Assembly: GCA_963422735.1 (NCBI GenBank)
Contig: OY730476.1
Location: 1,024,001-1,088,000 of the forward strand
Direction of reading: 5' to 3'
Origin: Candidatus Latescibacterota bacterium
GTDB taxonomy: Bacteria; Latescibacterota; UBA2968; UBA8231
Length of the DNA stretch: 64,000 nucleotides
Shown one piece after another: positions 1-64,000 of the stretch; within the stretch, counting starts at the first letter, position 1; each line of letters begins with the position of its first letter. Made by a program: the position numbers and the translations under genes. The notes beneath the pieces were generated by a model. The model searched no databases, had not been told where the DNA came from, and worked only from the letters and a program-made list of their open reading frames with translations.

Positions 1-94
1 CGCGCAGCCCGTGCCCCTCGTTGCTCTGTTCGCCGAGCAAATCCCTGATCTTCTCGGCCGCAGCTTCCGTGATAGTTACCATAATTGCATTCCC

Positions 95-556
95 TCAAGA
101 TTCGTAAATGGCGCATTCGATGAGATCGGGAACCTCGTCGTGCTTTCGATAGACCTCGCAGCGGTGGCAATCCCGCTCTACGACCTTGACCGTACAACAA
201 AAACAGCCACTGAGAATCTCAATGGCCCGCCGATTCCGCTCCTTCATAAGCGAATACTGGCGAATACGCGCGTCGATTCGGCGCTCTTGCTCGGTTAGAT
301 GCGCGACGAGTTCGCGCGCCAAGCTGCCCCCCGACTCGTTGCAGTGCTTCAGGTTGAAGAACGCACGGATGTGCTCCAGGTCGAACCCCAAATCCTTAAG
401 GCTCTGGACGATTTGCAAGCGGCGCAATTGCGCTTCCGAATACAGGCGAAACCCGCCTGCGGTACGCTCCTCTGGCTCGACGATTCCCAATTCTTCATAG
501 TAGCGAATCGTGCGCGGCGTAACCCCGGCCTTGGCGGCCAAATCCCCTATTTGCAT
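95..556 (-). CDS. MerR-family transcriptional regulator with Cys-rich C-terminus
   Basis: MQIGDLAAKAGVTPRTIRYYEELG...GGFRLY is a MerR HTH. Start set at ATG 556. C-terminal CFCC...CHRC. Confidence 0.9.
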   Translation of the reverse strand: MQIGDLAAKAGVTPRTIRYYEELGIVEPEERTAGGFRLYSEAQLRRLQIVQSLKDLGFDLEHIRAFFNLKHCNESGGSLARELVAHLTEQERRIDARIRQYSLMKERNRRAIEILSGCFCCTVKVVERDCHRCEVYRKHDEVPDLIECAIYES

Positions 557-589
557 GGAGACATCCCTCGCTGCAAGGTTCTGGCAAGC

Positions 590-618
590 AATGTACTTGA
601 CGTGAACGTAAGTGTCAA
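590..618 (-). promoter_or_regulatory. sigma70-type promoter with overlapping dyad operator upstream of the MerR gene
   Basis: Minus strand reads TTGACA-17nt-TACATT. 597-618 is an imperfect palindrome TTGAC-GTGAACGTAAGT-GTCAA. Confidence 0.7.
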
Positions 619-649
619 TGAACCGACCAGACAGATTTGCTATTTTATA

Positions 650-898
650 ATGTTTAAGCCAACATCTCCGAAAGAGCGAGTATCCCTCACCTACGCACTC
701 GCCGCCGGCCTGCGCGTGTACAACGCCCTCGGCCAAGCCGTGTGCATCCTTTTGCGCCAGCATCGGGAAGCGGGGACGCATCAGATTCATTGGGATGGAA
801 AGGACGATCGGGGACAGCCGTTGTCCAGCGGCACCTACTTATTTACCATGCGCACCGGCTCGGCCCGCCAGGCGACGAAGATGTTACTCCTGCGCTGA
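650..898 (+). pseudogene. Isolated FlgD-Ig / C-terminal sorting domain (probable remnant of a larger secreted protein)
   Basis: LRVYNALGQAV..L....AGTHQIHWDGKDDRGQPLSSGTYLFTM...KMLLLR, with no signal peptide or passenger domain. Confidence 0.65.
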
Positions 899-1837
899 TT
901 CTACTGACTCGATAAACCCATCGACGCTGAAATAGCGAAACCCAGTATCGCAGAGCATGGTCACCAGACGGGCCTCCGGGCCTAGGGCACTGGCCACCTG
1001 CAAACTGGCCGCCACATTGGCCCCGGACGAAGGCCCCAACAGCAACCCTTCCTCACGGGCCAAGCGGCGGGTGTAGTGAAAGGCCTCGTCGTCGTCTATT
1101 TGCACGATCTGGTCGATCAATTCCCGGTCGAGGACTTCGGGAACAAAACCCGCGCCAATCCCCTGAATGCCGTGCAAGCCGGCTGCACCCCCCGAAAGCA
1201 CGGGCGAGCACTTAGGCTCGACGGCCACTACGCGCACATCCGGCACAGCTTGCTTGAGCACCTCCCCAACGCCGGTTATGGTGCCGCCAGTTCCCACTCC
1301 GGCGACAAAGGCGTCTAGCTCACCCCCGGTGGCCGAGAGAATCTCCTCGGCCGTGGCCCGGCGATGGGCCTCTGGGTTGGCTGGGTTAGCAAACTGCTGG
1401 GGAATAAACACGCCTTCGGGATCTTCGGCCTTGAGATCTTCGGCCTTGCGGATGGCCCCGGGCATGTCTTCGTCCCTAGGCGTTAGCTCGATCTCCGCGC
1501 CGTAACTGGCCATGACCTGCCGCCGCTCCAAGCTCATGCTCTCGGGCATGGTCAGCACCAGCCGGTAGCCCAGTACTGCCGCGGCGAGAGCCAGCGCAAT
1601 TCCGGTGTTGCCGCTGGTAGGCTCGACGATGGTCATGCCCTTTTTGAGCTGGCCGGCCGCCTCGGCGGCGCGGATCATGCTGACGCCGATGCGGTCTTTG
1701 ACGCTGCCGGTTGGGTTGCGCGCTTCGAGTTTGCCGTAGAGCTGGCTGCCGTTGGCGGGCACGACGCGGTAGAGGCGTACGAGGGGCGTGTCCCCCACCA
1801 ACTGCAAAATGTCGTCTGCGGTCTTGCGCTTGCTCAT
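884..1837 (-). CDS. cysK: Cysteine synthase A
   Basis: [16 protein letters not shown] (PLP Lys), [23 protein letters not shown]. Start MSKRK overlaps the upstream stop. Confidence 0.95.
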
Positions 1838-3894
1838 CCTTCGGCCTTCAACTGCTTCACCAAGTCCGCGGCCGTAGTTAGCGGCCGTGAGCAGGTCGCG
1901 TCGCGGCACACGTACGCCCGACCGCCAACCGCCAGCTTTCCCTCCAGCAGCGGCAGTGCGACCGCGGCTTCATCCACCCCAAGGCCAGCACCCAACACGA
2001 CCTTATTGGGCGCAAAGCACCGGTGCAGCGCGGCTGCAAAAGCCCAGCACTCAGCTTGGTTCCCCACCAAGACGACCTCCGTGGGTCTCGCCAAGTAGAA
2101 GTCGAGGGCGCAGAGCATCTGCGCTCCAGCGGAAGGAGCGCGGCGCAATAGCTGATCGAAGAGGGCGAGAGTCTGCTCGCCCTGCTGCCACAACGCTTGG
2201 TCGCCTTTCATCGCCCCCAAGCGCAAAAGTGCCAAAGCCCCCAGCGAGTTGCCCGAGGGCGTGGCGTTGTCAAACGGGTTCTTGGTGCGCACGATCAAGT
2301 CGGTCGCCTCGGCCGCCGCATAGAAAAATCCCCCGTGCTCTCCATCCCAAAACCGCGCTACCATCTCGGCGGCCCAATGCTCGGCCGCCGTAAAAAAGCG
2401 CAGTTCAAAGCTCGCCTCATACAGGTCGAGCAGGCCGTTGACCAGACAGGCGTAGTCGTCCTGATAGGCCGGAATTCGCGCCCGACCGTCCTTGTAGGTG
2501 TGCAAAAGCCGGCCGTCGTAGACCATGCGCTCCAAGATGAAGTCGGCCGCCTCGACAGCCGCTCGCAGGTAGCGACTTTCCCCAATAACCTGATAGGCGC
2601 GGGCCATCGCGCTGATCATTAGCCCGTTCCAAGCCGTCAGAATTTTGTCGTCGCGCCCGGGGGCAACGCGCTGTTGCCGCGCCGCAAGCAGCACTGCACA
2701 TCCGCACTCTACTACTTGAGCCAGCCGCTCCGGCTCTACCTCGAGGAAGCGTGCAACCCCCTCTAGCTCGTCTTCCACGTGCAAAATATTTCGCCCGTAC
2801 TCGAAGTTGCCCTCGGGCACAACGCCGTAATAGCGGGCAAAGAGCGCGGCATCTTCTTCGCCCAGCAGGACTTCAATCTCTTCTAGCGGCCAAGTAAAAA
2901 ACCGGCCTTCTTCGCCCTCGCTGTCCGCGTCCTGCGCCGCGTAGAAGCCGCCTGCGGGCTGCGTCATCTCGCGCAGTACATAGCCGAGGGTGTGCTCGAC
3001 GACCTCGCGGTAGAATTCGTCTTGAGTCGCCTGATAGGCTTCGAGATAGGTCCACACCAGCAAGGCGTTGTCGTAGAGCATTTTCTCGAAGTGAGGTACT
3101 AGCCAGCGCTCATCCACCGAGTAGCGGTGAAAACCCCCTCCAAGCTGATCGTACATCCCCCCTCTAGCCATGCGCTTGAGCGTGTACTCAGCGATTTCCA
3201 GCGCACGCTGGTCGCCTCGTCTAACATAGCACCGCAACAGCAGGGACAAGCTCATACTCGGCGGAAATTTGGGCGCGTCGCCAAACCCTCCGTACCTGCG
3301 GTCATACGTGGATTTGAGCTGCTGACAGGCCCCGTTGAGGACCTCTTCTCCGGGGACGCCGCCCGGTGTCAAAAACTGGGCGTGTTGCTGAAGCGCGTGC
3401 ATGAGCTCAACGGTCTTTTCGGCGACTCCGGCGCGGTTTTCCCGGTAGTAATCTGCTATCGCTTGGAGCACCTTCGGAAAACCCGGCCGCCCGTGGCGGT
3501 CTTCGGGTGGGAAGTACGTTCCGCCGTAAAAAGGCTTCAAATCCGGCGTTAGAAACACCGTCATTGGCCAGCCCCCCTGGCCGGTCATCGCCTGCACGGC
3601 CGTCATGTAAATCTCATCGACATCGGGCCGCTCTTCGCGATCGACCTTGATGTTGACAAAGTGCGCGTTCATGCGCTGGGCGATTTGCTCGTCTTCAAAT
3701 GATTCGCGCTCCATGACGTGGCACCAATGACAGGCCGAATACCCCACCGAGAGCAAGATGGGGCGATCGGCGGCCCGAGCTGCGGCCAGCGCCTCCTCGC
3801 CCCAGGGATACCAATCGACGGGATTATGGGCGTGCTGGCGCAAATACGGACTAGATTCGCCGACAAGGCGATTGGTGTGTTTGTGATCGGACAT
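1834..3894 (-). CDS. Thioredoxin-domain protein, YyaL/SSP411 (DUF255) family
   Basis: [55 protein letters not shown]. Confidence 0.93.
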
Positions 3895-3935
3895 GATTTA
3901 TTGATAATACGATTCTATGGCCGTTGGCGATAGAG

Positions 3936-4744
3936 TTACGCAGGAACGAATGACCTAGGTACTTGCCTGTAGATAGTCTTCATAGATCGCCGACGATGGC
4001 GCGGAAGCCGCTCCGCCTCAGCGCGAAATTTCGCACTTTCGCGGTGGCAGTGTAGCTCCCGATAGCACCTTTCGAGGGCATCCTGATAGGCCGAGGGCAA
4101 GGCTGCAATCTGCAACGCGCGCATCTCGCCAAAGCTGATATTCGGCGTACCCACTCCGTTGGCGTAGGCGGCGATCTGCTCGCGGCCCAGCCGAGTCTTT
4201 AAAAAAACCAAGCGTAAAACGGATTGAGCCCCTCCAACCGAATCAGATCGACAAAACAGCACACATTGGCCGGCCCGCTCCCCCAATATACAGCGAGGCG
4301 ATTCCGGCCCAAGGCCCCGGGGCGTACGCTCGTAGAGACCGGTTTCGGCGATGTCGCCCTGCCGGACGACCGGCACTCCGGCCTCTACGTGCTGAGGACG
4401 GCTGCCCGTGACAATCGGCCCGTACGTCAAATGGCAGATGTACTCCCCCAAACGGGACCAGTCGCAAGCGGCCTGCCATGCGATGCACAACTGTGCGCCC
4501 TTGCCAGAAGCGCGAATCCCAACGCCGGGCGCACAGCGCGCACGGCCCCCGGCCCCCGGCGGGCTGGCGCGCCGAGCAAGATCTGGGTGGCTCCACGCTC
4601 GGCCTCTTCCCGATCGGCGCGATCAGCCGCACCTCAGTACGCGTTAGCAACCAATCGCGTGCACACGGCGTCCCACGCCAGCCGCGCAACCGCTGTGGGC
4701 GTAAGGTGCTGGGCTAGGGTTTTTGCGTTTCCCCCGTTACTCAT
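3936..4744 (-). pseudogene. Collapsed remnant of an N6-adenine methyltransferase / TRD (type I or IIG R-M) gene
   Basis: Fragments in several frames: MSNGGNAKTLAQHLTPTAVARLAW (GQFFTP-like), RDWLLTRTEVRLI, and TRD-like RLGEYICHLTYG...FLKTRLGREQI..ANGVGTPNISFGEMRALQI. Catalytic motifs are missing. Confidence 0.55.
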
Positions 4745-4843
4745 CAGTGTATCCCATTTGGGGCAATGGCCGCTTATTGCGGCGCGTCAAACAACCTATA
4801 TAACAAATTGCCAAACAAACCATTGGGCGCACAGGCGGCTCGC

Positions 4844-4859
4844 TGGCACACTTTCTGCT
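4844..4859 (+). promoter_or_regulatory. Putative sigma54 (-24/-12) promoter for ssb
   Basis: TGGCACACTTTCTGCT has exact GG-N10-GC spacing and lies about 60 bp upstream of the ssb RBS (AGGAGG). Confidence 0.6.
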
Positions 4860-4921
4860 AACGCATAGCTACGCGGTCCGCCAACGGACGCCTCACTCAT
4901 TCATCTATCAGGAGGAACTTC

Positions 4922-5308
4922 ATGCCGACCTTAAGGATGCCCAACATCAACCAAGTCGCCCTCAGCGGCCGCTTGGTGCAAGAGCCCGACTTCCGCTTTA
5001 TGGACAACGGTGCCGCCCGCCTGCGAGGACGGATCGCCGTCAACCGCTCCTATCGCGATCGCAATCAAGAATGGCAAGAGGAGACCTCCTTCTTCGACAT
5101 CATCCTCTGGCAGAAAGCCGCCGAGACCTTGGCCGAACGCCTGCACAAGGGCACGCCGGTCTTTATCACCGGCCGTCTGCAAAGCCACTCTTGGCGCGAC
5201 GACGCCGACCAGCCCCGCTTCCGCGTCCAAGTGCAGGTGCGGAACCTGCAAGTTCTAGAAAAAGATGCGGAAGACATGCAGGAAGAAACCGCCCTCCGGG
5301 TGGCTTGA
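4922..5308 (+). CDS. ssb: Single-stranded DNA-binding protein, short form lacking the DDIPF tail
   Basis: INQVALSGRLVQEP, IAVNRSY, ETSFFDIILW, KG.PVFITGRLQSHSW. Strong RBS. Confidence 0.9.
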   Translation: MPTLRMPNINQVALSGRLVQEPDFRFMDNGAARLRGRIAVNRSYRDRNQEWQEETSFFDIILWQKAAETLAERLHKGTPVFITGRLQSHSWRDDADQPRFRVQVQVRNLQVLEKDAEDMQEETALRVA

Positions 5309-5377
5309 GCAAGGAATGTGCGCGGGCAGGCGGGTGCAGTCGGCGGACGAACGAGACGCGCCGCGCCCGGCCCGCGC

Positions 5378-6559
5378 TTATTCCACTCGCTCGAAGAGGG
5401 CGGCAATGCCCATTCCCCCACCAATGCACAGCGCGGCTATACCCAGCCTGACGCTGCGCTGCTGCATCTGGTGCAAAAGCGTGGTGGCGATGCGCGCGCC
5501 GCTGGCACCGACAGCATGGCCGATAGCAATGGCGCCGCCTTGGACATTGACCTTATCCCAGTCCCAACCCAGCTCCCGTCCCACAGCAAGGCTCTGGGCG
5601 GCGAACGCTTCGTTGAGTTCGATCCGATCTACATCTTCGAGCCGGGTCTCCGTCTGGGCCAACAACTTGTGGATGGCTGGTGCCGGACCGATACCCATAA
5701 TGCGGGGATCAACACCAGCACTGGCCGTTGCCCGGAGATAGGCCAGCGGTACCAGCCCGCGCGCCTTCGCCCCTTCCTCGGTCATCAACAGCAGCGCGGC
5801 GGCCCCATCGTTGATTCCCGAAGCATTGCCCGCGGTCACGGTACCATCTTTTTTAAACGCCGGTTTGAGCTGACTTAGCTGATCGACGGTGGTCCCGGGG
5901 CGTGGATACTCATCTGTTGCAAAGACGGTCTCCCCGCCTTTTTGCGCGATGGCTATGGGCACAATTTGGCCTCTAAATGCCTCCTCCTCTTGGGCACTGG
6001 CCCACCGCTGTTGACTCCGCGCGGCGAATTGGTCCTGCTCGGCGCGGGTAATCCCGTATTCTGCGGCCAAATTTTCGGCCGTAATTCCCATGTGGCAGTC
6101 GTAAAAACAATCCCACAGCCCATCGAGCAGCAGCATGTCCTCAATAGGGCCGTGCCCTAGTCGCTGACCCCACCGCGCCCCGTGCAGGACGTAGGGTGCC
6201 TGACTCATATTCTCCATGCCCCCGGCCAGCACCACCTCGGCTTCGCCGGCCCGCAAGGCTTGCGCAGCCAGCGCAATCGCCTTCAGCCCTGAGCCGCAGA
6301 GCTTGTTGACCGTCATCGACGGCACCTCGTACGGCAGCCTCGCAGCGATGGCCGCTTGGCGCGCTGGATTGGCCCCGGCCCCGCCTTGATAGACCATGCC
6401 CATCAGCACTTCATCTACTTCGCCCGCTTCCACTTGGCTCTCCTCCAATGCAGCGGCGAGCACCTTGCTACCTAGCTCCGCCGCCGTCATGTCTTGCAAC
6501 GCACCGCCAAAGCGGCCCGTGGCCGTGCGCCGCGCGCTGACTACAACTGGATCTGTCAT
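5378..6559 (-). CDS. Acetyl-CoA C-acetyltransferase (thiolase)
   Basis: NKLCGSG, NEAFAAQ, GGAIAIGHAVGASG, CIGGGMG. Confidence 0.95.
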   Translation of the reverse strand: MTDPVVVSARRTATGRFGGALQDMTAAELGSKVLAAALEESQVEAGEVDEVLMGMVYQGGAGANPARQAAIAARLPYEVPSMTVNKLCGSGLKAIALAAQALRAGEAEVVLAGGMENMSQAPYVLHGARWGQRLGHGPIEDMLLLDGLWDCFYDCHMGITAENLAAEYGITRAEQDQFAARSQQRWASAQEEEAFRGQIVPIAIAQKGGETVFATDEYPRPGTTVDQLSQLKPAFKKDGTVTAGNASGINDGAAALLLMTEEGAKARGLVPLAYLRATASAGVDPRIMGIGPAPAIHKLLAQTETRLEDVDRIELNEAFAAQSLAVGRELGWDWDKVNVQGGAIAIGHAVGASGARIATTLLHQMQQRSVRLGIAALCIGGGMGIAALFERVE

Positions 6560-6633
6560 GTTTTACCTTTCGCTTCTGCGTGACCGCGTTGACGCAGTGC
6601 AGCCACTAACTTAATTTTTTGCACACCAGATAT

Positions 6634-6709
6634 GGGGCTGTAGCTCAGCTGGGAGAGCGCGGGCTTTGCAAGCCTGAGGTCGTCGGTTCGATCCCGATCA
6701 GCTCCACCA
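6634..6709 (+). tRNA. tRNA-Ala(TGC)
   Basis: 76 nt GGGGCTG...CAGCTCCACCA with anticodon loop TT-TGC-AA, GTTCGAT T-loop, G3:U70 pair and encoded CCA. Confidence 0.98.
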
Positions 6710-6806
6710 ATTATCGCGGCGCACACGGGTCAAACATAATTAGTCCGATCCAAATTCGACACCCGCTCGATGGCCGGTCGCAGTTCCGCCGAAAAGCCTG
6801 AGTCCG

Positions 6807-6896
6807 CTACAAAGAGCGATATCCAGCACGGCGATGGTCTATGCGAAAATCCCTAGCACTAGAAGAAGTGAACTGAACAGAATATCGTTCAGCCAT
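6807..6896 (-). pseudogene. Truncated RelE/ParE-like toxin
   Basis: MAERYSVQFTSSSARDFR resembles a RelE N-terminus, overlaps the upstream antitoxin stop and ends after 29 aa. Confidence 0.5.
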
Positions 6897-7092
6897 CCGT
6901 GCTCCGCTGCCGTTCTATCTCTGTCTCCATTTCCGCTTTCAGTTCTTCCCATGGGATTGTGGGTTCGCCCCGTCTGGCCTCGATAATCATGCCGTCGTAT
7001 ATGTCTTCCCATAACTCGCCCCATCCCTCAAGGTCAACGAGGACCGATTTCGCGTTGCCGCATTCGTCAACTGGGAATTGGATGCTTTTCAT
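6889..7092 (-). CDS. Small acidic antitoxin-like protein
   Basis: 67 aa MKSIQF..DE.GN.KSVLVDL...GELWEDIYD......RRGEP.IPWEELK, typical of RelE-associated antitoxins. Confidence 0.6.
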   Translation of the reverse strand: MKSIQFPVDECGNAKSVLVDLEGWGELWEDIYDGMIIEARRGEPTIPWEELKAEMETEIERQRSTDG

Positions 7093-7195
7093 GGTCTGGT
7101 TTTCCTCCCAAGCAATTGCTGGATTTTTCATAAAAAACAAACCTTGCTCGGCCTAAGGGCGAGAGCTTTCCACCCCTCCCCACTTCGCACTTTCT

Positions 7196-8782
7196 ATGGA
7201 GGACAAGATGCCACACGACAGATGGAGGCTCATCTACGTCAGCGACCCCTCGGGCAATGCCAACTACGATTTTGACCCGGGCAAAGCGCGTCCCCTCATA
7301 ACATCACACCCCGCCAAGCCTGAGGAGCTTAGGAGCATAATCGACAATGTCGCCGCCAATAGGCCCGATACCTTTATCCAAGAGGTCTATAACGCCGGCT
7401 GGACTTTGTACTTTCGCTCCCCGCGCTTCGAGTACGACGCCCGTCCCCAGCACCGGCGCTTTATTCCCATGATGGACAACGGGATCATGCCGCTGCAGGT
7501 GATGCTCGACCAAGCCCGTAAGCACGGGATGAATTTTCTCGCTGGTCTTCGCATGAACGACAGCCACGGCGCACCCGATCAAGGGGGGATGTTTCTCCAC
7601 AAGAACCCGCAGTGGAAAATTGAGGAGATGCCACCGGGCACGGCCTTCGTTCCCGGCAATAGGATGGATTTCACCTTTGCTCAGGTGCGGGACTACCTCT
7701 TCTCAGTGATGGCCGAGGTCGTCGATCAATTCGACGTAGATGGGCTTGAGTTGGTCTTCCGCGAAGGTCTTTACTTTCCGGCCCCCCAAGGCGATAGAAG
7801 CCTGTCGCACGAGCGCCAACCGCTTATGACTGAATTGATCCGGCGAGTGCGGGACATGCTGGACCAAGCCGGAAACAGCCGGGGCCGCGCACTGGTGTTG
7901 GGAGTCCGCGTCCCAGAAACGCTGGAGGAGTGCCACAACAGTGGTCTCGACGTACCCACTTGGATAGCGGAAGCACTCATCGACTACGTTGCTCCCCAAG
8001 ATGCCATGTATTCTGATTTCAACGCCCCATACCAAGAATTCAGCCAGCTCACCAAAGCCACCAAGTGCGAGTTCATCCCCGGCCTCCTCCCCTATTGCGC
8101 CAACCTCGACCGCACCGGTCCGCCATTGACACTCGAAAACTACCGCGCCTTGGCCCTTGCGTTTGCCCGCCAAGGTGCCGACGGGGTCTCCATGTACAAT
8201 TTTCAGATGCACTGGGATGCCTTCTGGAAATCGACCCGAGATCCAGGGTCGGAAGCCATGTATCCCCTAGCCCTTAGCTACCTGCGAGAGCTGCGGGATC
8301 TGGCCAAAGTTACCGGAGGTGCTCGACACTATCTCTTTCACCCTATGTGGGAAGGCTCTACGGCCTTTGGATCTCCGGGCACGACCGCAGGTGGGGCTAT
8401 TAGAGACGCCAAGATCCACCTTGAGCGGACGGCGGAGCAACCTTATGGCCAGTATCATTTTCGCCTGTACGAAAACTTCGACGAGATCGTCTTCGCCAAG
8501 CTGTTCTTCCGCGCTACGGGCTTGGGGCCTTATGATCGGATTGCTGTCGATATCAACGGCACGGCCATCCCCGCCGACGGGGTGCGCCGCATCTGGCACA
8601 GCGACGGCCGGCCCCAGAATCAAGGGCGGCCGCTCCCCGCGCATACGACCGGCATTATCGATCTGTCGTCGCCGCCCGTACGCGACGGCGACAATGCCCT
8701 CGGCGTCCGCTTGCTATTCTCCGGCCTCCCGGAAGGGGCTGTCGTCATCGATGAAATAGAAGTGACCGTGCTGCCGCGATAG
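7196..8782 (+). CDS. GHL10-like (glycosyl hydrolase-like TIM barrel) protein with C-terminal beta-sandwich
   Basis: FLAGLRMNDSH, MDF...VRDY....EVV..FDVDGLELVF, GLDVPTWIAE.LIDY, GADGVSMYNF. Confidence 0.65.
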   Translation: MEDKMPHDRWRLIYVSDPSGNANYDFDPGKARPLITSHPAKPEELRSIIDNVAANRPDTFIQEVYNAGWTLYFRSPRFEYDARPQHRRFIPMMDNGIMPLQVMLDQARKHGMNFLAGLRMNDSHGAPDQGGMFLHKNPQWKIEEMPPGTAFVPGNRMDFTFAQVRDYLFSVMAEVVDQFDVDGLELVFREGLYFPAPQGDRSLSHERQPLMTELIRRVRDMLDQAGNSRGRALVLGVRVPETLEECHNSGLDVPTWIAEALIDYVAPQDAMYSDFNAPYQEFSQLTKATKCEFIPGLLPYCANLDRTGPPLTLENYRALALAFARQGADGVSMYNFQMHWDAFWKSTRDPGSEAMYPLALSYLRELRDLAKVTGGARHYLFHPMWEGSTAFGSPGTTAGGAIRDAKIHLERTAEQPYGQYHFRLYENFDEIVFAKLFFRATGLGPYDRIAVDINGTAIPADGVRRIWHSDGRPQNQGRPLPAHTTGIIDLSSPPVRDGDNALGVRLLFSGLPEGAVVIDEIEVTVLPR

Positions 8783-8806
8783 CTCTTGCTCTTCAGCCAA
8801 GGAGAA

Positions 8807-9371
8807 ATGCTGTGCCGAGGAGCGATCCCGAGCTCTGGAACCGACGCACGAGCGCGGCGACTTATATGGACCAACCTGCGCTGGACCCTCACCCACATCT
8901 GGCCGGACAGGCGGGCACTGGCCTTGGGCATCGTCGCCGTGCAAACTCTGTCGGTGCGGGGGGCGCTGGCTTTGAACAGGCCCTGCCGTGGCTTATAGCA
9001 TTCGGGCTCGTGCTTCTGCTCACAAGAGATGTGCAGTGGAAGGTGCGGTACGCGCTCCACCTACGGCTGAACACGCGCTCGGCCATCGCTTGCTGGCCAA
9101 GGCGTCGAGGCTGCAGATCGTCTTCTTTGAGGTAAGCGCGTTCCACGATCAGCTAGAACGCGCCAAGCCCCCGGGGCACGCGATCAATCGGTTCTACTTC
9201 GCGGCCATGCACGGATTTGAGGTCGGCATCCAAGCCCTCTCCATCGCGGCTATGTTCGCCTTAGTCTCTCCGTGGCTCTCTCTGACTCTTCCAATTGTAC
9301 TGGTACCGCAGATTCGACTGGCAGTTGTTGCCCTGGCAATCCTTGGAAGAGAGGAAATCCCGATCAGGTAG
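8807..9371 (+). pseudogene. Frameshifted N-terminal fragment of an ABC exporter permease
   Basis: Pieces across frames: WTNLRWTL..IW...RALALG, LPWLIAFGLVLL, FHDQLERA, AMFALVSPWL..TLPIVLVP. Confidence 0.5.
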
Positions 9372-9728
9372 GCTCTCGAATTCGTCTAGCGATATGTCCA
9401 TGTTCTCAACTTCGCTCTGAAAGAGACTCAGGATGACCACGCGAGCTACCCGGTCTTCCCGTTTTCGAGATCGTCTAGTTCCTGCTTTAACTCGAAGACC
9501 GCATCTTTGATCTCCTTCTGCCGCCGTGAGTGGAGTTCGGCTCTCTGCCGCCCTAGACCGCCCAGTGTTCCCAGAGATTCTCGGGGACTTCTCGCTTGAT
9601 CTTCTCCGAGCAACCGCGAAAAAGACGATTAAAAGGCCGTATCTTGTATGATTACGCTGCTACAAAAAGAAAGGCCGCATAGTTCGCATCTCCGATAAGT
9701 GGAATAGCGCGAAGCACCCCCCAATATA

Positions 9729-9760
9729 AGTCATAAGTCGCTACCGCAGACTTATTGACT
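9729..9760 (+). promoter_or_regulatory. Inverted repeat (candidate operator) overlapping TTGACT upstream of the CBM48 gene
   Basis: AGTC-ATAAGTC-N9-GACTTAT-TGACT. Confidence 0.45.
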
Positions 9761-9822
9761 TTTTTCAAACATCCACGTTCTTTGATTTTGTTCCCCTTTG
9801 ACCAACAGGAAAAGGTCCTACT

Positions 9823-10095
9823 ATGACGACGACTAACTCTAAAAAACGCAAACTTTTCAAACTTTTAGCCCCGCAGGCGGAAAGCGTTTACTTGGCCGCC
9901 TCCTTCAACGATTGGGATCCACAGGCCCGCCCGCTCAAAAAAGACACCCAAGGCCTGTGGAAAACTTCGGTCACGTTACCTTTGGGCAAGCACGAATACC
10001 GCTTTGTGGTCGATGGCGAATGGCGCGATGACCCGCAGTGCCGGGAGCACCACCCCAATCCCTTCGGCACCACCAACTGCATTTTGCACGCCTGA
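9823..10095 (+). CDS. Stand-alone glycogen-binding CBM48 / isoamylase early-set domain protein
   Basis: AESVYLAASFNDW, GLWKTSVTLPLGKHEYRFVVDGEWRDDP, NPFG. Confidence 0.88.
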   Translation: MTTTNSKKRKLFKLLAPQAESVYLAASFNDWDPQARPLKKDTQGLWKTSVTLPLGKHEYRFVVDGEWRDDPQCREHHPNPFGTTNCILHA

Positions 10096-10126
10096 TCTCG
10101 CCGCGCCTTTAGGCGTACGCCCACCG

Positions 10127-10148
10127 CCTCACGACGGAAACGGCACGG
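10127..10148 (-). repeat. Copy 3 of the 3' end of the 658-aa gene
   Basis: cctcacgacggaaacggcacgg matches 12328-12349 at 21/22 and includes the stop codon. Confidence 0.8.
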
Positions 10149-10169
10149 CTTGCGCAATAGTGGCGAAGC

Positions 10170-11000
10170 TTATTGGCCGTCGCAAGGCCGGTATTCGCCG
10201 CGGGCGTTCCAGCCGGGATACTGCGATTCCAAGGCATCGAGCGTCTGGCGGGTGTAGTAGGGATGGTCGGGCGGCGGGAAGCGGAAGAGCTGGCGATCGG
10301 CGGCAGTGAGGCCGGCGATAAACTCGCAAAAGTGCGGGTCGCGCCCCACCTGGGTGTAGTGCTCGACGCCTTCCCAATAGTGGTCGGCGCGGCCATAGGC
10401 GAATTTCCAGATATAGCGCTGGCCGTCGGCGCGCCGATAGTCGCTGGCGGCGTGCCAGGAGTAGTTGTGGAAGATGGCTACCGAGCCGCCAGGGGCGACC
10501 ATCGGCTCGGCTTTAGCCGGGTCCTGGTGCTGGCCGTCGCCATCGGCGACGAAGAGGGTTGGGGCCTGATCCCCTTCGACGTCTTCGAGGCAGAACCAGA
10601 AGTTGAGCTGGCTGTGACGACGGTCGGATGTAGTGGGCGGCAGCAGCGAATTGTTGCAATTGTCGATGTGGAACGGCCCACCCTTGCGGCCCGGATAGGA
10701 GACCAAACCCAGTCCGGGCCGGTAGTGGATTTGGTCGGTGCCGAGCCAGTGTCGGGCGAAGGCGATGGCTTCGCGGTCGACGATGGCGCGGTTGAGGCAT
10801 TGTTCGGGATAGGGGAAATAGCAGGAGTCCAGGCGAGCGTCGGGCGGGCCGTCCGCGACTTCGTCCCAAGGTTTGAGGAGGAGGCGGAGGGCGGCGGCCA
10901 TGGCGGCGCGTTGGGCTTCGGGGAGGTAGTTGTGGATGATGACAAAGCCGCGTGTGGCAAGTGTTTTGAATACTTCGTCGTTTAGTTTTTGCTCCTGCAT
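10170..11000 (-). CDS. Phytanoyl-CoA dioxygenase (PhyH) family protein
   Basis: RGFVIIHNYL, HxD motif (FHID), GGSVAIFH..SWHAAS, distal Arg. Confidence 0.8.
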   Translation of the reverse strand: MQEQKLNDEVFKTLATRGFVIIHNYLPEAQRAAMAAALRLLLKPWDEVADGPPDARLDSCYFPYPEQCLNRAIVDREAIAFARHWLGTDQIHYRPGLGLVSYPGRKGGPFHIDNCNNSLLPPTTSDRRHSQLNFWFCLEDVEGDQAPTLFVADGDGQHQDPAKAEPMVAPGGSVAIFHNYSWHAASDYRRADGQRYIWKFAYGRADHYWEGVEHYTQVGRDPHFCEFIAGLTAADRQLFRFPPPDHPYYTRQTLDALESQYPGWNARGEYRPCDGQ

Positions 11001-11011
11001 GATGGGTTCCT

Positions 11012-11326
11012 TTAGGCGACATGTTTCTGGATGCCGACGACGAGTGCGATGCTCAGGGCCGCGATCAGCGCGACACCGACGAGCGTGATGATTAAGGTCT
11101 TGCCCATAAACAAATAGATCCCCAAGCCCATCAGGACGGTCACCACTCCCATAAGGAAGAGCATCAGCCCCACCCAGTGGGCCAATGCGTCCTTGTCGGC
11201 GACCCGGTTCGGGTCGAGACCGGAGATCAGGCCGATGCGTTTCTTAACTCCTATCAGATAGGCGATGGCATAGAGCGGCAGGGCGGAGAGCAGCATGACG
11301 AGAAAGATAAATAGGTCTGAGTCCAT
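11012..11326 (-). CDS. Small 3-TM membrane protein (DUF3784-like)
   Basis: YLIGVKKRIGLISG.D...V.DK..LA, three hydrophobic segments, RBS AAAGGAG. Confidence 0.7.
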   Translation of the reverse strand: MDSDLFIFLVMLLSALPLYAIAYLIGVKKRIGLISGLDPNRVADKDALAHWVGLMLFLMGVVTVLMGLGIYLFMGKTLIITLVGVALIAALSIALVVGIQKHVA

Positions 11327-11355
11327 AGAAAGCTCCTTTCATGGGCTGGGAGTTG

Positions 11356-11430
11356 TCACGCCGGAAACGGCACGGGAAGGCATAGCTTGGCGTATTGTAG
11401 AAGCGGTCTAGCCCGGCTCCGACGCGAATC
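11356..11430 (-). repeat. Copy 2 of the 3' end of the 658-aa gene (diverged, 22-bp internal deletion)
   Basis: Encodes IRVGAGLDRFYNTPSYAFP versus IRVGVGLDRFCNTPSYAFP at 12330-12426. The deletion lies between cacgggaa direct repeats. Confidence 0.92.
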
Positions 11431-12270
11431 AATCTAGAGCACGGCAAGACCATTGTCCTTGAAGCCACTCCTCCAGTTCAGCAATCTCCTCTTCCGTCAA
11501 GTTCAAGCTGGCTGCTTGAGCGCGATCAGTTGTAGATCTGATCAGGGCTGCTCGAATATCGTCCGCGTTTGGTCCCGGGTTTACACTCCGTGCAGCACCG
11601 CCGAATAGCGCTGCACGGAGAATCACTCCAATCGCTTGTCGTCCTACTTGTATGCCCTCCCTCTTAAGCTCATCCCGGGTCCAAGCCGTAGCTTGGGTCA
11701 AGCTGAAATCATGAGTGTTCCCATAGTGTGCGAGCATTTCAATGGTTGCCTTCCACTTAGCAGGGCTAAGCAGGGGTAAGTCGGTGATTTGAAAAATTTG
11801 CGTGATAAGCTCCGGCGTGTCTTCTTCGCCTCCCGGTTCCGAGTGAATGTCGGGATTCCACACATAGTGATTCTTTGTGCGGAGATCGGGCATCATCGAA
11901 ACTAATCTGCCAAGCGAGCCGGTGTTAAACCATCGGCTTCGATCTATGGTATCCCCGAATTCGATCTGAATTCGGATACCGAAAAGCCTGATTTGGTGAG
12001 ATTTGGCCGGAATCTCGAAAAGTAAACCCTACCACTATCGTTCCCCTCCTCGGTGTCCTCAACCCATCCCACCGGGTTCATATACGCCCGTCGTACTAAG
12101 AAATCTCTCCTAGCGTTAGGTGAAAGCTTCCAGGAGGCAAGAGCATCGAGCCACTTGCTAGGTTCCCGCGCTAATGTGTAAGCCGCTCAACGGTCCAGTT
12201 CCAGCATGCCACTGAAAAGATTGTCGAAGTCTAAGAAGAGTGCTGTTCTGATACATTCCATGCTGGTCAT
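11429..12270 (-). pseudogene. NYN (LabA/DUF88 PIN-like) domain protein, disrupted
   Basis: RTALFLDFDNLF...R*AAY (in-frame TGA at 12187-12189)...RRAYMNPVGW...YFSRFRP. The nuclease core is deleted; the C-terminal part survives as 11429-11896. Confidence 0.7.
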
Positions 12271-12329
12271 CTCCAGTTATCTATCTATTTGCTACCCCTC
12301 TGGCCGCCAAGAGGATACAACGATTAACC

Positions 12330-14306
12330 TCACGACGGGAACGGCACGGGAATCCCATCGCCGTGCCACGGGAAGGCGTAGCTCGGTGTATTGCAGAAAC
12401 GATCTAGCCCGACTCCGACGCGAATCGCCGTTGACGGCGGCAGTTCCACCGAGAAGTACTTCCCTTCTACAGCAGCTACAACCTCGCCATCCCTCCCTGC
12501 GGCGCGGTATTTGAGCTGCGTGAAGCGGTGCTCACCAAAGGCACCGGCCTGTACAATGAGGCGGCGCGTCTCGTGCCGCGACGTGTTGACGAGCTGAATG
12601 CCGACCCCAGCCGGTCCCAGTTCATCTACCAAGGCGGCCACATCTAAGGGCAGCCCCGGACGCAGGAGATCGGCGTCGAAGTAGCGCACCGTAGCGCGCA
12701 GCAGACCGCCGTTATAGACCGACTGCGGCGCCCCCAGCGTCACTTGGGTCAGCCCCTTGGTCAACACCGGCTGCGACGGGAGCCGATTGGTAGCGATGAT
12801 CTCCAGAGGACTGCGCTCCACGTCGCGCATGGCCTCGTAGGTCTCTAGGGCCTGCTGGTACTCCGCCTGCAGAATCTGCTCCGGCCAGCTCGGGTTCTTG
12901 CCGTCGTAGTACTGGAAGCGGGCAAATTCGGTATTGCCCCAGTTTTTCTCGCCCAAGACCGTGCCTACATCATTCCAGTCTCGCTCCACGTCGCCTTCGC
13001 GCACCGAGGTGATGAGCTCGTAGTCCTCCCGGGCCATAGAGGCGTGGTACAGGTGCATGATGTCCTGACCCCTAAGTGGGGTGGGTTCCAGCCAGTAGCC
13101 CCGCATCTCAATGCCGTCGCTTACGTGTAGTCCCGGCGCTGGATTCCAGTCCCAGCCATCCGGCCCGTAGCGCACTGGCACGAGGAACTGCCCATCCTCC
13201 CGTTTCCTGCCGTTATCGATTTGCAGCTTGATTTGCGAGCGCAAAAAGTCGAGGTAGCCGCTGTCGCCGGTGAGCAGTTGGGCGCATTCGACTGCGATGT
13301 TGATACCGTGGAACATGATGTTGTAGCCTTGGTAGTGGTTCCAGCCGTATTGGCCTCCCCACCACGCGCCTTCGCGTCCCCCACCGATGACGCCTTTGGC
13401 ATCGACATTGTCCGGGCAAATACCGCCGTTTTTCTCGGTGCGCTCCATCCACGCCTCCGTGTAGTCGAGGACCCACTGTTTGTACTTGCTATCGCCCGTG
13501 TACAGATAGGTATTGGTCACCAGCGCGGTAGCCGCTAAGCTGTTGGGCGTGTCGCACTGCAAGACGAGCCGGTCGAACAGATCGACGATCTGCTTGCGCC
13601 GCGCTGGATTTTCAAACCAGCGGGTCTCTAAGTTTTTGACGATGGGATACAGGCTGGCGCGCACTCCGTAGTAGTTGGCCTGTCCGCCCAAGCCGCGCCC
13701 GGCCAGCAGCATGGTGTTGGCGTATTCTGCGTCTGCGTGGAGCTTGGGTCCTTGGCTCGAATGGAAGGGCGAGCGCAGGATGCGGTATTCGGGATCCCAG
13801 TTGGGGGCTTGGGGATCCTCACCGATAAACAGGGCCGCAAAGCTCCGCGCCCGCCGCATGTTTTCCGATACCGTGGGATCGGCCACCCCAAAGTCGTAAA
13901 AGGCCATATTGCCCTCGCCCAAGTGATGCCACTCCATGGCTTGTTCGAGGTTCCAGAATTCGTTGTGGATGGAAGGGCGGAAAACTTTCACGTGATCGTT
14001 GTAGCGCGTGCGATGATTAATGCGATCATCGCTGATGCGGGTGACCGCGTTCCAATTGCGGAAGTGGAAATCGAGCAAATCGTCGGCCGCGCCAATCGCG
14101 TAGAACAGGCCGAAGTTGTACATCTGTTCGTAGAGATCATCCACATCCTCGGCCAACAAGGTGCCGCCGCCGCGCTCAAAGTACTGCCGAGCGAACAGGC
14201 GGCCCGACTCCTCCATCAGTGCGATCAAATTCCGCTCCATTAAGGCCCACGCCGGCGGGGCCGCAACCTCGGTCGCCTCAATCCTAGTCATACTATTTGC
14301 TACCAT
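12330..14306 (-). CDS. Large hypothetical protein, 658 aa, Trp/Tyr-rich, probably an enzyme
   Basis: Long ORF with RBS GGAGG and coding-like composition. No family recognised. Confidence 0.8.
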   Translation of the reverse strand: MVANSMTRIEATEVAAPPAWALMERNLIALMEESGRLFARQYFERGGGTLLAEDVDDLYEQMYNFGLFYAIGAADDLLDFHFRNWNAVTRISDDRINHRTRYNDHVKVFRPSIHNEFWNLEQAMEWHHLGEGNMAFYDFGVADPTVSENMRRARSFAALFIGEDPQAPNWDPEYRILRSPFHSSQGPKLHADAEYANTMLLAGRGLGGQANYYGVRASLYPIVKNLETRWFENPARRKQIVDLFDRLVLQCDTPNSLAATALVTNTYLYTGDSKYKQWVLDYTEAWMERTEKNGGICPDNVDAKGVIGGGREGAWWGGQYGWNHYQGYNIMFHGINIAVECAQLLTGDSGYLDFLRSQIKLQIDNGRKREDGQFLVPVRYGPDGWDWNPAPGLHVSDGIEMRGYWLEPTPLRGQDIMHLYHASMAREDYELITSVREGDVERDWNDVGTVLGEKNWGNTEFARFQYYDGKNPSWPEQILQAEYQQALETYEAMRDVERSPLEIIATNRLPSQPVLTKGLTQVTLGAPQSVYNGGLLRATVRYFDADLLRPGLPLDVAALVDELGPAGVGIQLVNTSRHETRRLIVQAGAFGEHRFTQLKYRAAGRDGEVVAAVEGKYFSVELPPSTAIRVGVGLDRFCNTPSYAFPWHGDGIPVPFPS

Positions 14307-14447
14307 CGCCTACTACCTCCTGTGCGCGAGAAAGGGTCGGACGTAATTCTAGGCGGCACTACATGCGCGGGCAAGCGGCACACTTTCAGCCGATGGCGCG
14401 TTGGTCTGCTTGGCTGCTCCCGACGCATCCTTTACCTTAAAAACCCC

Positions 14448-15233
14448 ATGAACAGTAAAGACTATCTACACGCCCTCTTCGGCTGCGAGGGCCGCAAAGC
14501 CATCGTCACGGGGGCCTCCAGCGGCCTAGGTGCCGAAATGGCCCGCGTCCTCGTCTCGGCGGGTGCTGACGTCCTCGCCATCGCCCGCCGCCAAGAGCGC
14601 CTCGAAGCACTGGCCAACGAATTGCAAGATCGCGCCGGGACCATCCACGCACACGCGGCCGACCTCAGCGACAACGCCGCCATCGCCGCCCTGCCCGAGC
14701 AAGTGTGCGAGCGACTCGGCGGCTGCGATATCTTGGTCGCCAATGCCGGCACAGCCACCCGCGTCCGCCTCGAAGATATGGCCGAGCAAGACTTTGCCGC
14801 GGTCGTCGATCTCAACCTCAAAGCCCAATGGCTGCTCGCCAAAGCCTGCTTTCCCCTGCTCTGTCAATCCGATGCCGGTCGCATCGTCAATATCGCCTCC
14901 ATCTACGGCTTGGGAGCCTCGGTAATCAACGGCCTGAGTGCCTACACAGTCAGCAAGCACGGACTCGTAGGGTTGACGCGCTCGCAGGCAGTGGAATGGA
15001 GCAGACACGGCATCACTGCAAACGCCATCGCCCCCAGCTATTTTCCCACCGAATTGACCGAAACCGCCCTCGACAACGAGAAGATGAGCACCCGCCTGCA
15101 CACCTTTACGCCGCAGGGCCGCTTTGGTCAGCCCGCAGAGTTGGCCACTACCCTGCTTTTTTTGTGCTCAAAGGACAGTGGCTACGTCAACGGGACCGTC
15201 GTACCGGTGGACGGCGGCTGGACAGCGTGGTGA
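14448..15233 (+). CDS. Short-chain dehydrogenase/reductase
   Basis: TGASSGLG, NAG, IVNIAS, YxxxK (YTVSK), VDGGW. Confidence 0.93.
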   Translation: MNSKDYLHALFGCEGRKAIVTGASSGLGAEMARVLVSAGADVLAIARRQERLEALANELQDRAGTIHAHAADLSDNAAIAALPEQVCERLGGCDILVANAGTATRVRLEDMAEQDFAAVVDLNLKAQWLLAKACFPLLCQSDAGRIVNIASIYGLGASVINGLSAYTVSKHGLVGLTRSQAVEWSRHGITANAIAPSYFPTELTETALDNEKMSTRLHTFTPQGRFGQPAELATTLLFLCSKDSGYVNGTVVPVDGGWTAW

Positions 15234-15315
15234 TAGTAGCCAGTGTTGAGTGAATAGTGCCCCGCCGCCTCTAGGGTCGGGAGCGGACGGGAACTAACCA
15301 CTGAAAATCGGCACT

Positions 15316-15700
15316 ATGAAAAAGCGAATCCTCGGCCGCACGGGCCTAGCCGTGAGCGAGCTGTCGCTCGGCGGGCTTTTTGTCTCGTCCCTTGGTGCGG
15401 CCTTTGAGCAGAGCAAGCAGGCCGTGCGCCGCGCCCTCGAATTGGGGTTAATTACATCGACGCCGCGCCGACCTATTTCGATAGCGAAGAGGTCTTGGGT
15501 AAGGCATTCGAAGGCGTGGAAACGCCCCTTTACCTTTCGACTAAGATCGGAGGTCGCCTAACCCCCTTCCTGCCACAGGGCCCCGCCTGCCTGCGGCGTT
15601 CGGTGGAGGAAAGCCTCAAGCGCGACCGCGTCGATATCCCGATGGTCCACGAGCCAGACCGGCCGCGGATGTACGATTGGGGTTCCCTTCCGACCTTGCG
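15316..15700 (+). pseudogene. Aldo/keto reductase, frameshifted and 3'-truncated
   Basis: RILGRTGLAVSELSLGG...ALELG, frameshift near 15450, then YLSTKIG...SVEESL..D.VDI.MVHEPD. Confidence 0.8.
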
Positions 15701-15766
15701 AAGACCCCTTCGTCCTACCGCTAGCCGGGCTTACTCTGGGCTGGGACAGATCCGTTAGCAGTCTTC

Positions 15767-16483
15767 TTAGGCTGGCGGCGCTTCCAGAAAAACGCGTACC
15801 CCCATATCGGCATAGCGCGACCGACTCTCAGCCGTGCCATTGCGGAAACAGACCGCGGTATCCGTGCCCTGCAAGGACTCGACCACGTGGCGCACACAGT
15901 CATCGACGCTTTTGAGATGGGGATGTCCCCGGTGATTCAGGTCCATTTGCAGGTCGGTAGGGCCAAAGGAGAGGCAATCGACCCCGGGCCGCGCCAAGTT
16001 GAATGCACTAGTCGCGGCCGCCACGGATTCGACTTGCAGCCACAGCACCCCGTACTGGTTCCACCAATCCGCATACGCCTGGGGGCCGCTACTCGCGTCG
16101 CCGACGCGGGCACTGCCGCCGTGGCTGCGCACCCCTTGCGGCAAGTAGTAAAAATTAGCCACGGCCTCTTCAGCAGTCGCTACGGCCTCTACTTGGGGTA
16201 CTTCGATCCCCGAGGGCCCCAGGTCCAAGTAGTTGCCGATCAGGTAGGTGTGGCGAGTGTGCTTGATGCGGAAGTGCAGCGGTAGGTCGAACTCCCCGAC
16301 CATGCCCGACAACGCGACCAAGCGATCTTCGCTATAGGGCGAGTGCTGGCTATCGACAAAGACAAAATCGCACGCGCCCAACTCGGCGATTCGCTTGAAT
16401 GCATCGCGCTCGATATCGCCGCGGATGCCAAACCCCACCACCTGTTCGCCCCGCTTGATCTCCTGCTTCAAATTCGCTGCCAT
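15767..16483 (-). CDS. HpcH/HpaI aldolase family protein
   Basis: DFVFVDSQHS, YLDLGPSGIEVPQVE, LQVES, GVDCLSFGPTDL. Confidence 0.85.
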   Translation of the reverse strand: MAANLKQEIKRGEQVVGFGIRGDIERDAFKRIAELGACDFVFVDSQHSPYSEDRLVALSGMVGEFDLPLHFRIKHTRHTYLIGNYLDLGPSGIEVPQVEAVATAEEAVANFYYLPQGVRSHGGSARVGDASSGPQAYADWWNQYGVLWLQVESVAAATSAFNLARPGVDCLSFGPTDLQMDLNHRGHPHLKSVDDCVRHVVESLQGTDTAVCFRNGTAESRSRYADMGVRVFLEAPPA

Positions 16484-16506
16484 GCTCGTATCTCCTTTAA
16501 CCTCGG

Positions 16507-17391
16507 TTAGGCGTACAGCCCGAATGTGCTAGCTGCCAACCAGAGCAGAGTGTTGACCTGCAAGGGCCGATCATTCCAGACGACTGCCGTCGGGTCGTCT
16601 CCCAGCCCTCGGTGGTACACAAGATAGAGATAGCGCAACACGCCGTAGAGCACAAAAGGGATCGTCCACTGCATTTGCGCGTCTTCTGCATCGCCCACCC
16701 CCATTGCGTACAGCGCATAGCAGACCATAGTCACGGCAGAAAGGACGGCGATCATTTGGTCGAGAAAAGGTACGCTGTATTCTTCGAGGATGGCGCGGTG
16801 ATCCGCGGCCGCATCCGCCAGTTGTACGATCTCCTGTCGGCGCTTGACCGCAGCCACGAAGAGCACCAGTGCGAAGATACAGACGATAAACCAAGTGGAA
16901 ATAGACACCTCGATGACCACGCCACCGCCGACGGCGCGCAGCAGGTAACATGCGGCCACGATCAGCACATCCACCAAGACCACGTGCTTAAGCCGGAGCG
17001 AGTACGCCGCGTTGAGCACCGCGTAGAGCGCGGCCACCCACCACAAATGGGGGTGCAGCCAAAATGCACAGGCCAACGCAAGGGCCAACGCGACCAAAGC
17101 CGCCCCCCATGCCAACGCGAGGGATAAGTGGCCGGCGGCAATCGGCCGGCGGCACTTCTCGGGATGCAGGCGGTCGTACTGGCGGTCGAAGATGTCGTTG
17201 AACAAATAGACGCTCCCGCTCAACAGAACGAAGCAGAGGGCCGCCCCTAAGCTGCGTACTAGGTAGGGAATTTCAAAAAGATGCTCGGAAAAAACGAGGG
17301 CGGGAAAGACGAAGATATTCTTGATCCACTGCCGGGGGCGCATGGACCACAGGATGTAGTAGAGCAACAAAACAGGGCTATGCTTCTGCAC
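16507..17391 (-). CDS. UbiA-family decaprenyl-phosphate phosphoribosyltransferase-like protein
   Basis: MRPRQWIKN, YLFNDIFD...DRLHPEK..RPIAAG, AYSLRLKH, KRRQE. Confidence 0.9.
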   Translation of the reverse strand: MQKHSPVLLLYYILWSMRPRQWIKNIFVFPALVFSEHLFEIPYLVRSLGAALCFVLLSGSVYLFNDIFDRQYDRLHPEKCRRPIAAGHLSLALAWGAALVALALALACAFWLHPHLWWVAALYAVLNAAYSLRLKHVVLVDVLIVAACYLLRAVGGGVVIEVSISTWFIVCIFALVLFVAAVKRRQEIVQLADAAADHRAILEEYSVPFLDQMIAVLSAVTMVCYALYAMGVGDAEDAQMQWTIPFVLYGVLRYLYLVYHRGLGDDPTAVVWNDRPLQVNTLLWLAASTFGLYA

Positions 17392-17411
17392 AACCGGAGA
17401 GCAGAGGTCGT

Positions 17412-17972
17412 TTAGACCTCCATGATCTCCTTTTCCTTGTTCTCGATGATCCCATCAATAGAGGCTACGTATTCAGCAGTCAACTCCTGCACTCTTTTCT
17501 GTGCGCTGCGCGATTCGTCTTCAGAGATGTCCCCGTCCTTTTGGGCTTGCTGGAGCAGGTCTATCCCGTCGCGCCGCGCATGTCGCACCGCGACCCGTCC
17601 CTCCTCGGCTCGGTGCCGGGCGACTTTGGTGATTTCCACCCGCCGCTCCTCGGTCAGCTCGGGAATGGGCAGCCGGACGATGGTGCCGTCGTTGGCCGGG
17701 TTAAGCCCCAAGCTCTTGTCGGCGAGGATGGCCTTTTCAATCGCGGGAATCAAGGCCGCCTCCCAAGGCTTAATCACCAACAAGCGCGGCTCGGGGACGC
17801 TGATCGTCGCCACTTGGTTGAGCGACGTCTGTTGGCCGTAGTAATCCACCCGCACGTTGTCGAGCATGGCGGCCGAGGCCCTTCCTGTGCGGATAGAGGC
17901 TAAGTCGCGGCGCAGAGACTCGATGGCCTTGTCCATACTCTCTTTTACTGTTTCAATGACCTCTTCCAACAT
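17412..17972 (-). CDS. frr: Ribosome recycling factor
   Basis: IRTGRAS, LGLNP.NDG, PELTEERR, KEKEIMEV. Confidence 0.97.
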   Translation of the reverse strand: MLEEVIETVKESMDKAIESLRRDLASIRTGRASAAMLDNVRVDYYGQQTSLNQVATISVPEPRLLVIKPWEAALIPAIEKAILADKSLGLNPANDGTIVRLPIPELTEERRVEITKVARHRAEEGRVAVRHARRDGIDLLQQAQKDGDISEDESRSAQKRVQELTAEYVASIDGIIENKEKEIMEV

Positions 17973-17990
17973 GGCGGCCTCAATGTGCTT

Positions 17991-18593
17991 TCAGGCGTCT
18001 TCTCCCAAGACGAACCGCTCAAAGCGCCGCACGGTAATTTTTTCGCCGATTTTGGCGGTTATCTCGGTGACTAATTCGCCAATGGTCTGGTCGGGATTTT
18101 TGACGAAGACCTGTTCCATTAGGCAATTTTCCTGATAGAACTTCTCCATGCGGCCCTCGACGATTTTCTCGGCAATGTGCTCGGGCTTGCCCTCGTTTTT
18201 GGCCTGTTCGAGGTAGATGGCCCGCTCCCTTTCCACGGTGTCGGCGGGAATGCCCTCCCGATCAACCGCCAAAGGCTGGGAGGCGGCAATGTGCATAGCC
18301 ACATCCTTGGCGAACTCTTGGAAGTCGTCGGTGCGGGCGACAAAATCGGTTTCGCAGTTGACCTCTATTAGCACGCCGAGGCGGCTGCCCTGGTGAATAT
18401 ACGCTTGGATCAGGCCCTCGCTGGCGTCGCGACCGGCCCGCTTCTCCACGGCAGACAGGCCTTGCTTGCGCAAATACTCAATGGCCTTTTCGCTGTCGCC
18501 ACCCGTCTCTTGTAGGGCCTTCTTGCAATCCATCATGCCCAAGCCCGTCTTCTGCCGAAGCATCCGTACGCTTTGTGCGGTAATTTGAGTCAT
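17991..18593 (-). CDS. tsf: Elongation factor Ts (short, 200-aa type)
   Basis: LRQKTGLGMMDCKKAL, EVNCETDFVA, RRFERFVLGE. Confidence 0.97.
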   Translation of the reverse strand: MTQITAQSVRMLRQKTGLGMMDCKKALQETGGDSEKAIEYLRKQGLSAVEKRAGRDASEGLIQAYIHQGSRLGVLIEVNCETDFVARTDDFQEFAKDVAMHIAASQPLAVDREGIPADTVERERAIYLEQAKNEGKPEHIAEKIVEGRMEKFYQENCLMEQVFVKNPDQTIGELVTEITAKIGEKITVRRFERFVLGEDA

Positions 18594-18624
18594 CGTCGTT
18601 TGCTTTCAAAAGTGGTTGATCTGG

Positions 18625-19398
18625 CTATGCGGTGGCCTCGGCTACATCCGTCGGGGTTTCTTCTTCGGTTCTTACGGCCTCTTGCTTGTCGTCGCGGGCC
18701 GCCTTCTCCGCCTCCGCCTCCGCCCTGCCCTCAATCACCGCGTCAGCGATGAGGCGCGTGATGAGAGAGATCGAGTGGATGGCGTCGTCGTTGCCGGGGA
18801 TCGGATAGGTCACCAAATCGGGGTCGCAGTTGGTATCGACGATGGCCACCGAAGGAATGCCTAGCTTGGCCGCCTCGCGCACTGCGATGTGCTCTTTCTT
18901 GATGTCTATGATAAAGACTAAGCCGGGCAAACCACCCATGTTGCGGATGCCGGCCAAGGTCCGCTGGAGCCGGGCGCGCTCCTTTTCGAGCAGCAGGACC
19001 TCTTTTTTCTTGAGGTTCTCGTAAGTGCCGTCGGTTGAGATGCGGTCGAGATGCTCTAGGTGCCGAATGCTCTGGCGAATGGTCTGCCAGTTGGTCAACA
19101 TCCCGCCGAGCCAGCGCTCGGTGACGTGAAACATGCCACAGCGTTCGGCTTCCTGCCGCACGAGATCAGCGGCCTGTTTCTTCGTGCCGACAAAGAACAC
19201 GGCGCGTCCGGCGCGCACCGTCTGCCGCACGGCCTCGCAAGCGGCTTCGACCTTGCCGACCGTCTTTTGCAGATCAATGATGTGGATGCCGTTGCGCTCG
19301 GTGAAGATGTAGGGCCGCATTTTGGGGTTCCAACGCCGAGTCTGGTGCCCGAAGTGGGTCCCGGCTTCCAGCAAATCGCGGATGGTGAAGTCTGCCAT
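18625..19398 (-). CDS. rpsB: 30S ribosomal protein S2
   Basis: [36 protein letters not shown]. Confidence 0.98.
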
Positions 19399-19409
19399 GA
19401 TCGCTCCTA

Positions 19410-19512
19410 AATGTTAGTTGGACCTCCGCCCCCCTCATCTACACACAGAAGCCCCGCAGACGCCGGACGCCCACGGGACACTCTCTGCCGTGCATCGGGA
19501 AACGTGTGTATT
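19410..19512 (-). promoter_or_regulatory. rpsB leader RNA (S2 autoregulation)
   Basis: Minus strand ACACAC...GTGTGT stem followed by GGAGG...AAC, the layout of known rpsB leaders. Confidence 0.55.
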
Positions 19513-19521
19513 GGGATGGGA

Positions 19522-19914
19522 CTAGCGCTTGGAGAATTGGAAGCGCTTGCGCGCACCAGCCAATCCGTACTTCTTGCGTTCTTTCTCGCGGGCATCGCGC
19601 ATCAGAAAGCCGCCTTTCTTTAACACCTCCCGCTTCTGCGGGTCGTACTGTAACAAGGCGCGGGCAATGCCGAGGCAGGCGGCACCGGCTTGGCCGCGCA
19701 GACCGCCGCCACGGGTGGAAATGTGGATATCGAAAGTGTGCCGAGTCTCGGTCAGATCCAGAGGCTGTACGAGAATCATCTCTAGGGAATCCCGGCGCAG
19801 GTATTCGCCGACAGCGCGACCGTTCACGTAAATACTACCATTGCCGAGTTGCAGACGCACTCGGGCTACCGAGGTCTTTCTACGGCCGGTCGCTTCGTAG
19901 CTTTCTAAGGGCAT
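19522..19914 (-). CDS. rpsI: 30S ribosomal protein S9
   Basis: ATGRRKTSVARV, ERKKYGLAGARKRFQFSKR. Confidence 0.98.
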   Translation of the reverse strand: MPLESYEATGRRKTSVARVRLQLGNGSIYVNGRAVGEYLRRDSLEMILVQPLDLTETRHTFDIHISTRGGGLRGQAGAACLGIARALLQYDPQKREVLKKGGFLMRDAREKERKKYGLAGARKRFQFSKR

Positions 19915-19931
19915 GGGCGCGTTGCCTTTGC

Positions 19932-20366
19932 TTAAAGTTCGAGAAGTTGGGGATTTTGCGCTTGGTGCCGATGCTCACCGCCGACATAGACGCGGAGCTT
20001 CTTTAGCTGCATCCGGCCCAATTTGGTGTGCGGCAGCATGCCCCGCACGGCCTTGCGGATGATCCGATCGGGATGCCGCTCGGCCATGCGGCTATAGGGA
20101 GTGACCCGCAAGCCACCTGGATAGCCGGTGTGGCGATAATAGACCTTCTTTTTGGCCTTGTCGCCCGTTACTCGCACCTTGTCGGCATGAATCACGATGA
20201 CGTGGTCGCCGATATCGGCATGCGGAGCGTATTCGGGCTTGCCCTTGCCGCGCAGTACTTGGGCAATTTCCGAAGCTAGCCGCCCTAGGACCTTGTCGGT
20301 GGCATCGACCACGAACCACTGCCGTTTGATTTCGCCCGCTTTAGGGGCGTAAGTAATATCGTTCAT
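19932..20366 (-). CDS. rplM: 50S ribosomal protein L13
   Basis: WFVVDATDKVLGRLAS, YYRHTGYPGG, AVRGMLP. Start at ATG 20366. Confidence 0.97.
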   Translation of the reverse strand: MNDITYAPKAGEIKRQWFVVDATDKVLGRLASEIAQVLRGKGKPEYAPHADIGDHVIVIHADKVRVTGDKAKKKVYYRHTGYPGGLRVTPYSRMAERHPDRIIRKAVRGMLPHTKLGRMQLKKLRVYVGGEHRHQAQNPQLLEL

Positions 20367-20446
20367 CGTCTTTTCTTCGGATAAGATTATATATCGACTT
20401 ATATAGAAATAGAAACCGGCTAATTTAAGCCCTCTATCCGTCCTTG

Positions 20447-21055
20447 TCAAGGCTGAGCCACTCGCCGCTTGCGCCACCAGCGCCAGAGTAGCACCGCCCC
20501 CACCAAGCACAGTATCCCCACCAATAATCTATTGTATTGCGCGATCAGTGCAGTGACCTGCTCCCAGTTCTCGCCCACCAAAAACCCGGCGTAGAGCAGC
20601 AATCCGTTCCAAACCGCCATGCTGATCGAGCCGCAGAGCACAACGGTTGGCCAAGACATGCGCCCCAGACCAGCACCGATGGCGATGACCGACCGAATGC
20701 CGCTTAAAAATCTGTTGCCTAGAATAAGCGCGACGCCGTAGCGATTGAGCCACCGCTCGGCTTGGGCCAGCTTCGCCGTGCCCCGACGCCCCGCAAAAAA
20801 GGCGCGACCCCGGCTATAGCCCAAATAGTACATGACTAAAAAGCCTGCCATGCCTCCGGTACAAGTACAAAGGAAAACCGGCCATATATCCAAAAGGCCG
20901 CGCCCCACCAAATAGGCGCTAAACACCACCACTGTATCGCCCGGTATGGGCGGCACGATATTCTCTAAAAAGGCACTCAGCAACAAGATGCCATACGCCC
21001 ACAGCGGATCGACTCCAGACAGGACCGCGAGTAGAGATTCCAAATAGGCCGCCAT
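20447..21055 (-). CDS. DedA family membrane protein
   Basis: LENIVPPIPGD, RFLSGIRS, AG...M. Confidence 0.9.
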   Translation of the reverse strand: MAAYLESLLAVLSGVDPLWAYGILLLSAFLENIVPPIPGDTVVVFSAYLVGRGLLDIWPVFLCTCTGGMAGFLVMYYLGYSRGRAFFAGRRGTAKLAQAERWLNRYGVALILGNRFLSGIRSVIAIGAGLGRMSWPTVVLCGSISMAVWNGLLLYAGFLVGENWEQVTALIAQYNRLLVGILCLVGAVLLWRWWRKRRVAQP

Positions 21056-21058
21056 ACT

Positions 21059-22225
21059 TTAGAGTGCTAAAAGGGCCACGGCTTGGGCTTCCATACCCTC
21101 CTCGCGCCCGACGAACCCCAAGCGCTCGGTCGTTGTGGCCTTGAGCGAAACCTGCCCCACCTCTAGGCCCAAAGTCGCAGCTAGCGTTTGGCGCATCGCT
21201 GCTATGTGCGGTACCAGTTTGGGTTGCTGAGCCGCGACGACGGCGTCAATGTGCAGGACCCGCGCCCCTCGTTCCGCCATCAGGGTGCCGACCCGTTCGA
21301 GCAGCACCAAGCTCGATATATCCTTGTACTGCGCGTCCGATTCGGGGAAGAGCTGGCCGATATCTCCGGCCGCCAAGGCACCCAAGAGCGCGTCGATTAT
21401 GGCATGTGTCAGCACATCCGCGTCCGAGTGGCCTGCCAATCCTCGAGCAAAGGGCACGACGACCCCACCCAAAATTAGGGGCCGCCCTTCCTCCAAGCGA
21501 TGCACATCGTAGCCCTGTCCTATGCGCAAGCCCATAGCAGGCACCTCCTCCCTTGCGCGCACTCGCCACTCGGCCCAAGCCAGATCCTCGGGCGTGGTGA
21601 GCTTGCGGTTGTCGGCCTCGCCGGGCACTACGCAAACCGAGTGGCCCAGCCGCTCGACCAGCGCGGCGTCGTCGGTGGCCACTGCGTCGGTCCCAACCGC
21701 GTGGTACGCTCTTAGGAGCAACTCGCGGTCAAATCCCTGCGGGGTCTGCGCCTGCCACAGCCGCTCGCGGCGCGGCGTGCTGACGACCCGGCCGGCTGCT
21801 ACTTCCTTGATCGTCTCTACCACCGGCAAAGCGGGCAGTGCTGCTCCGTGCTCGCGGGCGGCGGTGACCACCCTCTCCAACAGCCCCTCCGAAATAAACG
21901 GCCGCACGGCGTCGTGTACCAAGACCATATCGGCGAGGGTCTCCTGCAGGCCCCGATACACGGATACGCTGCGCTCAGCACCCCCGGGCACAAGGGCGGC
22001 GACCTTGGAAAAGTCTCCACTCGCGCTCAATTGGCGGCGGCAATAGTCCACGTCCTCGCACCGCACGACCAAGACGATATCGGTCACCAGTGGGCTAGCT
22101 TCGAGGCGCGCGAGTACGTGCCAGAGTACGGGCCGGCCCCCTAACGGGAGGTACTGCTTGGGCCGATCTCCTCCCATGCGCTGCCCCCGGCCACCGGCCG
22201 GAACGATGGCGGTTATGCGTTCCAC
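21059..22225 (-). CDS. ispDF: Bifunctional IspD/IspF
   Basis: AGGRGQRMG...PKQY, HDAVRP, QTPQGF, then RIGQGYDVH, GHSDADVLTHA, KATTTE. Confidence 0.96.
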   Translation of the reverse strand: MERITAIVPAGGRGQRMGGDRPKQYLPLGGRPVLWHVLARLEASPLVTDIVLVVRCEDVDYCRRQLSASGDFSKVAALVPGGAERSVSVYRGLQETLADMVLVHDAVRPFISEGLLERVVTAAREHGAALPALPVVETIKEVAAGRVVSTPRRERLWQAQTPQGFDRELLLRAYHAVGTDAVATDDAALVERLGHSVCVVPGEADNRKLTTPEDLAWAEWRVRAREEVPAMGLRIGQGYDVHRLEEGRPLILGGVVVPFARGLAGHSDADVLTHAIIDALLGALAAGDIGQLFPESDAQYKDISSLVLLERVGTLMAERGARVLHIDAVVAAQQPKLVPHIAAMRQTLAATLGLEVGQVSLKATTTERLGFVGREEGMEAQAVALLAL

Positions 22226-22229
22226 AGCG

Positions 22230-23258
22230 TCACACTATCATCATAGCATCGCCATAGCTATAAAAGCGATAGCCTCGCTCTATGGCCTCGCGGTAGGCGG
22301 CCAAAAGCCGTTTCCGGCCGACGAAGGCCGCCACGAGCAACAACAGGCTCGAGCGCGGCAAGTGAAAGTTCGTCACCAACCTATCGACCGCTTTGAATGC
22401 GTAGGGTGGATAGATAAACGCATCGGCAAATCCCCCGCAGGCACACACATTGCCCTCGGCATCAACGCTCGACTCCAAGGTCCGCACCACAGTAGTACCG
22501 ACAGCGACGACGCGCCCACCACTGGCGCGGCAACGTCTGAGCGCGTCTGCCACCGACTCGTCGATTTCGCAGTATTCGGGATCGAGCAAATGCTGGCGCG
22601 GATCGGCGCAGCGCACCGGCTCGAATGTGCCCGGCCCCACGTGCAGGAGCACCTTCAGGACTGCCACGCCCTTGGCTGTGATCGCAGCAATTAACTGAGG
22701 GGTAAAGTGCAAACCAGCCGTGGGCGCAGCAACGGCTCCCGGACGCGCCGCATAGATGGTCTGATAACGCTCCCGGTCCGCGGCCTCGGGTGAACGCCGA
22801 ATATAGGGAGGCAGCGGTACTTCCCCGAACTCCTCCAGCCAGGCTAGCACGTCCTCGACGTCAAAGCGTACGCGGAACCGCCCCGGTGCAACTTGCTCGA
22901 CGATGTGCGCTTCCACTGCTCCGTCGCCAAACTCCAACTGCGTCTTTGGTTTTAAGCTCCGACCGGGTCGCCCCATAGCCAGCCAATCGCCTGCAGTTAG
23001 CGGCCTAAGCAGCAGCAGTTCAACCCGGCTCCCGGTAGCAGCTTTACGGCCCCTGAGCCGAGCCGGTACGACCTGTGTTTGATTCAATACTAGGGCGTCA
23101 CCGGGCGCAAGCTGATCGACGATGGCACCAAAGCGCAGGTGCTGCAATGAGCCATCCGCCCGGTTCAACAGCAAGAGGCGCGCTTGATCGCGCTTGGGCG
23201 GCGGCCGTTGGGCGATCAGGGCATCGGGCAGGTCAAAATCGTAGTCCACCAATTGCAT
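22230..23258 (-). CDS. queA: S-adenosylmethionine:tRNA ribosyltransferase-isomerase
   Basis: PLPPYI, AVAAPTAGLHF, TNFHLPRS, YRFYSYGDAM. Confidence 0.97.
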   Translation of the reverse strand: MQLVDYDFDLPDALIAQRPPPKRDQARLLLLNRADGSLQHLRFGAIVDQLAPGDALVLNQTQVVPARLRGRKAATGSRVELLLLRPLTAGDWLAMGRPGRSLKPKTQLEFGDGAVEAHIVEQVAPGRFRVRFDVEDVLAWLEEFGEVPLPPYIRRSPEAADRERYQTIYAARPGAVAAPTAGLHFTPQLIAAITAKGVAVLKVLLHVGPGTFEPVRCADPRQHLLDPEYCEIDESVADALRRCRASGGRVVAVGTTVVRTLESSVDAEGNVCACGGFADAFIYPPYAFKAVDRLVTNFHLPRSSLLLLVAAFVGRKRLLAAYREAIERGYRFYSYGDAMMIV

Positions 23259-23272
23259 CGAGCAGTGCCAAC

Positions 23273-23980
23273 CTATCCCCTAGGCCAAGTAGGACGCCAC
23301 CGCGCATAGCGAAAAATGGTCCAGATAATTTTGTATCCGGCTCGCAGCGCGCCGCTGAGCGTGCCGCTGATCTTGGAGGTGCCTATGCGGCGGCGGTAGC
23401 GCACGGGCACTTCGGCTGTACGCAGACCCAGCCGAGCGGCTTTGACCTGCATCTCCGCGGTCCAGCCAAAGTTGCGGTCCTGCATCTCAAGCCGCATGAG
23501 CGCGTCGTAGCGCAATGCGCGGAAAGGCCCCAAATCCGTAAAATTGACGCCTAACAAAAGGCGAATTAAGAAGGTAGCCAACCAGTTGCCAAAACGGGCC
23601 TGGGGCAAAAGAGCCCCCTTTTCTCGTTGGCCCAAGACCCGCGAGCCAATAACCATATCGGCGCGGCCGGCGACGAGCGGACGTACTAGAGCCGGCATGT
23701 CCTCGGGGTAATCGCTGTAATCTCCGTCTAGGAAGACGACGATATCTGGACTCTCGAGATGGGCCATGCCCGCCAGACAGGCTTGGCCGTAGCCGCGGCG
23801 CGGCTCGCCGACGACACAGGCCCCCAAGCGGCGGGCCACCTCGGCGGTGCGGTCGCTGGAGCCATTATCGACGACGATGATCTGCTGTGCGATGTCCGGT
23901 ATGTCTTGCAGCAGTTTGCCGATGGCTTCTTCTTCGTCGCAGGCGGGAATGACGACGGCAATGGCAGGCGGAGAGTCCAT
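23273..23980 (-). CDS. Glycosyltransferase family 2
   Basis: VVIPACDEE, VVDNGSSD, GYGQAC, FLDGDYSD, TDLGPFRA. Confidence 0.92.
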   Translation of the reverse strand: MDSPPAIAVVIPACDEEEAIGKLLQDIPDIAQQIIVVDNGSSDRTAEVARRLGACVVGEPRRGYGQACLAGMAHLESPDIVVFLDGDYSDYPEDMPALVRPLVAGRADMVIGSRVLGQREKGALLPQARFGNWLATFLIRLLLGVNFTDLGPFRALRYDALMRLEMQDRNFGWTAEMQVKAARLGLRTAEVPVRYRRRIGTSKISGTLSGALRAGYKIIWTIFRYARWRPTWPRG

Positions 23981-24008
23981 GCGCTGAGCACCGCAGGTAA
24001 AGTGCTGT

Positions 24009-24839
24009 CTAGAGGTTTTCCTCCAACCAGAGGAAGAACATCGCCTGCGCCTCGGCGATATTGTCGAGCAATGCAACGCCGTGGTCGGCTGAGTCTGGAA
24101 AAACGCGCAGATCTTTTGGCTCGGCCGTCTGCGCTTCTAGGCTGCGAGCGAAATCGGCATAGCTGAGCATGACGTCCCCAGCCTGAATTTGATCCTGATC
24201 GCTCGCCATAAAGAGCATGGACCGCGGGCCAAACGACTCGTGGCCAGCCCCGATGACCAACGGCTCTAGCGAAGAGGTCCCCCATAGCCCAGGCGAGAGG
24301 GAGACGCCGGTTTTTATTAGCTCGGGGAAAATGCCCGAACTCACGTAGGCCACATTCCCCCCCGAGCCAGTGCCCACTACCGCAATGCGGCTGACATCGA
24401 CTTGAGACTGGCTCGGCAGCCAGACCAGCGCGGCGTGGACGTCGAAAAAGCTCTGTTCCAGATCCACCAATTCCAAGACCTGCCGATCATCGGGCAGCGG
24501 GGTTTCGCCGTGCCCACGCATGTCAATGGCCAAAACGACGTAGCCGCGCTCTAGCAAGGCCACAAACGTGTCGGTATTGTTCAACCAATCGGATTTGCTC
24601 CCCCTCAGATCGTGCAGGAGGATTACCACCGGCAGCGATTCGCCAGCCTGCGACGTGCCAAAAAGTGCGCTCACCTCGACGCCGTCATTGGACGGGAAGC
24701 TAACGGCTGAAATGGCATAGGCCCGGCCCGGGCCTTCGGGCAGACCGGGGCCGACGATCTGTAACTCCTCGTCCGAGTCGCTGCACCCCGCAACCACAGC
24801 GGCGAACACCCAAACCCACCTGCACAGTATCTTGCTCAT
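24009..24839 (-). CDS. Lipoprotein with alpha/beta-hydrolase fold
   Basis: Lipobox VVAG-C, ILLHDLRG, DMRGHG, elbow VVGTGSGG, terminal HG. Confidence 0.75.
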   Translation of the reverse strand: MSKILCRWVWVFAAVVAGCSDSDEELQIVGPGLPEGPGRAYAISAVSFPSNDGVEVSALFGTSQAGESLPVVILLHDLRGSKSDWLNNTDTFVALLERGYVVLAIDMRGHGETPLPDDRQVLELVDLEQSFFDVHAALVWLPSQSQVDVSRIAVVGTGSGGNVAYVSSGIFPELIKTGVSLSPGLWGTSSLEPLVIGAGHESFGPRSMLFMASDQDQIQAGDVMLSYADFARSLEAQTAEPKDLRVFPDSADHGVALLDNIAEAQAMFFLWLEENL

Positions 24840-24994
24840 AACGCCATATCCTCGCCAAAAGCGCGTTGGGAGCACCCTCAATTGGCAACGCTCCTGATTC
24901 TCGTAACTCCTTGAATTTGAATAAACAATCTCCCCCTCTAGCTGTCAACTTGACGCCTTGACGGCAAAATTCTTTTGCCGTATGCTGCCGTTTT

Positions 24995-26700
24995 ATGATC
25001 CGCGTCGAAAAACTCAGCCTTAGTTATCGCGAGGGCCTAGCCGCTTTGCGCTCCATTGACCTCCACATCAGCCCCGGGGAAGACATCGCCCTCATCGGTG
25101 CCAACGGCTCGGGCAAGACCACCCTCGCCTACTGCTTAAACGGACTGCAACAGCCCCAAGCGGGCCGGGTCCTCGTCAACGGCATGGACACCAGCGATCC
25201 GACTCAGATCCGCTCCATCCGCCAGCTAGTCGGCATGGTGTTTCAAAACCCAGACGATCAACTAGTCGGCACCACAGTCGCCGACGAATTGGCCTTTGGC
25301 TTGGAAAACCTAGCCCTAGCCAGCGATGAGATTCGCCACCGCGTCGAAGAAACACTCGTCGTTTTCGATCTCGGGGCCTATAGCCGCTATCCGCCGCACA
25401 AGCTCTCCGGCGGCGAGAAGCAGCGCGTGGCCATTGCCTCGGTGGTGGTGATGCGACCGCGCTATCTCATCTTGGACGAATCGACGGCCCTGCTCGACCC
25501 CGACGAAGACAGCAAGTAGCCGAGTTGCTCCAGCGGCTGCGCACTGCATACGGCATCGCGACGATACTCATAACCCAGTCCCCAGAAGAAGCCGCTCGCG
25601 CTAACCGCGTCATCATCCTCCATGCGGGCCATGTCCATGCGGACGGCCCCCCTGCCGCCCTCTTTGCCGACTCGCCCAAGCTCAGCGCCCTCGGCCTCGA
25701 CCTTCCCTTTGCAAGCGCGCTCGCCGTTCACTTGTCGCTGGCCGAGACCCACTTGGAGCTAGACGCCTTGTCCGACGCGCTGGCCGCGCTAAAACCACAA
25801 ACGCCCCTACCGCCTTGGACTCCGCCGCCACCGGCACCTCCAGCCCCGAGCAAACTAGCGGCCGAAAAGCTGACGCACCTCTACGACGAGCATCTGCCCA
25901 CCAAGCGGCGCGGTATCCGCGACATTACCATGGACGTCCCCACTGGAGCTGTCCTAGCCCTCGTGGGTACCAACGGCTCGGGCAAAACCACCCTCGCCCA
26001 GCACTTCAATGCCCTGCTCAGCCCCTCGCGCGGTCGCGCGCTCCTCGACGGCTGCGACATCGGCTCCCAGCCCCCAACTCGCGTACGCCAGCGCGTCGGC
26101 TTGACCTTCCAGTTTCCCGAACTCCAGCTCTTTGCCGAATCCGTAGCCGATGATGTGGCCTTTGGGCCGCGCAACCTCGGCTTTGCTCCCGAGCGCGTCG
26201 GTTGCCTCGTGGCTCGGGCACTCGCCATGGTGGATATGCCGCTGGAAGAATTCGGGCCGCGTCAGCCCCTCTCGTTGAGCGGGAGTGAAAGGCGTCGCGT
26301 CGCACTCGCCGGCGTCCTTGCCATGGACCCGGAGACCCTAGTGCTCGACGAACCAACCGCCGGCCTCGACCCCCAGACTACCGCCAGCTTGTGCCAGCTT
26401 TTCGCCGAGCTAGGCGGCCAAGGCCGCACCCTCGTGCTGATCAGCCACGATATGGAGCTAGTCGGCCGCCTAGCCACCCACGTAGTGGTTCTGTGCCAAG
26501 GACGCATCGAGCTACAAGGGCCGGCCCGCGCCGTGCTCGCCCATCCCGAATTCGGGTCTATCAGTGGACTTGTGCCCCCACAGTCCGTGCAGTTGGCTCG
26601 CCGACTGCGACAACGAGGCTTAGCCCTAGGCGGCGAGCCATTGACTTTGCGAGAAACCATCGACTGGCTCGCCCCACTCGTCGCCCTCTCCCATGTCTAA
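24995..26700 (+). pseudogene. Fused double ECF-transporter ATPase (EcfA1-EcfA2) with one frameshift near 25505
   Basis: Two Walker A motifs (GANGSGKT, GTNGSGKT), FQNPDDQ and FQFPELQLF. Domain 1 continues as RQQVAELLQRL in another frame. Confidence 0.8.
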
Positions 26701-27991
26701 ATTTTCTGCCGACTTGCTCGTCCGCCAAGGACGCCTCATTGACCCGGCCAATGGTACAGATGCCCACTTGGACATCCTCATCCGCCAAGGAAAGATAGTC
26801 CAGTCGGCCCCCAACCTCCCAACACCTCCAGACGTGCCCGTCCTGATGGCCGCCGGTTTGGTCGTCGCCCCGGGTTTTATCGATATCCACACCCATCTCC
26901 GCGAACCGGGCTACGAACACAAGGAGACCATTCAGAGCGGCACCGCAGCGGCTGCGGCCGGCGGCATCTGCGCGGTGGCCGCCATGCCCAATACCAACCC
27001 TCCCCCCGACAGCAGCAACCACTTGCAACGAGCTCTGGAGCGAGTGCATACAGCCGCCGTGCGCTACTATCCAATCGCCTGTGTGACAGTGGGACGCCAA
27101 GGACGCGGCGCACTCGCCCCCCTCGCGGAATTGGCCGAATTAGGCGCGGTGGCCTTTTCCGACGACGGCGACCCAGTAGAAGACGAGGTTTTAATGCGTC
27201 GCGCCCTCGAAATCGCCCGCGACCTCGACCGGCCCATCTTCCCTCACGCAGAGGTCAAGTCGCTTACGGCCGGCGGCTGTATGCACGCAGGAGAAGTGGC
27301 AGCGAACCTCGGCGTCAAGGGCATGCCAGCAGCAGGTGAGGAGGAGATGGTCGCCCGCGATATAGAACTCGTCCGCCAGACCAGCGGCCCTCTGCACATC
27401 GCCCATGTCAGCACGGCCGGCACCGCGCAATTGGTCCGGCGCGCCAAGGCCGACGGCCTACCCGTGACCTGCGAAGTGCTGCCCCACCACTTCCTACTCA
27501 CCGACCGCGAGGTCGAGTGCCAAGGCACGGCCGCCAAGATGAGCCCTCCGTTGCGCGAGGCCGCCGATGTCGAGGCCATGCTCGCGGGGCTAGCCGATGG
27601 CACCATAGAGGTCATTGCGACCGACCATGCGCCGCATACGGCCGCGGAAAAAGCCCAATCCCTAACCCAAGCTCCCATGGGCATTGTCGGCCTAGAGACG
27701 GCCATCGGCCTCACCTTGACCTATTTGGTGGACCGCGTTTTGCCCCTGCACGAGGCCATCGCACGCTGGACTTGCCACCCGGCGCGCATCTTGCGCCTGC
27801 CTGGGGGCGCACTCACCCCGGGGATGCCTGGGGATCTAACCCTCCTCGACCTAGCACGCGAATGGGAGGTAGTCCCCGAGTACTTCCGCTCCAAATCGCG
27901 GAACACCCCTTTTGCCGGTTACTGCCTAAAGGGCAAGGCCGTGGCCACCATCGTCGGTGGCCAGATCGTCTATAGCGAATTGGCCGCTTAA
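26693..27991 (+). CDS. pyrC: Dihydroorotase
   Basis: PGFIDIHTHLREPG, MPNTNPP, FSDDG, IATDHAPH, SKSRNTPF. Confidence 0.95.
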   Translation: MSKFSADLLVRQGRLIDPANGTDAHLDILIRQGKIVQSAPNLPTPPDVPVLMAAGLVVAPGFIDIHTHLREPGYEHKETIQSGTAAAAAGGICAVAAMPNTNPPPDSSNHLQRALERVHTAAVRYYPIACVTVGRQGRGALAPLAELAELGAVAFSDDGDPVEDEVLMRRALEIARDLDRPIFPHAEVKSLTAGGCMHAGEVAANLGVKGMPAAGEEEMVARDIELVRQTSGPLHIAHVSTAGTAQLVRRAKADGLPVTCEVLPHHFLLTDREVECQGTAAKMSPPLREAADVEAMLAGLADGTIEVIATDHAPHTAAEKAQSLTQAPMGIVGLETAIGLTLTYLVDRVLPLHEAIARWTCHPARILRLPGGALTPGMPGDLTLLDLAREWEVVPEYFRSKSRNTPFAGYCLKGKAVATIVGGQIVYSELAA

Positions 27992-29334
27992 TCGAGAGGC
28001 TTGAACGCGTCCGGCCAATGCTCAATTTCTGCGCCAGCGGCGCGCAGCCACACGGCGATCACGTCGAAGCGGCAGGCCACATCGGCCACGGTGGAGTATT
28101 GGATATAGTGCTGAGCGGCCCGCGCCAGACGCTGCCGCTTGGCGCGATCCACCCTTTGTTCGGGGCGGGACGCACGCTGGCTGGCCTTTACCTCGACAAA
28201 GACCAACTCGCCCATCTCTTCAGCCACCAAGTCGATCTCGCCCCCAGCGGCGCGATAGCGGCGCACCCGAATCCGATAGCCCCGTTCTTCCAGATAGGCC
28301 GCGGCCGCCGCTTCACCCCGCCGCCCGATATCCCCCAGTTTGTCGCGCTGCTCCCGATAGGCCCCTCTCAGGGCCGCTAGCTCGTCGGCCGTTAACTCGT
28401 CGGCGGCCTCTTTGACTAACTGTCCCAACCTCCCTAGCTCGGCGAGGTTGGCGCAGTCGTATATGCCCTCTTCAAAAGAGAGGAAAAGCTCCGAGCGCGG
28501 CTCGGCGACTCGCGCGGCCACTGGACCGAAACTGCGGCGGTGCAGCGGGCAAGGGCCATGGGCGTCAAGCGCGGCTAAGTGCGCGGCGCTGCCATAGCCC
28601 TTGTGCGCTGCAAAGCCGTATTCGGGATAGTGGGCATCGCATTCGCACATCAAGCGGTCGCGGTGTACCTTGGCCACGATCGAGGCAGCGGCAATCGACA
28701 GCGAGCGGGCGTCTCCGTCAATGATGGCTTGCTCGGGATAGGGGCTGCGCGCCGGCAGGTGCCCGTCGATCAGCACCCGGTCGGGCGGGGTACGCAAATT
28801 CTCCAGTGCCAAGCGCATAGCCTTGAGCGAGGCCTGCAGGATATTCAAGCTATCGATCTCCGCAGCCTCGACCTGCCCTATCCCCACGGATAGGGCCTTG
28901 GCCGCGATTTCCTCGTACAGGACTTCGCGCTGGGTCCGCGACAGCTTCTTGGAATCGTCGATCCTGTCTATGACACAGTCCGATGACAAGACGACGGCGG
29001 CGGCCACCACAGGCCCCGCCAAGCAGCCGCGCCCGACCTCATCAACACCGGCCACTCGGCGCACCCCCTGTGCCCAAAGGTGCCGTTCAAAATGCAGAAG
29101 TCGCTCGCGCCGCTGGGACTCCGCCTGCTCTCGCGCATCGCGCCGACGCCGCTCGACCACCAAGTGCCGGACGCCGACGCGGCGATCCTTTTCGAGCAAG
29201 GCCCAGCCCGGATCGCCGCTTTTCCACTCCGCCACTTGTGCGCGTATCTGGGCAATCGTCATTCCGGTGAGTTTGGTCGCGTCGTCGCGTTCGCAGGAAC
29301 GGCTCATACCGGCAGGCGTCTCATCTATTGACAT
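27988..29334 (-). CDS. rnhB: Ribonuclease HII fused to a YraN (UPF0102) nuclease domain
   Basis: AGVDEVGRG.LAGPV, DSKKL, IAAASIVAKV.RD, HKGY, HRRSF, then GRRGE..AA.YL...GY, GEIDLVA, VFVEVK, RFDVI in one frame. Confidence 0.93.
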   Translation of the reverse strand: MSIDETPAGMSRSCERDDATKLTGMTIAQIRAQVAEWKSGDPGWALLEKDRRVGVRHLVVERRRRDAREQAESQRRERLLHFERHLWAQGVRRVAGVDEVGRGCLAGPVVAAAVVLSSDCVIDRIDDSKKLSRTQREVLYEEIAAKALSVGIGQVEAAEIDSLNILQASLKAMRLALENLRTPPDRVLIDGHLPARSPYPEQAIIDGDARSLSIAAASIVAKVHRDRLMCECDAHYPEYGFAAHKGYGSAAHLAALDAHGPCPLHRRSFGPVAARVAEPRSELFLSFEEGIYDCANLAELGRLGQLVKEAADELTADELAALRGAYREQRDKLGDIGRRGEAAAAAYLEERGYRIRVRRYRAAGGEIDLVAEEMGELVFVEVKASQRASRPEQRVDRAKRQRLARAAQHYIQYSTVADVACRFDVIAVWLRAAGAEIEHWPDAFKPLD

Positions 29335-29384
29335 AAGGTACCGACCTCGTATATTTGCGAAAAGCTACCAAGAGGAGCCTTAAC

Positions 29385-29969
29385 ATGAAGTGCTACACGG
29401 CGTTAGTTGCCTGCTTGTGCCTCGTTTTGCAACCCGTCATGGCCCTCGCAGAGACGGAACCGACACCTACCGCCGGGGCAGACACTCGACTCTATCTAGC
29501 CGATGGCAGCTTGGTGGAAGGCAATCTGGTTGAAAAGGCCCAAGATCTGGTCATCATGCGCATCAACGACAAGATCTTCACTTTCGACAAGACCGAAATC
29601 GATAAAATAATTACCCTCGGATCGCTGGGCGGAGGTGCCCAAACGATCTCGGCGACCGAGTTTCCCTACATCAGTTTCCTCGGAGGATCCCTTGCCTTCA
29701 GCCTGCTTTCTTGGCTGCAATTCGACCGGGCTTCCGACAACGAAACCGAAGCAACCCTCAACCGCTTACACGGCCAGCTAGCCCGCGCCCAAAAGCTCGA
29801 CGACAAAGCCGATCGCGCACGCCTCTATGGCTGGTCCACAGCCGTTCTCGCCGCCGGCAGCTTCGGGGTGGCTCTGATCCCGCGCAAAACCACCCGCCGC
29901 GTCTTTCCCGAACTCAGTTTCCGCGACGGCGAGCCGCGCATCGGCGTATCCTACGTCCATTCGTTCTGA
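29385..29969 (+). CDS. Hypothetical exported protein
   Basis: RBS GAGGAG, signal peptide (..PVMALA), LYL.DGS.VEG.L beta-hairpin motif, hydrophobic C-terminal helices. Confidence 0.75.
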
Positions 29970-30421
29970 GAGCCTTCCACACCCCTCAGGTGATGCACCA
30001 AAGCATCTAGCCCGAGCACGTAGCTAAAACTGCCAAACCCGACTATTTGCCCTAGACAAACGGGCGCAATAACCGAGTGCTGACGAAACGCCTCGCGGGC
30101 GTGGACATTGGACAGATGCACCTCGACGGTCGGCAATCCCTTGGCCACCACGGCGTCGCGCAGGGCAAGGCTATAGTGGGTGAAGGCACCCGGATTGAAA
30201 AGCAGGCCCTGTTCTTGGGCTTGATGCAGGGCGTTGATTAGCGCACCCTCGCAATTGGATTGGCGGCAGCGCACCTGCACCCCGAGCCGCTGCGCGTGAT
30301 CGGCGCTCAACGCGTTGATTGCAGCCAAGGTCTCCCGACCATATACTTCGGGTTCGCGCGTTCCCAGCAAGTTGAGATTGGGTCCGTGTAGAATTAGAAT
30401 GCTAGTCAAATTGATCTCCAC
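29951..30421 (-). CDS. aroQ: Type II 3-dehydroquinate dehydratase
   Basis: [38 protein letters not shown]. Exact start uncertain. Confidence 0.95.
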
Positions 30422-31283
30422 TATTTCGCGCTACCACGCAGATCCACGCCTCTCTTGCCAAGACTGTATCGACCTCTAATTTAGCTTGTGTGACCCAGTG
30501 GCAAAAAGCAGCTTCTTCCCGCACCAGCAAACCCGAAAACGCGATCTGTCCATCCGATGCCAACAAGCCGCACAAAGGGGTCAAAAGGGGCCGCAGTACG
30601 TGGCTTTGGATGTTGGCTAAGACTAAATCAAAGGGCCTTTCCGCGACTGCCTCCACCCCTCCCAGCCGCACCTCAACCCGCTCAGAGCCAATGCGGTTGT
30701 GCGCCAAGTTTTCTCGCGCATTGGTCACGGCCTTCTCGTCGATATCCACGGCGAGCACCGAACCTGCCCCCAGCAACGCAGCGGCAATGCTGAGAATGCC
30801 GCTGCCTGTCCCCAAGTCCAGACAGCGTGCCCCGGGGCACAGATAGCTCTCCAGCGCCTGCAAACAGAGCTGGGTTGATTCGTGAGCACCCGTGCCAAAG
30901 GCCATTTTGGGATCTATGCTCACGGCGATCTGGCCTTCGGCTATCTCAACCGGAATCCACGAAGGGTGGACGACGATTCGCTCGGTGGCCCACACCGGCG
31001 CAAAAAACTGCCGCCACTCGGCCTCCCAATCCTGTTCCTCCACGCATTCGGTGCCTATCGGCGACGCCAAGCCGAGCGCGGCGAGCCTATGCGTCAACTC
31101 GCGCCGAACTCCAGCCAAATCGCACATCGGCTCGGCCGCAAAGTACGCGCTCAACCGAGTTCTATCCTTCGATTCCTCAGCTTGGAGGCCGCAGCTACCC
31201 AGCTCGTACGCCCACGCGCTCACATCCTCGGCGCAAGCCGCAGGAACCTCTAGCCGCAAGCAGTGCCAAGCCCGTTTATTCAC
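30402..31283 (-). CDS. prmA: Ribosomal protein L11 methyltransferase
   Basis: [39 protein letters not shown]. Confidence 0.95.
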
Positions 31284-32055
31284 TGGTTTCCAAGCGACGC
31301 AACTGGGCGACTAGTCCTTCGGCAATTGCGGCAAAAAGGGGGTCGGGCGCGGCCCGTCCTTCATCCCCGCTCTGGCGGATTGTAGCCGATAGAGGCAGCG
31401 CACCCAAGAAGGGCAACCCCAACCGCTCCGCGGCCGCGGCCCCCCCACCGCATCCAAAGATCTCGTGGCGTTGGCCGCATTGGTTGCACAGGTAGTAGCT
31501 CATGTTTTCGACGATCCCGAGGATATCTACCTCGACCTTGGAAAACATGGCGATTCCACGCTCCACATCCTCCAAGGCCACGCTCTGCGGAGTGGTCACA
31601 ACCAAGGCACCAGACAGGGCCACAGCTTGGCTCAAGGTAAGCGGAACATCTCCGGTGCCGGGCGGCAGATCGATCAACAAATAGTCGAGCGGCCCCCATT
31701 CTACTTGGTTCAAAAACTGCTGCAACGCCCGCGCCAAGAGCGGCCCGCGCCAGACCACGGGCGCGTCCTCGCCCGCGATAAAACCAATCGACATCAGGGC
31801 GACCCCGGCCTTGTACACCGGGCGCATAGTACCTTGCATCCCGGTTGCGGGCTGCTGCCTGATACCCATCATCAAGGGAATGCTCGGGCCATAGATGTCG
31901 GCGTCGAGAAGGCCGACGCGAGCCCCTTGGGCCGCCAGACTCACGGCCAAGTTGATACTTACAGTTGATTTGCCCACGCCGCCCTTGGCGCTGGCAATCG
32001 CGACGGTATGATGCACTTGGGCTAAGGGGCCGGTTCGGGGAACGGACAAGCGCAC
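31276..32055 (-). CDS. Mrp/ApbC Fe-S cluster carrier ATPase
   Basis: SAKGGVGKSTV, DADIYGPS, WRGP, DLPPGTGD, ENMSYYLCNQC. Confidence 0.95.
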   Translation of the reverse strand: MRLSVPRTGPLAQVHHTVAIASAKGGVGKSTVSINLAVSLAAQGARVGLLDADIYGPSIPLMMGIRQQPATGMQGTMRPVYKAGVALMSIGFIAGEDAPVVWRGPLLARALQQFLNQVEWGPLDYLLIDLPPGTGDVPLTLSQAVALSGALVVTTPQSVALEDVERGIAMFSKVEVDILGIVENMSYYLCNQCGQRHEIFGCGGGAAAAERLGLPFLGALPLSATIRQSGDEGRAAPDPLFAAIAEGLVAQLRRLETSE

Positions 32056-32061
32056 CTGCTC

Positions 32062-33204
32062 TTAGGACCGAAAGGCCTTGCGCATTTTGGCGAAGAAGCT
32101 CTCGCCCTCTTTGGCGACGCGCGCTTGTTCGAGCTGGGCTAGCTCGGTGAAAAGTTCGCGCTCTCGTCGGCTGAGGCCCTCGGGAGTCCACAAAACGACC
32201 TCGACTAGCTGGTCGCCGACGCCGCGGCCGTTGACGTCTGGGATGCCCCGGCCGCCCATGCGGAAGACGCGCCCGGATTGAGTGCCAGCGGGTATCTTCA
32301 ACATGGCCTTGCCGGACAAGGTCGGGACTTCTACTTCTGCGCCTAGTGCGGCTTGGCCAAAACCCAAGGGCAATTGGTAGATCACGTGGCTCCCATCGCG
32401 GGTGAAATAGTCGTGTTCTTTTTCCTCTATAAAGACCAAGCAATCCCCGGCCGGCCCACCACGCGGCCCGACTTCGCCTTGGCCGCGCAATGGAATGTAG
32501 TTGCCCTCTTGAACGCCGGCGGGAATCCGCACCGTCAGGGTCGTTTGGCCGCGCTCGCGGCCCTCGCCCCGGCACTCTGGACAGGGATTGGACACAATGT
32601 GGCCCTCCCCTTCGCAGGACGGACACGTCACTACAGTCATTGACGGCCCGAAGAGAGTGCGCGCCATCTGCTGCACTTGGCCCCGCCCGCCGCAAGTGCT
32701 ACAGGCCTTGCGGCCTGCTCCATTGGCCGCGCCGGACCCCTCGCAGCTTTTGCAGCGCTGCAAGCGCGTCAGCGCGATGTTCTTTTCTACGCCCGTGGTG
32801 ATCTCCTCTAGGGTCAAGGCCACTTTGATCTTCAAGTCGCGACCTTTTGTCTTCATCGACCCCCCTCGCGACCGCCGACCGCCGCCGAAGAAACTCTCGA
32901 AAATATCGCCGAAAATGTCTTGAAAATCACTAGCGTGCGAAAAGTCCGACCACTGAAAGCCACCGCTGCTGAAATTGCCCTCAATGCCGGCGTGGCCATA
33001 GCGATCGTACGCAGCCTTTTTCTCTGGCTCCGAAAGCACCTCGTATGCTTCGGATGCCTCCTTGAATTGCTCCTCGGCCGCTGCGTCTCCGGGATTGCGA
33101 TCAGGATGGTACTTCAGTGCCTTCTTGCGGTAGGCCCCTTTGATCGCGCTTTCGCTGGCGTCCCGCTCGACGCCCAGCACCTCGTAGTAGTCCCTTTTGG
33201 ACAT
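32062..33204 (-). CDS. dnaJ: Chaperone DnaJ
   Basis: DYYEVLGV, HPD, G/F region, four CxxCxGxG repeats. Confidence 0.98.
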   Translation of the reverse strand: MSKRDYYEVLGVERDASESAIKGAYRKKALKYHPDRNPGDAAAEEQFKEASEAYEVLSEPEKKAAYDRYGHAGIEGNFSSGGFQWSDFSHASDFQDIFGDIFESFFGGGRRSRGGSMKTKGRDLKIKVALTLEEITTGVEKNIALTRLQRCKSCEGSGAANGAGRKACSTCGGRGQVQQMARTLFGPSMTVVTCPSCEGEGHIVSNPCPECRGEGRERGQTTLTVRIPAGVQEGNYIPLRGQGEVGPRGGPAGDCLVFIEEKEHDYFTRDGSHVIYQLPLGFGQAALGAEVEVPTLSGKAMLKIPAGTQSGRVFRMGGRGIPDVNGRGVGDQLVEVVLWTPEGLSRRERELFTELAQLEQARVAKEGESFFAKMRKAFRS

Positions 33205-33212
33205 TCGATTCC

Positions 33213-33863
33213 TCAGTTCTCCGCGCTCGTCTTGCTGACGACGACGCGTGCGTAACGGACCACCTTGTCGTTGAGTTTGTAGCCCTTCTCCATCTCCTCA
33301 ATGACCGTACCCGGGGTGTGCTCGTCGTCCGGGACTTCAGCCAAGGCCTCGTGGACTTCGGGGTCAAAAGGCTGTCCTATCGCCTCGATCTCGGCTAGCC
33401 CATAGCCTTTGAGAACGTCATTGAATTGGCCGCAGATCAACTCGACGCCCTGCTTGAGTAAATCGGCTTCTTGGGTCTCCTGACGGAGGGCGCGGCGCAA
33501 GTTGTCCAAGATGGGCGCGACTTGCAACAAGACATCGCGCAAGGTCTCATCCCGCGCTTCCGCGCGCATCCGCACCGTGCGCTTGCGATAGTTATCCAAC
33601 TCGGCGACCGCTCGCACATAGCGGTCGTAATTGGCCGCCGCCTCGGCGCGAGCAGCCTCGAGTTCGGCCAGCCTCTCGGCCGCAGGCTCTGCCGTTTCTT
33701 CTTCCTGCGGCTCCGCTACTTCTCCCTGCGACTCTGCCGTTTCTTCTTCCTGCGGCTCCGCTACTTCTTCGCATGACTCCGCCGCTTCCGCCTGAGGCTC
33801 GACCACACCCTCCGCGCTCCCCTCGTCCACTGCGACGCGGTCCTGAGTTTCGCTCTCGCTCAT
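33213..33863 (-). CDS. grpE: Nucleotide exchange factor GrpE
   Basis: AELDNYRKR, FDPEVHEA, KGYKLNDKVVR.A.V.V. Confidence 0.96.
   Translation of the reverse strand: MSESETQDRVAVDEGSAEGVVEPQAEAAESCEEVAEPQEEETAESQGEVAEPQEEETAEPAAERLAELEAARAEAAANYDRYVRAVAELDNYRKRTVRMRAEARDETLRDVLLQVAPILDNLRRALRQETQEADLLKQGVELICGQFNDVLKGYGLAEIEAIGQPFDPEVHEALAEVPDDEHTPGTVIEEMEKGYKLNDKVVRYARVVVSKTSAEN
33687..33768. repeat. 37-bp perfect direct repeat (period 45 bp) in the grpE N-terminus
   Basis: 33687-33723 equals 33732-33768 and encodes EVAEPQEEETAE twice. Confidence 0.95.
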
Positions 33864-33903
33864 CGACGCTCCTTACTGTGAATTAGATTGGGACAAAAAC
33901 TCG

Positions 33904-34938
33904 TTAGCAGACCAGATTCGCCGCTCGGGAGGCCGCGCAATTGACCAAGTTCACCAAAGACTTGTAGGGCATGCGCGTCGGGCCGATCACGCCGATCACG
34001 CCAACCACGCCTTTGGCCCCGGGGACCTCGTAGCTAGCCGTCACCATGCTGCACCGCCCCATCGCCCGCGGCCGGTGCTCGGAGCCAATGGTGATGACCA
34101 CGCCGCGCCGCTCGCTCATAAGCCGGGCGAGGGTGTCCTTTTTCTCTACCAAATCGACCAAACCAGCCACTTGACTAGGATCGTCAAATTCGGGCTTTAG
34201 GCAAAGATTGCGGGTCCCCGAGACGTGGAGATCGGCACCGCGGGTAGTGGCCAAGCCTTCGATCTGCCGCACGACGGCCTCCACAACCTGCCGTGAGACC
34301 GCCCCTAAATCGGCCATTCGCTCCTCGACTGCGTTTTGGATTTCAGCCATCGTCAACCCGTGCAAGCGCTCGTTAAAAAGCCGGCTCAGCACCTCTACGT
34401 CGCGCCGCGACACTGCACAACTTACTTCGACCATCAAGCTCTTTGTCAGGCCCCCACGGATTGTGACGACGAGTAACAGGCGACGCGCCCCCAAGTGCCA
34501 AAGCTCCAGCTTGTGAAAGATGCCCTGATTGAAGCGCGGAGCCAAAACCAACCCGAGTTGGTTCGACAGATCGCCGATGGTCCGCGCTAGTTGATGCAGG
34601 ATCTCCTCGTAATTACCCTCCTGTTGTGCGGCCTCCATCTGCTGCCGCAGGGCGATCCCGACTGAGTCCGAGCCATCGTTTGCTGCCGCCATGCAGCGCT
34701 GCACGTAGAATCGGTAGCCCTTTTCAGAGGGAATGCGGCCCGCCGAAACATGGGGCTGAGATACGTAGCCCTTTTCCTCTAGGCAGGACAAGGTGTTGCG
34801 TATGGTAGCCGAACTGACGTCCAGATCCTTGTGCTGGCTCAACGTCTGCGAGCCGACCGGGACGCCGAGGGCAACGTGGACTTTGACCAAAGCAAGGAGA
34901 ACTTGAATTTCGCGTTTGGACAGCGGGCTAGTGGCCAT
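33904..34938 (-). CDS. hrcA: Heat-inducible transcription repressor
   Basis: PVGS..L, SSATIRN, QPHVSAGRIPSEKGYRFYV, GVIGPTRMPY. Confidence 0.93.
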   Translation of the reverse strand: MATSPLSKREIQVLLALVKVHVALGVPVGSQTLSQHKDLDVSSATIRNTLSCLEEKGYVSQPHVSAGRIPSEKGYRFYVQRCMAAANDGSDSVGIALRQQMEAAQQEGNYEEILHQLARTIGDLSNQLGLVLAPRFNQGIFHKLELWHLGARRLLLVVTIRGGLTKSLMVEVSCAVSRRDVEVLSRLFNERLHGLTMAEIQNAVEERMADLGAVSRQVVEAVVRQIEGLATTRGADLHVSGTRNLCLKPEFDDPSQVAGLVDLVEKKDTLARLMSERRGVVITIGSEHRPRAMGRCSMVTASYEVPGAKGVVGVIGVIGPTRMPYKSLVNLVNCAASRAANLVC

Positions 34939-34994
34939 GGCCGGAAAGCATCTCCAGCGGCATAAACGCCAGATAAATACTGAGGTTTCGAGAA

Positions 34995-35022
34995 ATAATA
35001 AAGGCCGCCGAGTGCTTGTCAA
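34995..35022 (-). promoter_or_regulatory. hrcA operon promoter containing a half-CIRCE
   Basis: TTGACA-AGCACTCGGCGGCCTT-TATTAT. AGCACTC is the CIRCE left-arm core; no right arm is seen. Confidence 0.55.
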
Positions 35023-35041
35023 GGCTCGCCTACCAGCTTGC

Positions 35042-35070
35042 TTGACAGCCAATTTACAGGATCGTACTAT
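35042..35070 (+). promoter_or_regulatory. sigma70-type promoter for glnA
   Basis: TTGACA-17nt-TACTAT. Confidence 0.7.
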
Positions 35071-35133
35071 TAAATCTTTATTTTTCTTTCAAACCACCCT
35101 AAAGCATTGTTCGACGCGCGAAAGGAATTGCTC

Positions 35134-36615
35134 ATGGCCAAATCCAAAGCTAAAGCTAAAGCCAAGACTCAAACGAAAGCCAAAACGAAGTCATCTCGTC
35201 TCAGTGCGGTCGAGTCTGCCCTGGCCTTAGCAGGCACTCACCAAGCGCAGATGGTCGATTTCAAGTTCGTCGATCTGCCCGGCACGTGGCAGCACTTCAC
35301 CATGCCGGCTGCCCGCCTCGAACCCGACCTGTTCGACGACGGCCTCGGCTTCGACGGCTCCTCCATTCGCGGCTGGCAGGAGATCAACGAATCCGACATG
35401 CTCGTCCTGCCCGATCCAACCACCGCCGTGATGGATCCGTTCACCGAGGTGCCGACCCTGTCGCTGATCTGCTCGATTGAAGACCCCATCACCCGCCAGC
35501 CCTATGGGCGCGATCCCCGGGGCGTAGCCCAACGCGCCCAAGCCTACTTGCTGCGCACCCAGCTTGCCGACACGGCCTTCTTCGGCCCCGAAGCCGAGTT
35601 TTTCGTCTTCGACAACATCCAGTTCGACCAGCAAGCCCACCAAGCCTTCTATGCGATTGACTCGACGGAAGGCCGCTGGAACAGCGGCACCGACGAAGGC
35701 CCCAACCTCGGCTACAAGCCCGACTACAAGGGCGGCTACTTCCCCGTGCCGCCGACCGACTCCCAGCAAGACCTCCGCACAAAGATGGTGCAGACGATGA
35801 TCGCCTGCGGCATCGACGTGGAGATTCACCACCACGAGGTGGGCACGGCCGGCCAAGGCGAAATCGACATCCGCTTTTGCCCTCTGCTTGTTTGCGGCGA
35901 CCGGATGATGCTGTATAAGTACATCGTCAAGAATGTGGCGCGTCAGCACGGCAAGACGGCTACGTTCATGCCCAAGCCGCTGTTTGAGGACAACGGCACG
36001 GGCATGCACACCCACCAGAGCCTGTGGCAGGGTGATCAGCCGCTGTTTGCCGGCAGTGGCTACGCCGGTCTCAGCCCGATGGCACTGCACTACATCGGCG
36101 GGCTGTTGCACCACGCGCCGGCGCTGTTGGCTTTTACCAATCCGACGACCAACTCCTACAAGCGGCTGGTGCCAGGCTACGAAGCCCCGGTCAACTTGGC
36201 CTATTCGCAGCGCAACCGCAGTGCGTCGGTGCGCATTCCGATGTATTCACCTTCACCCAAGAGCAAGCGGGTGGAGTTTCGTTGTCCCGATCCGTCGTGC
36301 AACATCTACTTGGCGCTGTCGGCGATGCTGATGGCGGGGTTGGACGGCATTGAGCAGCAGCTGGATCCGGGGGCCCCACTGGACAAGAATCTGTATGATC
36401 TGTCGGCTGAGGAGCGGGCTGGGGTGCCGCAGACGGCGGGGTCGTTGGAGGCGTCGTTGGAGCACTTGGAGCAGGACCGAGACTTCCTGTTGCAGGGCGA
36501 TGTGTTCTCCGACGACCTGATCGACGCCTGGATCGACTACAAGCGCACCCAAGAAATCGACGCCATAAGACTCAGACCCCATCCCTATGAGTTCGCCCTA
36601 TACTACGACGTGTAA
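35134..36615 (+). CDS. glnA: Glutamine synthetase type I
   Basis: [47 protein letters not shown] adenylylation loop. Confidence 0.98.
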
Positions 36616-36640
36616 ACAAATACTGACTACGGGCGCTTAC

Positions 36641-36679
36641 AGCAGGGGAAGATTTCCACTCGGGGAATCTTCCCCTGCT
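36641..36679. terminator. Stem-loop downstream of glnA
   Basis: AGCAGGGGAAGATT-N11-AATCTTCCCCTGCT, a 14-bp perfect stem without a long U tract. Confidence 0.65.
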
Positions 36680-36705
36680 CTATATACACCCTACGGCCAC
36701 ACCCC

Positions 36706-37611
36706 GTGAAACTCGTCATCGGCAGCCGCGGCAGCCAACTCGCCCTAGTCCAAGCCCACGAGGTCCGCAACCGCTTGCTAGCGTTGCAAGACGAGCTGGA
36801 CATTGAGGTCTCGATCATCCGCACCACCGGCGACGCGACGACGGGTTCGCTGCATCGCTTGGGGGGCGCGGGTGCTTTTACCAAGGCCCTCGAATGCGCC
36901 CTGCTGGACGCGCACATTGACCTAGCGGTCCACAGCCTGAAAGACCTGCCGACCCAGATGGACCCCGGCCTCACCCTCGTCGCCACGCCCGAGCGCGAAG
37001 ATGTGCGCGATGCCCTCGTCGGCCCCGGCATATCCTCGCTAGCTGACTTGCCGGATGGCGCGCGGGTGGGCACGGGCAGCCTGCGCCGCCGCGCCCAACT
37101 CAAAGCCCTGCGGCCCGACCTGAACATTCTAGATATCCGCGGCAACTTAGACACCCGTATCGACAAGGCCATACGCGGCGAGTGCGATGCCGTCGTCTTG
37201 GCCGTTGCCGGACTCAACCGCCTCGGCTGGCAAGAGCGCATCGGCTGCCACCTGCCCCTCCATCAGGTTCTGCCCGCGCCCGGCCAAGGCGCTTTAGGGC
37301 TGCAAATGCGCACCGATCACCCCGCGTGCGCCACTGTCGCAGCTCTCAACCACGCCCCAACCCTAGCCGCGGTCCAAGCCGAGCGCCACCTACTGCACAC
37401 TCTGCGCGCCGGGTGCCACGCGCCCGTCGGCGCTTGGGGCCACATCGAGGGCGACATCCTCGCCCTCGACGGCTTGGTGGGCCATCCCGAAGGCACCCAG
37501 TTGCTGCGCGCTGAACAGCGCGCACCCCGTGCCCGTGCCGAATTCCTAGGCGCATCCCTTGCAGACGCCCTGCGTGCCCAAGGAGCCGATGCCCTCTTGC
37601 AGGTGCCCTGA
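36706..37611 (+). CDS. hemC: Porphobilinogen deaminase
   Basis: IGSRGSQLA, AVHSLKDLP, GTGSLRR, RGNLDTR, GCHAPVGA. Confidence 0.96.
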   Translation: MKLVIGSRGSQLALVQAHEVRNRLLALQDELDIEVSIIRTTGDATTGSLHRLGGAGAFTKALECALLDAHIDLAVHSLKDLPTQMDPGLTLVATPEREDVRDALVGPGISSLADLPDGARVGTGSLRRRAQLKALRPDLNILDIRGNLDTRIDKAIRGECDAVVLAVAGLNRLGWQERIGCHLPLHQVLPAPGQGALGLQMRTDHPACATVAALNHAPTLAAVQAERHLLHTLRAGCHAPVGAWGHIEGDILALDGLVGHPEGTQLLRAEQRAPRARAEFLGASLADALRAQGADALLQVP

Positions 37612-39140
37612 TGTCCGCTGAATACGCCACCCCAGGCACTGTGTACATCGTTGGGGCTGGCCCCGGCGACCCCGGCCTGCTGACCCTCAAGGGCCTGCGC
37701 TACCTACGCGAGGCCAACGTCGTCCTCTACGACGACCTCCTCGACAGCCGCTTGCTCAACCTAGTGCCCAACACATGTGAGCAAATCGCGGTCGGCAAAC
37801 GCGGCGGTCGCAAAAGCCCCTCCCAAGGCGCGATCCATGCGCTCCTCGTCGATCATGCCCGCCAAGGCCATGTCGTCGTCCGCCTCAAAGGCGGCGATCC
37901 CTTCATCTTCGGCCGCGGCGGCGAAGAGGCTCTGCATCTGCGCCGGGCCGGCATCCCCTTTGAAATCGTCTCCGGCGTCTCCGCGGCCTCTGGCGTCTTG
38001 GCCTACGCGGGCATTCCCCTAACTCACCGCGGCATTGCCTCGGCCGCACTGCTGGTCACTGGCAACGAGGATCCGGCCAAGCCCGACGCGGCCATCGACT
38101 GGGATCAGCTAGCGGCCTTTGACGGCACCCTCGTCATCTTCATGGCCGTCCACAAGCTCGCCAGTATATGCCAGCATCTCATCGCTCGGGGCCGGCCAGC
38201 CCCGACACCGGCCGCAGCTATCGAATGGGGAACTTGGCCCGATCAGCGCACGGTCGTCGCCGACCTCCAACACCTGCCGGCCCAAGCTGTTGCCCGGCAA
38301 ATCCGCTCGCCGGCCCTCATCGCAATCGGCCCAGTCGTCGCGCTGCGACAAGACCTCAACTGGTTTGAGAGCAAACCGCTCTTTGGCCGCCGCCTGCTCG
38401 TCACCCGCAGCCGCGAACAGGCCGGTCCCCTCCAGCACCGCCTCGAAGCCGAAGGGGCGGCCGTATCGACGCTGCCCCTCCTGCACATCGGCCCGCCCGA
38501 CGACTGGACGGCTGTGGATGCGGCCCAAGACCGGCTCGGGGACGCTGCTTGGGTCGTCTTTACTAGCCCCAACAGCGTGGCCTTTTTTTGTGACCGGCTC
38601 TACCAGCGCGGCCTCGACGCCCGGGCCTTTGCTCACACTCGCATAGCGGCCGTCGGCTTGGCTACGGCCGCGGCACTGCGCCAACAGGGCTTAGTCGCCG
38701 ACCTCGTGCCCCCGAGCCAATCGCAGGCCGCGCTAGCGAGGGCCTTCTCCGCATTCGATGTGGCCGGCCAACCGATCCTCTTGCCGGCCTCTTCCATTGG
38801 GCGCACCGAACTCGCCGATACGCTCGCGGCACGGGGTGCCCAAGTTCACCACCTAACGACGTACATAAATCGCCTGCCGGACCAAGTCGAGCTCCCCGCC
38901 GTGCTAGCCGAGAACAAACTCGATCTCATCGTCTTTGCCAGTCCCTCCAGCGTCCACAATTTTCATCAGGTCCTAGGGTCAGAACGCGCGGAGGCCGTTT
39001 TAGCCCACACCCACATCGCCTGCATTGGCCCGACCACAGCCGCGGCCGTGCGCCAGCTCGGGTTTGCCGTTCACGTGCAGCCCAGCGAAAGCAGTATCCC
39101 CGCCCTCGTCCAATCCATCGTCGCTTTCTACGCCCCGTGA
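37611..39140 (+). CDS. cobA: Uroporphyrinogen-III C-methyltransferase / uroporphyrinogen-III synthase fusion (CobA-HemD)
   Basis: VGAGPGDPGLLT, RLKGGDPFIFGRGGEE, then PLFGRRLLVTR, VFTSPNSV, FASPSSV, CIGPTTA. Confidence 0.95.
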   Translation: MSAEYATPGTVYIVGAGPGDPGLLTLKGLRYLREANVVLYDDLLDSRLLNLVPNTCEQIAVGKRGGRKSPSQGAIHALLVDHARQGHVVVRLKGGDPFIFGRGGEEALHLRRAGIPFEIVSGVSAASGVLAYAGIPLTHRGIASAALLVTGNEDPAKPDAAIDWDQLAAFDGTLVIFMAVHKLASICQHLIARGRPAPTPAAAIEWGTWPDQRTVVADLQHLPAQAVARQIRSPALIAIGPVVALRQDLNWFESKPLFGRRLLVTRSREQAGPLQHRLEAEGAAVSTLPLLHIGPPDDWTAVDAAQDRLGDAAWVVFTSPNSVAFFCDRLYQRGLDARAFAHTRIAAVGLATAAALRQQGLVADLVPPSQSQAALARAFSAFDVAGQPILLPASSIGRTELADTLAARGAQVHHLTTYINRLPDQVELPAVLAENKLDLIVFASPSSVHNFHQVLGSERAEAVLAHTHIACIGPTTAAAVRQLGFAVHVQPSESSIPALVQSIVAFYAP

Positions 39141-40150
39141 AGACCTACCCAGCCGGCAAGCTACCCCCCGCTGAACTAGGCCGTCTGCTCGAAGCCTATA
39201 CTCACCGCCACGAACGCCTGCTCGTACCGCCGGCCGTGGGCGAGGACTCGGCGGTCATCGACTGCGGCGACCGCTTGCTAGTGGCCAAAACCGACCCCAT
39301 CACTTTCGCCAGCGACGAGATTGGCTGGTACGCGGTCCACGTCAATGCCAACGATATTGCCGCCATGGGAGCGACGCCCCGCTTCTTCCTCAGCACCATC
39401 CTCCTCCCCGAGGGGCATGCCACGCCCGAGCTTGCGGAATCCATTTTCCGCTCCATCCACCAAGCTGCCGGGGGCTTGGGCATCGCCGTCTGCGGCGGCC
39501 ACACGGAGGTGACCTACGGGATCGACCGCCCCTTAGTCATCGGCCAGATGCTCGGGGAAACCACGCCCGACCGCTTGGTGCGCTCTTCGGACTTGCAGCC
39601 CGGCCACGCCCTACTCCTGACTAAGGGCTTGGGCATTGAAGCCACCGCCATCATCGCCCGCGAAAAACGCGCACAACTGCGCGATCTCGGCTGTACGCCC
39701 GCCTTTTTGGACGCCTGCGCCGACTTTCTTCACACCCCTGGCATCAGCGTCGTGCGCGATGCTCAAGTCGCCGTCCAAGCCGGACAAGTCACCTCCATGC
39801 ACGACCCAACCGAAGGTGGGGTCGCCACGGGCCTGTGGGAATTGGCCACCGCATCTGCTGTGGGTGCCGAAATCGACTCCCACGCGCTGCCCATCGATCC
39901 GGCCACAGCACACCTCTGTGCGGCCTTTGAACTCGATCCTCTCGGAGTGATTTCCTCGGGTGCGCTGCTGATCGGCTGCGCGGCCGATTCCGCCGACGCC
40001 ATACTCACGGCCCTGCACGACGCCAACATAGCCGTAGCCCGCATCGGCACGGTGCGGCCATCTTCCTTCGGGCTTCAGCTACGCCGCGACGGCCATCTGA
40101 CGCCATTGCCCACTTTTCCGGTGGACGAAATCGCACGCCTCTTTATCTAA
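39137..40150 (+). CDS. AIR synthase-related / HypE-like protein
   Basis: GKLP, GEDSAVID, KTDPITFA, NANDIA, GGHTEVT, MHDPTEGG. Confidence 0.9.
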   Translation: MKTYPAGKLPPAELGRLLEAYTHRHERLLVPPAVGEDSAVIDCGDRLLVAKTDPITFASDEIGWYAVHVNANDIAAMGATPRFFLSTILLPEGHATPELAESIFRSIHQAAGGLGIAVCGGHTEVTYGIDRPLVIGQMLGETTPDRLVRSSDLQPGHALLLTKGLGIEATAIIAREKRAQLRDLGCTPAFLDACADFLHTPGISVVRDAQVAVQAGQVTSMHDPTEGGVATGLWELATASAVGAEIDSHALPIDPATAHLCAAFELDPLGVISSGALLIGCAADSADAILTALHDANIAVARIGTVRPSSFGLQLRRDGHLTPLPTFPVDEIARLFI

Positions 40151-40549
40151 GAAGCTGTCTGGAAATTCCGGGTGTGTCCCGAGCACGGGTGCAAACGTGG
40201 CGAACAAGGCGGGTAAAGCCACCTATATTTCGGTGACGGCCCCTTGCCGACGAAGCTCGCGCTGGGGCATCGAGGTCTTCGTCCACAATGGCCACGGCGG
40301 CCCGGCCGGTTGGCACCGCGCAGGAACCGTGGACATCGCCATGCACGAGGAGGTCTGGGAGGATCGGGTTTTCGATGTCGTCGATCTCGGCACCGTGCCC
40401 AACGACCGGGAGATTCTCGTCGACGAGGATGGCTGCTGCTGGAGCAGGGACGCTGGTACCACGTCGCCGCCCCGTTCGTTTCGCACGTAATAGTTTTCTA
40501 GAACCGCACTAATAAGGGAGGGCTACCCGATGCCTCCATCCGGCAGGGC

Positions 40550-40930
40550 GTGATCTGTCTGGGCGGGGACGGGTAGCGTATCGCGGTCCGGGGTAAAGCT
40601 GGTGCAACAGCGGTTGACCGATCGCTGGCAGCCTTGGGGGTTAAGGGCGCGCTGCCGGACGACCTCGAGACGCCTCAGCTCCTCCACGCCTTTGGCCCCG
40701 ACGCGTATCGCTTATGCACCGGAACTAGGTCTGTTCGATCCGGCCACCGATCTGGGCGACGAGGTGAGTGCCGGCGATCTGTGCGGCCAGGTCCTGTTTC
40801 CGGAGAATCCTTCGCGCCCCCGGGCCCGTCACTTTTCGAGGCGAGGGTACGGGGGTCTGCAAACGGCACCTGGGCAGGGTGGAAGCCGGAGACTGCGTCG
40901 CCCACCTAGCAGCCCCTGTAAGCGACTGAC
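40550..40930 (+). pseudogene. C-terminal remnant of a succinylglutamate desuccinylase/aspartoacylase-family protein
   Basis: Fragments across frames: YAPELGLFDP..DLGDEVSAGDLCGQV.FPE.P and CKRH.GRVEAGDCVAHLA. Confidence 0.55.
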
Positions 40931-41080
40931 CATCTCCCGCCAACCCTTCACTCTATAGTGTCAGGTCTGGAGCACCATCTCGTGGATGTTTTTGCCCGCG
41001 AATAGATAAAGACGGTCCTCCGCGCGTCAGGGACTTGGTGGGGCAGCACGTCGCCCAACACCGCCCTGACCCCCTAAACC

Positions 41081-41815
41081 TCACTCAATTTCATACACCA
41101 CAGTGACATGCACGGTGACAGTGAGGGCACCTGGGACAATGGGAGTGGAAGTACGCGCACCTTCAGCGAAGGCGGCTTCTGTGGTCAGGATTGGCGGACC
41201 TGCGAAATAGCTACTTTCAGTGATAGTAACAGGTTCCCCTAGCCTTACACCACTTGCTGCCGCTAAAGTTTGTGCTTTCGCTTCAGCATTCTTTACCGCC
41301 AAACTACGTGCTTGGGTTTGTAATGGTGTGGTATCATCAATCATAAATTGAATAGAGTTAATAACGATGCTATTCCCTCCCGCTTCGGCGGCACCATCTA
41401 TGACATCACTGAGGGTCCCCAATTCTCGGATCTTCGCCCGAACGGTGTTGTTTACTCTGTAACCACGAAGTATGCGTCCGTTTCCTATATAGTCGTACTG
41501 GGGATAGATACTGAAATTCTCAGTTTTAATGTCTTTTTCAGCAACGTTGTTCGCTTTCAGAGAATTTATTAACGCTGTCATCGCACTCGCAGCTTCTTCA
41601 CGTGCCTCTGCGACTGTCTCTTTCTCAACAGACACACCTACATCGAGCGTTGCAATATCTGGTTCACCAGTAACTGAACCGCTCCCGGTTACATGGATAG
41701 TTCTGTCAATTGCTGAGGACGATAATACCTCCGAGGCAACATTCAAATCACAGGCAGTGAGTGTTAAAGTCAGCAATGTGCCGATCGCTAGAAAACAATA
41801 ATTACATCTTTTCAT
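41081..41815 (-). CDS. SIMPL-domain (DUF541) lipoprotein
   Basis: Lipobox LTA-C, TIHVTGSGSV...PDIA, DIKT.NFSIYPQY, A..KAQTLA.A.GV.LG. RBS GGAGG; visibly AT-richer than flanks. Confidence 0.9.
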   Translation of the reverse strand: MKRCNYCFLAIGTLLTLTLTACDLNVASEVLSSSAIDRTIHVTGSGSVTGEPDIATLDVGVSVEKETVAEAREEAASAMTALINSLKANNVAEKDIKTENFSIYPQYDYIGNGRILRGYRVNNTVRAKIRELGTLSDVIDGAAEAGGNSIVINSIQFMIDDTTPLQTQARSLAVKNAEAKAQTLAAASGVRLGEPVTITESSYFAGPPILTTEAAFAEGARTSTPIVPGALTVTVHVTVVYEIE

Positions 41816-41899
41816 TTTTCCTCCTATAAATCTCGACGAAAGCAGGCCTGGCCTCCAGTGGGCCGGCCGAGTCGGCCGCAGACGCCACGCAAAGGCCAT

Positions 41900-42014
41900 C
41901 CCCAGCAGGGCCAACGCCTGAACCAAGAGCGCCGCAACGCACAGCCAAGCCGCTCCAAAGACACCTACGCCGCTTGACATGCTCCCTAAAAGACCCTTTA
42001 TAATTCTTATACAA
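41900..42014. repeat. Copy A of an approx. 115-bp diverged repeat carrying TTGACA-19-TATAAT
   Basis: Aligns with 43987-44099 (ccccag.aggg, cgccgcaacgca, ccaaagacacctac.ccgcttgac, ccctttataatt). Confidence 0.88.
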
Positions 42015-42113
42015 TTCCGGGAGTTGCTGCAAGCTTTCGCGAATTAGAATCCGACTACTTTTATAGAAACCGCTTCGACGACAATGTTCCGCGCCTGGCG
42101 CACGAAGTGACCT

Positions 42114-43013
42114 ATGGTACGCAAAGATAGAAAAATCAGCAGCAGCGACGACGGCTGGATCATGAGCAACATGACCGGTCCCGTAACGCCGCAGACCATC
42201 AAAAAGCGCATGATCGACACCTATTCCGGTGCGCCCATTGGCGCGGTGTCGTGGTGCGTCGGCAATAGCGAGACCTACGAATACGAAACGGAAGTGGGCG
42301 AGCACACGGGGGACGGCTACACCCATTTTGCCGACGAGTGCCTCGCCTCGCAGCAGCGGAACCTCCACAGTCTGATCGCCCCGTGTGGTGGCCCCTCGAC
42401 CGAGGTCGTACGCCAGTTCCACGAGGCCAAGATTGACGTACTGCCTTCGGTGTGCATGAACAGCCACTACGACATCGCCTACGACTCCCGTCCCATGGCC
42501 AGATCCGCCGCGACCACCCCGGCTGGCTCATCGGCCGCCCCACCCTCGAACACGACATCGCCAAGGGCCCCGACTACAAATATCCCGGTGCCCGCATACA
42601 TGAAAAAAATCATCTTCGAACTCTGCGAAAAATTCGACGTGGACGGGGTCGAACTCGACTATTTTCGCCACCCGGCATTCTTCCGGATCGAAGAAGCTTA
42701 TACCAATCGCTATCTCATGACCGACTTTATCCGGCGCATTCGCCAGCGCCTAGACGAGGTCGGCGCACAGCGCGGCAATGACGACGACGAACTAGACGTA
42801 CACATCAATGGTGAGCCCGTACCCTGGGACAAACGCCGAGTTTCCCAAGACGGCTGGGGCTATACCGTCTTCGACGGCACAGTCTACCACACGACCATAG
42901 CGACGGAGCGCGTCGAGGGTACTCTGATACAGTTTGATGTGACCGATCTGCCTATCAAGAAGGGGAAGGGCTCATTAAGGGCACCGGACCGCATTTTGAA
43001 CCGGTTACCCTGA
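42114..43013 (+). pseudogene. GHL10-like protein, internally deleted and frameshifted (same family as 7196-8782)
   Basis: DDGWIMS, PSVCMNSHY, ELCEKFDVDGVELDYFRHP, MTDFIRRIR..LDEV, then an abrupt jump to a C-terminal domain. Confidence 0.7.
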
Positions 43014-43104
43014 CCGAGGTGCGGTTGGAGATCGATTATTTCTGATACCGCAAGGAGCAATTTAAGAAGCTGTTCAAAATTCAGTCTATAGCGAGGAATA
43101 TCCC

Positions 43105-43926
43105 ATGTCACTTCACGAACCCTTTACAGAAGAAGAACTATCGCCGATTCTCGAAGATTTTTACAAAAACGGTGCGGCCATCATCCGCAACGTCTTATCC
43201 CGGGAAGAATGCGAGCACATGTGCAGACGCATCGACCAGATTTTCGCCGAACCCTATTTCGCCGAAATGCGACATGTAAAAATAAAGCCACAGCTCAATG
43301 ATGGAGCACCCATCGTTGTACATCGGCTATTTGAATGCGACCGAATGTTCCGCGATCTACTCGTGCGCGAGCCTATTATATCTATTGCCGAAACAGTCCT
43401 CGGCCCACAGTGCCATTGCATGGCGCAGGGATGCATCTTGAACCGCAAGGATCGGGGCATTAACCGCTTTCACGTAGATGACAGCTTGGAATTTCCAATT
43501 GCGGACGACAATATCAGTAGCCATGACAGGCGTCTTCAGATGCCCGTTTTTCGCATGTCGTTCCAGATCGCCCTGACAGACCAAGACGAAGAACAGTATG
43601 GCCCCAGCCAATTCGTGCCGGGTAGCCACTATGCGGGCAGACACCCCAACGATCCAGAAAATCCAATCTTCGACGGTCAAGGCCCCACGTCCCTGCTCAT
43701 GAAAGCAGGGGACCTCTACCTCCTCAGCAGCCAAACCTGGCATCGCGGTGTCCCAAATACATCGGATCGCGTCCGCTACCTCTTTCACCAAGTCTATAGT
43801 CAGCGTTTCGTCGCCCAGCGATTCTGGCCCTATCTCAACTATCACATGCCCGATTACGTCCTCGAAGGTGCTAACGAACGCCTTCTGCGCGTTCTCGGGA
43901 AACACCCCGAAATGGCCTATGGATAA
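43105..43926 (+). CDS. PhyH-family dioxygenase
   Basis: FYKNG..IIRNVLS, FHVD, VPGSH, KAGDLYL....WHRG..N.SD..R. Confidence 0.9.
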   Translation: MSLHEPFTEEELSPILEDFYKNGAAIIRNVLSREECEHMCRRIDQIFAEPYFAEMRHVKIKPQLNDGAPIVVHRLFECDRMFRDLLVREPIISIAETVLGPQCHCMAQGCILNRKDRGINRFHVDDSLEFPIADDNISSHDRRLQMPVFRMSFQIALTDQDEEQYGPSQFVPGSHYAGRHPNDPENPIFDGQGPTSLLMKAGDLYLLSSQTWHRGVPNTSDRVRYLFHQVYSQRFVAQRFWPYLNYHMPDYVLEGANERLLRVLGKHPEMAYG

Positions 43927-43986
43927 GCTACATCAGTGTGGCTATTCGGGTCTTCGCCTTCGACTTCAACCGTCTGCCCGCCTGCG

Positions 43987-44099
43987 CCCCAGTAGGGCCG
44001 ACGCCGACCCAAGAACGCCGCAACGCAAGCGAGGCCGACCCAAAGACACCTACACCGCTTGACCTGACCTCCTAAAGGCCCTTTATAATTCCTATACAA
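43987..44099. repeat. Copy B of the approx. 115-bp repeat (TTGACC-19-TATAAT)
   Basis: Matches copy A and lies directly upstream of the RBS of 44115. Confidence 0.88.
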
Positions 44100-44114
44100 A
44101 AGGGAGACAGGCAC

Positions 44115-45116
44115 ATGATTAAACTGGGTATGATCGGATGTGGCGGCATGGGGGGTGCCCACATGCGGCGGTTTCACACACTGAGCGATCGGGTCGCATT
44201 GGCCGCTGCTGTCGATGTTGTTCCAGAACGCGCAGAAGCAGTCGCGCAACAATTTCCGGGAGCCTGTGTGGCGACAGATTATCGCGAGATTCTAGACTCG
44301 GTAGGTGCCGTATTGCTCGCGCTACCCCACCACTTGCACTTTTCCGTCGGATATGCGTGTCTCAATGCTGGCGTTCATGTCTTGCTCGAAAAACCCATGG
44401 CCAATTGTGAAATCGCCTGCAAAGAACTTATTGAAGCATCTGCAACCTCGGGCAAAGTGCTGATGATTGCATATTGCATGCGCTTTCATCCAATTGTCCA
44501 GCGTCTGAAAGCATTATTAGATGAAGGCGCGTACGGCGATGTATTTCAAGTGTCGATCTGGACCGAGCAACTCACTCGGTATCCCCCCGATCACTGGGCT
44601 TCGAGCAAAGAGCGATTGGGCGGGGGGCAGTTGTTTAGCCATGGCTGTCATTATATCGATTTGTTGCTCTGGTTTTTGGGGCGACCCGTGCGGGGCATGC
44701 ACATGGGCACAAATTTTGGTACGCCGTGGATGGAGCGAGAAGGAACGAGCAATGTGACGATAGAATTTGCAGATGGCCGCCTAGGATATCACTTTGGCAC
44801 CTGGGGTGCGCGGGGCACCCGATTGCGGTACTCAATCCACGCGCATTGCACAGAAGGTTTGCTCGATGCCGATATTTCAGGTGGCAAGCTCGTGCATATC
44901 CTACGCGGTCAAGAGCAAGTTTTGTTCGAAGCAGAGCCGGGCAAACACACGGAAAACGAGATGGCCCATTTTCTCGATTGCATTGAAACCGGGCAAACAC
45001 CGCTGACAGATGGCAGAAGCAGCTTGCAGGGATTGCGCGTAATCTGGCGGCTATATGAAGCCGAGCAAGCAGGGCATATTGCAGATTTGACGGGATTGGG
45101 TTTGGATGGGGCCTAA
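44115..45116 (+). CDS. Gfo/Idh/MocA oxidoreductase
   Basis: GMIGCGGMG, HVLLEKPMA, GGGQL..HGCHYIDL. Confidence 0.93.
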   Translation: MIKLGMIGCGGMGGAHMRRFHTLSDRVALAAAVDVVPERAEAVAQQFPGACVATDYREILDSVGAVLLALPHHLHFSVGYACLNAGVHVLLEKPMANCEIACKELIEASATSGKVLMIAYCMRFHPIVQRLKALLDEGAYGDVFQVSIWTEQLTRYPPDHWASSKERLGGGQLFSHGCHYIDLLLWFLGRPVRGMHMGTNFGTPWMEREGTSNVTIEFADGRLGYHFGTWGARGTRLRYSIHAHCTEGLLDADISGGKLVHILRGQEQVLFEAEPGKHTENEMAHFLDCIETGQTPLTDGRSSLQGLRVIWRLYEAEQAGHIADLTGLGLDGA

Positions 45117-45157
45117 TAAGTTGCGAAAATTCCGGAGACGAAGGATGAATTGGACAA

Positions 45158-46225
45158 CTACGAACTGTATTGCTCAATCTTTGCTTCGTCTACTTCAACG
45201 CCCAGTCCTGGACCCGACGGTACGCGGATTCGCCCATTTTCGAACTGCAACGGTTCAGCCAGCACATCATCCGTCAGGCCGTGGTAGCAGGTGTCGTTAG
45301 GTCCGGAAAAATTGGGGGTTGATGCCGCAATGTGCGTGATGGCGGCGGTCTTGAGTCCGAGATCGTGCGAACAGTGCATCAGGCACGGCACGGCATACGC
45401 CTCTGCGACGGTAGCGACTTTCTTGACGCGTAGCATTCCGCCCGCCGCTGGGGTATCTGGCATCAGAATATCAGCACCCTCGTTGGCGAGCAGAGTCAGA
45501 ACGGTGTCCGCGGTGCCAACTCCCATGTTCACCAAGATACCCATGCCAATTTCTACTCGGAACCGGATCAGCGCGTCGAGGTACTCGGATGAGCACGGGT
45601 CTTCAAAATAGCGAATCCCGATGCCTTTCATTTTTCGCAGTGTGGCTTCTGCATCTTTGGGGGAATATCCGTTGTTTGCATCTGGGCGGAGGATTGCTTC
45701 ATCGCCAACAGCGGCTTGTATCGCCTCGGCAATCTGGAGGTCCTGTCCTGGGTAGTCACCCGCTTTTGTTTTTAAGAAGCGAAATCCCCATCGGTCAATG
45801 TACTCGCGGGCGGTTGCAGCGGACTCTGATGGTGCCTTGAGCCCCATGCAGGCGCAGAAGTCCACTTCCTCTCGCACCACTCCGCCGAGCAGTTTACAGA
45901 CTGGCAAATCCGCCCCCTTGCCGATGGCATCCCAAAGTGCCATCTCGATGCCAGCCATCAGACCTCTACCGATACCCCCTGTTTCCATCGCTGAAATGGC
46001 CCCTTCGATGTTTGCCACATCTTTGCCAGTCAGCATTGTGTTTGGGTCCGTTTCAAACCTTCCCGTCCCTTCGCCCCAACCCACTACATCAGTGTCCGTT
46101 TCAACTTTCACCATAAGTCCCGCTGCGCCCAAAGAGCCAGTACCACCACCACGCCCGATGTAAGGTCCAACGGGCGGAGCGTATGGGATGGTGACGTTGG
46201 TTCCTGTAATGCGCTTGATTTTCAT
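45158..46225 (-). CDS. Mandelate racemase/muconate lactonizing enzyme family protein
   Basis: GWGE, IEMALWDAIGK, KxK (KTK), DAN, FEDP, PSGPGLGVEVD. Confidence 0.92.
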   Translation of the reverse strand: MKIKRITGTNVTIPYAPPVGPYIGRGGGTGSLGAAGLMVKVETDTDVVGWGEGTGRFETDPNTMLTGKDVANIEGAISAMETGGIGRGLMAGIEMALWDAIGKGADLPVCKLLGGVVREEVDFCACMGLKAPSESAATAREYIDRWGFRFLKTKAGDYPGQDLQIAEAIQAAVGDEAILRPDANNGYSPKDAEATLRKMKGIGIRYFEDPCSSEYLDALIRFRVEIGMGILVNMGVGTADTVLTLLANEGADILMPDTPAAGGMLRVKKVATVAEAYAVPCLMHCSHDLGLKTAAITHIAASTPNFSGPNDTCYHGLTDDVLAEPLQFENGRIRVPSGPGLGVEVDEAKIEQYSS

Positions 46226-46429
46226 TTTGGCACCGTATGAATAAAATTTGTGGTTTCCACTTGGCTTAGCCTAACACCCTTAGTGCCTTGTTGTCAATGT
46301 AAAGATGACTTGATGGTCTTAACGGTCCGCGCCTTTGGCAGGTTCCTCTTGACGAGTATGCGGGGGCGTTTCACGACCGAGCCGGACGCAGCTCGAAACC
46401 AACCTTTCACGGAGGTCGATCTGCCGGTG

Positions 46430-47115
46430 ATGGCGATCTCGGAAAAAGACAAGGAGACGTACGCCGCGCAGGGGTTTCTCACTCTGCGGCAGGCCTCTGC
46501 GAAAACCCGCATCGAGGCGCTGCTCGAGGCGGTCGAACGCCTGATCGACAAGGGGCTCGCGGAAGAGTGCGAGCACCGTCTGCCGGAACGCACCGGCCAC
46601 CTGCGGTACCACCGCGTCTTTGCTGACTGGATTGACGAGGATCTCGCACCCCATCTCGAGTGCCACAGCCTTAGACCGGGAGACGAGGACGAAACCGAGC
46701 ACCTGCGCCGACACGAGGGCCGCTTCGTGCAGTTCAACGCCCCGCTCGTTCCTCGGGACTGCTTCCTCCATATCGTCTCCCCGAGAGTCACCGGCGGGCA
46801 TCGACGGCGACGGAGATCGAAGCGTCCCCCAGCGAATCGGGAGAGATGCCGAACGCCCTCGTCGTCGAACTGGAACCGGGAGACAACGCCAACCTCTGGC
46901 ACCGGGGCTGGAACCCGGAGGGACACAAGCGTTGGACCATGCACTGCGCCTTCTCGAACGCTGGGGCGACGGTGATGGCGCACGAGCATGGACAGCGCGA
47001 GCAGCTAACCCAGCAGGGACATCTTGAGCAGATGCCTCCCGTTACGCGGCAGTACGTCCAGAGATACCTCGACAACTATCCCGAAGCGGACCCACTCTCC
47101 GTGTTCGACCTATAA
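46430..47115 (+). pseudogene. PhyH-family dioxygenase, frameshifted with deletions
   Basis: KETYAAQGFLTLR, VQFNAPL, VELEPGD...LWHRGWNPEG.KRWTMH in different frames. Confidence 0.7.
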
Positions 47116-47241
47116 CCATGCGCAGTTCGAAAGTCTTCGCGAGTGCCGAGTTCGAGATCCTCTACCGCGCCGCCCGCCACTTGCCTTGCTGGGGAATATC
47201 GGAATGAGAAATTTCTATTTCCACTCCCCACTGAGGACTCC

Positions 47242-47775
47242 TTACCGGACTGGTTCGTAGACGAGGCGGACGACTCCGTTGTCATAGGTCTCCGACGAGA
47301 CGAGCTTGAGGCGCGTCTGCCTCGTCGAGGCCTGAAAGAGGGGGATGCCGTCGCCCAGCAGGACAGGCATGACGAAGACGTCGTAGACGTCAACTGCGCC
47401 GAGTTCAGCAAAAGACTCAATACTCTTTGGACCCCCTATCAGCCAGACGTCCTTACTCTGCGGCCGCTCTCGCAGATGGGTGACCAGCTTAGCTGTCGTA
47501 CCTTCCCAGATCTCGGTGTCCGGAGGAAGGTTATTCAACGGCCGGGCGCTCTGAACGATGACCCTGTTTCCTTTGTAGGGCCATTCTCCGAACGCCAGTG
47601 ACTGTTCGTAAGTAACTCTGCCGATGACAATGGCGTCGATCGAGGCGATGAACTTCTCGTAGCCGTAGTCGCAGCCGTTGAAGGGTTCAAGCCACTGAAT
47701 ATCGCCGTTGGGGGCGGCGACGTACCCGTCGAGGCTCGTGGCTATGTAGGCGTGGAAGATCATGGCTCGTCCCAT
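47242..47775 (-). CDS. Dihydrofolate reductase-like / RibD C-terminal domain protein
   Basis: YIATSLDGYVA, IGRVTYE, DVWLIGG, PVLLGDGIPLF. Confidence 0.92.
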   Translation of the reverse strand: MGRAMIFHAYIATSLDGYVAAPNGDIQWLEPFNGCDYGYEKFIASIDAIVIGRVTYEQSLAFGEWPYKGNRVIVQSARPLNNLPPDTEIWEGTTAKLVTHLRERPQSKDVWLIGGPKSIESFAELGAVDVYDVFVMPVLLGDGIPLFQASTRQTRLKLVSSETYDNGVVRLVYEPVR

Positions 47776-48117
47776 GATGATTAGGGGTTGAGCGAATGGC
47801 CCAACAAGCTAGGGGAAGTCTCCGCACACGTCAATCGGGTAGCTGGCCGAACAGATTCGCACCCCCGTCCAACCGTTCACCGGTACCGGTCCAATGCAAT
47901 TATTGAGGACCGTGCATGGGCAAAATTTGCGATATTGTGGTGGCACAAGAGTCTTCGGCATCTTAGTATTGTTTGCACGGTGAAACGGAGATGGACATCG
48001 AGGGACAAACGCTAAAAATCGCAACAGGTGATACGGGCTGCGTGGTGTCTCTGCTAAGTCCAGCAAATTTGCAAATTAGTCAGACAGATCAGTTTGATTA
48101 GAGGTGTTCGGAGGTAG

Positions 48118-49080
48118 ATGCCGATGAGCGCAAAATACGAGTGGTGCCGCCTCACTGAGAACGCTGCATTCGCAGCTCGCGATGGCGCTGGCGCACTGGT
48201 GTTCAGGGATAGAATGTGGCTACTGGGCGGCTGGAATCCCGGGGATAAAGTCCATTTCCCGCTGATCTGCAACAGTGAGGTCTGGTCGTCGGCCGATGGC
48301 ACCTCCTGGACGCTTGAGAATCGCCATGCGCCCTGGGAGGGGAGGCATACGGCCGGATATGTGGTACATGACGGCCAGATGTGGATCGTGGGCGGTGATT
48401 GCAATCAAGGCCATTATCAGAACGATGTCTGGAGCAGTGCGGACGGTATTCATTGGGATCTGGCGCATGATCGCGTACCGTGGGCACCCCGAGCGCTCCA
48501 TTATACCCTAACCTTCGACGGCCGGATCTGGGTGATGGGCGGGCAGACGCTGCCCGATTTTGGCGGCGGTGATGAGGTCTTCTACAACGATGTGTGGAGT
48601 TCGGAAGATGGGACTAGCTGGACCCGAGTTATCGAGCGCACGCCGTGGGCGCCCAGAGGGATGATCGGGGGATCTGTTGTACATGACAACAAGATGTGGA
48701 TTCTGGGTGGGGGCACATACGATACGCCGGCAACTCCTATCCGCAAATTCTACAATGATGTGTGGAGTTCGGAAGATGGGGTAAACTGGAAACAGCACCT
48801 AACGCACGCTCCGTGGGCACCCAGGCAATACCACGAGGTGGCCGCATTCGATGACCGTATGTGGGTGTTAGAAGGCTATGCGGTGGCGAGTGGAAATCGC
48901 CGCGACGTGTGGTATTCGGCTGATGGCGTGGACTGGACCGAATTGCCCGATACCCCCTGGGCACCCCGACATGCAGCGAGCGCGTTCGTGTACGACGGGT
49001 CGCTGTGGATGGTGGCGGGGAATAATATGGAGCCAGACGTCTGGAGGCTTTCGCGCATGAGGCCATCTCAGCAAAAATAA
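48118..49080 (+). CDS. Kelch-like beta-propeller protein
   Basis: About six repeats of PW.PR.....V...MW..GG......NDVWSS.DG..W. Confidence 0.88.
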   Translation: MPMSAKYEWCRLTENAAFAARDGAGALVFRDRMWLLGGWNPGDKVHFPLICNSEVWSSADGTSWTLENRHAPWEGRHTAGYVVHDGQMWIVGGDCNQGHYQNDVWSSADGIHWDLAHDRVPWAPRALHYTLTFDGRIWVMGGQTLPDFGGGDEVFYNDVWSSEDGTSWTRVIERTPWAPRGMIGGSVVHDNKMWILGGGTYDTPATPIRKFYNDVWSSEDGVNWKQHLTHAPWAPRQYHEVAAFDDRMWVLEGYAVASGNRRDVWYSADGVDWTELPDTPWAPRHAASAFVYDGSLWMVAGNNMEPDVWRLSRMRPSQQK

Positions 49081-49089
49081 TTCGAAGGG

Positions 49090-49583
49090 ATGAGCAGTAC
49101 TTATCTAATGAAGTTTTGCCGGCACGGATTGATCAGTTGAGGGAAAAGTTCGGGGGCGGTTGGGAAGATCTCCGTGAAAGGGTGATCGCCTCGTGGGCAG
49201 ACATGGCTGTGGAACTTATCGGGAGGGGTACGGGATTGACCCTAGTCCACGGCGATGCACAACTGGGAAATGTGCTGCCGCGCAACCCACAATTAGATCG
49301 GCCTGTGATCATAGACTGGGAAGGATGTATACGAGGCATTGGAGTATGGGATTTAGCCCGAACTATGATACAGACCGAGTTACCCTCGAATAAGAGGCTA
49401 GAAATTGAGGAAGTGCTCCTGTCCCGTTATCAGGCTTTGTTGGTAGAACGCGGAATAAAGGATTACAGTCGTGAAGCTTGTTCTGCCGATTACCGCTTGA
49501 GTGTGTTGGCCAATATTCCGCATGCTTTAGTATGGGAGAGCGATTCCTATCTTGAGTCCGCGATGCGAGCCTACCGAGACTAG
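49090..49583 (+). pseudogene. 5'-truncated aminoglycoside/choline-kinase-like phosphotransferase
   Basis: TLVHGDAQLGNV, IIDWE, G..DLA. The N-lobe is absent. Confidence 0.7.
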
Positions 49584-49769
49584 GAATGTGATGAACTACT
49601 GCGTTGAGAATTAAACTATATGGAGATGAGGAGACCAACTGCAGCGTCTCTGATTCCCTGACACTTTTACTTCTGATGGATGTACTGGTTTTAACAACCG
49701 TTCTTATACCTGTGGGTGACAACCGTCTTTTGTAAGCCGGCAACCGATGGAGTTGATGTGCGATACAAC

Positions 49770-50000
49770 GTTTGAGCCATCGAAGGTCCAATTGAAACAG
49801 ACTCAGTTCGCGCACTTGCAGATCCAAGTCCCTTTGCAACAGCCCATAGCCATACTGGGGCACCCACACAAAGTATTCGATCTTATATTTCGTATGACGG
49901 CCTTCACCATAAGCCATCTTGGAAGCATAACCCAGCCATTCGCGGAAAGCGATCCCCTCTCAAAGACGGGGGTTTTAGCCCAAACTTTAGACGAATAAAA
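49770..50000 (-). mobile_element. IS200/IS605-family remnant: end hairpin plus deleted tnpA
   Basis: MAY..GRHTKYKIEY.FVWVP.Y.Y..L..DL...VREL resembles a Y1 transposase N-terminus; the HuH motif is lost. Hairpin CCCCTCT-CAA-AGACGGGG near 49954-49972. Confidence 0.75.
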
Positions 50001-50054
50001 CCGTCGGAGGATTTTTCTGGGCTGTCGTAGTTCTATCCATTTCCCAAGGCATTT

Positions 50055-50135
50055 TCAAATCTCCTTCAGTCTTCTGAGAATCAGCCGTCTATCCTTATCG
50101 GGAATGGTTTTGCTCTCTTTTTGGAGCGCATGCAG
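50055..50135 (-). pseudogene. C-terminal remnant of a Gp49/HigB-like (RelE fold) toxin
   Basis: LHALQKESKTIPDKDRRLILRRLKEI*. Confidence 0.5.
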
Positions 50136-50275
50136 CCGCGGCAAGTCTTTTGCGTCGGTGGCCTCCTTCCGTGCGAAAGGACAAGGTATATATTGGCAAA
50201 ATATGAAGAGTTTGCTAAATTCTTACTATAAAGTTGGAACTTATAAAAAGTAGGAATCAACGAAGGGAGCGCACG

Positions 50276-50518
50276 ATGGCCGTCGCCAAACTAACCTCCA
50301 AAGGACAACTGGTCATTCCCCAAGCCATACGCCAGCATATGCACCTGCAGCAGGGCGATAGCGTGGATTTTATCATCCAAGACGATGGCGAAGTGGTCGT
50401 CAGACCGGCCACCCGAGATGTGCGGGAACTAAAGAATATCCTGCCGAAACCCAAGGAGGCCGTATCGCTAGAGGAAATGGATCGTGCGGTGCGCGAGGGC
50501 GCGGGAAAAGCACTGTGA
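50276..50518 (+). CDS. AbrB/MazE/SpoVT-family antitoxin
   Basis: AKLTSKGQLVIPQAIR......GD.VDF. Confidence 0.92.
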   Translation: MAVAKLTSKGQLVIPQAIRQHMHLQQGDSVDFIIQDDGEVVVRPATRDVRELKNILPKPKEAVSLEEMDRAVREGAGKAL

Positions 50519-50910
50519 GGGGGCTAGATACCAATGTGCTGGTGCGCTATCTGGTGCAGGACGATGCGACACAGGCGCGGCGCGTGGCAAAAGAGATCGA
50601 AGCGGGATCGAATGCGGGCGAGATCTATTTTATTGCCGATGTCGTCTTCTGCGAACTGGTGTGGGTGCTCGATCGGGCCTATAGATACAGCCGGGCGCAG
50701 ATTGGCGACGCGCTGGAGGGCATTTTACAAACGCGCTCATTTCATTTTGTGGACAAAGACCTGCTCTGGCAAGGGCTGGGCGATTACAAAAAAGGTAGGG
50801 GCGACTTTGCCGATTATGTGATTGGGCGCGTGGGCGAAAAGTCCGGGTGCGAAAAAACGCTCAGTTTTGATCGCGCTTTAAAAGGCGACGTACGATTTGA
50901 AATGCTTTAG
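50515..50910 (+). CDS. VapC PIN-domain toxin
   Basis: GLDTNVLVRYL, ELVWVL, DFADY.I, SFD. GTGA overlap with the antitoxin. Confidence 0.93.
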   Translation: MRGLDTNVLVRYLVQDDATQARRVAKEIEAGSNAGEIYFIADVVFCELVWVLDRAYRYSRAQIGDALEGILQTRSFHFVDKDLLWQGLGDYKKGRGDFADYVIGRVGEKSGCEKTLSFDRALKGDVRFEML

Positions 50911-51125
50911 GAAAATGAGCAGGATCGCTCTGCCATTGGATTTTGGGCCCATCCGCCGCTGGATGAGCGTACTGAGGAACCCCACTGCGAATTGGCCAAG
51001 GCGAATTTTACTATGGTAATCGCCGGGTTTAGCAATTGCCCACTACCGACCCAACCCTCACCGGCCATCTTGACATCGGCGACGTGCGCTAGCTACTTTC
51101 CCTCCTGCACGCAGAGGTATTGTCC

Positions 51126-52277
51126 ATGCCCTTCCAAACCCACTTCGACTTCCGCCATCCCACCCACATCGTCCACGGCCCCGGGTCTATCACCTGTTTG
51201 GCAGATTGCTTCTCACCGTCCCACAAGGTTCTGATCGTCTCCGATCAGGTCTTAGGGGAAATCGGCACAGTAGAAGCGGTCGTTTCCGCCCTCGGCGACA
51301 TCCCCCATGCCGTCTATCTCAAAGACGGTTCGAGTGAGCCGACCGCAGAATCCGTCGAGGAAGGGGTCCAGGCTTACCAACAAGAACGCTGCACGGCCAT
51401 CATCGGCCTCGGCGGTGGCTCGCCTATGGACGTGGCCAAGATGATTGGCGTACTCGCGTCCAACGACGGACGCATCACCCAGTATTTAGGCAGCGGAAAA
51501 GTCGCAAACGACTTGCCCTATCTCGCCTGTGTCCCCACGACCTACGGCACCGCCAGCGAAGTCACGCCTTTTGCCGTGCTGGACAATCCCGCCAGCGGCA
51601 ACAAAGACCCGGTTATTAGCTGGAAGATCGCGCCCCAAGTCGGCGTTCTCGATCCCAACCTTTCGGTCGCCCTGCCCGCCCCCGTCGGCGCGGCTACTGG
51701 CATGGACGCCCTGACCCACGCGCTCGAATCCTATATCAACTTAGCGGCCACGCCTCTCACCGAAGGCATCGCGCTGCACGCCATCCGCCTCATCGGCCAC
51801 AACCTGCGCCTCGCCTGTGCCAACGACCACGCACTGGCCGCCACCGAAAACATGCTCATCGCCAGTATGATGGCCGGCGTCGCTTTTTCGCAAACGCGCC
51901 TCGGCAATGTCCATGCCATGTCCCATCCAGCAGGCGCCCACTACCACGTGCATCACGGGCTGCTCAACGCCATCTTGTTGCCCTACGTCATGGAGTTCAA
52001 TTGGCTGGCCTGCCCCGGCAAATTCGCCGCCATCGCCGAGGCGCTCGGCACGCACATTTCCGGGTTAGACCAACGCCAAGCCGCGCAAGCCGCCATCGCC
52101 GCAGTGCGCCATATCAACGCCGACTTAGGCATCCCTGCCAAGCTAGGGGATGTCGGCGTTGATGTGGCCCGCATCTCCACCATGGCGCGTACTGCCATGC
52201 AGAGCGGCAACATTGCCGTCAACCCGCGCAAGACCAGCCAGCGCGATCTCGAAGTTTTATTCCAACAAGCCATTTAG
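51126..52277 (+). CDS. Iron-containing alcohol dehydrogenase
   Basis: GGGSPMDVAK, PTTYGTASE, GMDALTHALE, HAMSH, HG. Confidence 0.93.
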   Translation: MPFQTHFDFRHPTHIVHGPGSITCLADCFSPSHKVLIVSDQVLGEIGTVEAVVSALGDIPHAVYLKDGSSEPTAESVEEGVQAYQQERCTAIIGLGGGSPMDVAKMIGVLASNDGRITQYLGSGKVANDLPYLACVPTTYGTASEVTPFAVLDNPASGNKDPVISWKIAPQVGVLDPNLSVALPAPVGAATGMDALTHALESYINLAATPLTEGIALHAIRLIGHNLRLACANDHALAATENMLIASMMAGVAFSQTRLGNVHAMSHPAGAHYHVHHGLLNAILLPYVMEFNWLACPGKFAAIAEALGTHISGLDQRQAAQAAIAAVRHINADLGIPAKLGDVGVDVARISTMARTAMQSGNIAVNPRKTSQRDLEVLFQQAI

Positions 52278-52287
52278 GAGGTCTCCC

Positions 52288-53547
52288 ATGCCCCTGCCCC
52301 GCATGTTCCGCGTCCGCCAGCTTTTTTCCGCGCCCACGGTCGAGGACATCCCCGCAGCTATGCGCGCCGAGGTCCAGCGCCTCGACTTAGGCCCCAAAAT
52401 CAATCCCGGCGGGACTATCGCCATCTCCGTCGGCAGCCGCGGTATTGCCAACATCGCGCTCGTAATCAAAAGCCTCGTAGCCGAGTTCAAGGCCCTCGGC
52501 CTCCAGCCCTTCCTCGTCCCCGCCATGGGCAGCCACGGCGGCGGCATCGCCGAGGCCCAACAGGCCATTATCGAAGGCTACGGCGTTACCGAAGAGTACG
52601 CTGGCGCACCCATTAAGTCGTCCATGGAGACCGTACAGGTGGGCGCAACCGAGGATGGCGTCCCGGTCTTTTTCGACCAATACGCATTCGAAGCCGACCA
52701 CGTAGCCGTCGTTGGCCGCGTCAAGCCGCACACTGACTTTGTCGGCGAAATCGAGAGCGGCCTGCACAAGATGATGCTCATCGGCTTGGGCAAGCACAAA
52801 GGCGCGGCCCTGTACCACCAAGCCATTGTCCACTACAGCTTCGACCGCATCGTCCGCTCAGTCGGCCAAACCGTCATCGACCAATGCGGTGTGCTCATGG
52901 GGCTGGCCTTAGTCGAAAACCAGTACGATCAAACCGCGCTCATCAAGGGCGTGGGAGCCGACGAGTTCGTGGAGCGCGAAAAGGAATTGCTAGTCCTCGC
53001 CAAGCAATGGATGCCGCGCCTTCCCTTCGACGAAGTCGATCTGCTCATCGTCGATGCGATCGGCAAAAACATCTCCGGTGCCGGCATGGACACCAACGTC
53101 GTCGGCCGCAAATTCCACGACAACCACGCCGCCGACAAGGAGTACCCCAAAGTAACCCGCATCCTGGTCCGCGGCCTGACCGAGGAGACCCACGGCAACG
53201 CCTCCGGCATCGGCACTGCCGAATACGCCCACAAGCGCGCCATCGAGCAGATGGACCGCGAGATTACCTACATCAACTGCATGACCGGCAACCACCCATC
53301 GGGCGCACACATCCCGCTCTACTTCGACACGGACCGCATCTGCATTGAAAAGGCCCTAGAGACCGTCGGCCTAGTCGAGCCTGAAAACGCCAAGATCCTG
53401 CGCATCCACAACACCCTAGAATTAGGCGAGATCCTCGTCTCAGAAGCCTATCGGCCCGAAATCGAACAGCGCGAGGACTTGGAAATCATCGCCGAGGCCG
53501 AGGAAATGGGCTTTGACGAAAACGGCGATTTGCCGCTTGCGTTTTAG
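52288..53547 (+). CDS. LarA/DUF362-like (lactate racemase-domain) protein
   Basis: SVGSRGIANI, PAMGSHGG, RVKPHTDF, ESGL.KM..IGLGK, GKNISG.GMD.NV.GR. Confidence 0.8.
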   Translation: MPLPRMFRVRQLFSAPTVEDIPAAMRAEVQRLDLGPKINPGGTIAISVGSRGIANIALVIKSLVAEFKALGLQPFLVPAMGSHGGGIAEAQQAIIEGYGVTEEYAGAPIKSSMETVQVGATEDGVPVFFDQYAFEADHVAVVGRVKPHTDFVGEIESGLHKMMLIGLGKHKGAALYHQAIVHYSFDRIVRSVGQTVIDQCGVLMGLALVENQYDQTALIKGVGADEFVEREKELLVLAKQWMPRLPFDEVDLLIVDAIGKNISGAGMDTNVVGRKFHDNHAADKEYPKVTRILVRGLTEETHGNASGIGTAEYAHKRAIEQMDREITYINCMTGNHPSGAHIPLYFDTDRICIEKALETVGLVEPENAKILRIHNTLELGEILVSEAYRPEIEQREDLEIIAEAEEMGFDENGDLPLAF

Positions 53548-53550
53548 CAG

Positions 53551-54459
53551 ATGACCAAAAAACCGCGGGGCGTGTCCCCTATTTTCTTAGACGAAAATTC
53601 GCAACATTCAGCGACCGCGGGTCATACGCGCCGCCGCATTGTTTTTGGCTGGTACGGTGGGAAATTCTCTCATCTCGACTGGCTGTTACCCCTGCTGCCG
53701 GAGTGTCATCATTACTGCGAGCCTTTTGCCGGTTCTGGGGCCGTGCTCATCAACCGAGCACCCGCTCCTGTCGAGACCTATAACGATCTTGACGGTGAGG
53801 TGGTACACTTCTTTCGGGTGTTGCGCGACCAGCACCAAGCACTGATCCGCGCTATCGCCCTGACGCCGTTCTCGCGCGAGGAATACTACTACGCCATCTA
53901 CGGCAGCACCGAGGACATCAGCGACTTAGAACGCGCCCGACGTTTCTATATTAAAGCGCGGCAGACTCGCACCGGGCTAGCACAAACGGCCTCCCTTGGT
54001 CGCTGGGCCAACTGCAAGAATACGAGCCGGGCTGGTATGTCTGGCGTGGTCTCTCGCTGGTTGGGGGGTGTAGATGCACTCGACGAGATTGCACAGCGTC
54101 TGATCCGAGTTCAGATTGAAAACCGACCCGCTGTGGATGTGATTCAACTCTACGACAGCCGCAAAACCTTGTTCTACTGTGACCCTCCCTACTTACACGC
54201 CACTCGTGGCGACGCCAAAGCATACAAGTTTGAAATGGACGAAGCCGAGCACCGCATGTTGGCAAAAGTCGTCAATGAGTGCGAGGGCAACGTGGCCGTG
54301 TCTGGCTACCATCACCCCTTGATGGACAAGTTGTTCCCGCCCGATCGCTGGTTCAAGACACAAGGACCGGACAAGACCATCCATTCCACCAAGGACAGCC
54401 GGCGCGAAGTGTTGTGGACAAACTACGAGCCGGAAGTACAAAAAGAGCTGTTTGAATGA
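53551..54459 (+). CDS. DNA adenine methyltransferase (Dam/D12 class)
   Basis: FGWYGGK, EPFAGSGAV, YND.DG, DPPY, EVLWTNY. Confidence 0.93.
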   Translation: MTKKPRGVSPIFLDENSQHSATAGHTRRRIVFGWYGGKFSHLDWLLPLLPECHHYCEPFAGSGAVLINRAPAPVETYNDLDGEVVHFFRVLRDQHQALIRAIALTPFSREEYYYAIYGSTEDISDLERARRFYIKARQTRTGLAQTASLGRWANCKNTSRAGMSGVVSRWLGGVDALDEIAQRLIRVQIENRPAVDVIQLYDSRKTLFYCDPPYLHATRGDAKAYKFEMDEAEHRMLAKVVNECEGNVAVSGYHHPLMDKLFPPDRWFKTQGPDKTIHSTKDSRREVLWTNYEPEVQKELFE

Positions 54460-55559
54460 CACCAGAGGACATTCTGCGTGGCATTTACGAGCGTGCTGAG
54501 GCGGTCCCCGACCTAGACATCAGGGAACGCGTTGCTTATGTCTGCCGATGCACGAGCAACCGCGCCGGGGTGTGCTTGCTTATGTCGTGCCTGCTGGGCA
54601 AGCTAGACAAGCCCAATGTCGATCCGCGCAAACCCTATACTGAAATTGGCGACCCGGACAGCTTTTCTGGACGCACCTACGATGAACAACATCTGGCCCC
54701 ATTCATCAATGAACACCGCTTGCCCGTCAATCAGACAACGGCCTTCCTCACGCCAGCACTGAGAAACATCGACCATCCACTGACCACGGACCGCGAGCTT
54801 GTTGGCAGACCGCGTGACCTGTATAAAAAGATCCTTGAACTACTCGAAGATGTGGCCGAACAGCGAGTAGCCGCTGATGTGCTATTTGTCGAAATCGTCC
54901 GCCTCTTGCTTCAGATGCGCGATGAGAAACTGGCCCGCATAGATTCACTACTCAAGGGATTGGAACAAACCGAAGGGGCCTTGCCCCTATCATCAGAGGC
55001 CATCGTTACCCTGCTCAAGCAGCACTTATCGTGCAAACATGCAAGCCGCTTGCCGGTCCTCGTCGTAGCGGCGGCCTATCAGGCAGCCGGAACGCGGCTT
55101 GCCGAACGCATATTGCCGCTAAACCCACACAATGCCGCCGATCTGCAAACCGGCTCATTAGGGGATGTGGAAATTTGCCTCGTTGGAGAAGATTCTGTTG
55201 TAGCGGCTTATGAAATGAAGGCGAAGAGAGTCGATTACACTGACATCGACGCGGCACTAGCCAAGATCCTCGGAGCACCGCATAGGATTGACAATTATCT
55301 ATTCGTCACCACGGCTGAAATCGATCCGAGGGTAGCCGAATACGCAGCCGGATTTTACGAACAGACCGATGGAGTCGAGATTGCGATTTTGGAATGCATT
55401 GGGTTTCTGCGGCACTTCTTGCATCTGTTCCACCGCATCCGCGCCGACTATTTGAACGCCTACCAAGAATTGGTTTTGAACGAGCCGGATTCAGCCGTAA
55501 GTCAAACACTCAAGGAGGCTTTCCTAGCCCTGCGCCAAGCGGCTGAAAGCGATGAGTAA
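54456..55559 (+). CDS. Putative type II restriction endonuclease (PD-(D/E)xK, SacI-like)
   Basis: Coupled to the MTase by an ATGA overlap. FSGRTYDE, HNAAD..TG..GDVEI...AYEMK motifs. Confidence 0.7.
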   Translation: MTPEDILRGIYERAEAVPDLDIRERVAYVCRCTSNRAGVCLLMSCLLGKLDKPNVDPRKPYTEIGDPDSFSGRTYDEQHLAPFINEHRLPVNQTTAFLTPALRNIDHPLTTDRELVGRPRDLYKKILELLEDVAEQRVAADVLFVEIVRLLLQMRDEKLARIDSLLKGLEQTEGALPLSSEAIVTLLKQHLSCKHASRLPVLVVAAAYQAAGTRLAERILPLNPHNAADLQTGSLGDVEICLVGEDSVVAAYEMKAKRVDYTDIDAALAKILGAPHRIDNYLFVTTAEIDPRVAEYAAGFYEQTDGVEIAILECIGFLRHFLHLFHRIRADYLNAYQELVLNEPDSAVSQTLKEAFLALRQAAESDE

Positions 55560-55567
55560 TAAATGAT

Positions 55568-55591
55568 TTAGTAAACCACCGCTGCGTACGC
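55568..55591 (-). repeat. Copy of the 3' end of the FlgD-domain gene at 56964
   Basis: ttagtaaaccaccgctgcgtacgc versus ttagtaaaccaccgctacgcacgc (56964-56987): 22/24, beginning exactly at the stop codon. Confidence 0.82.
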
Positions 55592-55613
55592 TATTGGATA
55601 AATAAAAAATAAA

Positions 55614-56468
55614 ATGGATAACAACGTCCAAGACTATTTATTCGACCTCCAAGGTTATTTGGTCTTAAAAAATGCAATCTCGGCCGCAGATTTGCGCGAG
55701 ATGAACCAGTGGATAGACGACCACGCATCGTATGTAGAAGATCCGTGGTCAACAGAGGGTGATTCGAATAGAAAAAGTCGCTGGATTGGTAATGTAGAAA
55801 CGCACACCTACCATGAAGAAAATGGCGTCAACTTCCAAAGTATCATCGAGGGTGGCCCTGTTTTTGAGCGATTGATAGATCATCCGGCTTGGATCGACTT
55901 GGTCAAGAAGTACATTCACTCCTCAGTAAATGGCCTTTCCATTCACGAGAACTTTCTCAACGTCCGCGGTCCGGGTGGTTACATCCACATTCACTGCGGT
56001 GGACATGTTCCGCTCAGTTATTTGACGTTTCGCCAGAATAACACCGGCGAGTGGATGGTCGGGCAGATTAACGTATTGATGGCCCTCAACGACATCGGCG
56101 AGGGCGAGGGCCCGCCGGTACTAATTCCGGGCAGCCACAAGTGTAGCGAAATTCACCCTCGGCTGGAGGTGGACGGCCAGGGCTTGGTTTACGATGGTGT
56201 GAGCGGCAAGCCCGCCGGGACAGCCATCGCTGTGCAGGAAATGTATCTGAAGGCAGGGGATGTTTTGTTATTCACCGATGCGATAACACACGGCTCTGCG
56301 GAACGCACCAATCCCGGTTGTCGGCGGACGGTTGTTTATCGCTATTCCCCAAGATATGTGCGCGAGCGATTTAACTATCAAATTTCAGAGGGACTGTTAC
56401 AACGTTTGACCCCAGAAAGACGGGCCATTATTGAGCCCATCGTACCGCGGCAGCCGCCATCCGCATAG
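55614..56468 (+). CDS. PhyH-family dioxygenase
   Basis: YLFDLQGYLVLKNAIS, IHCG, IPGSHK, KAGDVLLF...ITHGS..RTN...RR. Confidence 0.88.
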   Translation: MDNNVQDYLFDLQGYLVLKNAISAADLREMNQWIDDHASYVEDPWSTEGDSNRKSRWIGNVETHTYHEENGVNFQSIIEGGPVFERLIDHPAWIDLVKKYIHSSVNGLSIHENFLNVRGPGGYIHIHCGGHVPLSYLTFRQNNTGEWMVGQINVLMALNDIGEGEGPPVLIPGSHKCSEIHPRLEVDGQGLVYDGVSGKPAGTAIAVQEMYLKAGDVLLFTDAITHGSAERTNPGCRRTVVYRYSPRYVRERFNYQISEGLLQRLTPERRAIIEPIVPRQPPSA

Positions 56469-56492
56469 CGTTCAAGAATAGAGGCTACATCG

Positions 56493-56948
56493 GTGAGATA
56501 TGGAATCAGTGCCGCGGCATTGATCGTCCAGCACAAGCGCCTGCTGTTGGTCAATCACAAAAAGAGCGGGCAGTACGATTTTTGGTTGCCACCGGGGGGA
56601 AAATTACAGGGGGACGAATCGATCTTTGATTGTGCGCGACGGGAAGCGATGGAAGAAACGGGCTTATCCGTTGAGTTAGATCGCATCATCTATATCGTCG
56701 AATACGCCGAACCGGACTATCACTTCTGCAAATTTTTCATTCGCTGTAAAAGGTTCGCCGGAACCCTCACGCTTGCCAATAGAGAACCGGAAGAGACTTT
56801 TCTCGTCAATGCGCGTTTCTTTGCCAAAGCGGATCTGCAAGGCCTCAAGGTACATCCCGCAATTTTGCAAGCTCATTTTTGGGACGACCTTGAGGCCGGA
56901 TTCCCAGAAACGCGGTACTTGGGGCTGGAAGAAATAGGGACGCACTGA
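56493..56948 (+). CDS. NUDIX hydrolase
   Basis: PGGKLQGDESIFDCARREAMEETGL Nudix box. Confidence 0.92.
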   Translation: MRYGISAAALIVQHKRLLLVNHKKSGQYDFWLPPGGKLQGDESIFDCARREAMEETGLSVELDRIIYIVEYAEPDYHFCKFFIRCKRFAGTLTLANREPEETFLVNARFFAKADLQGLKVHPAILQAHFWDDLEAGFPETRYLGLEEIGTH

Positions 56949-56963
56949 GACCGAATCCGCCAA

Positions 56964-57400
56964 TTAGTAAACCACCGCTACGCACGCCATCCGCTCCTCG
57001 CGCGGCCGATCTGTTTCCACCGCCACCCGGACCAGATACAAACCCGGTCCGACCAACCGGCCCGATTGATCGCGGCCATTCCATAGCACCGCATGGCGAC
57101 CGACCTCCCGCTTGGACCGGCTCGCTATAAGCAACGGCCGCGCAAATCGAACACTGCCACTTCGGGCGCGTCCAACGAGCAGCGTATAGCCGATCCGCAC
57201 CTCGTCGTTCACCGCGTCTCCCTGCGGCGTAAAGGCAACCGGCTCTACCTCCATTGCGGCCAACATCGACCCTTGCGCTGCGGTCCCTTGCAAGGGGGGC
57301 ATCTCTGCCGCGACTTCAACAGATGTTCTTAGCAATCCTATTGGGGCCAAGCGGCACCACAAGCCCATACCCTTGCCTCCGGCCAATCGACGCTGCTCAT
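56964..57400 (-). pseudogene. C-terminal FlgD-like domain, remnant of a large secreted protein
   Basis: FTPQGDAVND...I.YTLL...WNGRDQSGRLVGPGLYLVRV...VAVVY*. The upstream part of the listed ORF is only the antisense shadow of the next gene. Confidence 0.65.
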
Positions 57401-57501
57401 GCCAAACGCAGCTATATGCGAGGCCCAGGCACTGGACAAGAACCGGCGGCCCGGTTTCTTTATTCGCAAGCAATATGCACCTAACCCACAGAGCCTCGAT
57501 T

Positions 57502-58596
57502 ATGACCACCGAATACATCGGCATGACCCGCGATGCCATCGACACCCCCGTCCTCTTGGTCGATCTCGACGCGCTCGAATACAATATCGCCCGGCTCGCC
57601 AAACACTTCTGTACGGCAGGCAAAAACCTCCGGCCGCACATCAAGTCGCACAAAACCCCGGCCATCGCCCATCTCCAGCTCTCAGCCGGCGCACAGGGGA
57701 TCACCTGCGCCAAGGTCGGGGAGGCCGAGGTCATGGCCGACGCCGGCATCCAAGACATCCTCATTGCCAACGAAGTCGTCGGCCGTCGCAAGATCGAGCA
57801 CCTCATGGCGCTGGCCGCTCGTTGCGACATTATGGTCGCAGTCGATAACCCGCAAAACCTCACCGAACTCAACGAGGCCGCCCACGCCTACAAGGTCTGC
57901 CCCCGCGTACTCGTGGAGGTCAACATCGGCCACAATCGTTGCGGCGTCGTACCCGCCGCAGTCGTCGATCTCGCCCGCGCAGCCTCCCAAGCACCGCACC
58001 TCCACTTCTGCGGCCTGATGGGCTACGAAGGCCACGTCATTGACCTCGAAGACAAGGAAGCCCGCGACGACGGTGCCCGCACCTGCCTTCAGCGCCTCGT
58101 CGATGCCCGCGACGATGTGGAGCGCGCCGACCTCGACTGCCCGATTTGCAGCGCCTCGGGCACGGGCGATTACTACATCAGCACCTCCTTCGACGGCATC
58201 ACGGAGGTCCAAGCTGGCTCGTACGCACTGATGGACGCGGCGTACGCCAAGCTGGGCTTGGGTTTCAAAAATGCCCTCAGTGTACTAACCACCGTTACCA
58301 GCCGCCCCGCGCCCGAGAAGGTCATCACCGACGCCGGCCTAAAGAGCCTGACGCCCGAGCACGGCTTCCCCCTCGTCAGGGGCCGCCCCGACTTGGAATG
58401 CCACGCCCTCTCCGAAGAGCACGGTCGCCTCAAGACCCTAGCTGGCCCTTGCACTGACCTCCACCCCGGCGACCTACTCGAATTTATCCCTGGCCACGGC
58501 TGCACCACCGTCAATCTCCACGACCACCTCTACGCGCTGCGCGCAGGTCGCTTAGAGACGATTTGGGAAATCGCCGGCCGCGGCAAAGTCCGCTGA
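57502..58596 (+). CDS. DSD1-family PLP enzyme (D-threonine aldolase / D-serine dehydratase-like)
   Basis: IDTPVLLVD, LRPHIKSHK, GLMGYEGH, TEVQAGSY, SEEHG, PGHGCTTVN. Confidence 0.92.
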   Translation: MTTEYIGMTRDAIDTPVLLVDLDALEYNIARLAKHFCTAGKNLRPHIKSHKTPAIAHLQLSAGAQGITCAKVGEAEVMADAGIQDILIANEVVGRRKIEHLMALAARCDIMVAVDNPQNLTELNEAAHAYKVCPRVLVEVNIGHNRCGVVPAAVVDLARAASQAPHLHFCGLMGYEGHVIDLEDKEARDDGARTCLQRLVDARDDVERADLDCPICSASGTGDYYISTSFDGITEVQAGSYALMDAAYAKLGLGFKNALSVLTTVTSRPAPEKVITDAGLKSLTPEHGFPLVRGRPDLECHALSEEHGRLKTLAGPCTDLHPGDLLEFIPGHGCTTVNLHDHLYALRAGRLETIWEIAGRGKVR

Positions 58597-58599
58597 CCA

Positions 58600-58833
58600 C
58601 CAAAAAAGTCGTCTATCGTCGGCACCGGCCGCCGCAGGTGCTGAGCATACCGCCTCGGCAATGGCCATGACCGTGTTTGGGGCCAGATGTATCAAACCGG
58701 GCGCGGTCGAAGCCGGCTGACGCCGCCGGCGACCGCGGCGGTCTTGGTAGATGTCTTCTACGTGCATCCCGGCCAGCCCATCAAAGACGGTGTACTGGCT
58801 GCTCAACACATGCTCAAAGGATATGTCGCTCAT
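58600..58833 (-). pseudogene. N-terminal remnant of a two-component-regulator propeller protein
   Basis: YTVFDGLAGMHVEDIYQDRRG and LAPNTVMAIAE repeat fragments. Confidence 0.55.
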
Positions 58834-58982
58834 ATTCGTCCTTCCGGCGCTTGGGAGATCCGACCCAACGGCACGACATCCTTTATCCCTAAGATACGAC
58901 CGCTGATGCCCTAAATCTGATCGTAGGCTAGGGTTGCCTCAAGTTGAATTCTACCAGACAAATATGCTTCTTTATATACCCT

Positions 58983-59912
58983 ATGCAGCCCATTTCTTCT
59001 CCAGCCTCGCCCCTCTTCCCCGGCTTTGCCGAATACCGCCTCGCCCTCGCCGACCAAGTCGAAATGGCGTATCTCGACAATGGCTACGGCGGGGACCACC
59101 CCCCTTTGGTGCTGCTGCACGGCATTTTTGACAACAAGGCCACGTGGTTCCGCTTGGCTACACGCCTGCCCGGCCACCGCATCATTGCACCCGACTTGAT
59201 CGGCCACGGGCACAGCAGCAAGCCGACTTTTGCCGCACATCCGGCGCACGAGCGCTACTCGCCAGACATGCAGGTTGGCTACCTTGCGGCCTTTATCGCC
59301 GCGCTGGACTTGGATAACGTAATCCTCTTGGGTAACTCGCTCGGCGGAGGCTTGGCCCTGCGCCTGTACCTCGACTTTCCCGCGCTCGCGGCCAAAGTGC
59401 GTGGGCTGGTGCTCATTGACGCAGCCAGCTACCCACACAAGCTCCCCATGCACGTGCGCACCCTCGGCAGCTATCCGGGCAAGCTGCTGAGCCACGCCCT
59501 GCTCCACACCTTGGCCCGCGCATCCGGTCTGTTGCGCTTGTCCGCTTGGCGTACCTTCCGGCGCTGCTTCCACGACCGCGGCAAAATCCCCCCTGAACTC
59601 TCAACGGCCGCCCGCGCCGCACTCGCAACGCCCAACGCTGCGTATGCCTACCATTACTCAGCGCGGAACCTCGTACCGCCCGACGTAGCAACGTTCCACC
59701 AGCGCTTTGGCGACATCACCTGCCCAGCCTTGGTCTTTTGGGGGCAAAAGGACCGCATTCTACCGGTGCGCTCGGCCCAGCGCTTCGCAGCCGCACTGCC
59801 CCGCGCCGACCTACACATCTTCCCCAATTGCGGACACGCACCCCACCTCGAATACCCCGACGAGACGGCCGACTGCATCGAACGATGGACAAAAAAGTAC
59901 GCGATTTTTTAA
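58983..59912 (+). CDS. Alpha/beta hydrolase
   Basis: LLHGI, PDLIGHG, GNSLGG, WGQKD, GHAPHLE. Confidence 0.92.
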   Translation: MQPISSPASPLFPGFAEYRLALADQVEMAYLDNGYGGDHPPLVLLHGIFDNKATWFRLATRLPGHRIIAPDLIGHGHSSKPTFAAHPAHERYSPDMQVGYLAAFIAALDLDNVILLGNSLGGGLALRLYLDFPALAAKVRGLVLIDAASYPHKLPMHVRTLGSYPGKLLSHALLHTLARASGLLRLSAWRTFRRCFHDRGKIPPELSTAARAALATPNAAYAYHYSARNLVPPDVATFHQRFGDITCPALVFWGQKDRILPVRSAQRFAAALPRADLHIFPNCGHAPHLEYPDETADCIERWTKKYAIF

Positions 59913-60027
59913 CTATTTGTTTTTACAGAACTAAAGAAAATTCACCCGCGCCTCATAAACATAGCTGCAACTATTATCCAGCACCGGCGTCTAAGCTAAA
60001 CGAGACCTGTTGACAAGGAGCGACAAC

Positions 60028-60234
60028 ATGCCACTGTACCGCCACGTAGAAGCCTCGGGCTCACCAGACGAGGTCACTGTAATCGAGGATCGGGGAATGC
60101 TCGTGCGCAACCAGCCCAGTTTCGAGTTTATCGACCCGCATACCATCAAGGCCCACCCTCTCATCGTCGAAGCCCTAATCATTGACGCCGAGCGATTGTG
60201 GACCCTCGAAGAAGTACTCGCCGGCGTAGAGTGA
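60028..60234 (+). CDS. Small hypothetical protein, possibly a deletion chimera
   Basis: RBS AAGGAG before ATG, 68 aa, no family recognised. Confidence 0.4.
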   Translation: MPLYRHVEASGSPDEVTVIEDRGMLVRNQPSFEFIDPHTIKAHPLIVEALIIDAERLWTLEEVLAGVE

Positions 60235-60435
60235 CGCGCCATTTTCCCCCGCGGCGCGTCACTCAAGTCAGGGCAACAACGCAAAAACACCTACTAGACT
60301 AATCCCCCGTTCTTTTCCCCCTCCGGCTCAATCAGCAAAAACCAGCCTCCCCTAGTCCGCCCGCGCTATCCCGCCCTTGACAAAAGGCGAATAGTGCTGG
60401 TACATCTAAATTCCTCCCCAACGAAGGATAGTATC

Positions 60436-61046
60436 GTGGACGGCACGTTCATCTATTGGGACAATTCCAACATTTTTCACGAGGCACAGCGTTTTGCCGA
60501 GGACCGCAACGAGGGTGCCGACGCCCGTTACCGCGTGTGCATCCATTTTGAAAACATGCTGCGCCTAGCGCATGCCGATCGCTCGCTAAAAAAGCACTAG
60601 CTGCCGGTTCCGTGCCGCCGGAGCTACGCCAGTTGTGGAACCGGATGGAAAACAAAGGCGTGGAGGTGAAACTATTCGACCGCGGCGAACAGGACATGCC
60701 TGACCGCGTACTGCAACTCAGGATGCTGGAGGATGCCCTCGATTTCAACGGCAACCCCGGCATCGTCGTATTGCTGACCGGGGACGGCGCTGGCTATGAG
60801 GAAGGCGCGGGTTTTCACAGCACCCTAGAGAGAATGCACAAACGCGGGTGGCGGGTAGAAATCCTATCTTGGGCGCATTCCTGTAATCAGCGGATGCGTC
60901 TATGGGCCAAAGAAAACGGCGTTTTCGTTGCGCTAGACGAATTTTACAACGCGATCACCTTTGTGGAGCCGTCCCAGCCGGGGCGCGAATTCGCGCCCTC
61001 ACGCGCCTCGGCCCCCTTGGACCTATCGCGCCGCTTGATGGCTTAA
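60436..61046 (+). pseudogene. NYN (LabA/DUF88) domain protein with a frameshift in an A6 run
   Basis: FIYWDNSNIF...; one more A at 60588-60593 gives SLKKALAAGSVPP, joining EQ..PD..LQ and LLTGDG.G. Confidence 0.8.
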
Positions 61047-61089
61047 GCGGCGTCCCGCGGCTCTTGGCATATTACACCCACGAGGCCCC

Positions 61090-61305
61090 ATGAGTTCACC
61101 TACGTTGCGCTTTGAGTGCTCCAAATGCCATCACACCGCCTGCGAGACCGGCGAAATCCGTACCTCCGGTGGGTTTTGGTCCAAGATATTCGACGTGCAA
61201 AACCGCAAGCTGACAACCGTAACCTGCGAGCAGTGCCGCTACACCGAATTCTACGCAGCCGACAGCTCGCGCCTCGGCCACATCTTCGATCTCTTCACAG
61301 GCTAG
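61090..61305 (+). CDS. Zinc-ribbon protein (DUF2082-like)
   Basis: CSKC...SKIFDVQNRK...VTCEQCRYTEFY...IFDLF. Confidence 0.85.
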   Translation: MSSPTLRFECSKCHHTACETGEIRTSGGFWSKIFDVQNRKLTTVTCEQCRYTEFYAADSSRLGHIFDLFTG

Positions 61306-61314
61306 CGCTAGCGG

Positions 61315-62706
61315 TCAATCGTAATCCGGCCCGCCGACCGGCCCTAGCAGCGCGCGATTTTCCTCGGGTGTCTCCACTTCGTCGAGAAAGTCCGCTAGGG
61401 CTTGCTGCATCCGCTGTACCACCTCCGGATGTTCGCCGATCACATTCTGCTGCTGTTGAGGGTCGGCCTGCAGGTCGTACAGCTCGGGGGCGCCGCCGTA
61501 CTCGCCATACGTCAAGTAGGTCCAGCGTTCGTCCGTCACCGTCGGCCCGCCATTGCGGATAAAGGTCGAGCTGAAGGCGTACTGCCGCAGCGCCGCGGCC
61601 GATCCGGTCAGCAGCGGCACGAGCGAATACCCGTGCATCCCCAGATCGCTTTTTTTTACATCAACTAAAGCCATCAGCGTCGGCAGCAAATCCACGGATT
61701 GCGTCAATGCGCTCACCCGCCGGCCACCCGCGACGTCGGGGGCGGCAATCATCAGCGGGATGTGGCTGATCTCTTCGTACAGGGGCCAGACCCGCTCGTC
61801 CTCGGGGTGGATGTTGGATTTGCCTGTGCGGTTGTGCTCGCCGATGAACATGCCGTGATCTGACGTGAAGATCACCACGCTGTTGTCGAATAGCCCGATT
61901 TCCTCGATTTTGTCCACTACGTAGCCGATCCACTTGTTGACCAAATAAATCTCGGCCGCGTAGTGCGCTTGGAGGTTGGCCAACTCCTCTTTGGTATAGG
62001 CGGTCGCCGGGCCGTAGTTCGGGTGAATCATCGGCGGGCCATCGTACCCCGATGAGTCGTAGCGACCCACGAGATGTTCCGGCGGGTCCCACGGCTCGTG
62101 CGCGTCAAAGAAATCCACCCACAGCAAGAACGGCTCGCAGCCTCGGTTTTCCTCCAGCCAGCGACTCGCCGTCTGCGCCGTGCGCACGCAGAAGCGGTCC
62201 TCCTCCCAAGCCCAGTCGCGGTTGGTCCACGCATGCAGGGTCGCCAAGTTGCCAAAACGCGTCTTCGCCAGATGCGGATCGACGCGCGTCTTCGCCCCAG
62301 CCACCTCCATGCGCGGCGGCAAATTGCCCTTCAACAGCGGCTTATCTCCTTCCTGCCCCCGGATCCAATACGCCCCGTCAAATCCCCGGTCGAAATGGTG
62401 GACGCCCTTCATCAGATGCGGCGTGTCGCAGATAAGCTGGCTCTGGTAGCCGGCCGCACCGAAAATCGTGCTCAGCACCGGGATACCTAGGTCGAGGGGT
62501 TTCCAACCGTGGAAGGGGAAGCTGTAGCGACCAGTAAAGAGGTCAGTGCGGTTGGGAATGGTGGGGAAGCTCGACAAATAGTGCCGATCGAAGCACACTG
62601 CCCGCTCGGCAAAGCGATCGAGCGCCGCCGTGCCGATCCACGCATTGCCGTTGCACCCCAGATAGTCGTAGCGAAAGGTGTCGCTGACCAAGACGATGAT
62701 GTTCAT
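61315..62706 (-). CDS. Sulfatase-family (alkaline phosphatase superfamily) hydrolase with a TxPxR signature
   Basis: NIIVLVSDTFR.D, PTIPNRTDLFTG, FDAHEPWDPP, TSDHG, ELYDLQADP. Confidence 0.9.
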   Translation of the reverse strand: MNIIVLVSDTFRYDYLGCNGNAWIGTAALDRFAERAVCFDRHYLSSFPTIPNRTDLFTGRYSFPFHGWKPLDLGIPVLSTIFGAAGYQSQLICDTPHLMKGVHHFDRGFDGAYWIRGQEGDKPLLKGNLPPRMEVAGAKTRVDPHLAKTRFGNLATLHAWTNRDWAWEEDRFCVRTAQTASRWLEENRGCEPFLLWVDFFDAHEPWDPPEHLVGRYDSSGYDGPPMIHPNYGPATAYTKEELANLQAHYAAEIYLVNKWIGYVVDKIEEIGLFDNSVVIFTSDHGMFIGEHNRTGKSNIHPEDERVWPLYEEISHIPLMIAAPDVAGGRRVSALTQSVDLLPTLMALVDVKKSDLGMHGYSLVPLLTGSAAALRQYAFSSTFIRNGGPTVTDERWTYLTYGEYGGAPELYDLQADPQQQQNVIGEHPEVVQRMQQALADFLDEVETPEENRALLGPVGGPDYD

Positions 62707-62748
62707 AGGAAATCTGCTCCTTGTATTTTTATAGTCCAACGACGCGCC

Positions 62749-63642
62749 TCACTGCGCCAGCACCCGCCGCAACGCCCCCTCCAATTCGGGGTACGCGAAC
62801 TCGAAACCAGCCTCCAACAGCCGCGTCGGCCGCACCCGCTGGCTGGCCAGCAACCCTTCCTCGGCCAACTCGCCCAAGAGCAGCTTGGCCGCAAACGCCG
62901 GCAGCGGCAACAGCGTCGGCCGCCGCAACACGCGCCCCAACGTCCGCGTCAACTCGGCGTTGGTCACCGACTGCGGCGCGGTCAGGTTCACCGGTCCGTG
63001 TAACGCGTCGTTTCCCACGGCATAGCAAAGCGCCGCCACCGCGTCCTCCAAGCTAATCCAGCTAACGTACTGCCGCCCGTCGCCGACCTTGCCACCCACC
63101 CCGAGGCGAAAGGGCAACAGCATCTTGGCCAGTGCTCCGCCCCGACGACTCAGGACGATACCCAAGCGGGCCTGCACCACGCGGATACCAGCCGCGGTAG
63201 CCGCGGCGCTCGCCCCCTCCCAAGCTCGGCCTAACTCAGCCAAAAATCCCGCGCCGAGGTCGCTTCCTTCGTCCAGTTCCTCGGCGCACCGATTACCGTA
63301 AATGCCGATGGCCGACGCGCAGACCAGCACCTGCGGCGGCGCGGCCAATCCCGCTAAACGCGCAGCGAGTAGATGCGTCGTCTGCACCCGGCTCTGACGC
63401 AATTGCTCCTTGACGGGGACCGTCCAGCGCCCAGCGGCGATGTTACGGCCCCCCAAATGCACCGCCGCCTCGATCCCCTCCAACGCATCTGGATCCAATG
63501 CGCCGGCCTCTGGATCCCAGCGCAACTCCCCTTCCGCCGGCTGCCGCCGCACCAAGCGCACCACCTCATGCCCTTCGCGCTCCAGCCGGCTACAGAGCGC
63601 CGTACCCAGCAAGCCGCTGCTGCCTGCTACCAATATCTTCAC
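62749..63642 (-). CDS. TIGR01777-family (YfcH-like) NAD-dependent epimerase
   Basis: AGSSGLLG, RW....K.....SR, SAIGIYG, GDGRQYVSWI, GPVN..AP. Confidence 0.93.
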   Translation of the reverse strand: MKILVAGSSGLLGTALCSRLEREGHEVVRLVRRQPAEGELRWDPEAGALDPDALEGIEAAVHLGGRNIAAGRWTVPVKEQLRQSRVQTTHLLAARLAGLAAPPQVLVCASAIGIYGNRCAEELDEGSDLGAGFLAELGRAWEGASAAATAAGIRVVQARLGIVLSRRGGALAKMLLPFRLGVGGKVGDGRQYVSWISLEDAVAALCYAVGNDALHGPVNLTAPQSVTNAELTRTLGRVLRRPTLLPLPAFAAKLLLGELAEEGLLASQRVRPTRLLEAGFEFAYPELEGALRRVLAQ

Positions 63643-64000
63643 TCGCTACTCCTATTGAGAAAATCGAACAATTATTTGCTACTAAAACATCTCCCTGCGC
63701 TTGGCACAAGGCCGGCAGTCTGCGCCGGCCCTTTGGGGGCGGTATCGGCTCCACGCTCGTGCGCTTGACCCGGTCTTTTTCCCTTGTTTTTCTCTTATAA
63801 AAGCGAGTAGGCTATCCTGTCTGCCGGAATAGCATCGGATCCCATTACTCAGAAAATACGCATCAATCATGCCTGATGACTATGGGATCACCACTGCAAC
63901 TTGGGGCAACTCCAAGGGGCACGTTTTTACCCTATATGGTAAGCAAGCTAATGACACAGCCTTTTGACGCAGCGAACTGGCTCGGCCGGCTAGCAGCAGC

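What the first reader, a model, noticed from the sequence alone, without database searches (positions are those of the whole stretch)
10127..56987. Recurrent integrase-free gene capture marked by diverged gene-end scars
Seen: three separate loci (10.1-12.4 kb, 41.0-44.1 kb, 55.6-57.0 kb) share one layout. Blocks of 0.8-2 kb of accessory genes sit between two non-identical copies of a neighbouring gene end or promoter. The copies are unrelated between loci, run from about 22 to 115 bp, and stack serially at one locus (possibly two). Each locus carries a PhyH dioxygenase, and no integrase or intact transposase is in the window. Known: site-specific integration leaves near-identical att cores, whereas homology-facilitated illegitimate recombination during natural transformation uses one homologous anchor plus a microhomology. 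Inference: the lineage may repeatedly import a donor allele plus its neighbours and displace the old gene end. That would be an integron-like route to expanding catabolic families without attC sites.
Basis: partly seen in the sequence, partly recalled or inferred. Interest (0 to 1): 0.75.

Follow-up and report, generated by a model that had tools for sequence, protein, structure and literature searches.

The report
Gene-end displacement scars mark gene imports
In an uncultured bacterial genus, DNA from a relative can replace the last stretch of an ordinary gene, bring neighbouring genes along and push the old gene end downstream as a short scar; this process was already proposed for toxin genes and is seen here at ordinary genes, with no integrase found.

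Summary
The repeats are real and above chance. The window belongs to a Ca. Latescibacterota genus; 19 close relatives of the locus-1 anchor, a DUF8034 gene, were compared.

Locus 1 is a displacement stack. Each scar keeps the old downstream flank. Seven of 19 relatives lack the inner insert, which is a decayed NYN gene. At least four separate events hit this gene end, with different scar lengths. Most scar-versus-gene differences are variants found in other species, so the two copies are different alleles. One relative's insert is chromosomal DNA from the same locus, cut inside a gene. No integrase was found.

The closest known cases are rhs C-terminal displacement and Vibrio T6SS module displacement.

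Limits: loci 2 and 3 have no relatives to compare, and locus 2 is promoter-like DNA, not a gene end. Textbook HFIR deletes rather than duplicates, so a circular intermediate fits equally well. Cargo is mostly nuclease- or ATPase-like. The locus-1 PhyH is old (16 of 19 relatives). Scars were rare in 51 more distant loci. Verdict: new variant of a known kind.

The parts
12330..14306 (-). Locus 1 anchor: 658-aa DUF8034-like gene; its live 3' end is inferred to be the incoming allele
   Evidence: Atlas feature score 0.97 to DUF8034 clusters; no family in the Pfam copy scanned; 92-96% aa identical in 19 relatives
11431..12329 (-). Inner insert (899 nt): a whole NYN-domain gene (start 12261, C-terminus at 11456), later broken by one stop codon and a ~141-codon deletion; GC3 0.51
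   Evidence: absent from all 19 relatives
11356..11430 (-). Inner scar: old anchor end from about 97 nt before the stop, with a 22-nt internal deletion; followed by the old DUF3784 flank
11012..11326 (-). DUF3784-like small membrane gene; directly follows the live anchor end in 7 of 19 relatives
10170..11000 (-). PhyH-family dioxygenase, an old resident of this site (full length in 16 of 19 relatives, 89-92% nt identity)
10127..10148 (-). Outer scar: last 20 nt of the anchor plus 2 nt; longer forms (41-105 nt) lie at the same place in relatives
9823..10095 (+). CBM48/AMPK-type carbohydrate-binding gene: the oldest downstream neighbour of the anchor (inferred)
41081..41815 (-). SIMPL (DUF541) gene left of locus 2, GC3 0.40
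41900..42014 (+). Locus 2 repeat copy 1 (115 nt), non-coding, ends in promoter-like hexamers 19 nt apart
42114..43013 (+). Decayed GHL10-like glycoside hydrolase gene (matches residues ~23-231 of 512-526-aa homologues)
43105..43926 (+). PhyH-family dioxygenase, GC3 0.59
43987..44099 (+). Locus 2 repeat copy 2 (83% identical to copy 1), directly before the ribosome-binding site of the Gfo/Idh/MocA gene
44115..45116 (+). Gfo/Idh/MocA oxidoreductase
55568..55594 (-). Locus 3 scar: 27-nt copy (24/27) of the end of the FlgD-Ig remnant, 8 nt from the stop of the convergent gene 54456-55559
55614..56468 (+). PhyH-family dioxygenase starting 19 nt after the scar, GC3 0.58
56493..56948 (+). NUDIX hydrolase, GC3 0.58
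56964..57284 (-). Locus 3 anchor: C-terminal ~110 codons of a FlgD-Ig-ended protein; no 5' part in the window

Best explanation
Homology-anchored additive import ('tip displacement'). DNA from a related species of the same genus carries the anchor gene plus whatever lies after it in the donor. It recombines homologously inside the anchor. Its other end is joined, with little or no homology, to a point upstream of the recipient's stop codon, either as a linear HFIR-type joint or through a circularised fragment that integrates by one crossover. The gene is restored with the donor's end, the donor's neighbours follow, and the recipient's old end is pushed downstream with its old flank. Repeats of the process build a stack, newest next to the gene. 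Later deletions shorten the scars and break unselected cargo. Copies that differ by about 10% are inferred to resist loop-out and so survive. Shown at locus 1: polarity, empty alleles, two-allele origin, several events, no integrase found. Inferred: the recombination route, the transfer vehicle, the survival filter, and that loci 2 and 3 formed the same way.
For: (1) Empty allele: in 7 of 19 relatives the live end is directly followed by DUF3784; the 60 nt after the window's inner scar match that flank at 47-49 positions against 2-37 in the other 12. (2) Same polarity elsewhere: the L003 scar carries the variant end and ATPase neighbour that are live in L004 and L008; the L014 scar carries the DUF3784 flank; the outer SDR-end scar of L013 carries the flank that is live in L014. 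(3) A profile of the last 300 nt hits downstream DNA in 16 of 19 relatives (10 at E<0.001); 0 hits upstream; 0 for five other anchor segments and 2 weak hits (E 0.55, 0.73) for the sixth. (4) Two alleles: scar vs own gene differs at 7 of 60 nt, against a between-species mean of 6.9. In the window, L003, L014 and L027 scars, 20 of 23 differences are bases seen in other live alleles (chance ~0.16) and 17 of 23 are third positions; in the decayed L001 and L031 scars only 6 of 19 are seen elsewhere. (5) L010: the ~3-kb insert is DUF3784-PhyH-two genes-stub of a fifth gene, in the order found in relatives beyond their own scar, cut mid-gene and joined with about 2 nt of microhomology. (6) Left edges lie about 105, 97, 59, 47 and 41 nt before the stop. 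(7) No integrase in 260 window frames, 89 of 100 cluster representatives from close loci, or 72 frames inside relatives' inserts; no phage or plasmid match for locus 1. (8) The anchor recombines between species: a 463-nt identical run in a 95.7% pair. (9) The model is published for rhs and T6SS loci.
Against: Loci 2 and 3 have no related loci, so polarity and empty alleles there are untested. Scar edges may be eroded, so their variation does not rule out one fixed site further upstream. No relative shows the anchor directly next to CBM48, so the empty allele of the outer event was not seen. Junction microhomologies are 1-4 nt at most and could be read only where a donor flank was available. 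HFIR as described usually deletes. No close donor was found: the window's anchor end is 88-93% identical to every relative compared. The model explains stacking and spread, not how a new gene first came to sit behind a donor's anchor. A neighbouring hot spot (HpcH-SDR gap) changes content with no scars detected in the relatives examined. Only 1 clean scar was found among 647 gene ends in 51 more distant loci.
Confidence: 0.6

Rival explanations
1. Decayed integrase-driven islands: a tyrosine or serine integrase targets a site 100 nt or more before the DUF8034 stop and brings a diverged replacement end, as lambdoid elements do at E. coli icd (recalled, not from a call). The integrase is later deleted or acts from elsewhere in the genome.
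For: Scars concentrate on one gene end: 10 of the 12 scar-bearing gene ends in close loci are DUF8034. Cargo is defence-island-like: NYN, HEPN, toxin-antitoxin pairs, restriction genes. Deletions are frequent enough to erode edges. The island is bounded on the far side by tRNA-Ala.
Against: No integrase or relic in the window or in the scanned proteins and frames of 19 relatives. The L010 insert runs past a relative's own scar into chromosomal genes and ends mid-gene. Unrelated anchors show the same layout (SDR, DUF3784, an oxidoreductase in L067, FlgD remnant). No tRNA-end scars. No phage match to loci 1 and 3, and only a 56-nt internal E 2e-3 match for locus 2.
Confidence: 0.17
2. Intragenomic tandem duplication (merodiploid) with a short-homology joint, followed by ordinary two-sided allelic exchange and by deletions that stop at the nearest selected genes, leaving only a 3' remnant.
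For: L013 has a near-identical tandem copy of SDR end plus small gene (34/34 nt). Deletions between short repeats are common here (the 22-nt deletion in the window, L018 and L027; loss of DUF3784, PhyH or the ATPase in several relatives). The anchor is mosaic.
Against: Neutral decay after duplication should give mostly private, any-position changes in the scar; only 3 of 23 are private in four scars. The NYN gene is foreign-like and single-copy, so duplication alone cannot place it between the copies. L010 needs two different end alleles.
Confidence: 0.15
3. The three loci are unrelated. Locus 1 is a displacement stack, locus 2 is two copies of a lineage-typical promoter module or small dispersed repeat, and locus 3 is the remnant of a deleted FlgD-Ig paralogue. 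PhyH is present in each because the family is abundant. This rival can hold together with the best explanation for locus 1.
For: The right 45 nt of the locus-2 repeat resemble DNA before an unrelated gene in L001 and L027 (E 0.07, 0.6) and L008 (motif match). PhyH-like genes are 52 of 712 genes and lie in 32 of 51 other loci; Poribacteria carry >1.9% phyH genes (PMC3909097).
Against: The full 115-nt unit was found only twice, 2 kb apart, in the window plus 71 loci. The locus-3 scar matches the adjacent remnant at 24/27 but six FlgD-like paralogues at 9-14/27. All 3 PhyH genes of the window lie inside scar-bounded blocks (post hoc).
Confidence: 0.25
4. Assembly chimera of two strain haplotypes.
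For: Relatives are metagenome-assembled; reads could not be examined; the NYN insert is unique to the window.
Against: The outer scar is present at the same place in independent assemblies, 13 of 19 being single-contig chromosomes. The copies are 83-95% identical, carry their own deletions, and the insert-scar joint has no long overlap.
Confidence: 0.03

Closest known systems
rhs C-terminal displacement (Jackson et al. 2009, PMC2935791; passages read)
   Same: An incoming piece with part of the anchor gene replaces the 3' end and shunts the old end downstream; retained fragments vary in length; arrays build up in series; no integrase; a circle plus single crossover is proposed.
   Different: There the new tip is a non-homologous toxin domain and is the payload. 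Here the tip is a homologous allele, the protein is almost unchanged, the scars are only 20-105 nt, and the payload is unrelated passenger genes behind a non-toxin gene.
Sequential displacement of T6SS effector-immunity modules in Vibrio cholerae (Kirchberger et al. 2017, PMC5361080; passages read)
   Same: HFIR-like model with an upstream anchor, old material shifted back, alleles from different strains rather than duplicates, explicit integron analogy, no integrase evidence.
   Different: There the old effector is mostly lost and immunity genes are kept under clear selection. Here the old end is duplicated rather than lost, exchange is between species, and cargo is mixed.
HFIR and single-crossover insertion-duplication (Amarir-Bouhram et al. 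2011, PMC3240628; passages read)
   Same: One homologous end plus one illegitimate joint; 56 of 60 E. coli clones carried a partial duplication of the anchor (109-950 bp in 14 sequenced) from a recircularised fragment; 3 of 4 true HFIR joints had no microhomology.
   Different: Laboratory events with identical homology; classical HFIR gives insertion plus deletion. Here the natural products have diverged copies and shorter repeats.
Hot spots lacking mobile elements (Oliveira et al. 2017, PMC5635113; passages read)
   Same: Variable region between conserved genes, no integrase, raised recombination in flanking genes.
   Different: Their mechanism is double homologous recombination, which leaves no scar; the HpcH-SDR gap here fits that, the scarred sites add a duplicating route.
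Integrons (defining features recalled)
   Same: Serial addition at one point, newest gene nearest, near-whole single genes as cargo, order differing between genomes.
   Different: No IntI, no attC-like hairpin, no shared site between loci.

Membership tests
Integron | IntI tyrosine recombinase beside the array | tested here: not met
   No integrase family in 260 window frames or in 161 proteins and frames from relatives
Integron | attC sites: folded bottom-strand hairpins shared between cassettes | tested here: not met
   Folding z-scores -1.08 to +0.65 for 4 of 4 regions; Rfam finds only the tRNA; repeats unrelated between loci
Integrase-driven island in a protein-coding gene end | Integrase gene inside the att-bounded block | tested here: not met
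   only IS-type transposases in L004, L014, L018
Integrase-driven island in a protein-coding gene end | One fixed crossover point | tested here: inconclusive
   Left edges about 105 to 41 nt before the stop, but erosion by deletion is possible
Integrase-driven island in a protein-coding gene end | Integrase elsewhere in the genome acting in trans | not testable with these tools
   Only 64 kb of the genome and 22-kb loci of relatives were available
C-terminal (tip) displacement, rhs/T6SS type | Old 3' end kept downstream with its old neighbours | tested here: met
   (locus 1 only)
C-terminal (tip) displacement, rhs/T6SS type | Copies come from different lineages, not from duplication | tested here: met
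   20 of 23 differences are variants seen in other live alleles
C-terminal (tip) displacement, rhs/T6SS type | New tip is a non-homologous toxin or effector domain with an immunity gene | tested here: not met
   New and old ends are alleles of one DUF8034 C-terminus
HFIR | Insertion coupled with deletion of recipient DNA | tested here: not met
   The old end and its flank are kept and duplicated; the generalisation is
HFIR | 3-10 nt microhomology at the far joint | tested here: inconclusive
   About 2 nt in L010; donor flank unknown for the window inserts
HFIR | Natural competence and RecA dependence | not testable with these tools
   No genome-wide search possible; the window has a YraN domain, but YraN is widely conserved
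Transposon or IS insertion | Transposase, terminal inverted repeats, short identical target duplication | tested here: not met
   No transposase in the window; duplications are 22-115 nt and non-identical; terminal inverted repeats were not searched for separately

The most novel reading that the evidence does not exclude
In this genus, gene-end displacement between species is a genome-wide route of gene gain. Once a block is flanked by a live end and a scar, the scar serves as a short second homology, so the block can hop into any relative's allele and push its stack back. That is an integron-like cycle run by host recombination alone, and it would be a main source of the large PhyH and hydrolase families. 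L003 fits this: its block sits in front of a different old end than the related block in L014. Three scarred sites in 64 kb would mean hundreds per genome if the density holds.
Probability: 0.2. Interest if true: 0.75.

Novelty: new variant of a known kind. Interest (0 to 1): 0.5.

Why it matters
Many bacterial hot spots of gene gain have no integrase, and how genes are added there is an open question (27% lack integrases and transposases in PMC5635113). Short diverged gene-end scars give a readable record of order, polarity and donor for such events. They show that a process proposed for toxin loci also acts at ordinary genes and across species. The signature is cheap to count in any set of complete genomes, so the question becomes directly testable. 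If scars flank PhyH genes genome-wide, it would explain how such lineages amass diverse dioxygenase families.

Tried and rejected
Exact-sequence cluster look-up gave no answer, so accession-level identity of the window's proteins is unknown. Phage searches with all three loci and a plasmid search with locus 1 gave nothing relevant; loci 2 and 3 were not searched in plasmids. The homologue search with the Gfo/Idh/MocA protein gave no context. A donor tract at the anchor's 3' end was sought and not found. My first reading of the L010 sequence before the ATPase as that gene's native flank was dropped: it is a scar. One search's scar-versus-gene mismatch counts had an off-by-one error and were redone; only its flank counts and alignments are used. 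Hairpin (attC- or REP-like) structure was rejected. tRNA-Ala as the att site was rejected for lack of tRNA-end scars. In one search, hits in repetitive or mis-called genes of L021, L052, L059 and L060 and one 22-nt hit inside a gene of L007 were set aside as not scars. The de Vries and Wackernagel 2002 paper is not held. Searches for a prior description at ordinary genes and for this lineage found none; the library lacks most subscription papers, so this is weak evidence of novelty. No supplementary files were read.

Full report
OBSERVATION. At locus 1 the end of the 658-aa gene 14306->12330 recurs at 11356-11430 and at 10127-10148. At locus 2 a 115-nt non-coding stretch occurs at 41900-42014 and 43987-44099 (83%). 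At locus 3 the last 27 nt of a FlgD-Ig-type remnant recur at 55568-55594 (24/27). Six direct repeats of at least 36.5 bits lie 0.2-5 kb apart in the window, four from the finding and two inside coding repeats; 1 of 100 shuffles had any. Of 69 called genes, 2 have their end repeated downstream, scoring 18 and 17 against a best control of 12 in 138. Genes were called with my own codon-usage script. No integrase, recombinase or transposase family appeared in 74 ORFs and 186 further frames. The three PhyH proteins are 22-28% identical, so they are not recent duplicates.

ORIGIN. The scan with the locus-1 anchor returned 71 loci. Nineteen are close relatives with downstream DNA (92-96% aa), titled Ca. 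Latescibacterota or Gemmatimonadetes MAGs; 13 are single-contig chromosomes. None is the window's own genome (about 88-94% nt in shared genes). More distant hits include Poribacteria and Dehalococcoidia. These taxa are typical of marine sponges (recalled); no call shows the habitat. The anchor resembles DUF8034 proteins.

LOCUS 1 IS A DISPLACEMENT STACK. In 7 of 19 relatives the live gene end is followed directly by the DUF3784 gene. In the window the same flank follows the inner scar (47-49 of 60 nt match, against 2-37 for the other 12). So the scar is the old end, and 11431-12329 came in with a new end. The insert is one whole NYN-domain gene, from its start to the C-terminus of a 412-aa homologue, since broken by a stop and a deletion, with foreign-like GC3 of 0.51. 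A profile of the anchor's last 300 nt finds downstream copies in 16 of 19 relatives, 10 at E<0.001, none upstream, and almost none for other parts of the gene. At least four events can be told apart: the PhyH block before CBM48 (shared; one or two events, unresolved), the window's NYN, a block with HEPN and a small gene (scars in L003 and L014), and a 3-kb block in L010. In each case the scar keeps a flank that is live, or appears as the oldest flank, in other genomes. Left edges lie about 105, 97, 59, 47 and 41 nt before the stop. The same 22-nt deletion between two short repeats appears in scars at two different positions (window inner; L018 and L027), so it is decay after displacement (inference).

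TWO ALLELES. The window's scar differs from its own gene at 7 of 60 nt; live ends of different species differ at 6.9 on average. In the window, L003, L014 and L027 scars, 20 of 23 differences are bases present in other live alleles (chance about 0.16) and 17 are third positions. In the decayed scars of L001 and L031 only 6 of 19 are. L018 (6 of 7) was left out of the sum as not independent of L027. The difference therefore arose while both ends were coding, which points to import, not to duplication and drift. The anchor gene does recombine between species, though no close donor for the window's end was found.

AGAINST AN INTEGRASE. L010's insert holds DUF3784, PhyH, two further genes and the stub of a fifth, in the order that relatives have beyond their own outer scar. 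It ends inside a gene and joins the old end with about 2 nt of microhomology. An att-bounded element would stop at the scar (inference). No integrase was found in 89 of 100 cluster representatives from 25 loci (11 short ones not scanned) or in 72 frames within six relatives' inserts; three IS-type transposases were. Unrelated genes show the same layout: SDR in L013, DUF3784 in L014, an oxidoreductase in L067. The scars fold no better than shuffles. This rival is weakened, not excluded: edges can erode, and an integrase could lie elsewhere.

WHICH RECOMBINATION ROUTE. PMC3240628 (passages) states that HFIR generally gives insertion plus deletion. In its E. coli assay 56 of 60 clones instead had a partial duplication from a recircularised fragment and one crossover. 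PMC2935791 (passages) proposes such a circle for rhs. PMC5361080 (passages) proposes an HFIR-like route for T6SS modules and draws the integron parallel. The products seen here fit either route. Competence is untested; the window's YraN domain says little because the family is widespread (passages of PMC13663708). That diverged, short repeats survive because they resist loop-out is my inference.

LIMITS. Loci 2 and 3 could not be compared with relatives. The locus-2 repeat is non-coding; its hexamers are 19 nt apart and its right half resembles DNA before an unrelated gene in three relatives, although the whole unit was found only here. The locus-3 scar is much closer to the adjacent remnant than to six paralogues. 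The process is not everywhere. In 20 near-orthologous loci 12 of 386 gene ends had a hit (10 DUF8034, 1 SDR, 1 likely chance), against 0 of 307 and 0 of 386 controls. In 51 distant loci 6 of 647 had a hit, only 1 a clean scar, against 5 of 647 mid-gene and 0 of 585 upstream controls. The HpcH-SDR gap varies with no scars detected.

PHYH. At locus 1 PhyH is full length in 16 of 19 relatives, as diverged as core genes, with host-like GC3: captured long ago and kept. Younger cargo is mostly nuclease- or ATPase-like and often decays. PhyH-like genes make up 52 of 712 genes in the other 51 loci, which were chosen around DUF8034 genes and so are biased, and exceed 1.9% of genes in Poribacteria (PMC3909097, passages). 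All three window PhyH genes lie between repeat copies, which is suggestive but post hoc.

OTHER PAPERS SEEN. PMC5635113, PMC2884548 and PMC8125069: passages only. All other papers: search listings only.

VERDICT. A real feature. At locus 1 it works like rhs or T6SS tip displacement but is not a member of those systems, since the tip is a homologous allele and the payload is passengers. It is not an integron. I found no description at ordinary genes in seven searches of a partial library. New variant of a known kind; interest 0.5; novel genome-wide reading 0.2 likely, 0.75 if true.

Noticed in passing
window 15234-15766: Aldo-keto reductase remnant in the convergent HpcH-SDR gap. Relatives hold an intact copy, other genes, or nothing there, with no gene-end scars detected.
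   Followed up: partly
window 27988-29334 (-): One ORF holds RNase HII and a YraN (UPF0102) domain; YraN acts in natural transformation but is widespread.
   Followed up: partly
window 4922-5308 (+): Short 128-aa single-stranded DNA-binding protein; short SSBs can be transformation-linked (recalled).
   Followed up: no
window 6634-6709: tRNA-Ala(TGC) bounds the variable region on the far side from the anchor; no tRNA-end scars in the window or 71 loci.
   Followed up: yes
L013 3900-4760 (-): SDR gene end repeated three times around two near-identical copies of a small coiled-coil gene; the outermost copy keeps the flank that is live in L014.
   Followed up: partly
L067 5140-5684 (-): 40-nt gene-end scar 460 nt after an oxidoreductase gene in a more distant Latescibacterota, with one 106-aa gene between.
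   Followed up: partly
L014 14480-15920; L003, L004, L008, L013: The DUF3784 3' end is also repeated or left as a remnant after the AAA14-DUF4143 gene, which sits before PhyH in some relatives and after it in others.
   Followed up: partly
L001 19655-19767; L027 16845-16871: Internal fragments of the CBM48 gene lie 2.6-6.3 kb from the intact copy.
   Followed up: no
L003 vs L026, anchor gene: 463-nt identical run in genes that are 95.7% identical overall: recent exchange between species.
   Followed up: no
window 53551-55559 (+): D12-class adenine methyltransferase followed by a 367-aa gene with no family match, a likely restriction-modification pair (inference), next to the locus-3 scar.
   Followed up: no
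window 46226-51125 and 59913-61314: Further accessory stretches: RibD-like gene, kelch-repeat gene, phosphotransferase fragment, MazE-like/PIN toxin-antitoxin pair, a second NYN fragment and a Zn-ribbon gene; no scars detected.
   Followed up: no
window 8783-9700: Remnants of two genes that are longer in relatives (L005, L002), showing heavy deletion in the island.
   Followed up: no
window 33687-33797: Short tandem repeats (45-nt period with 21/24-nt sub-units) in the N-terminal coding part of grpE.
   Followed up: no
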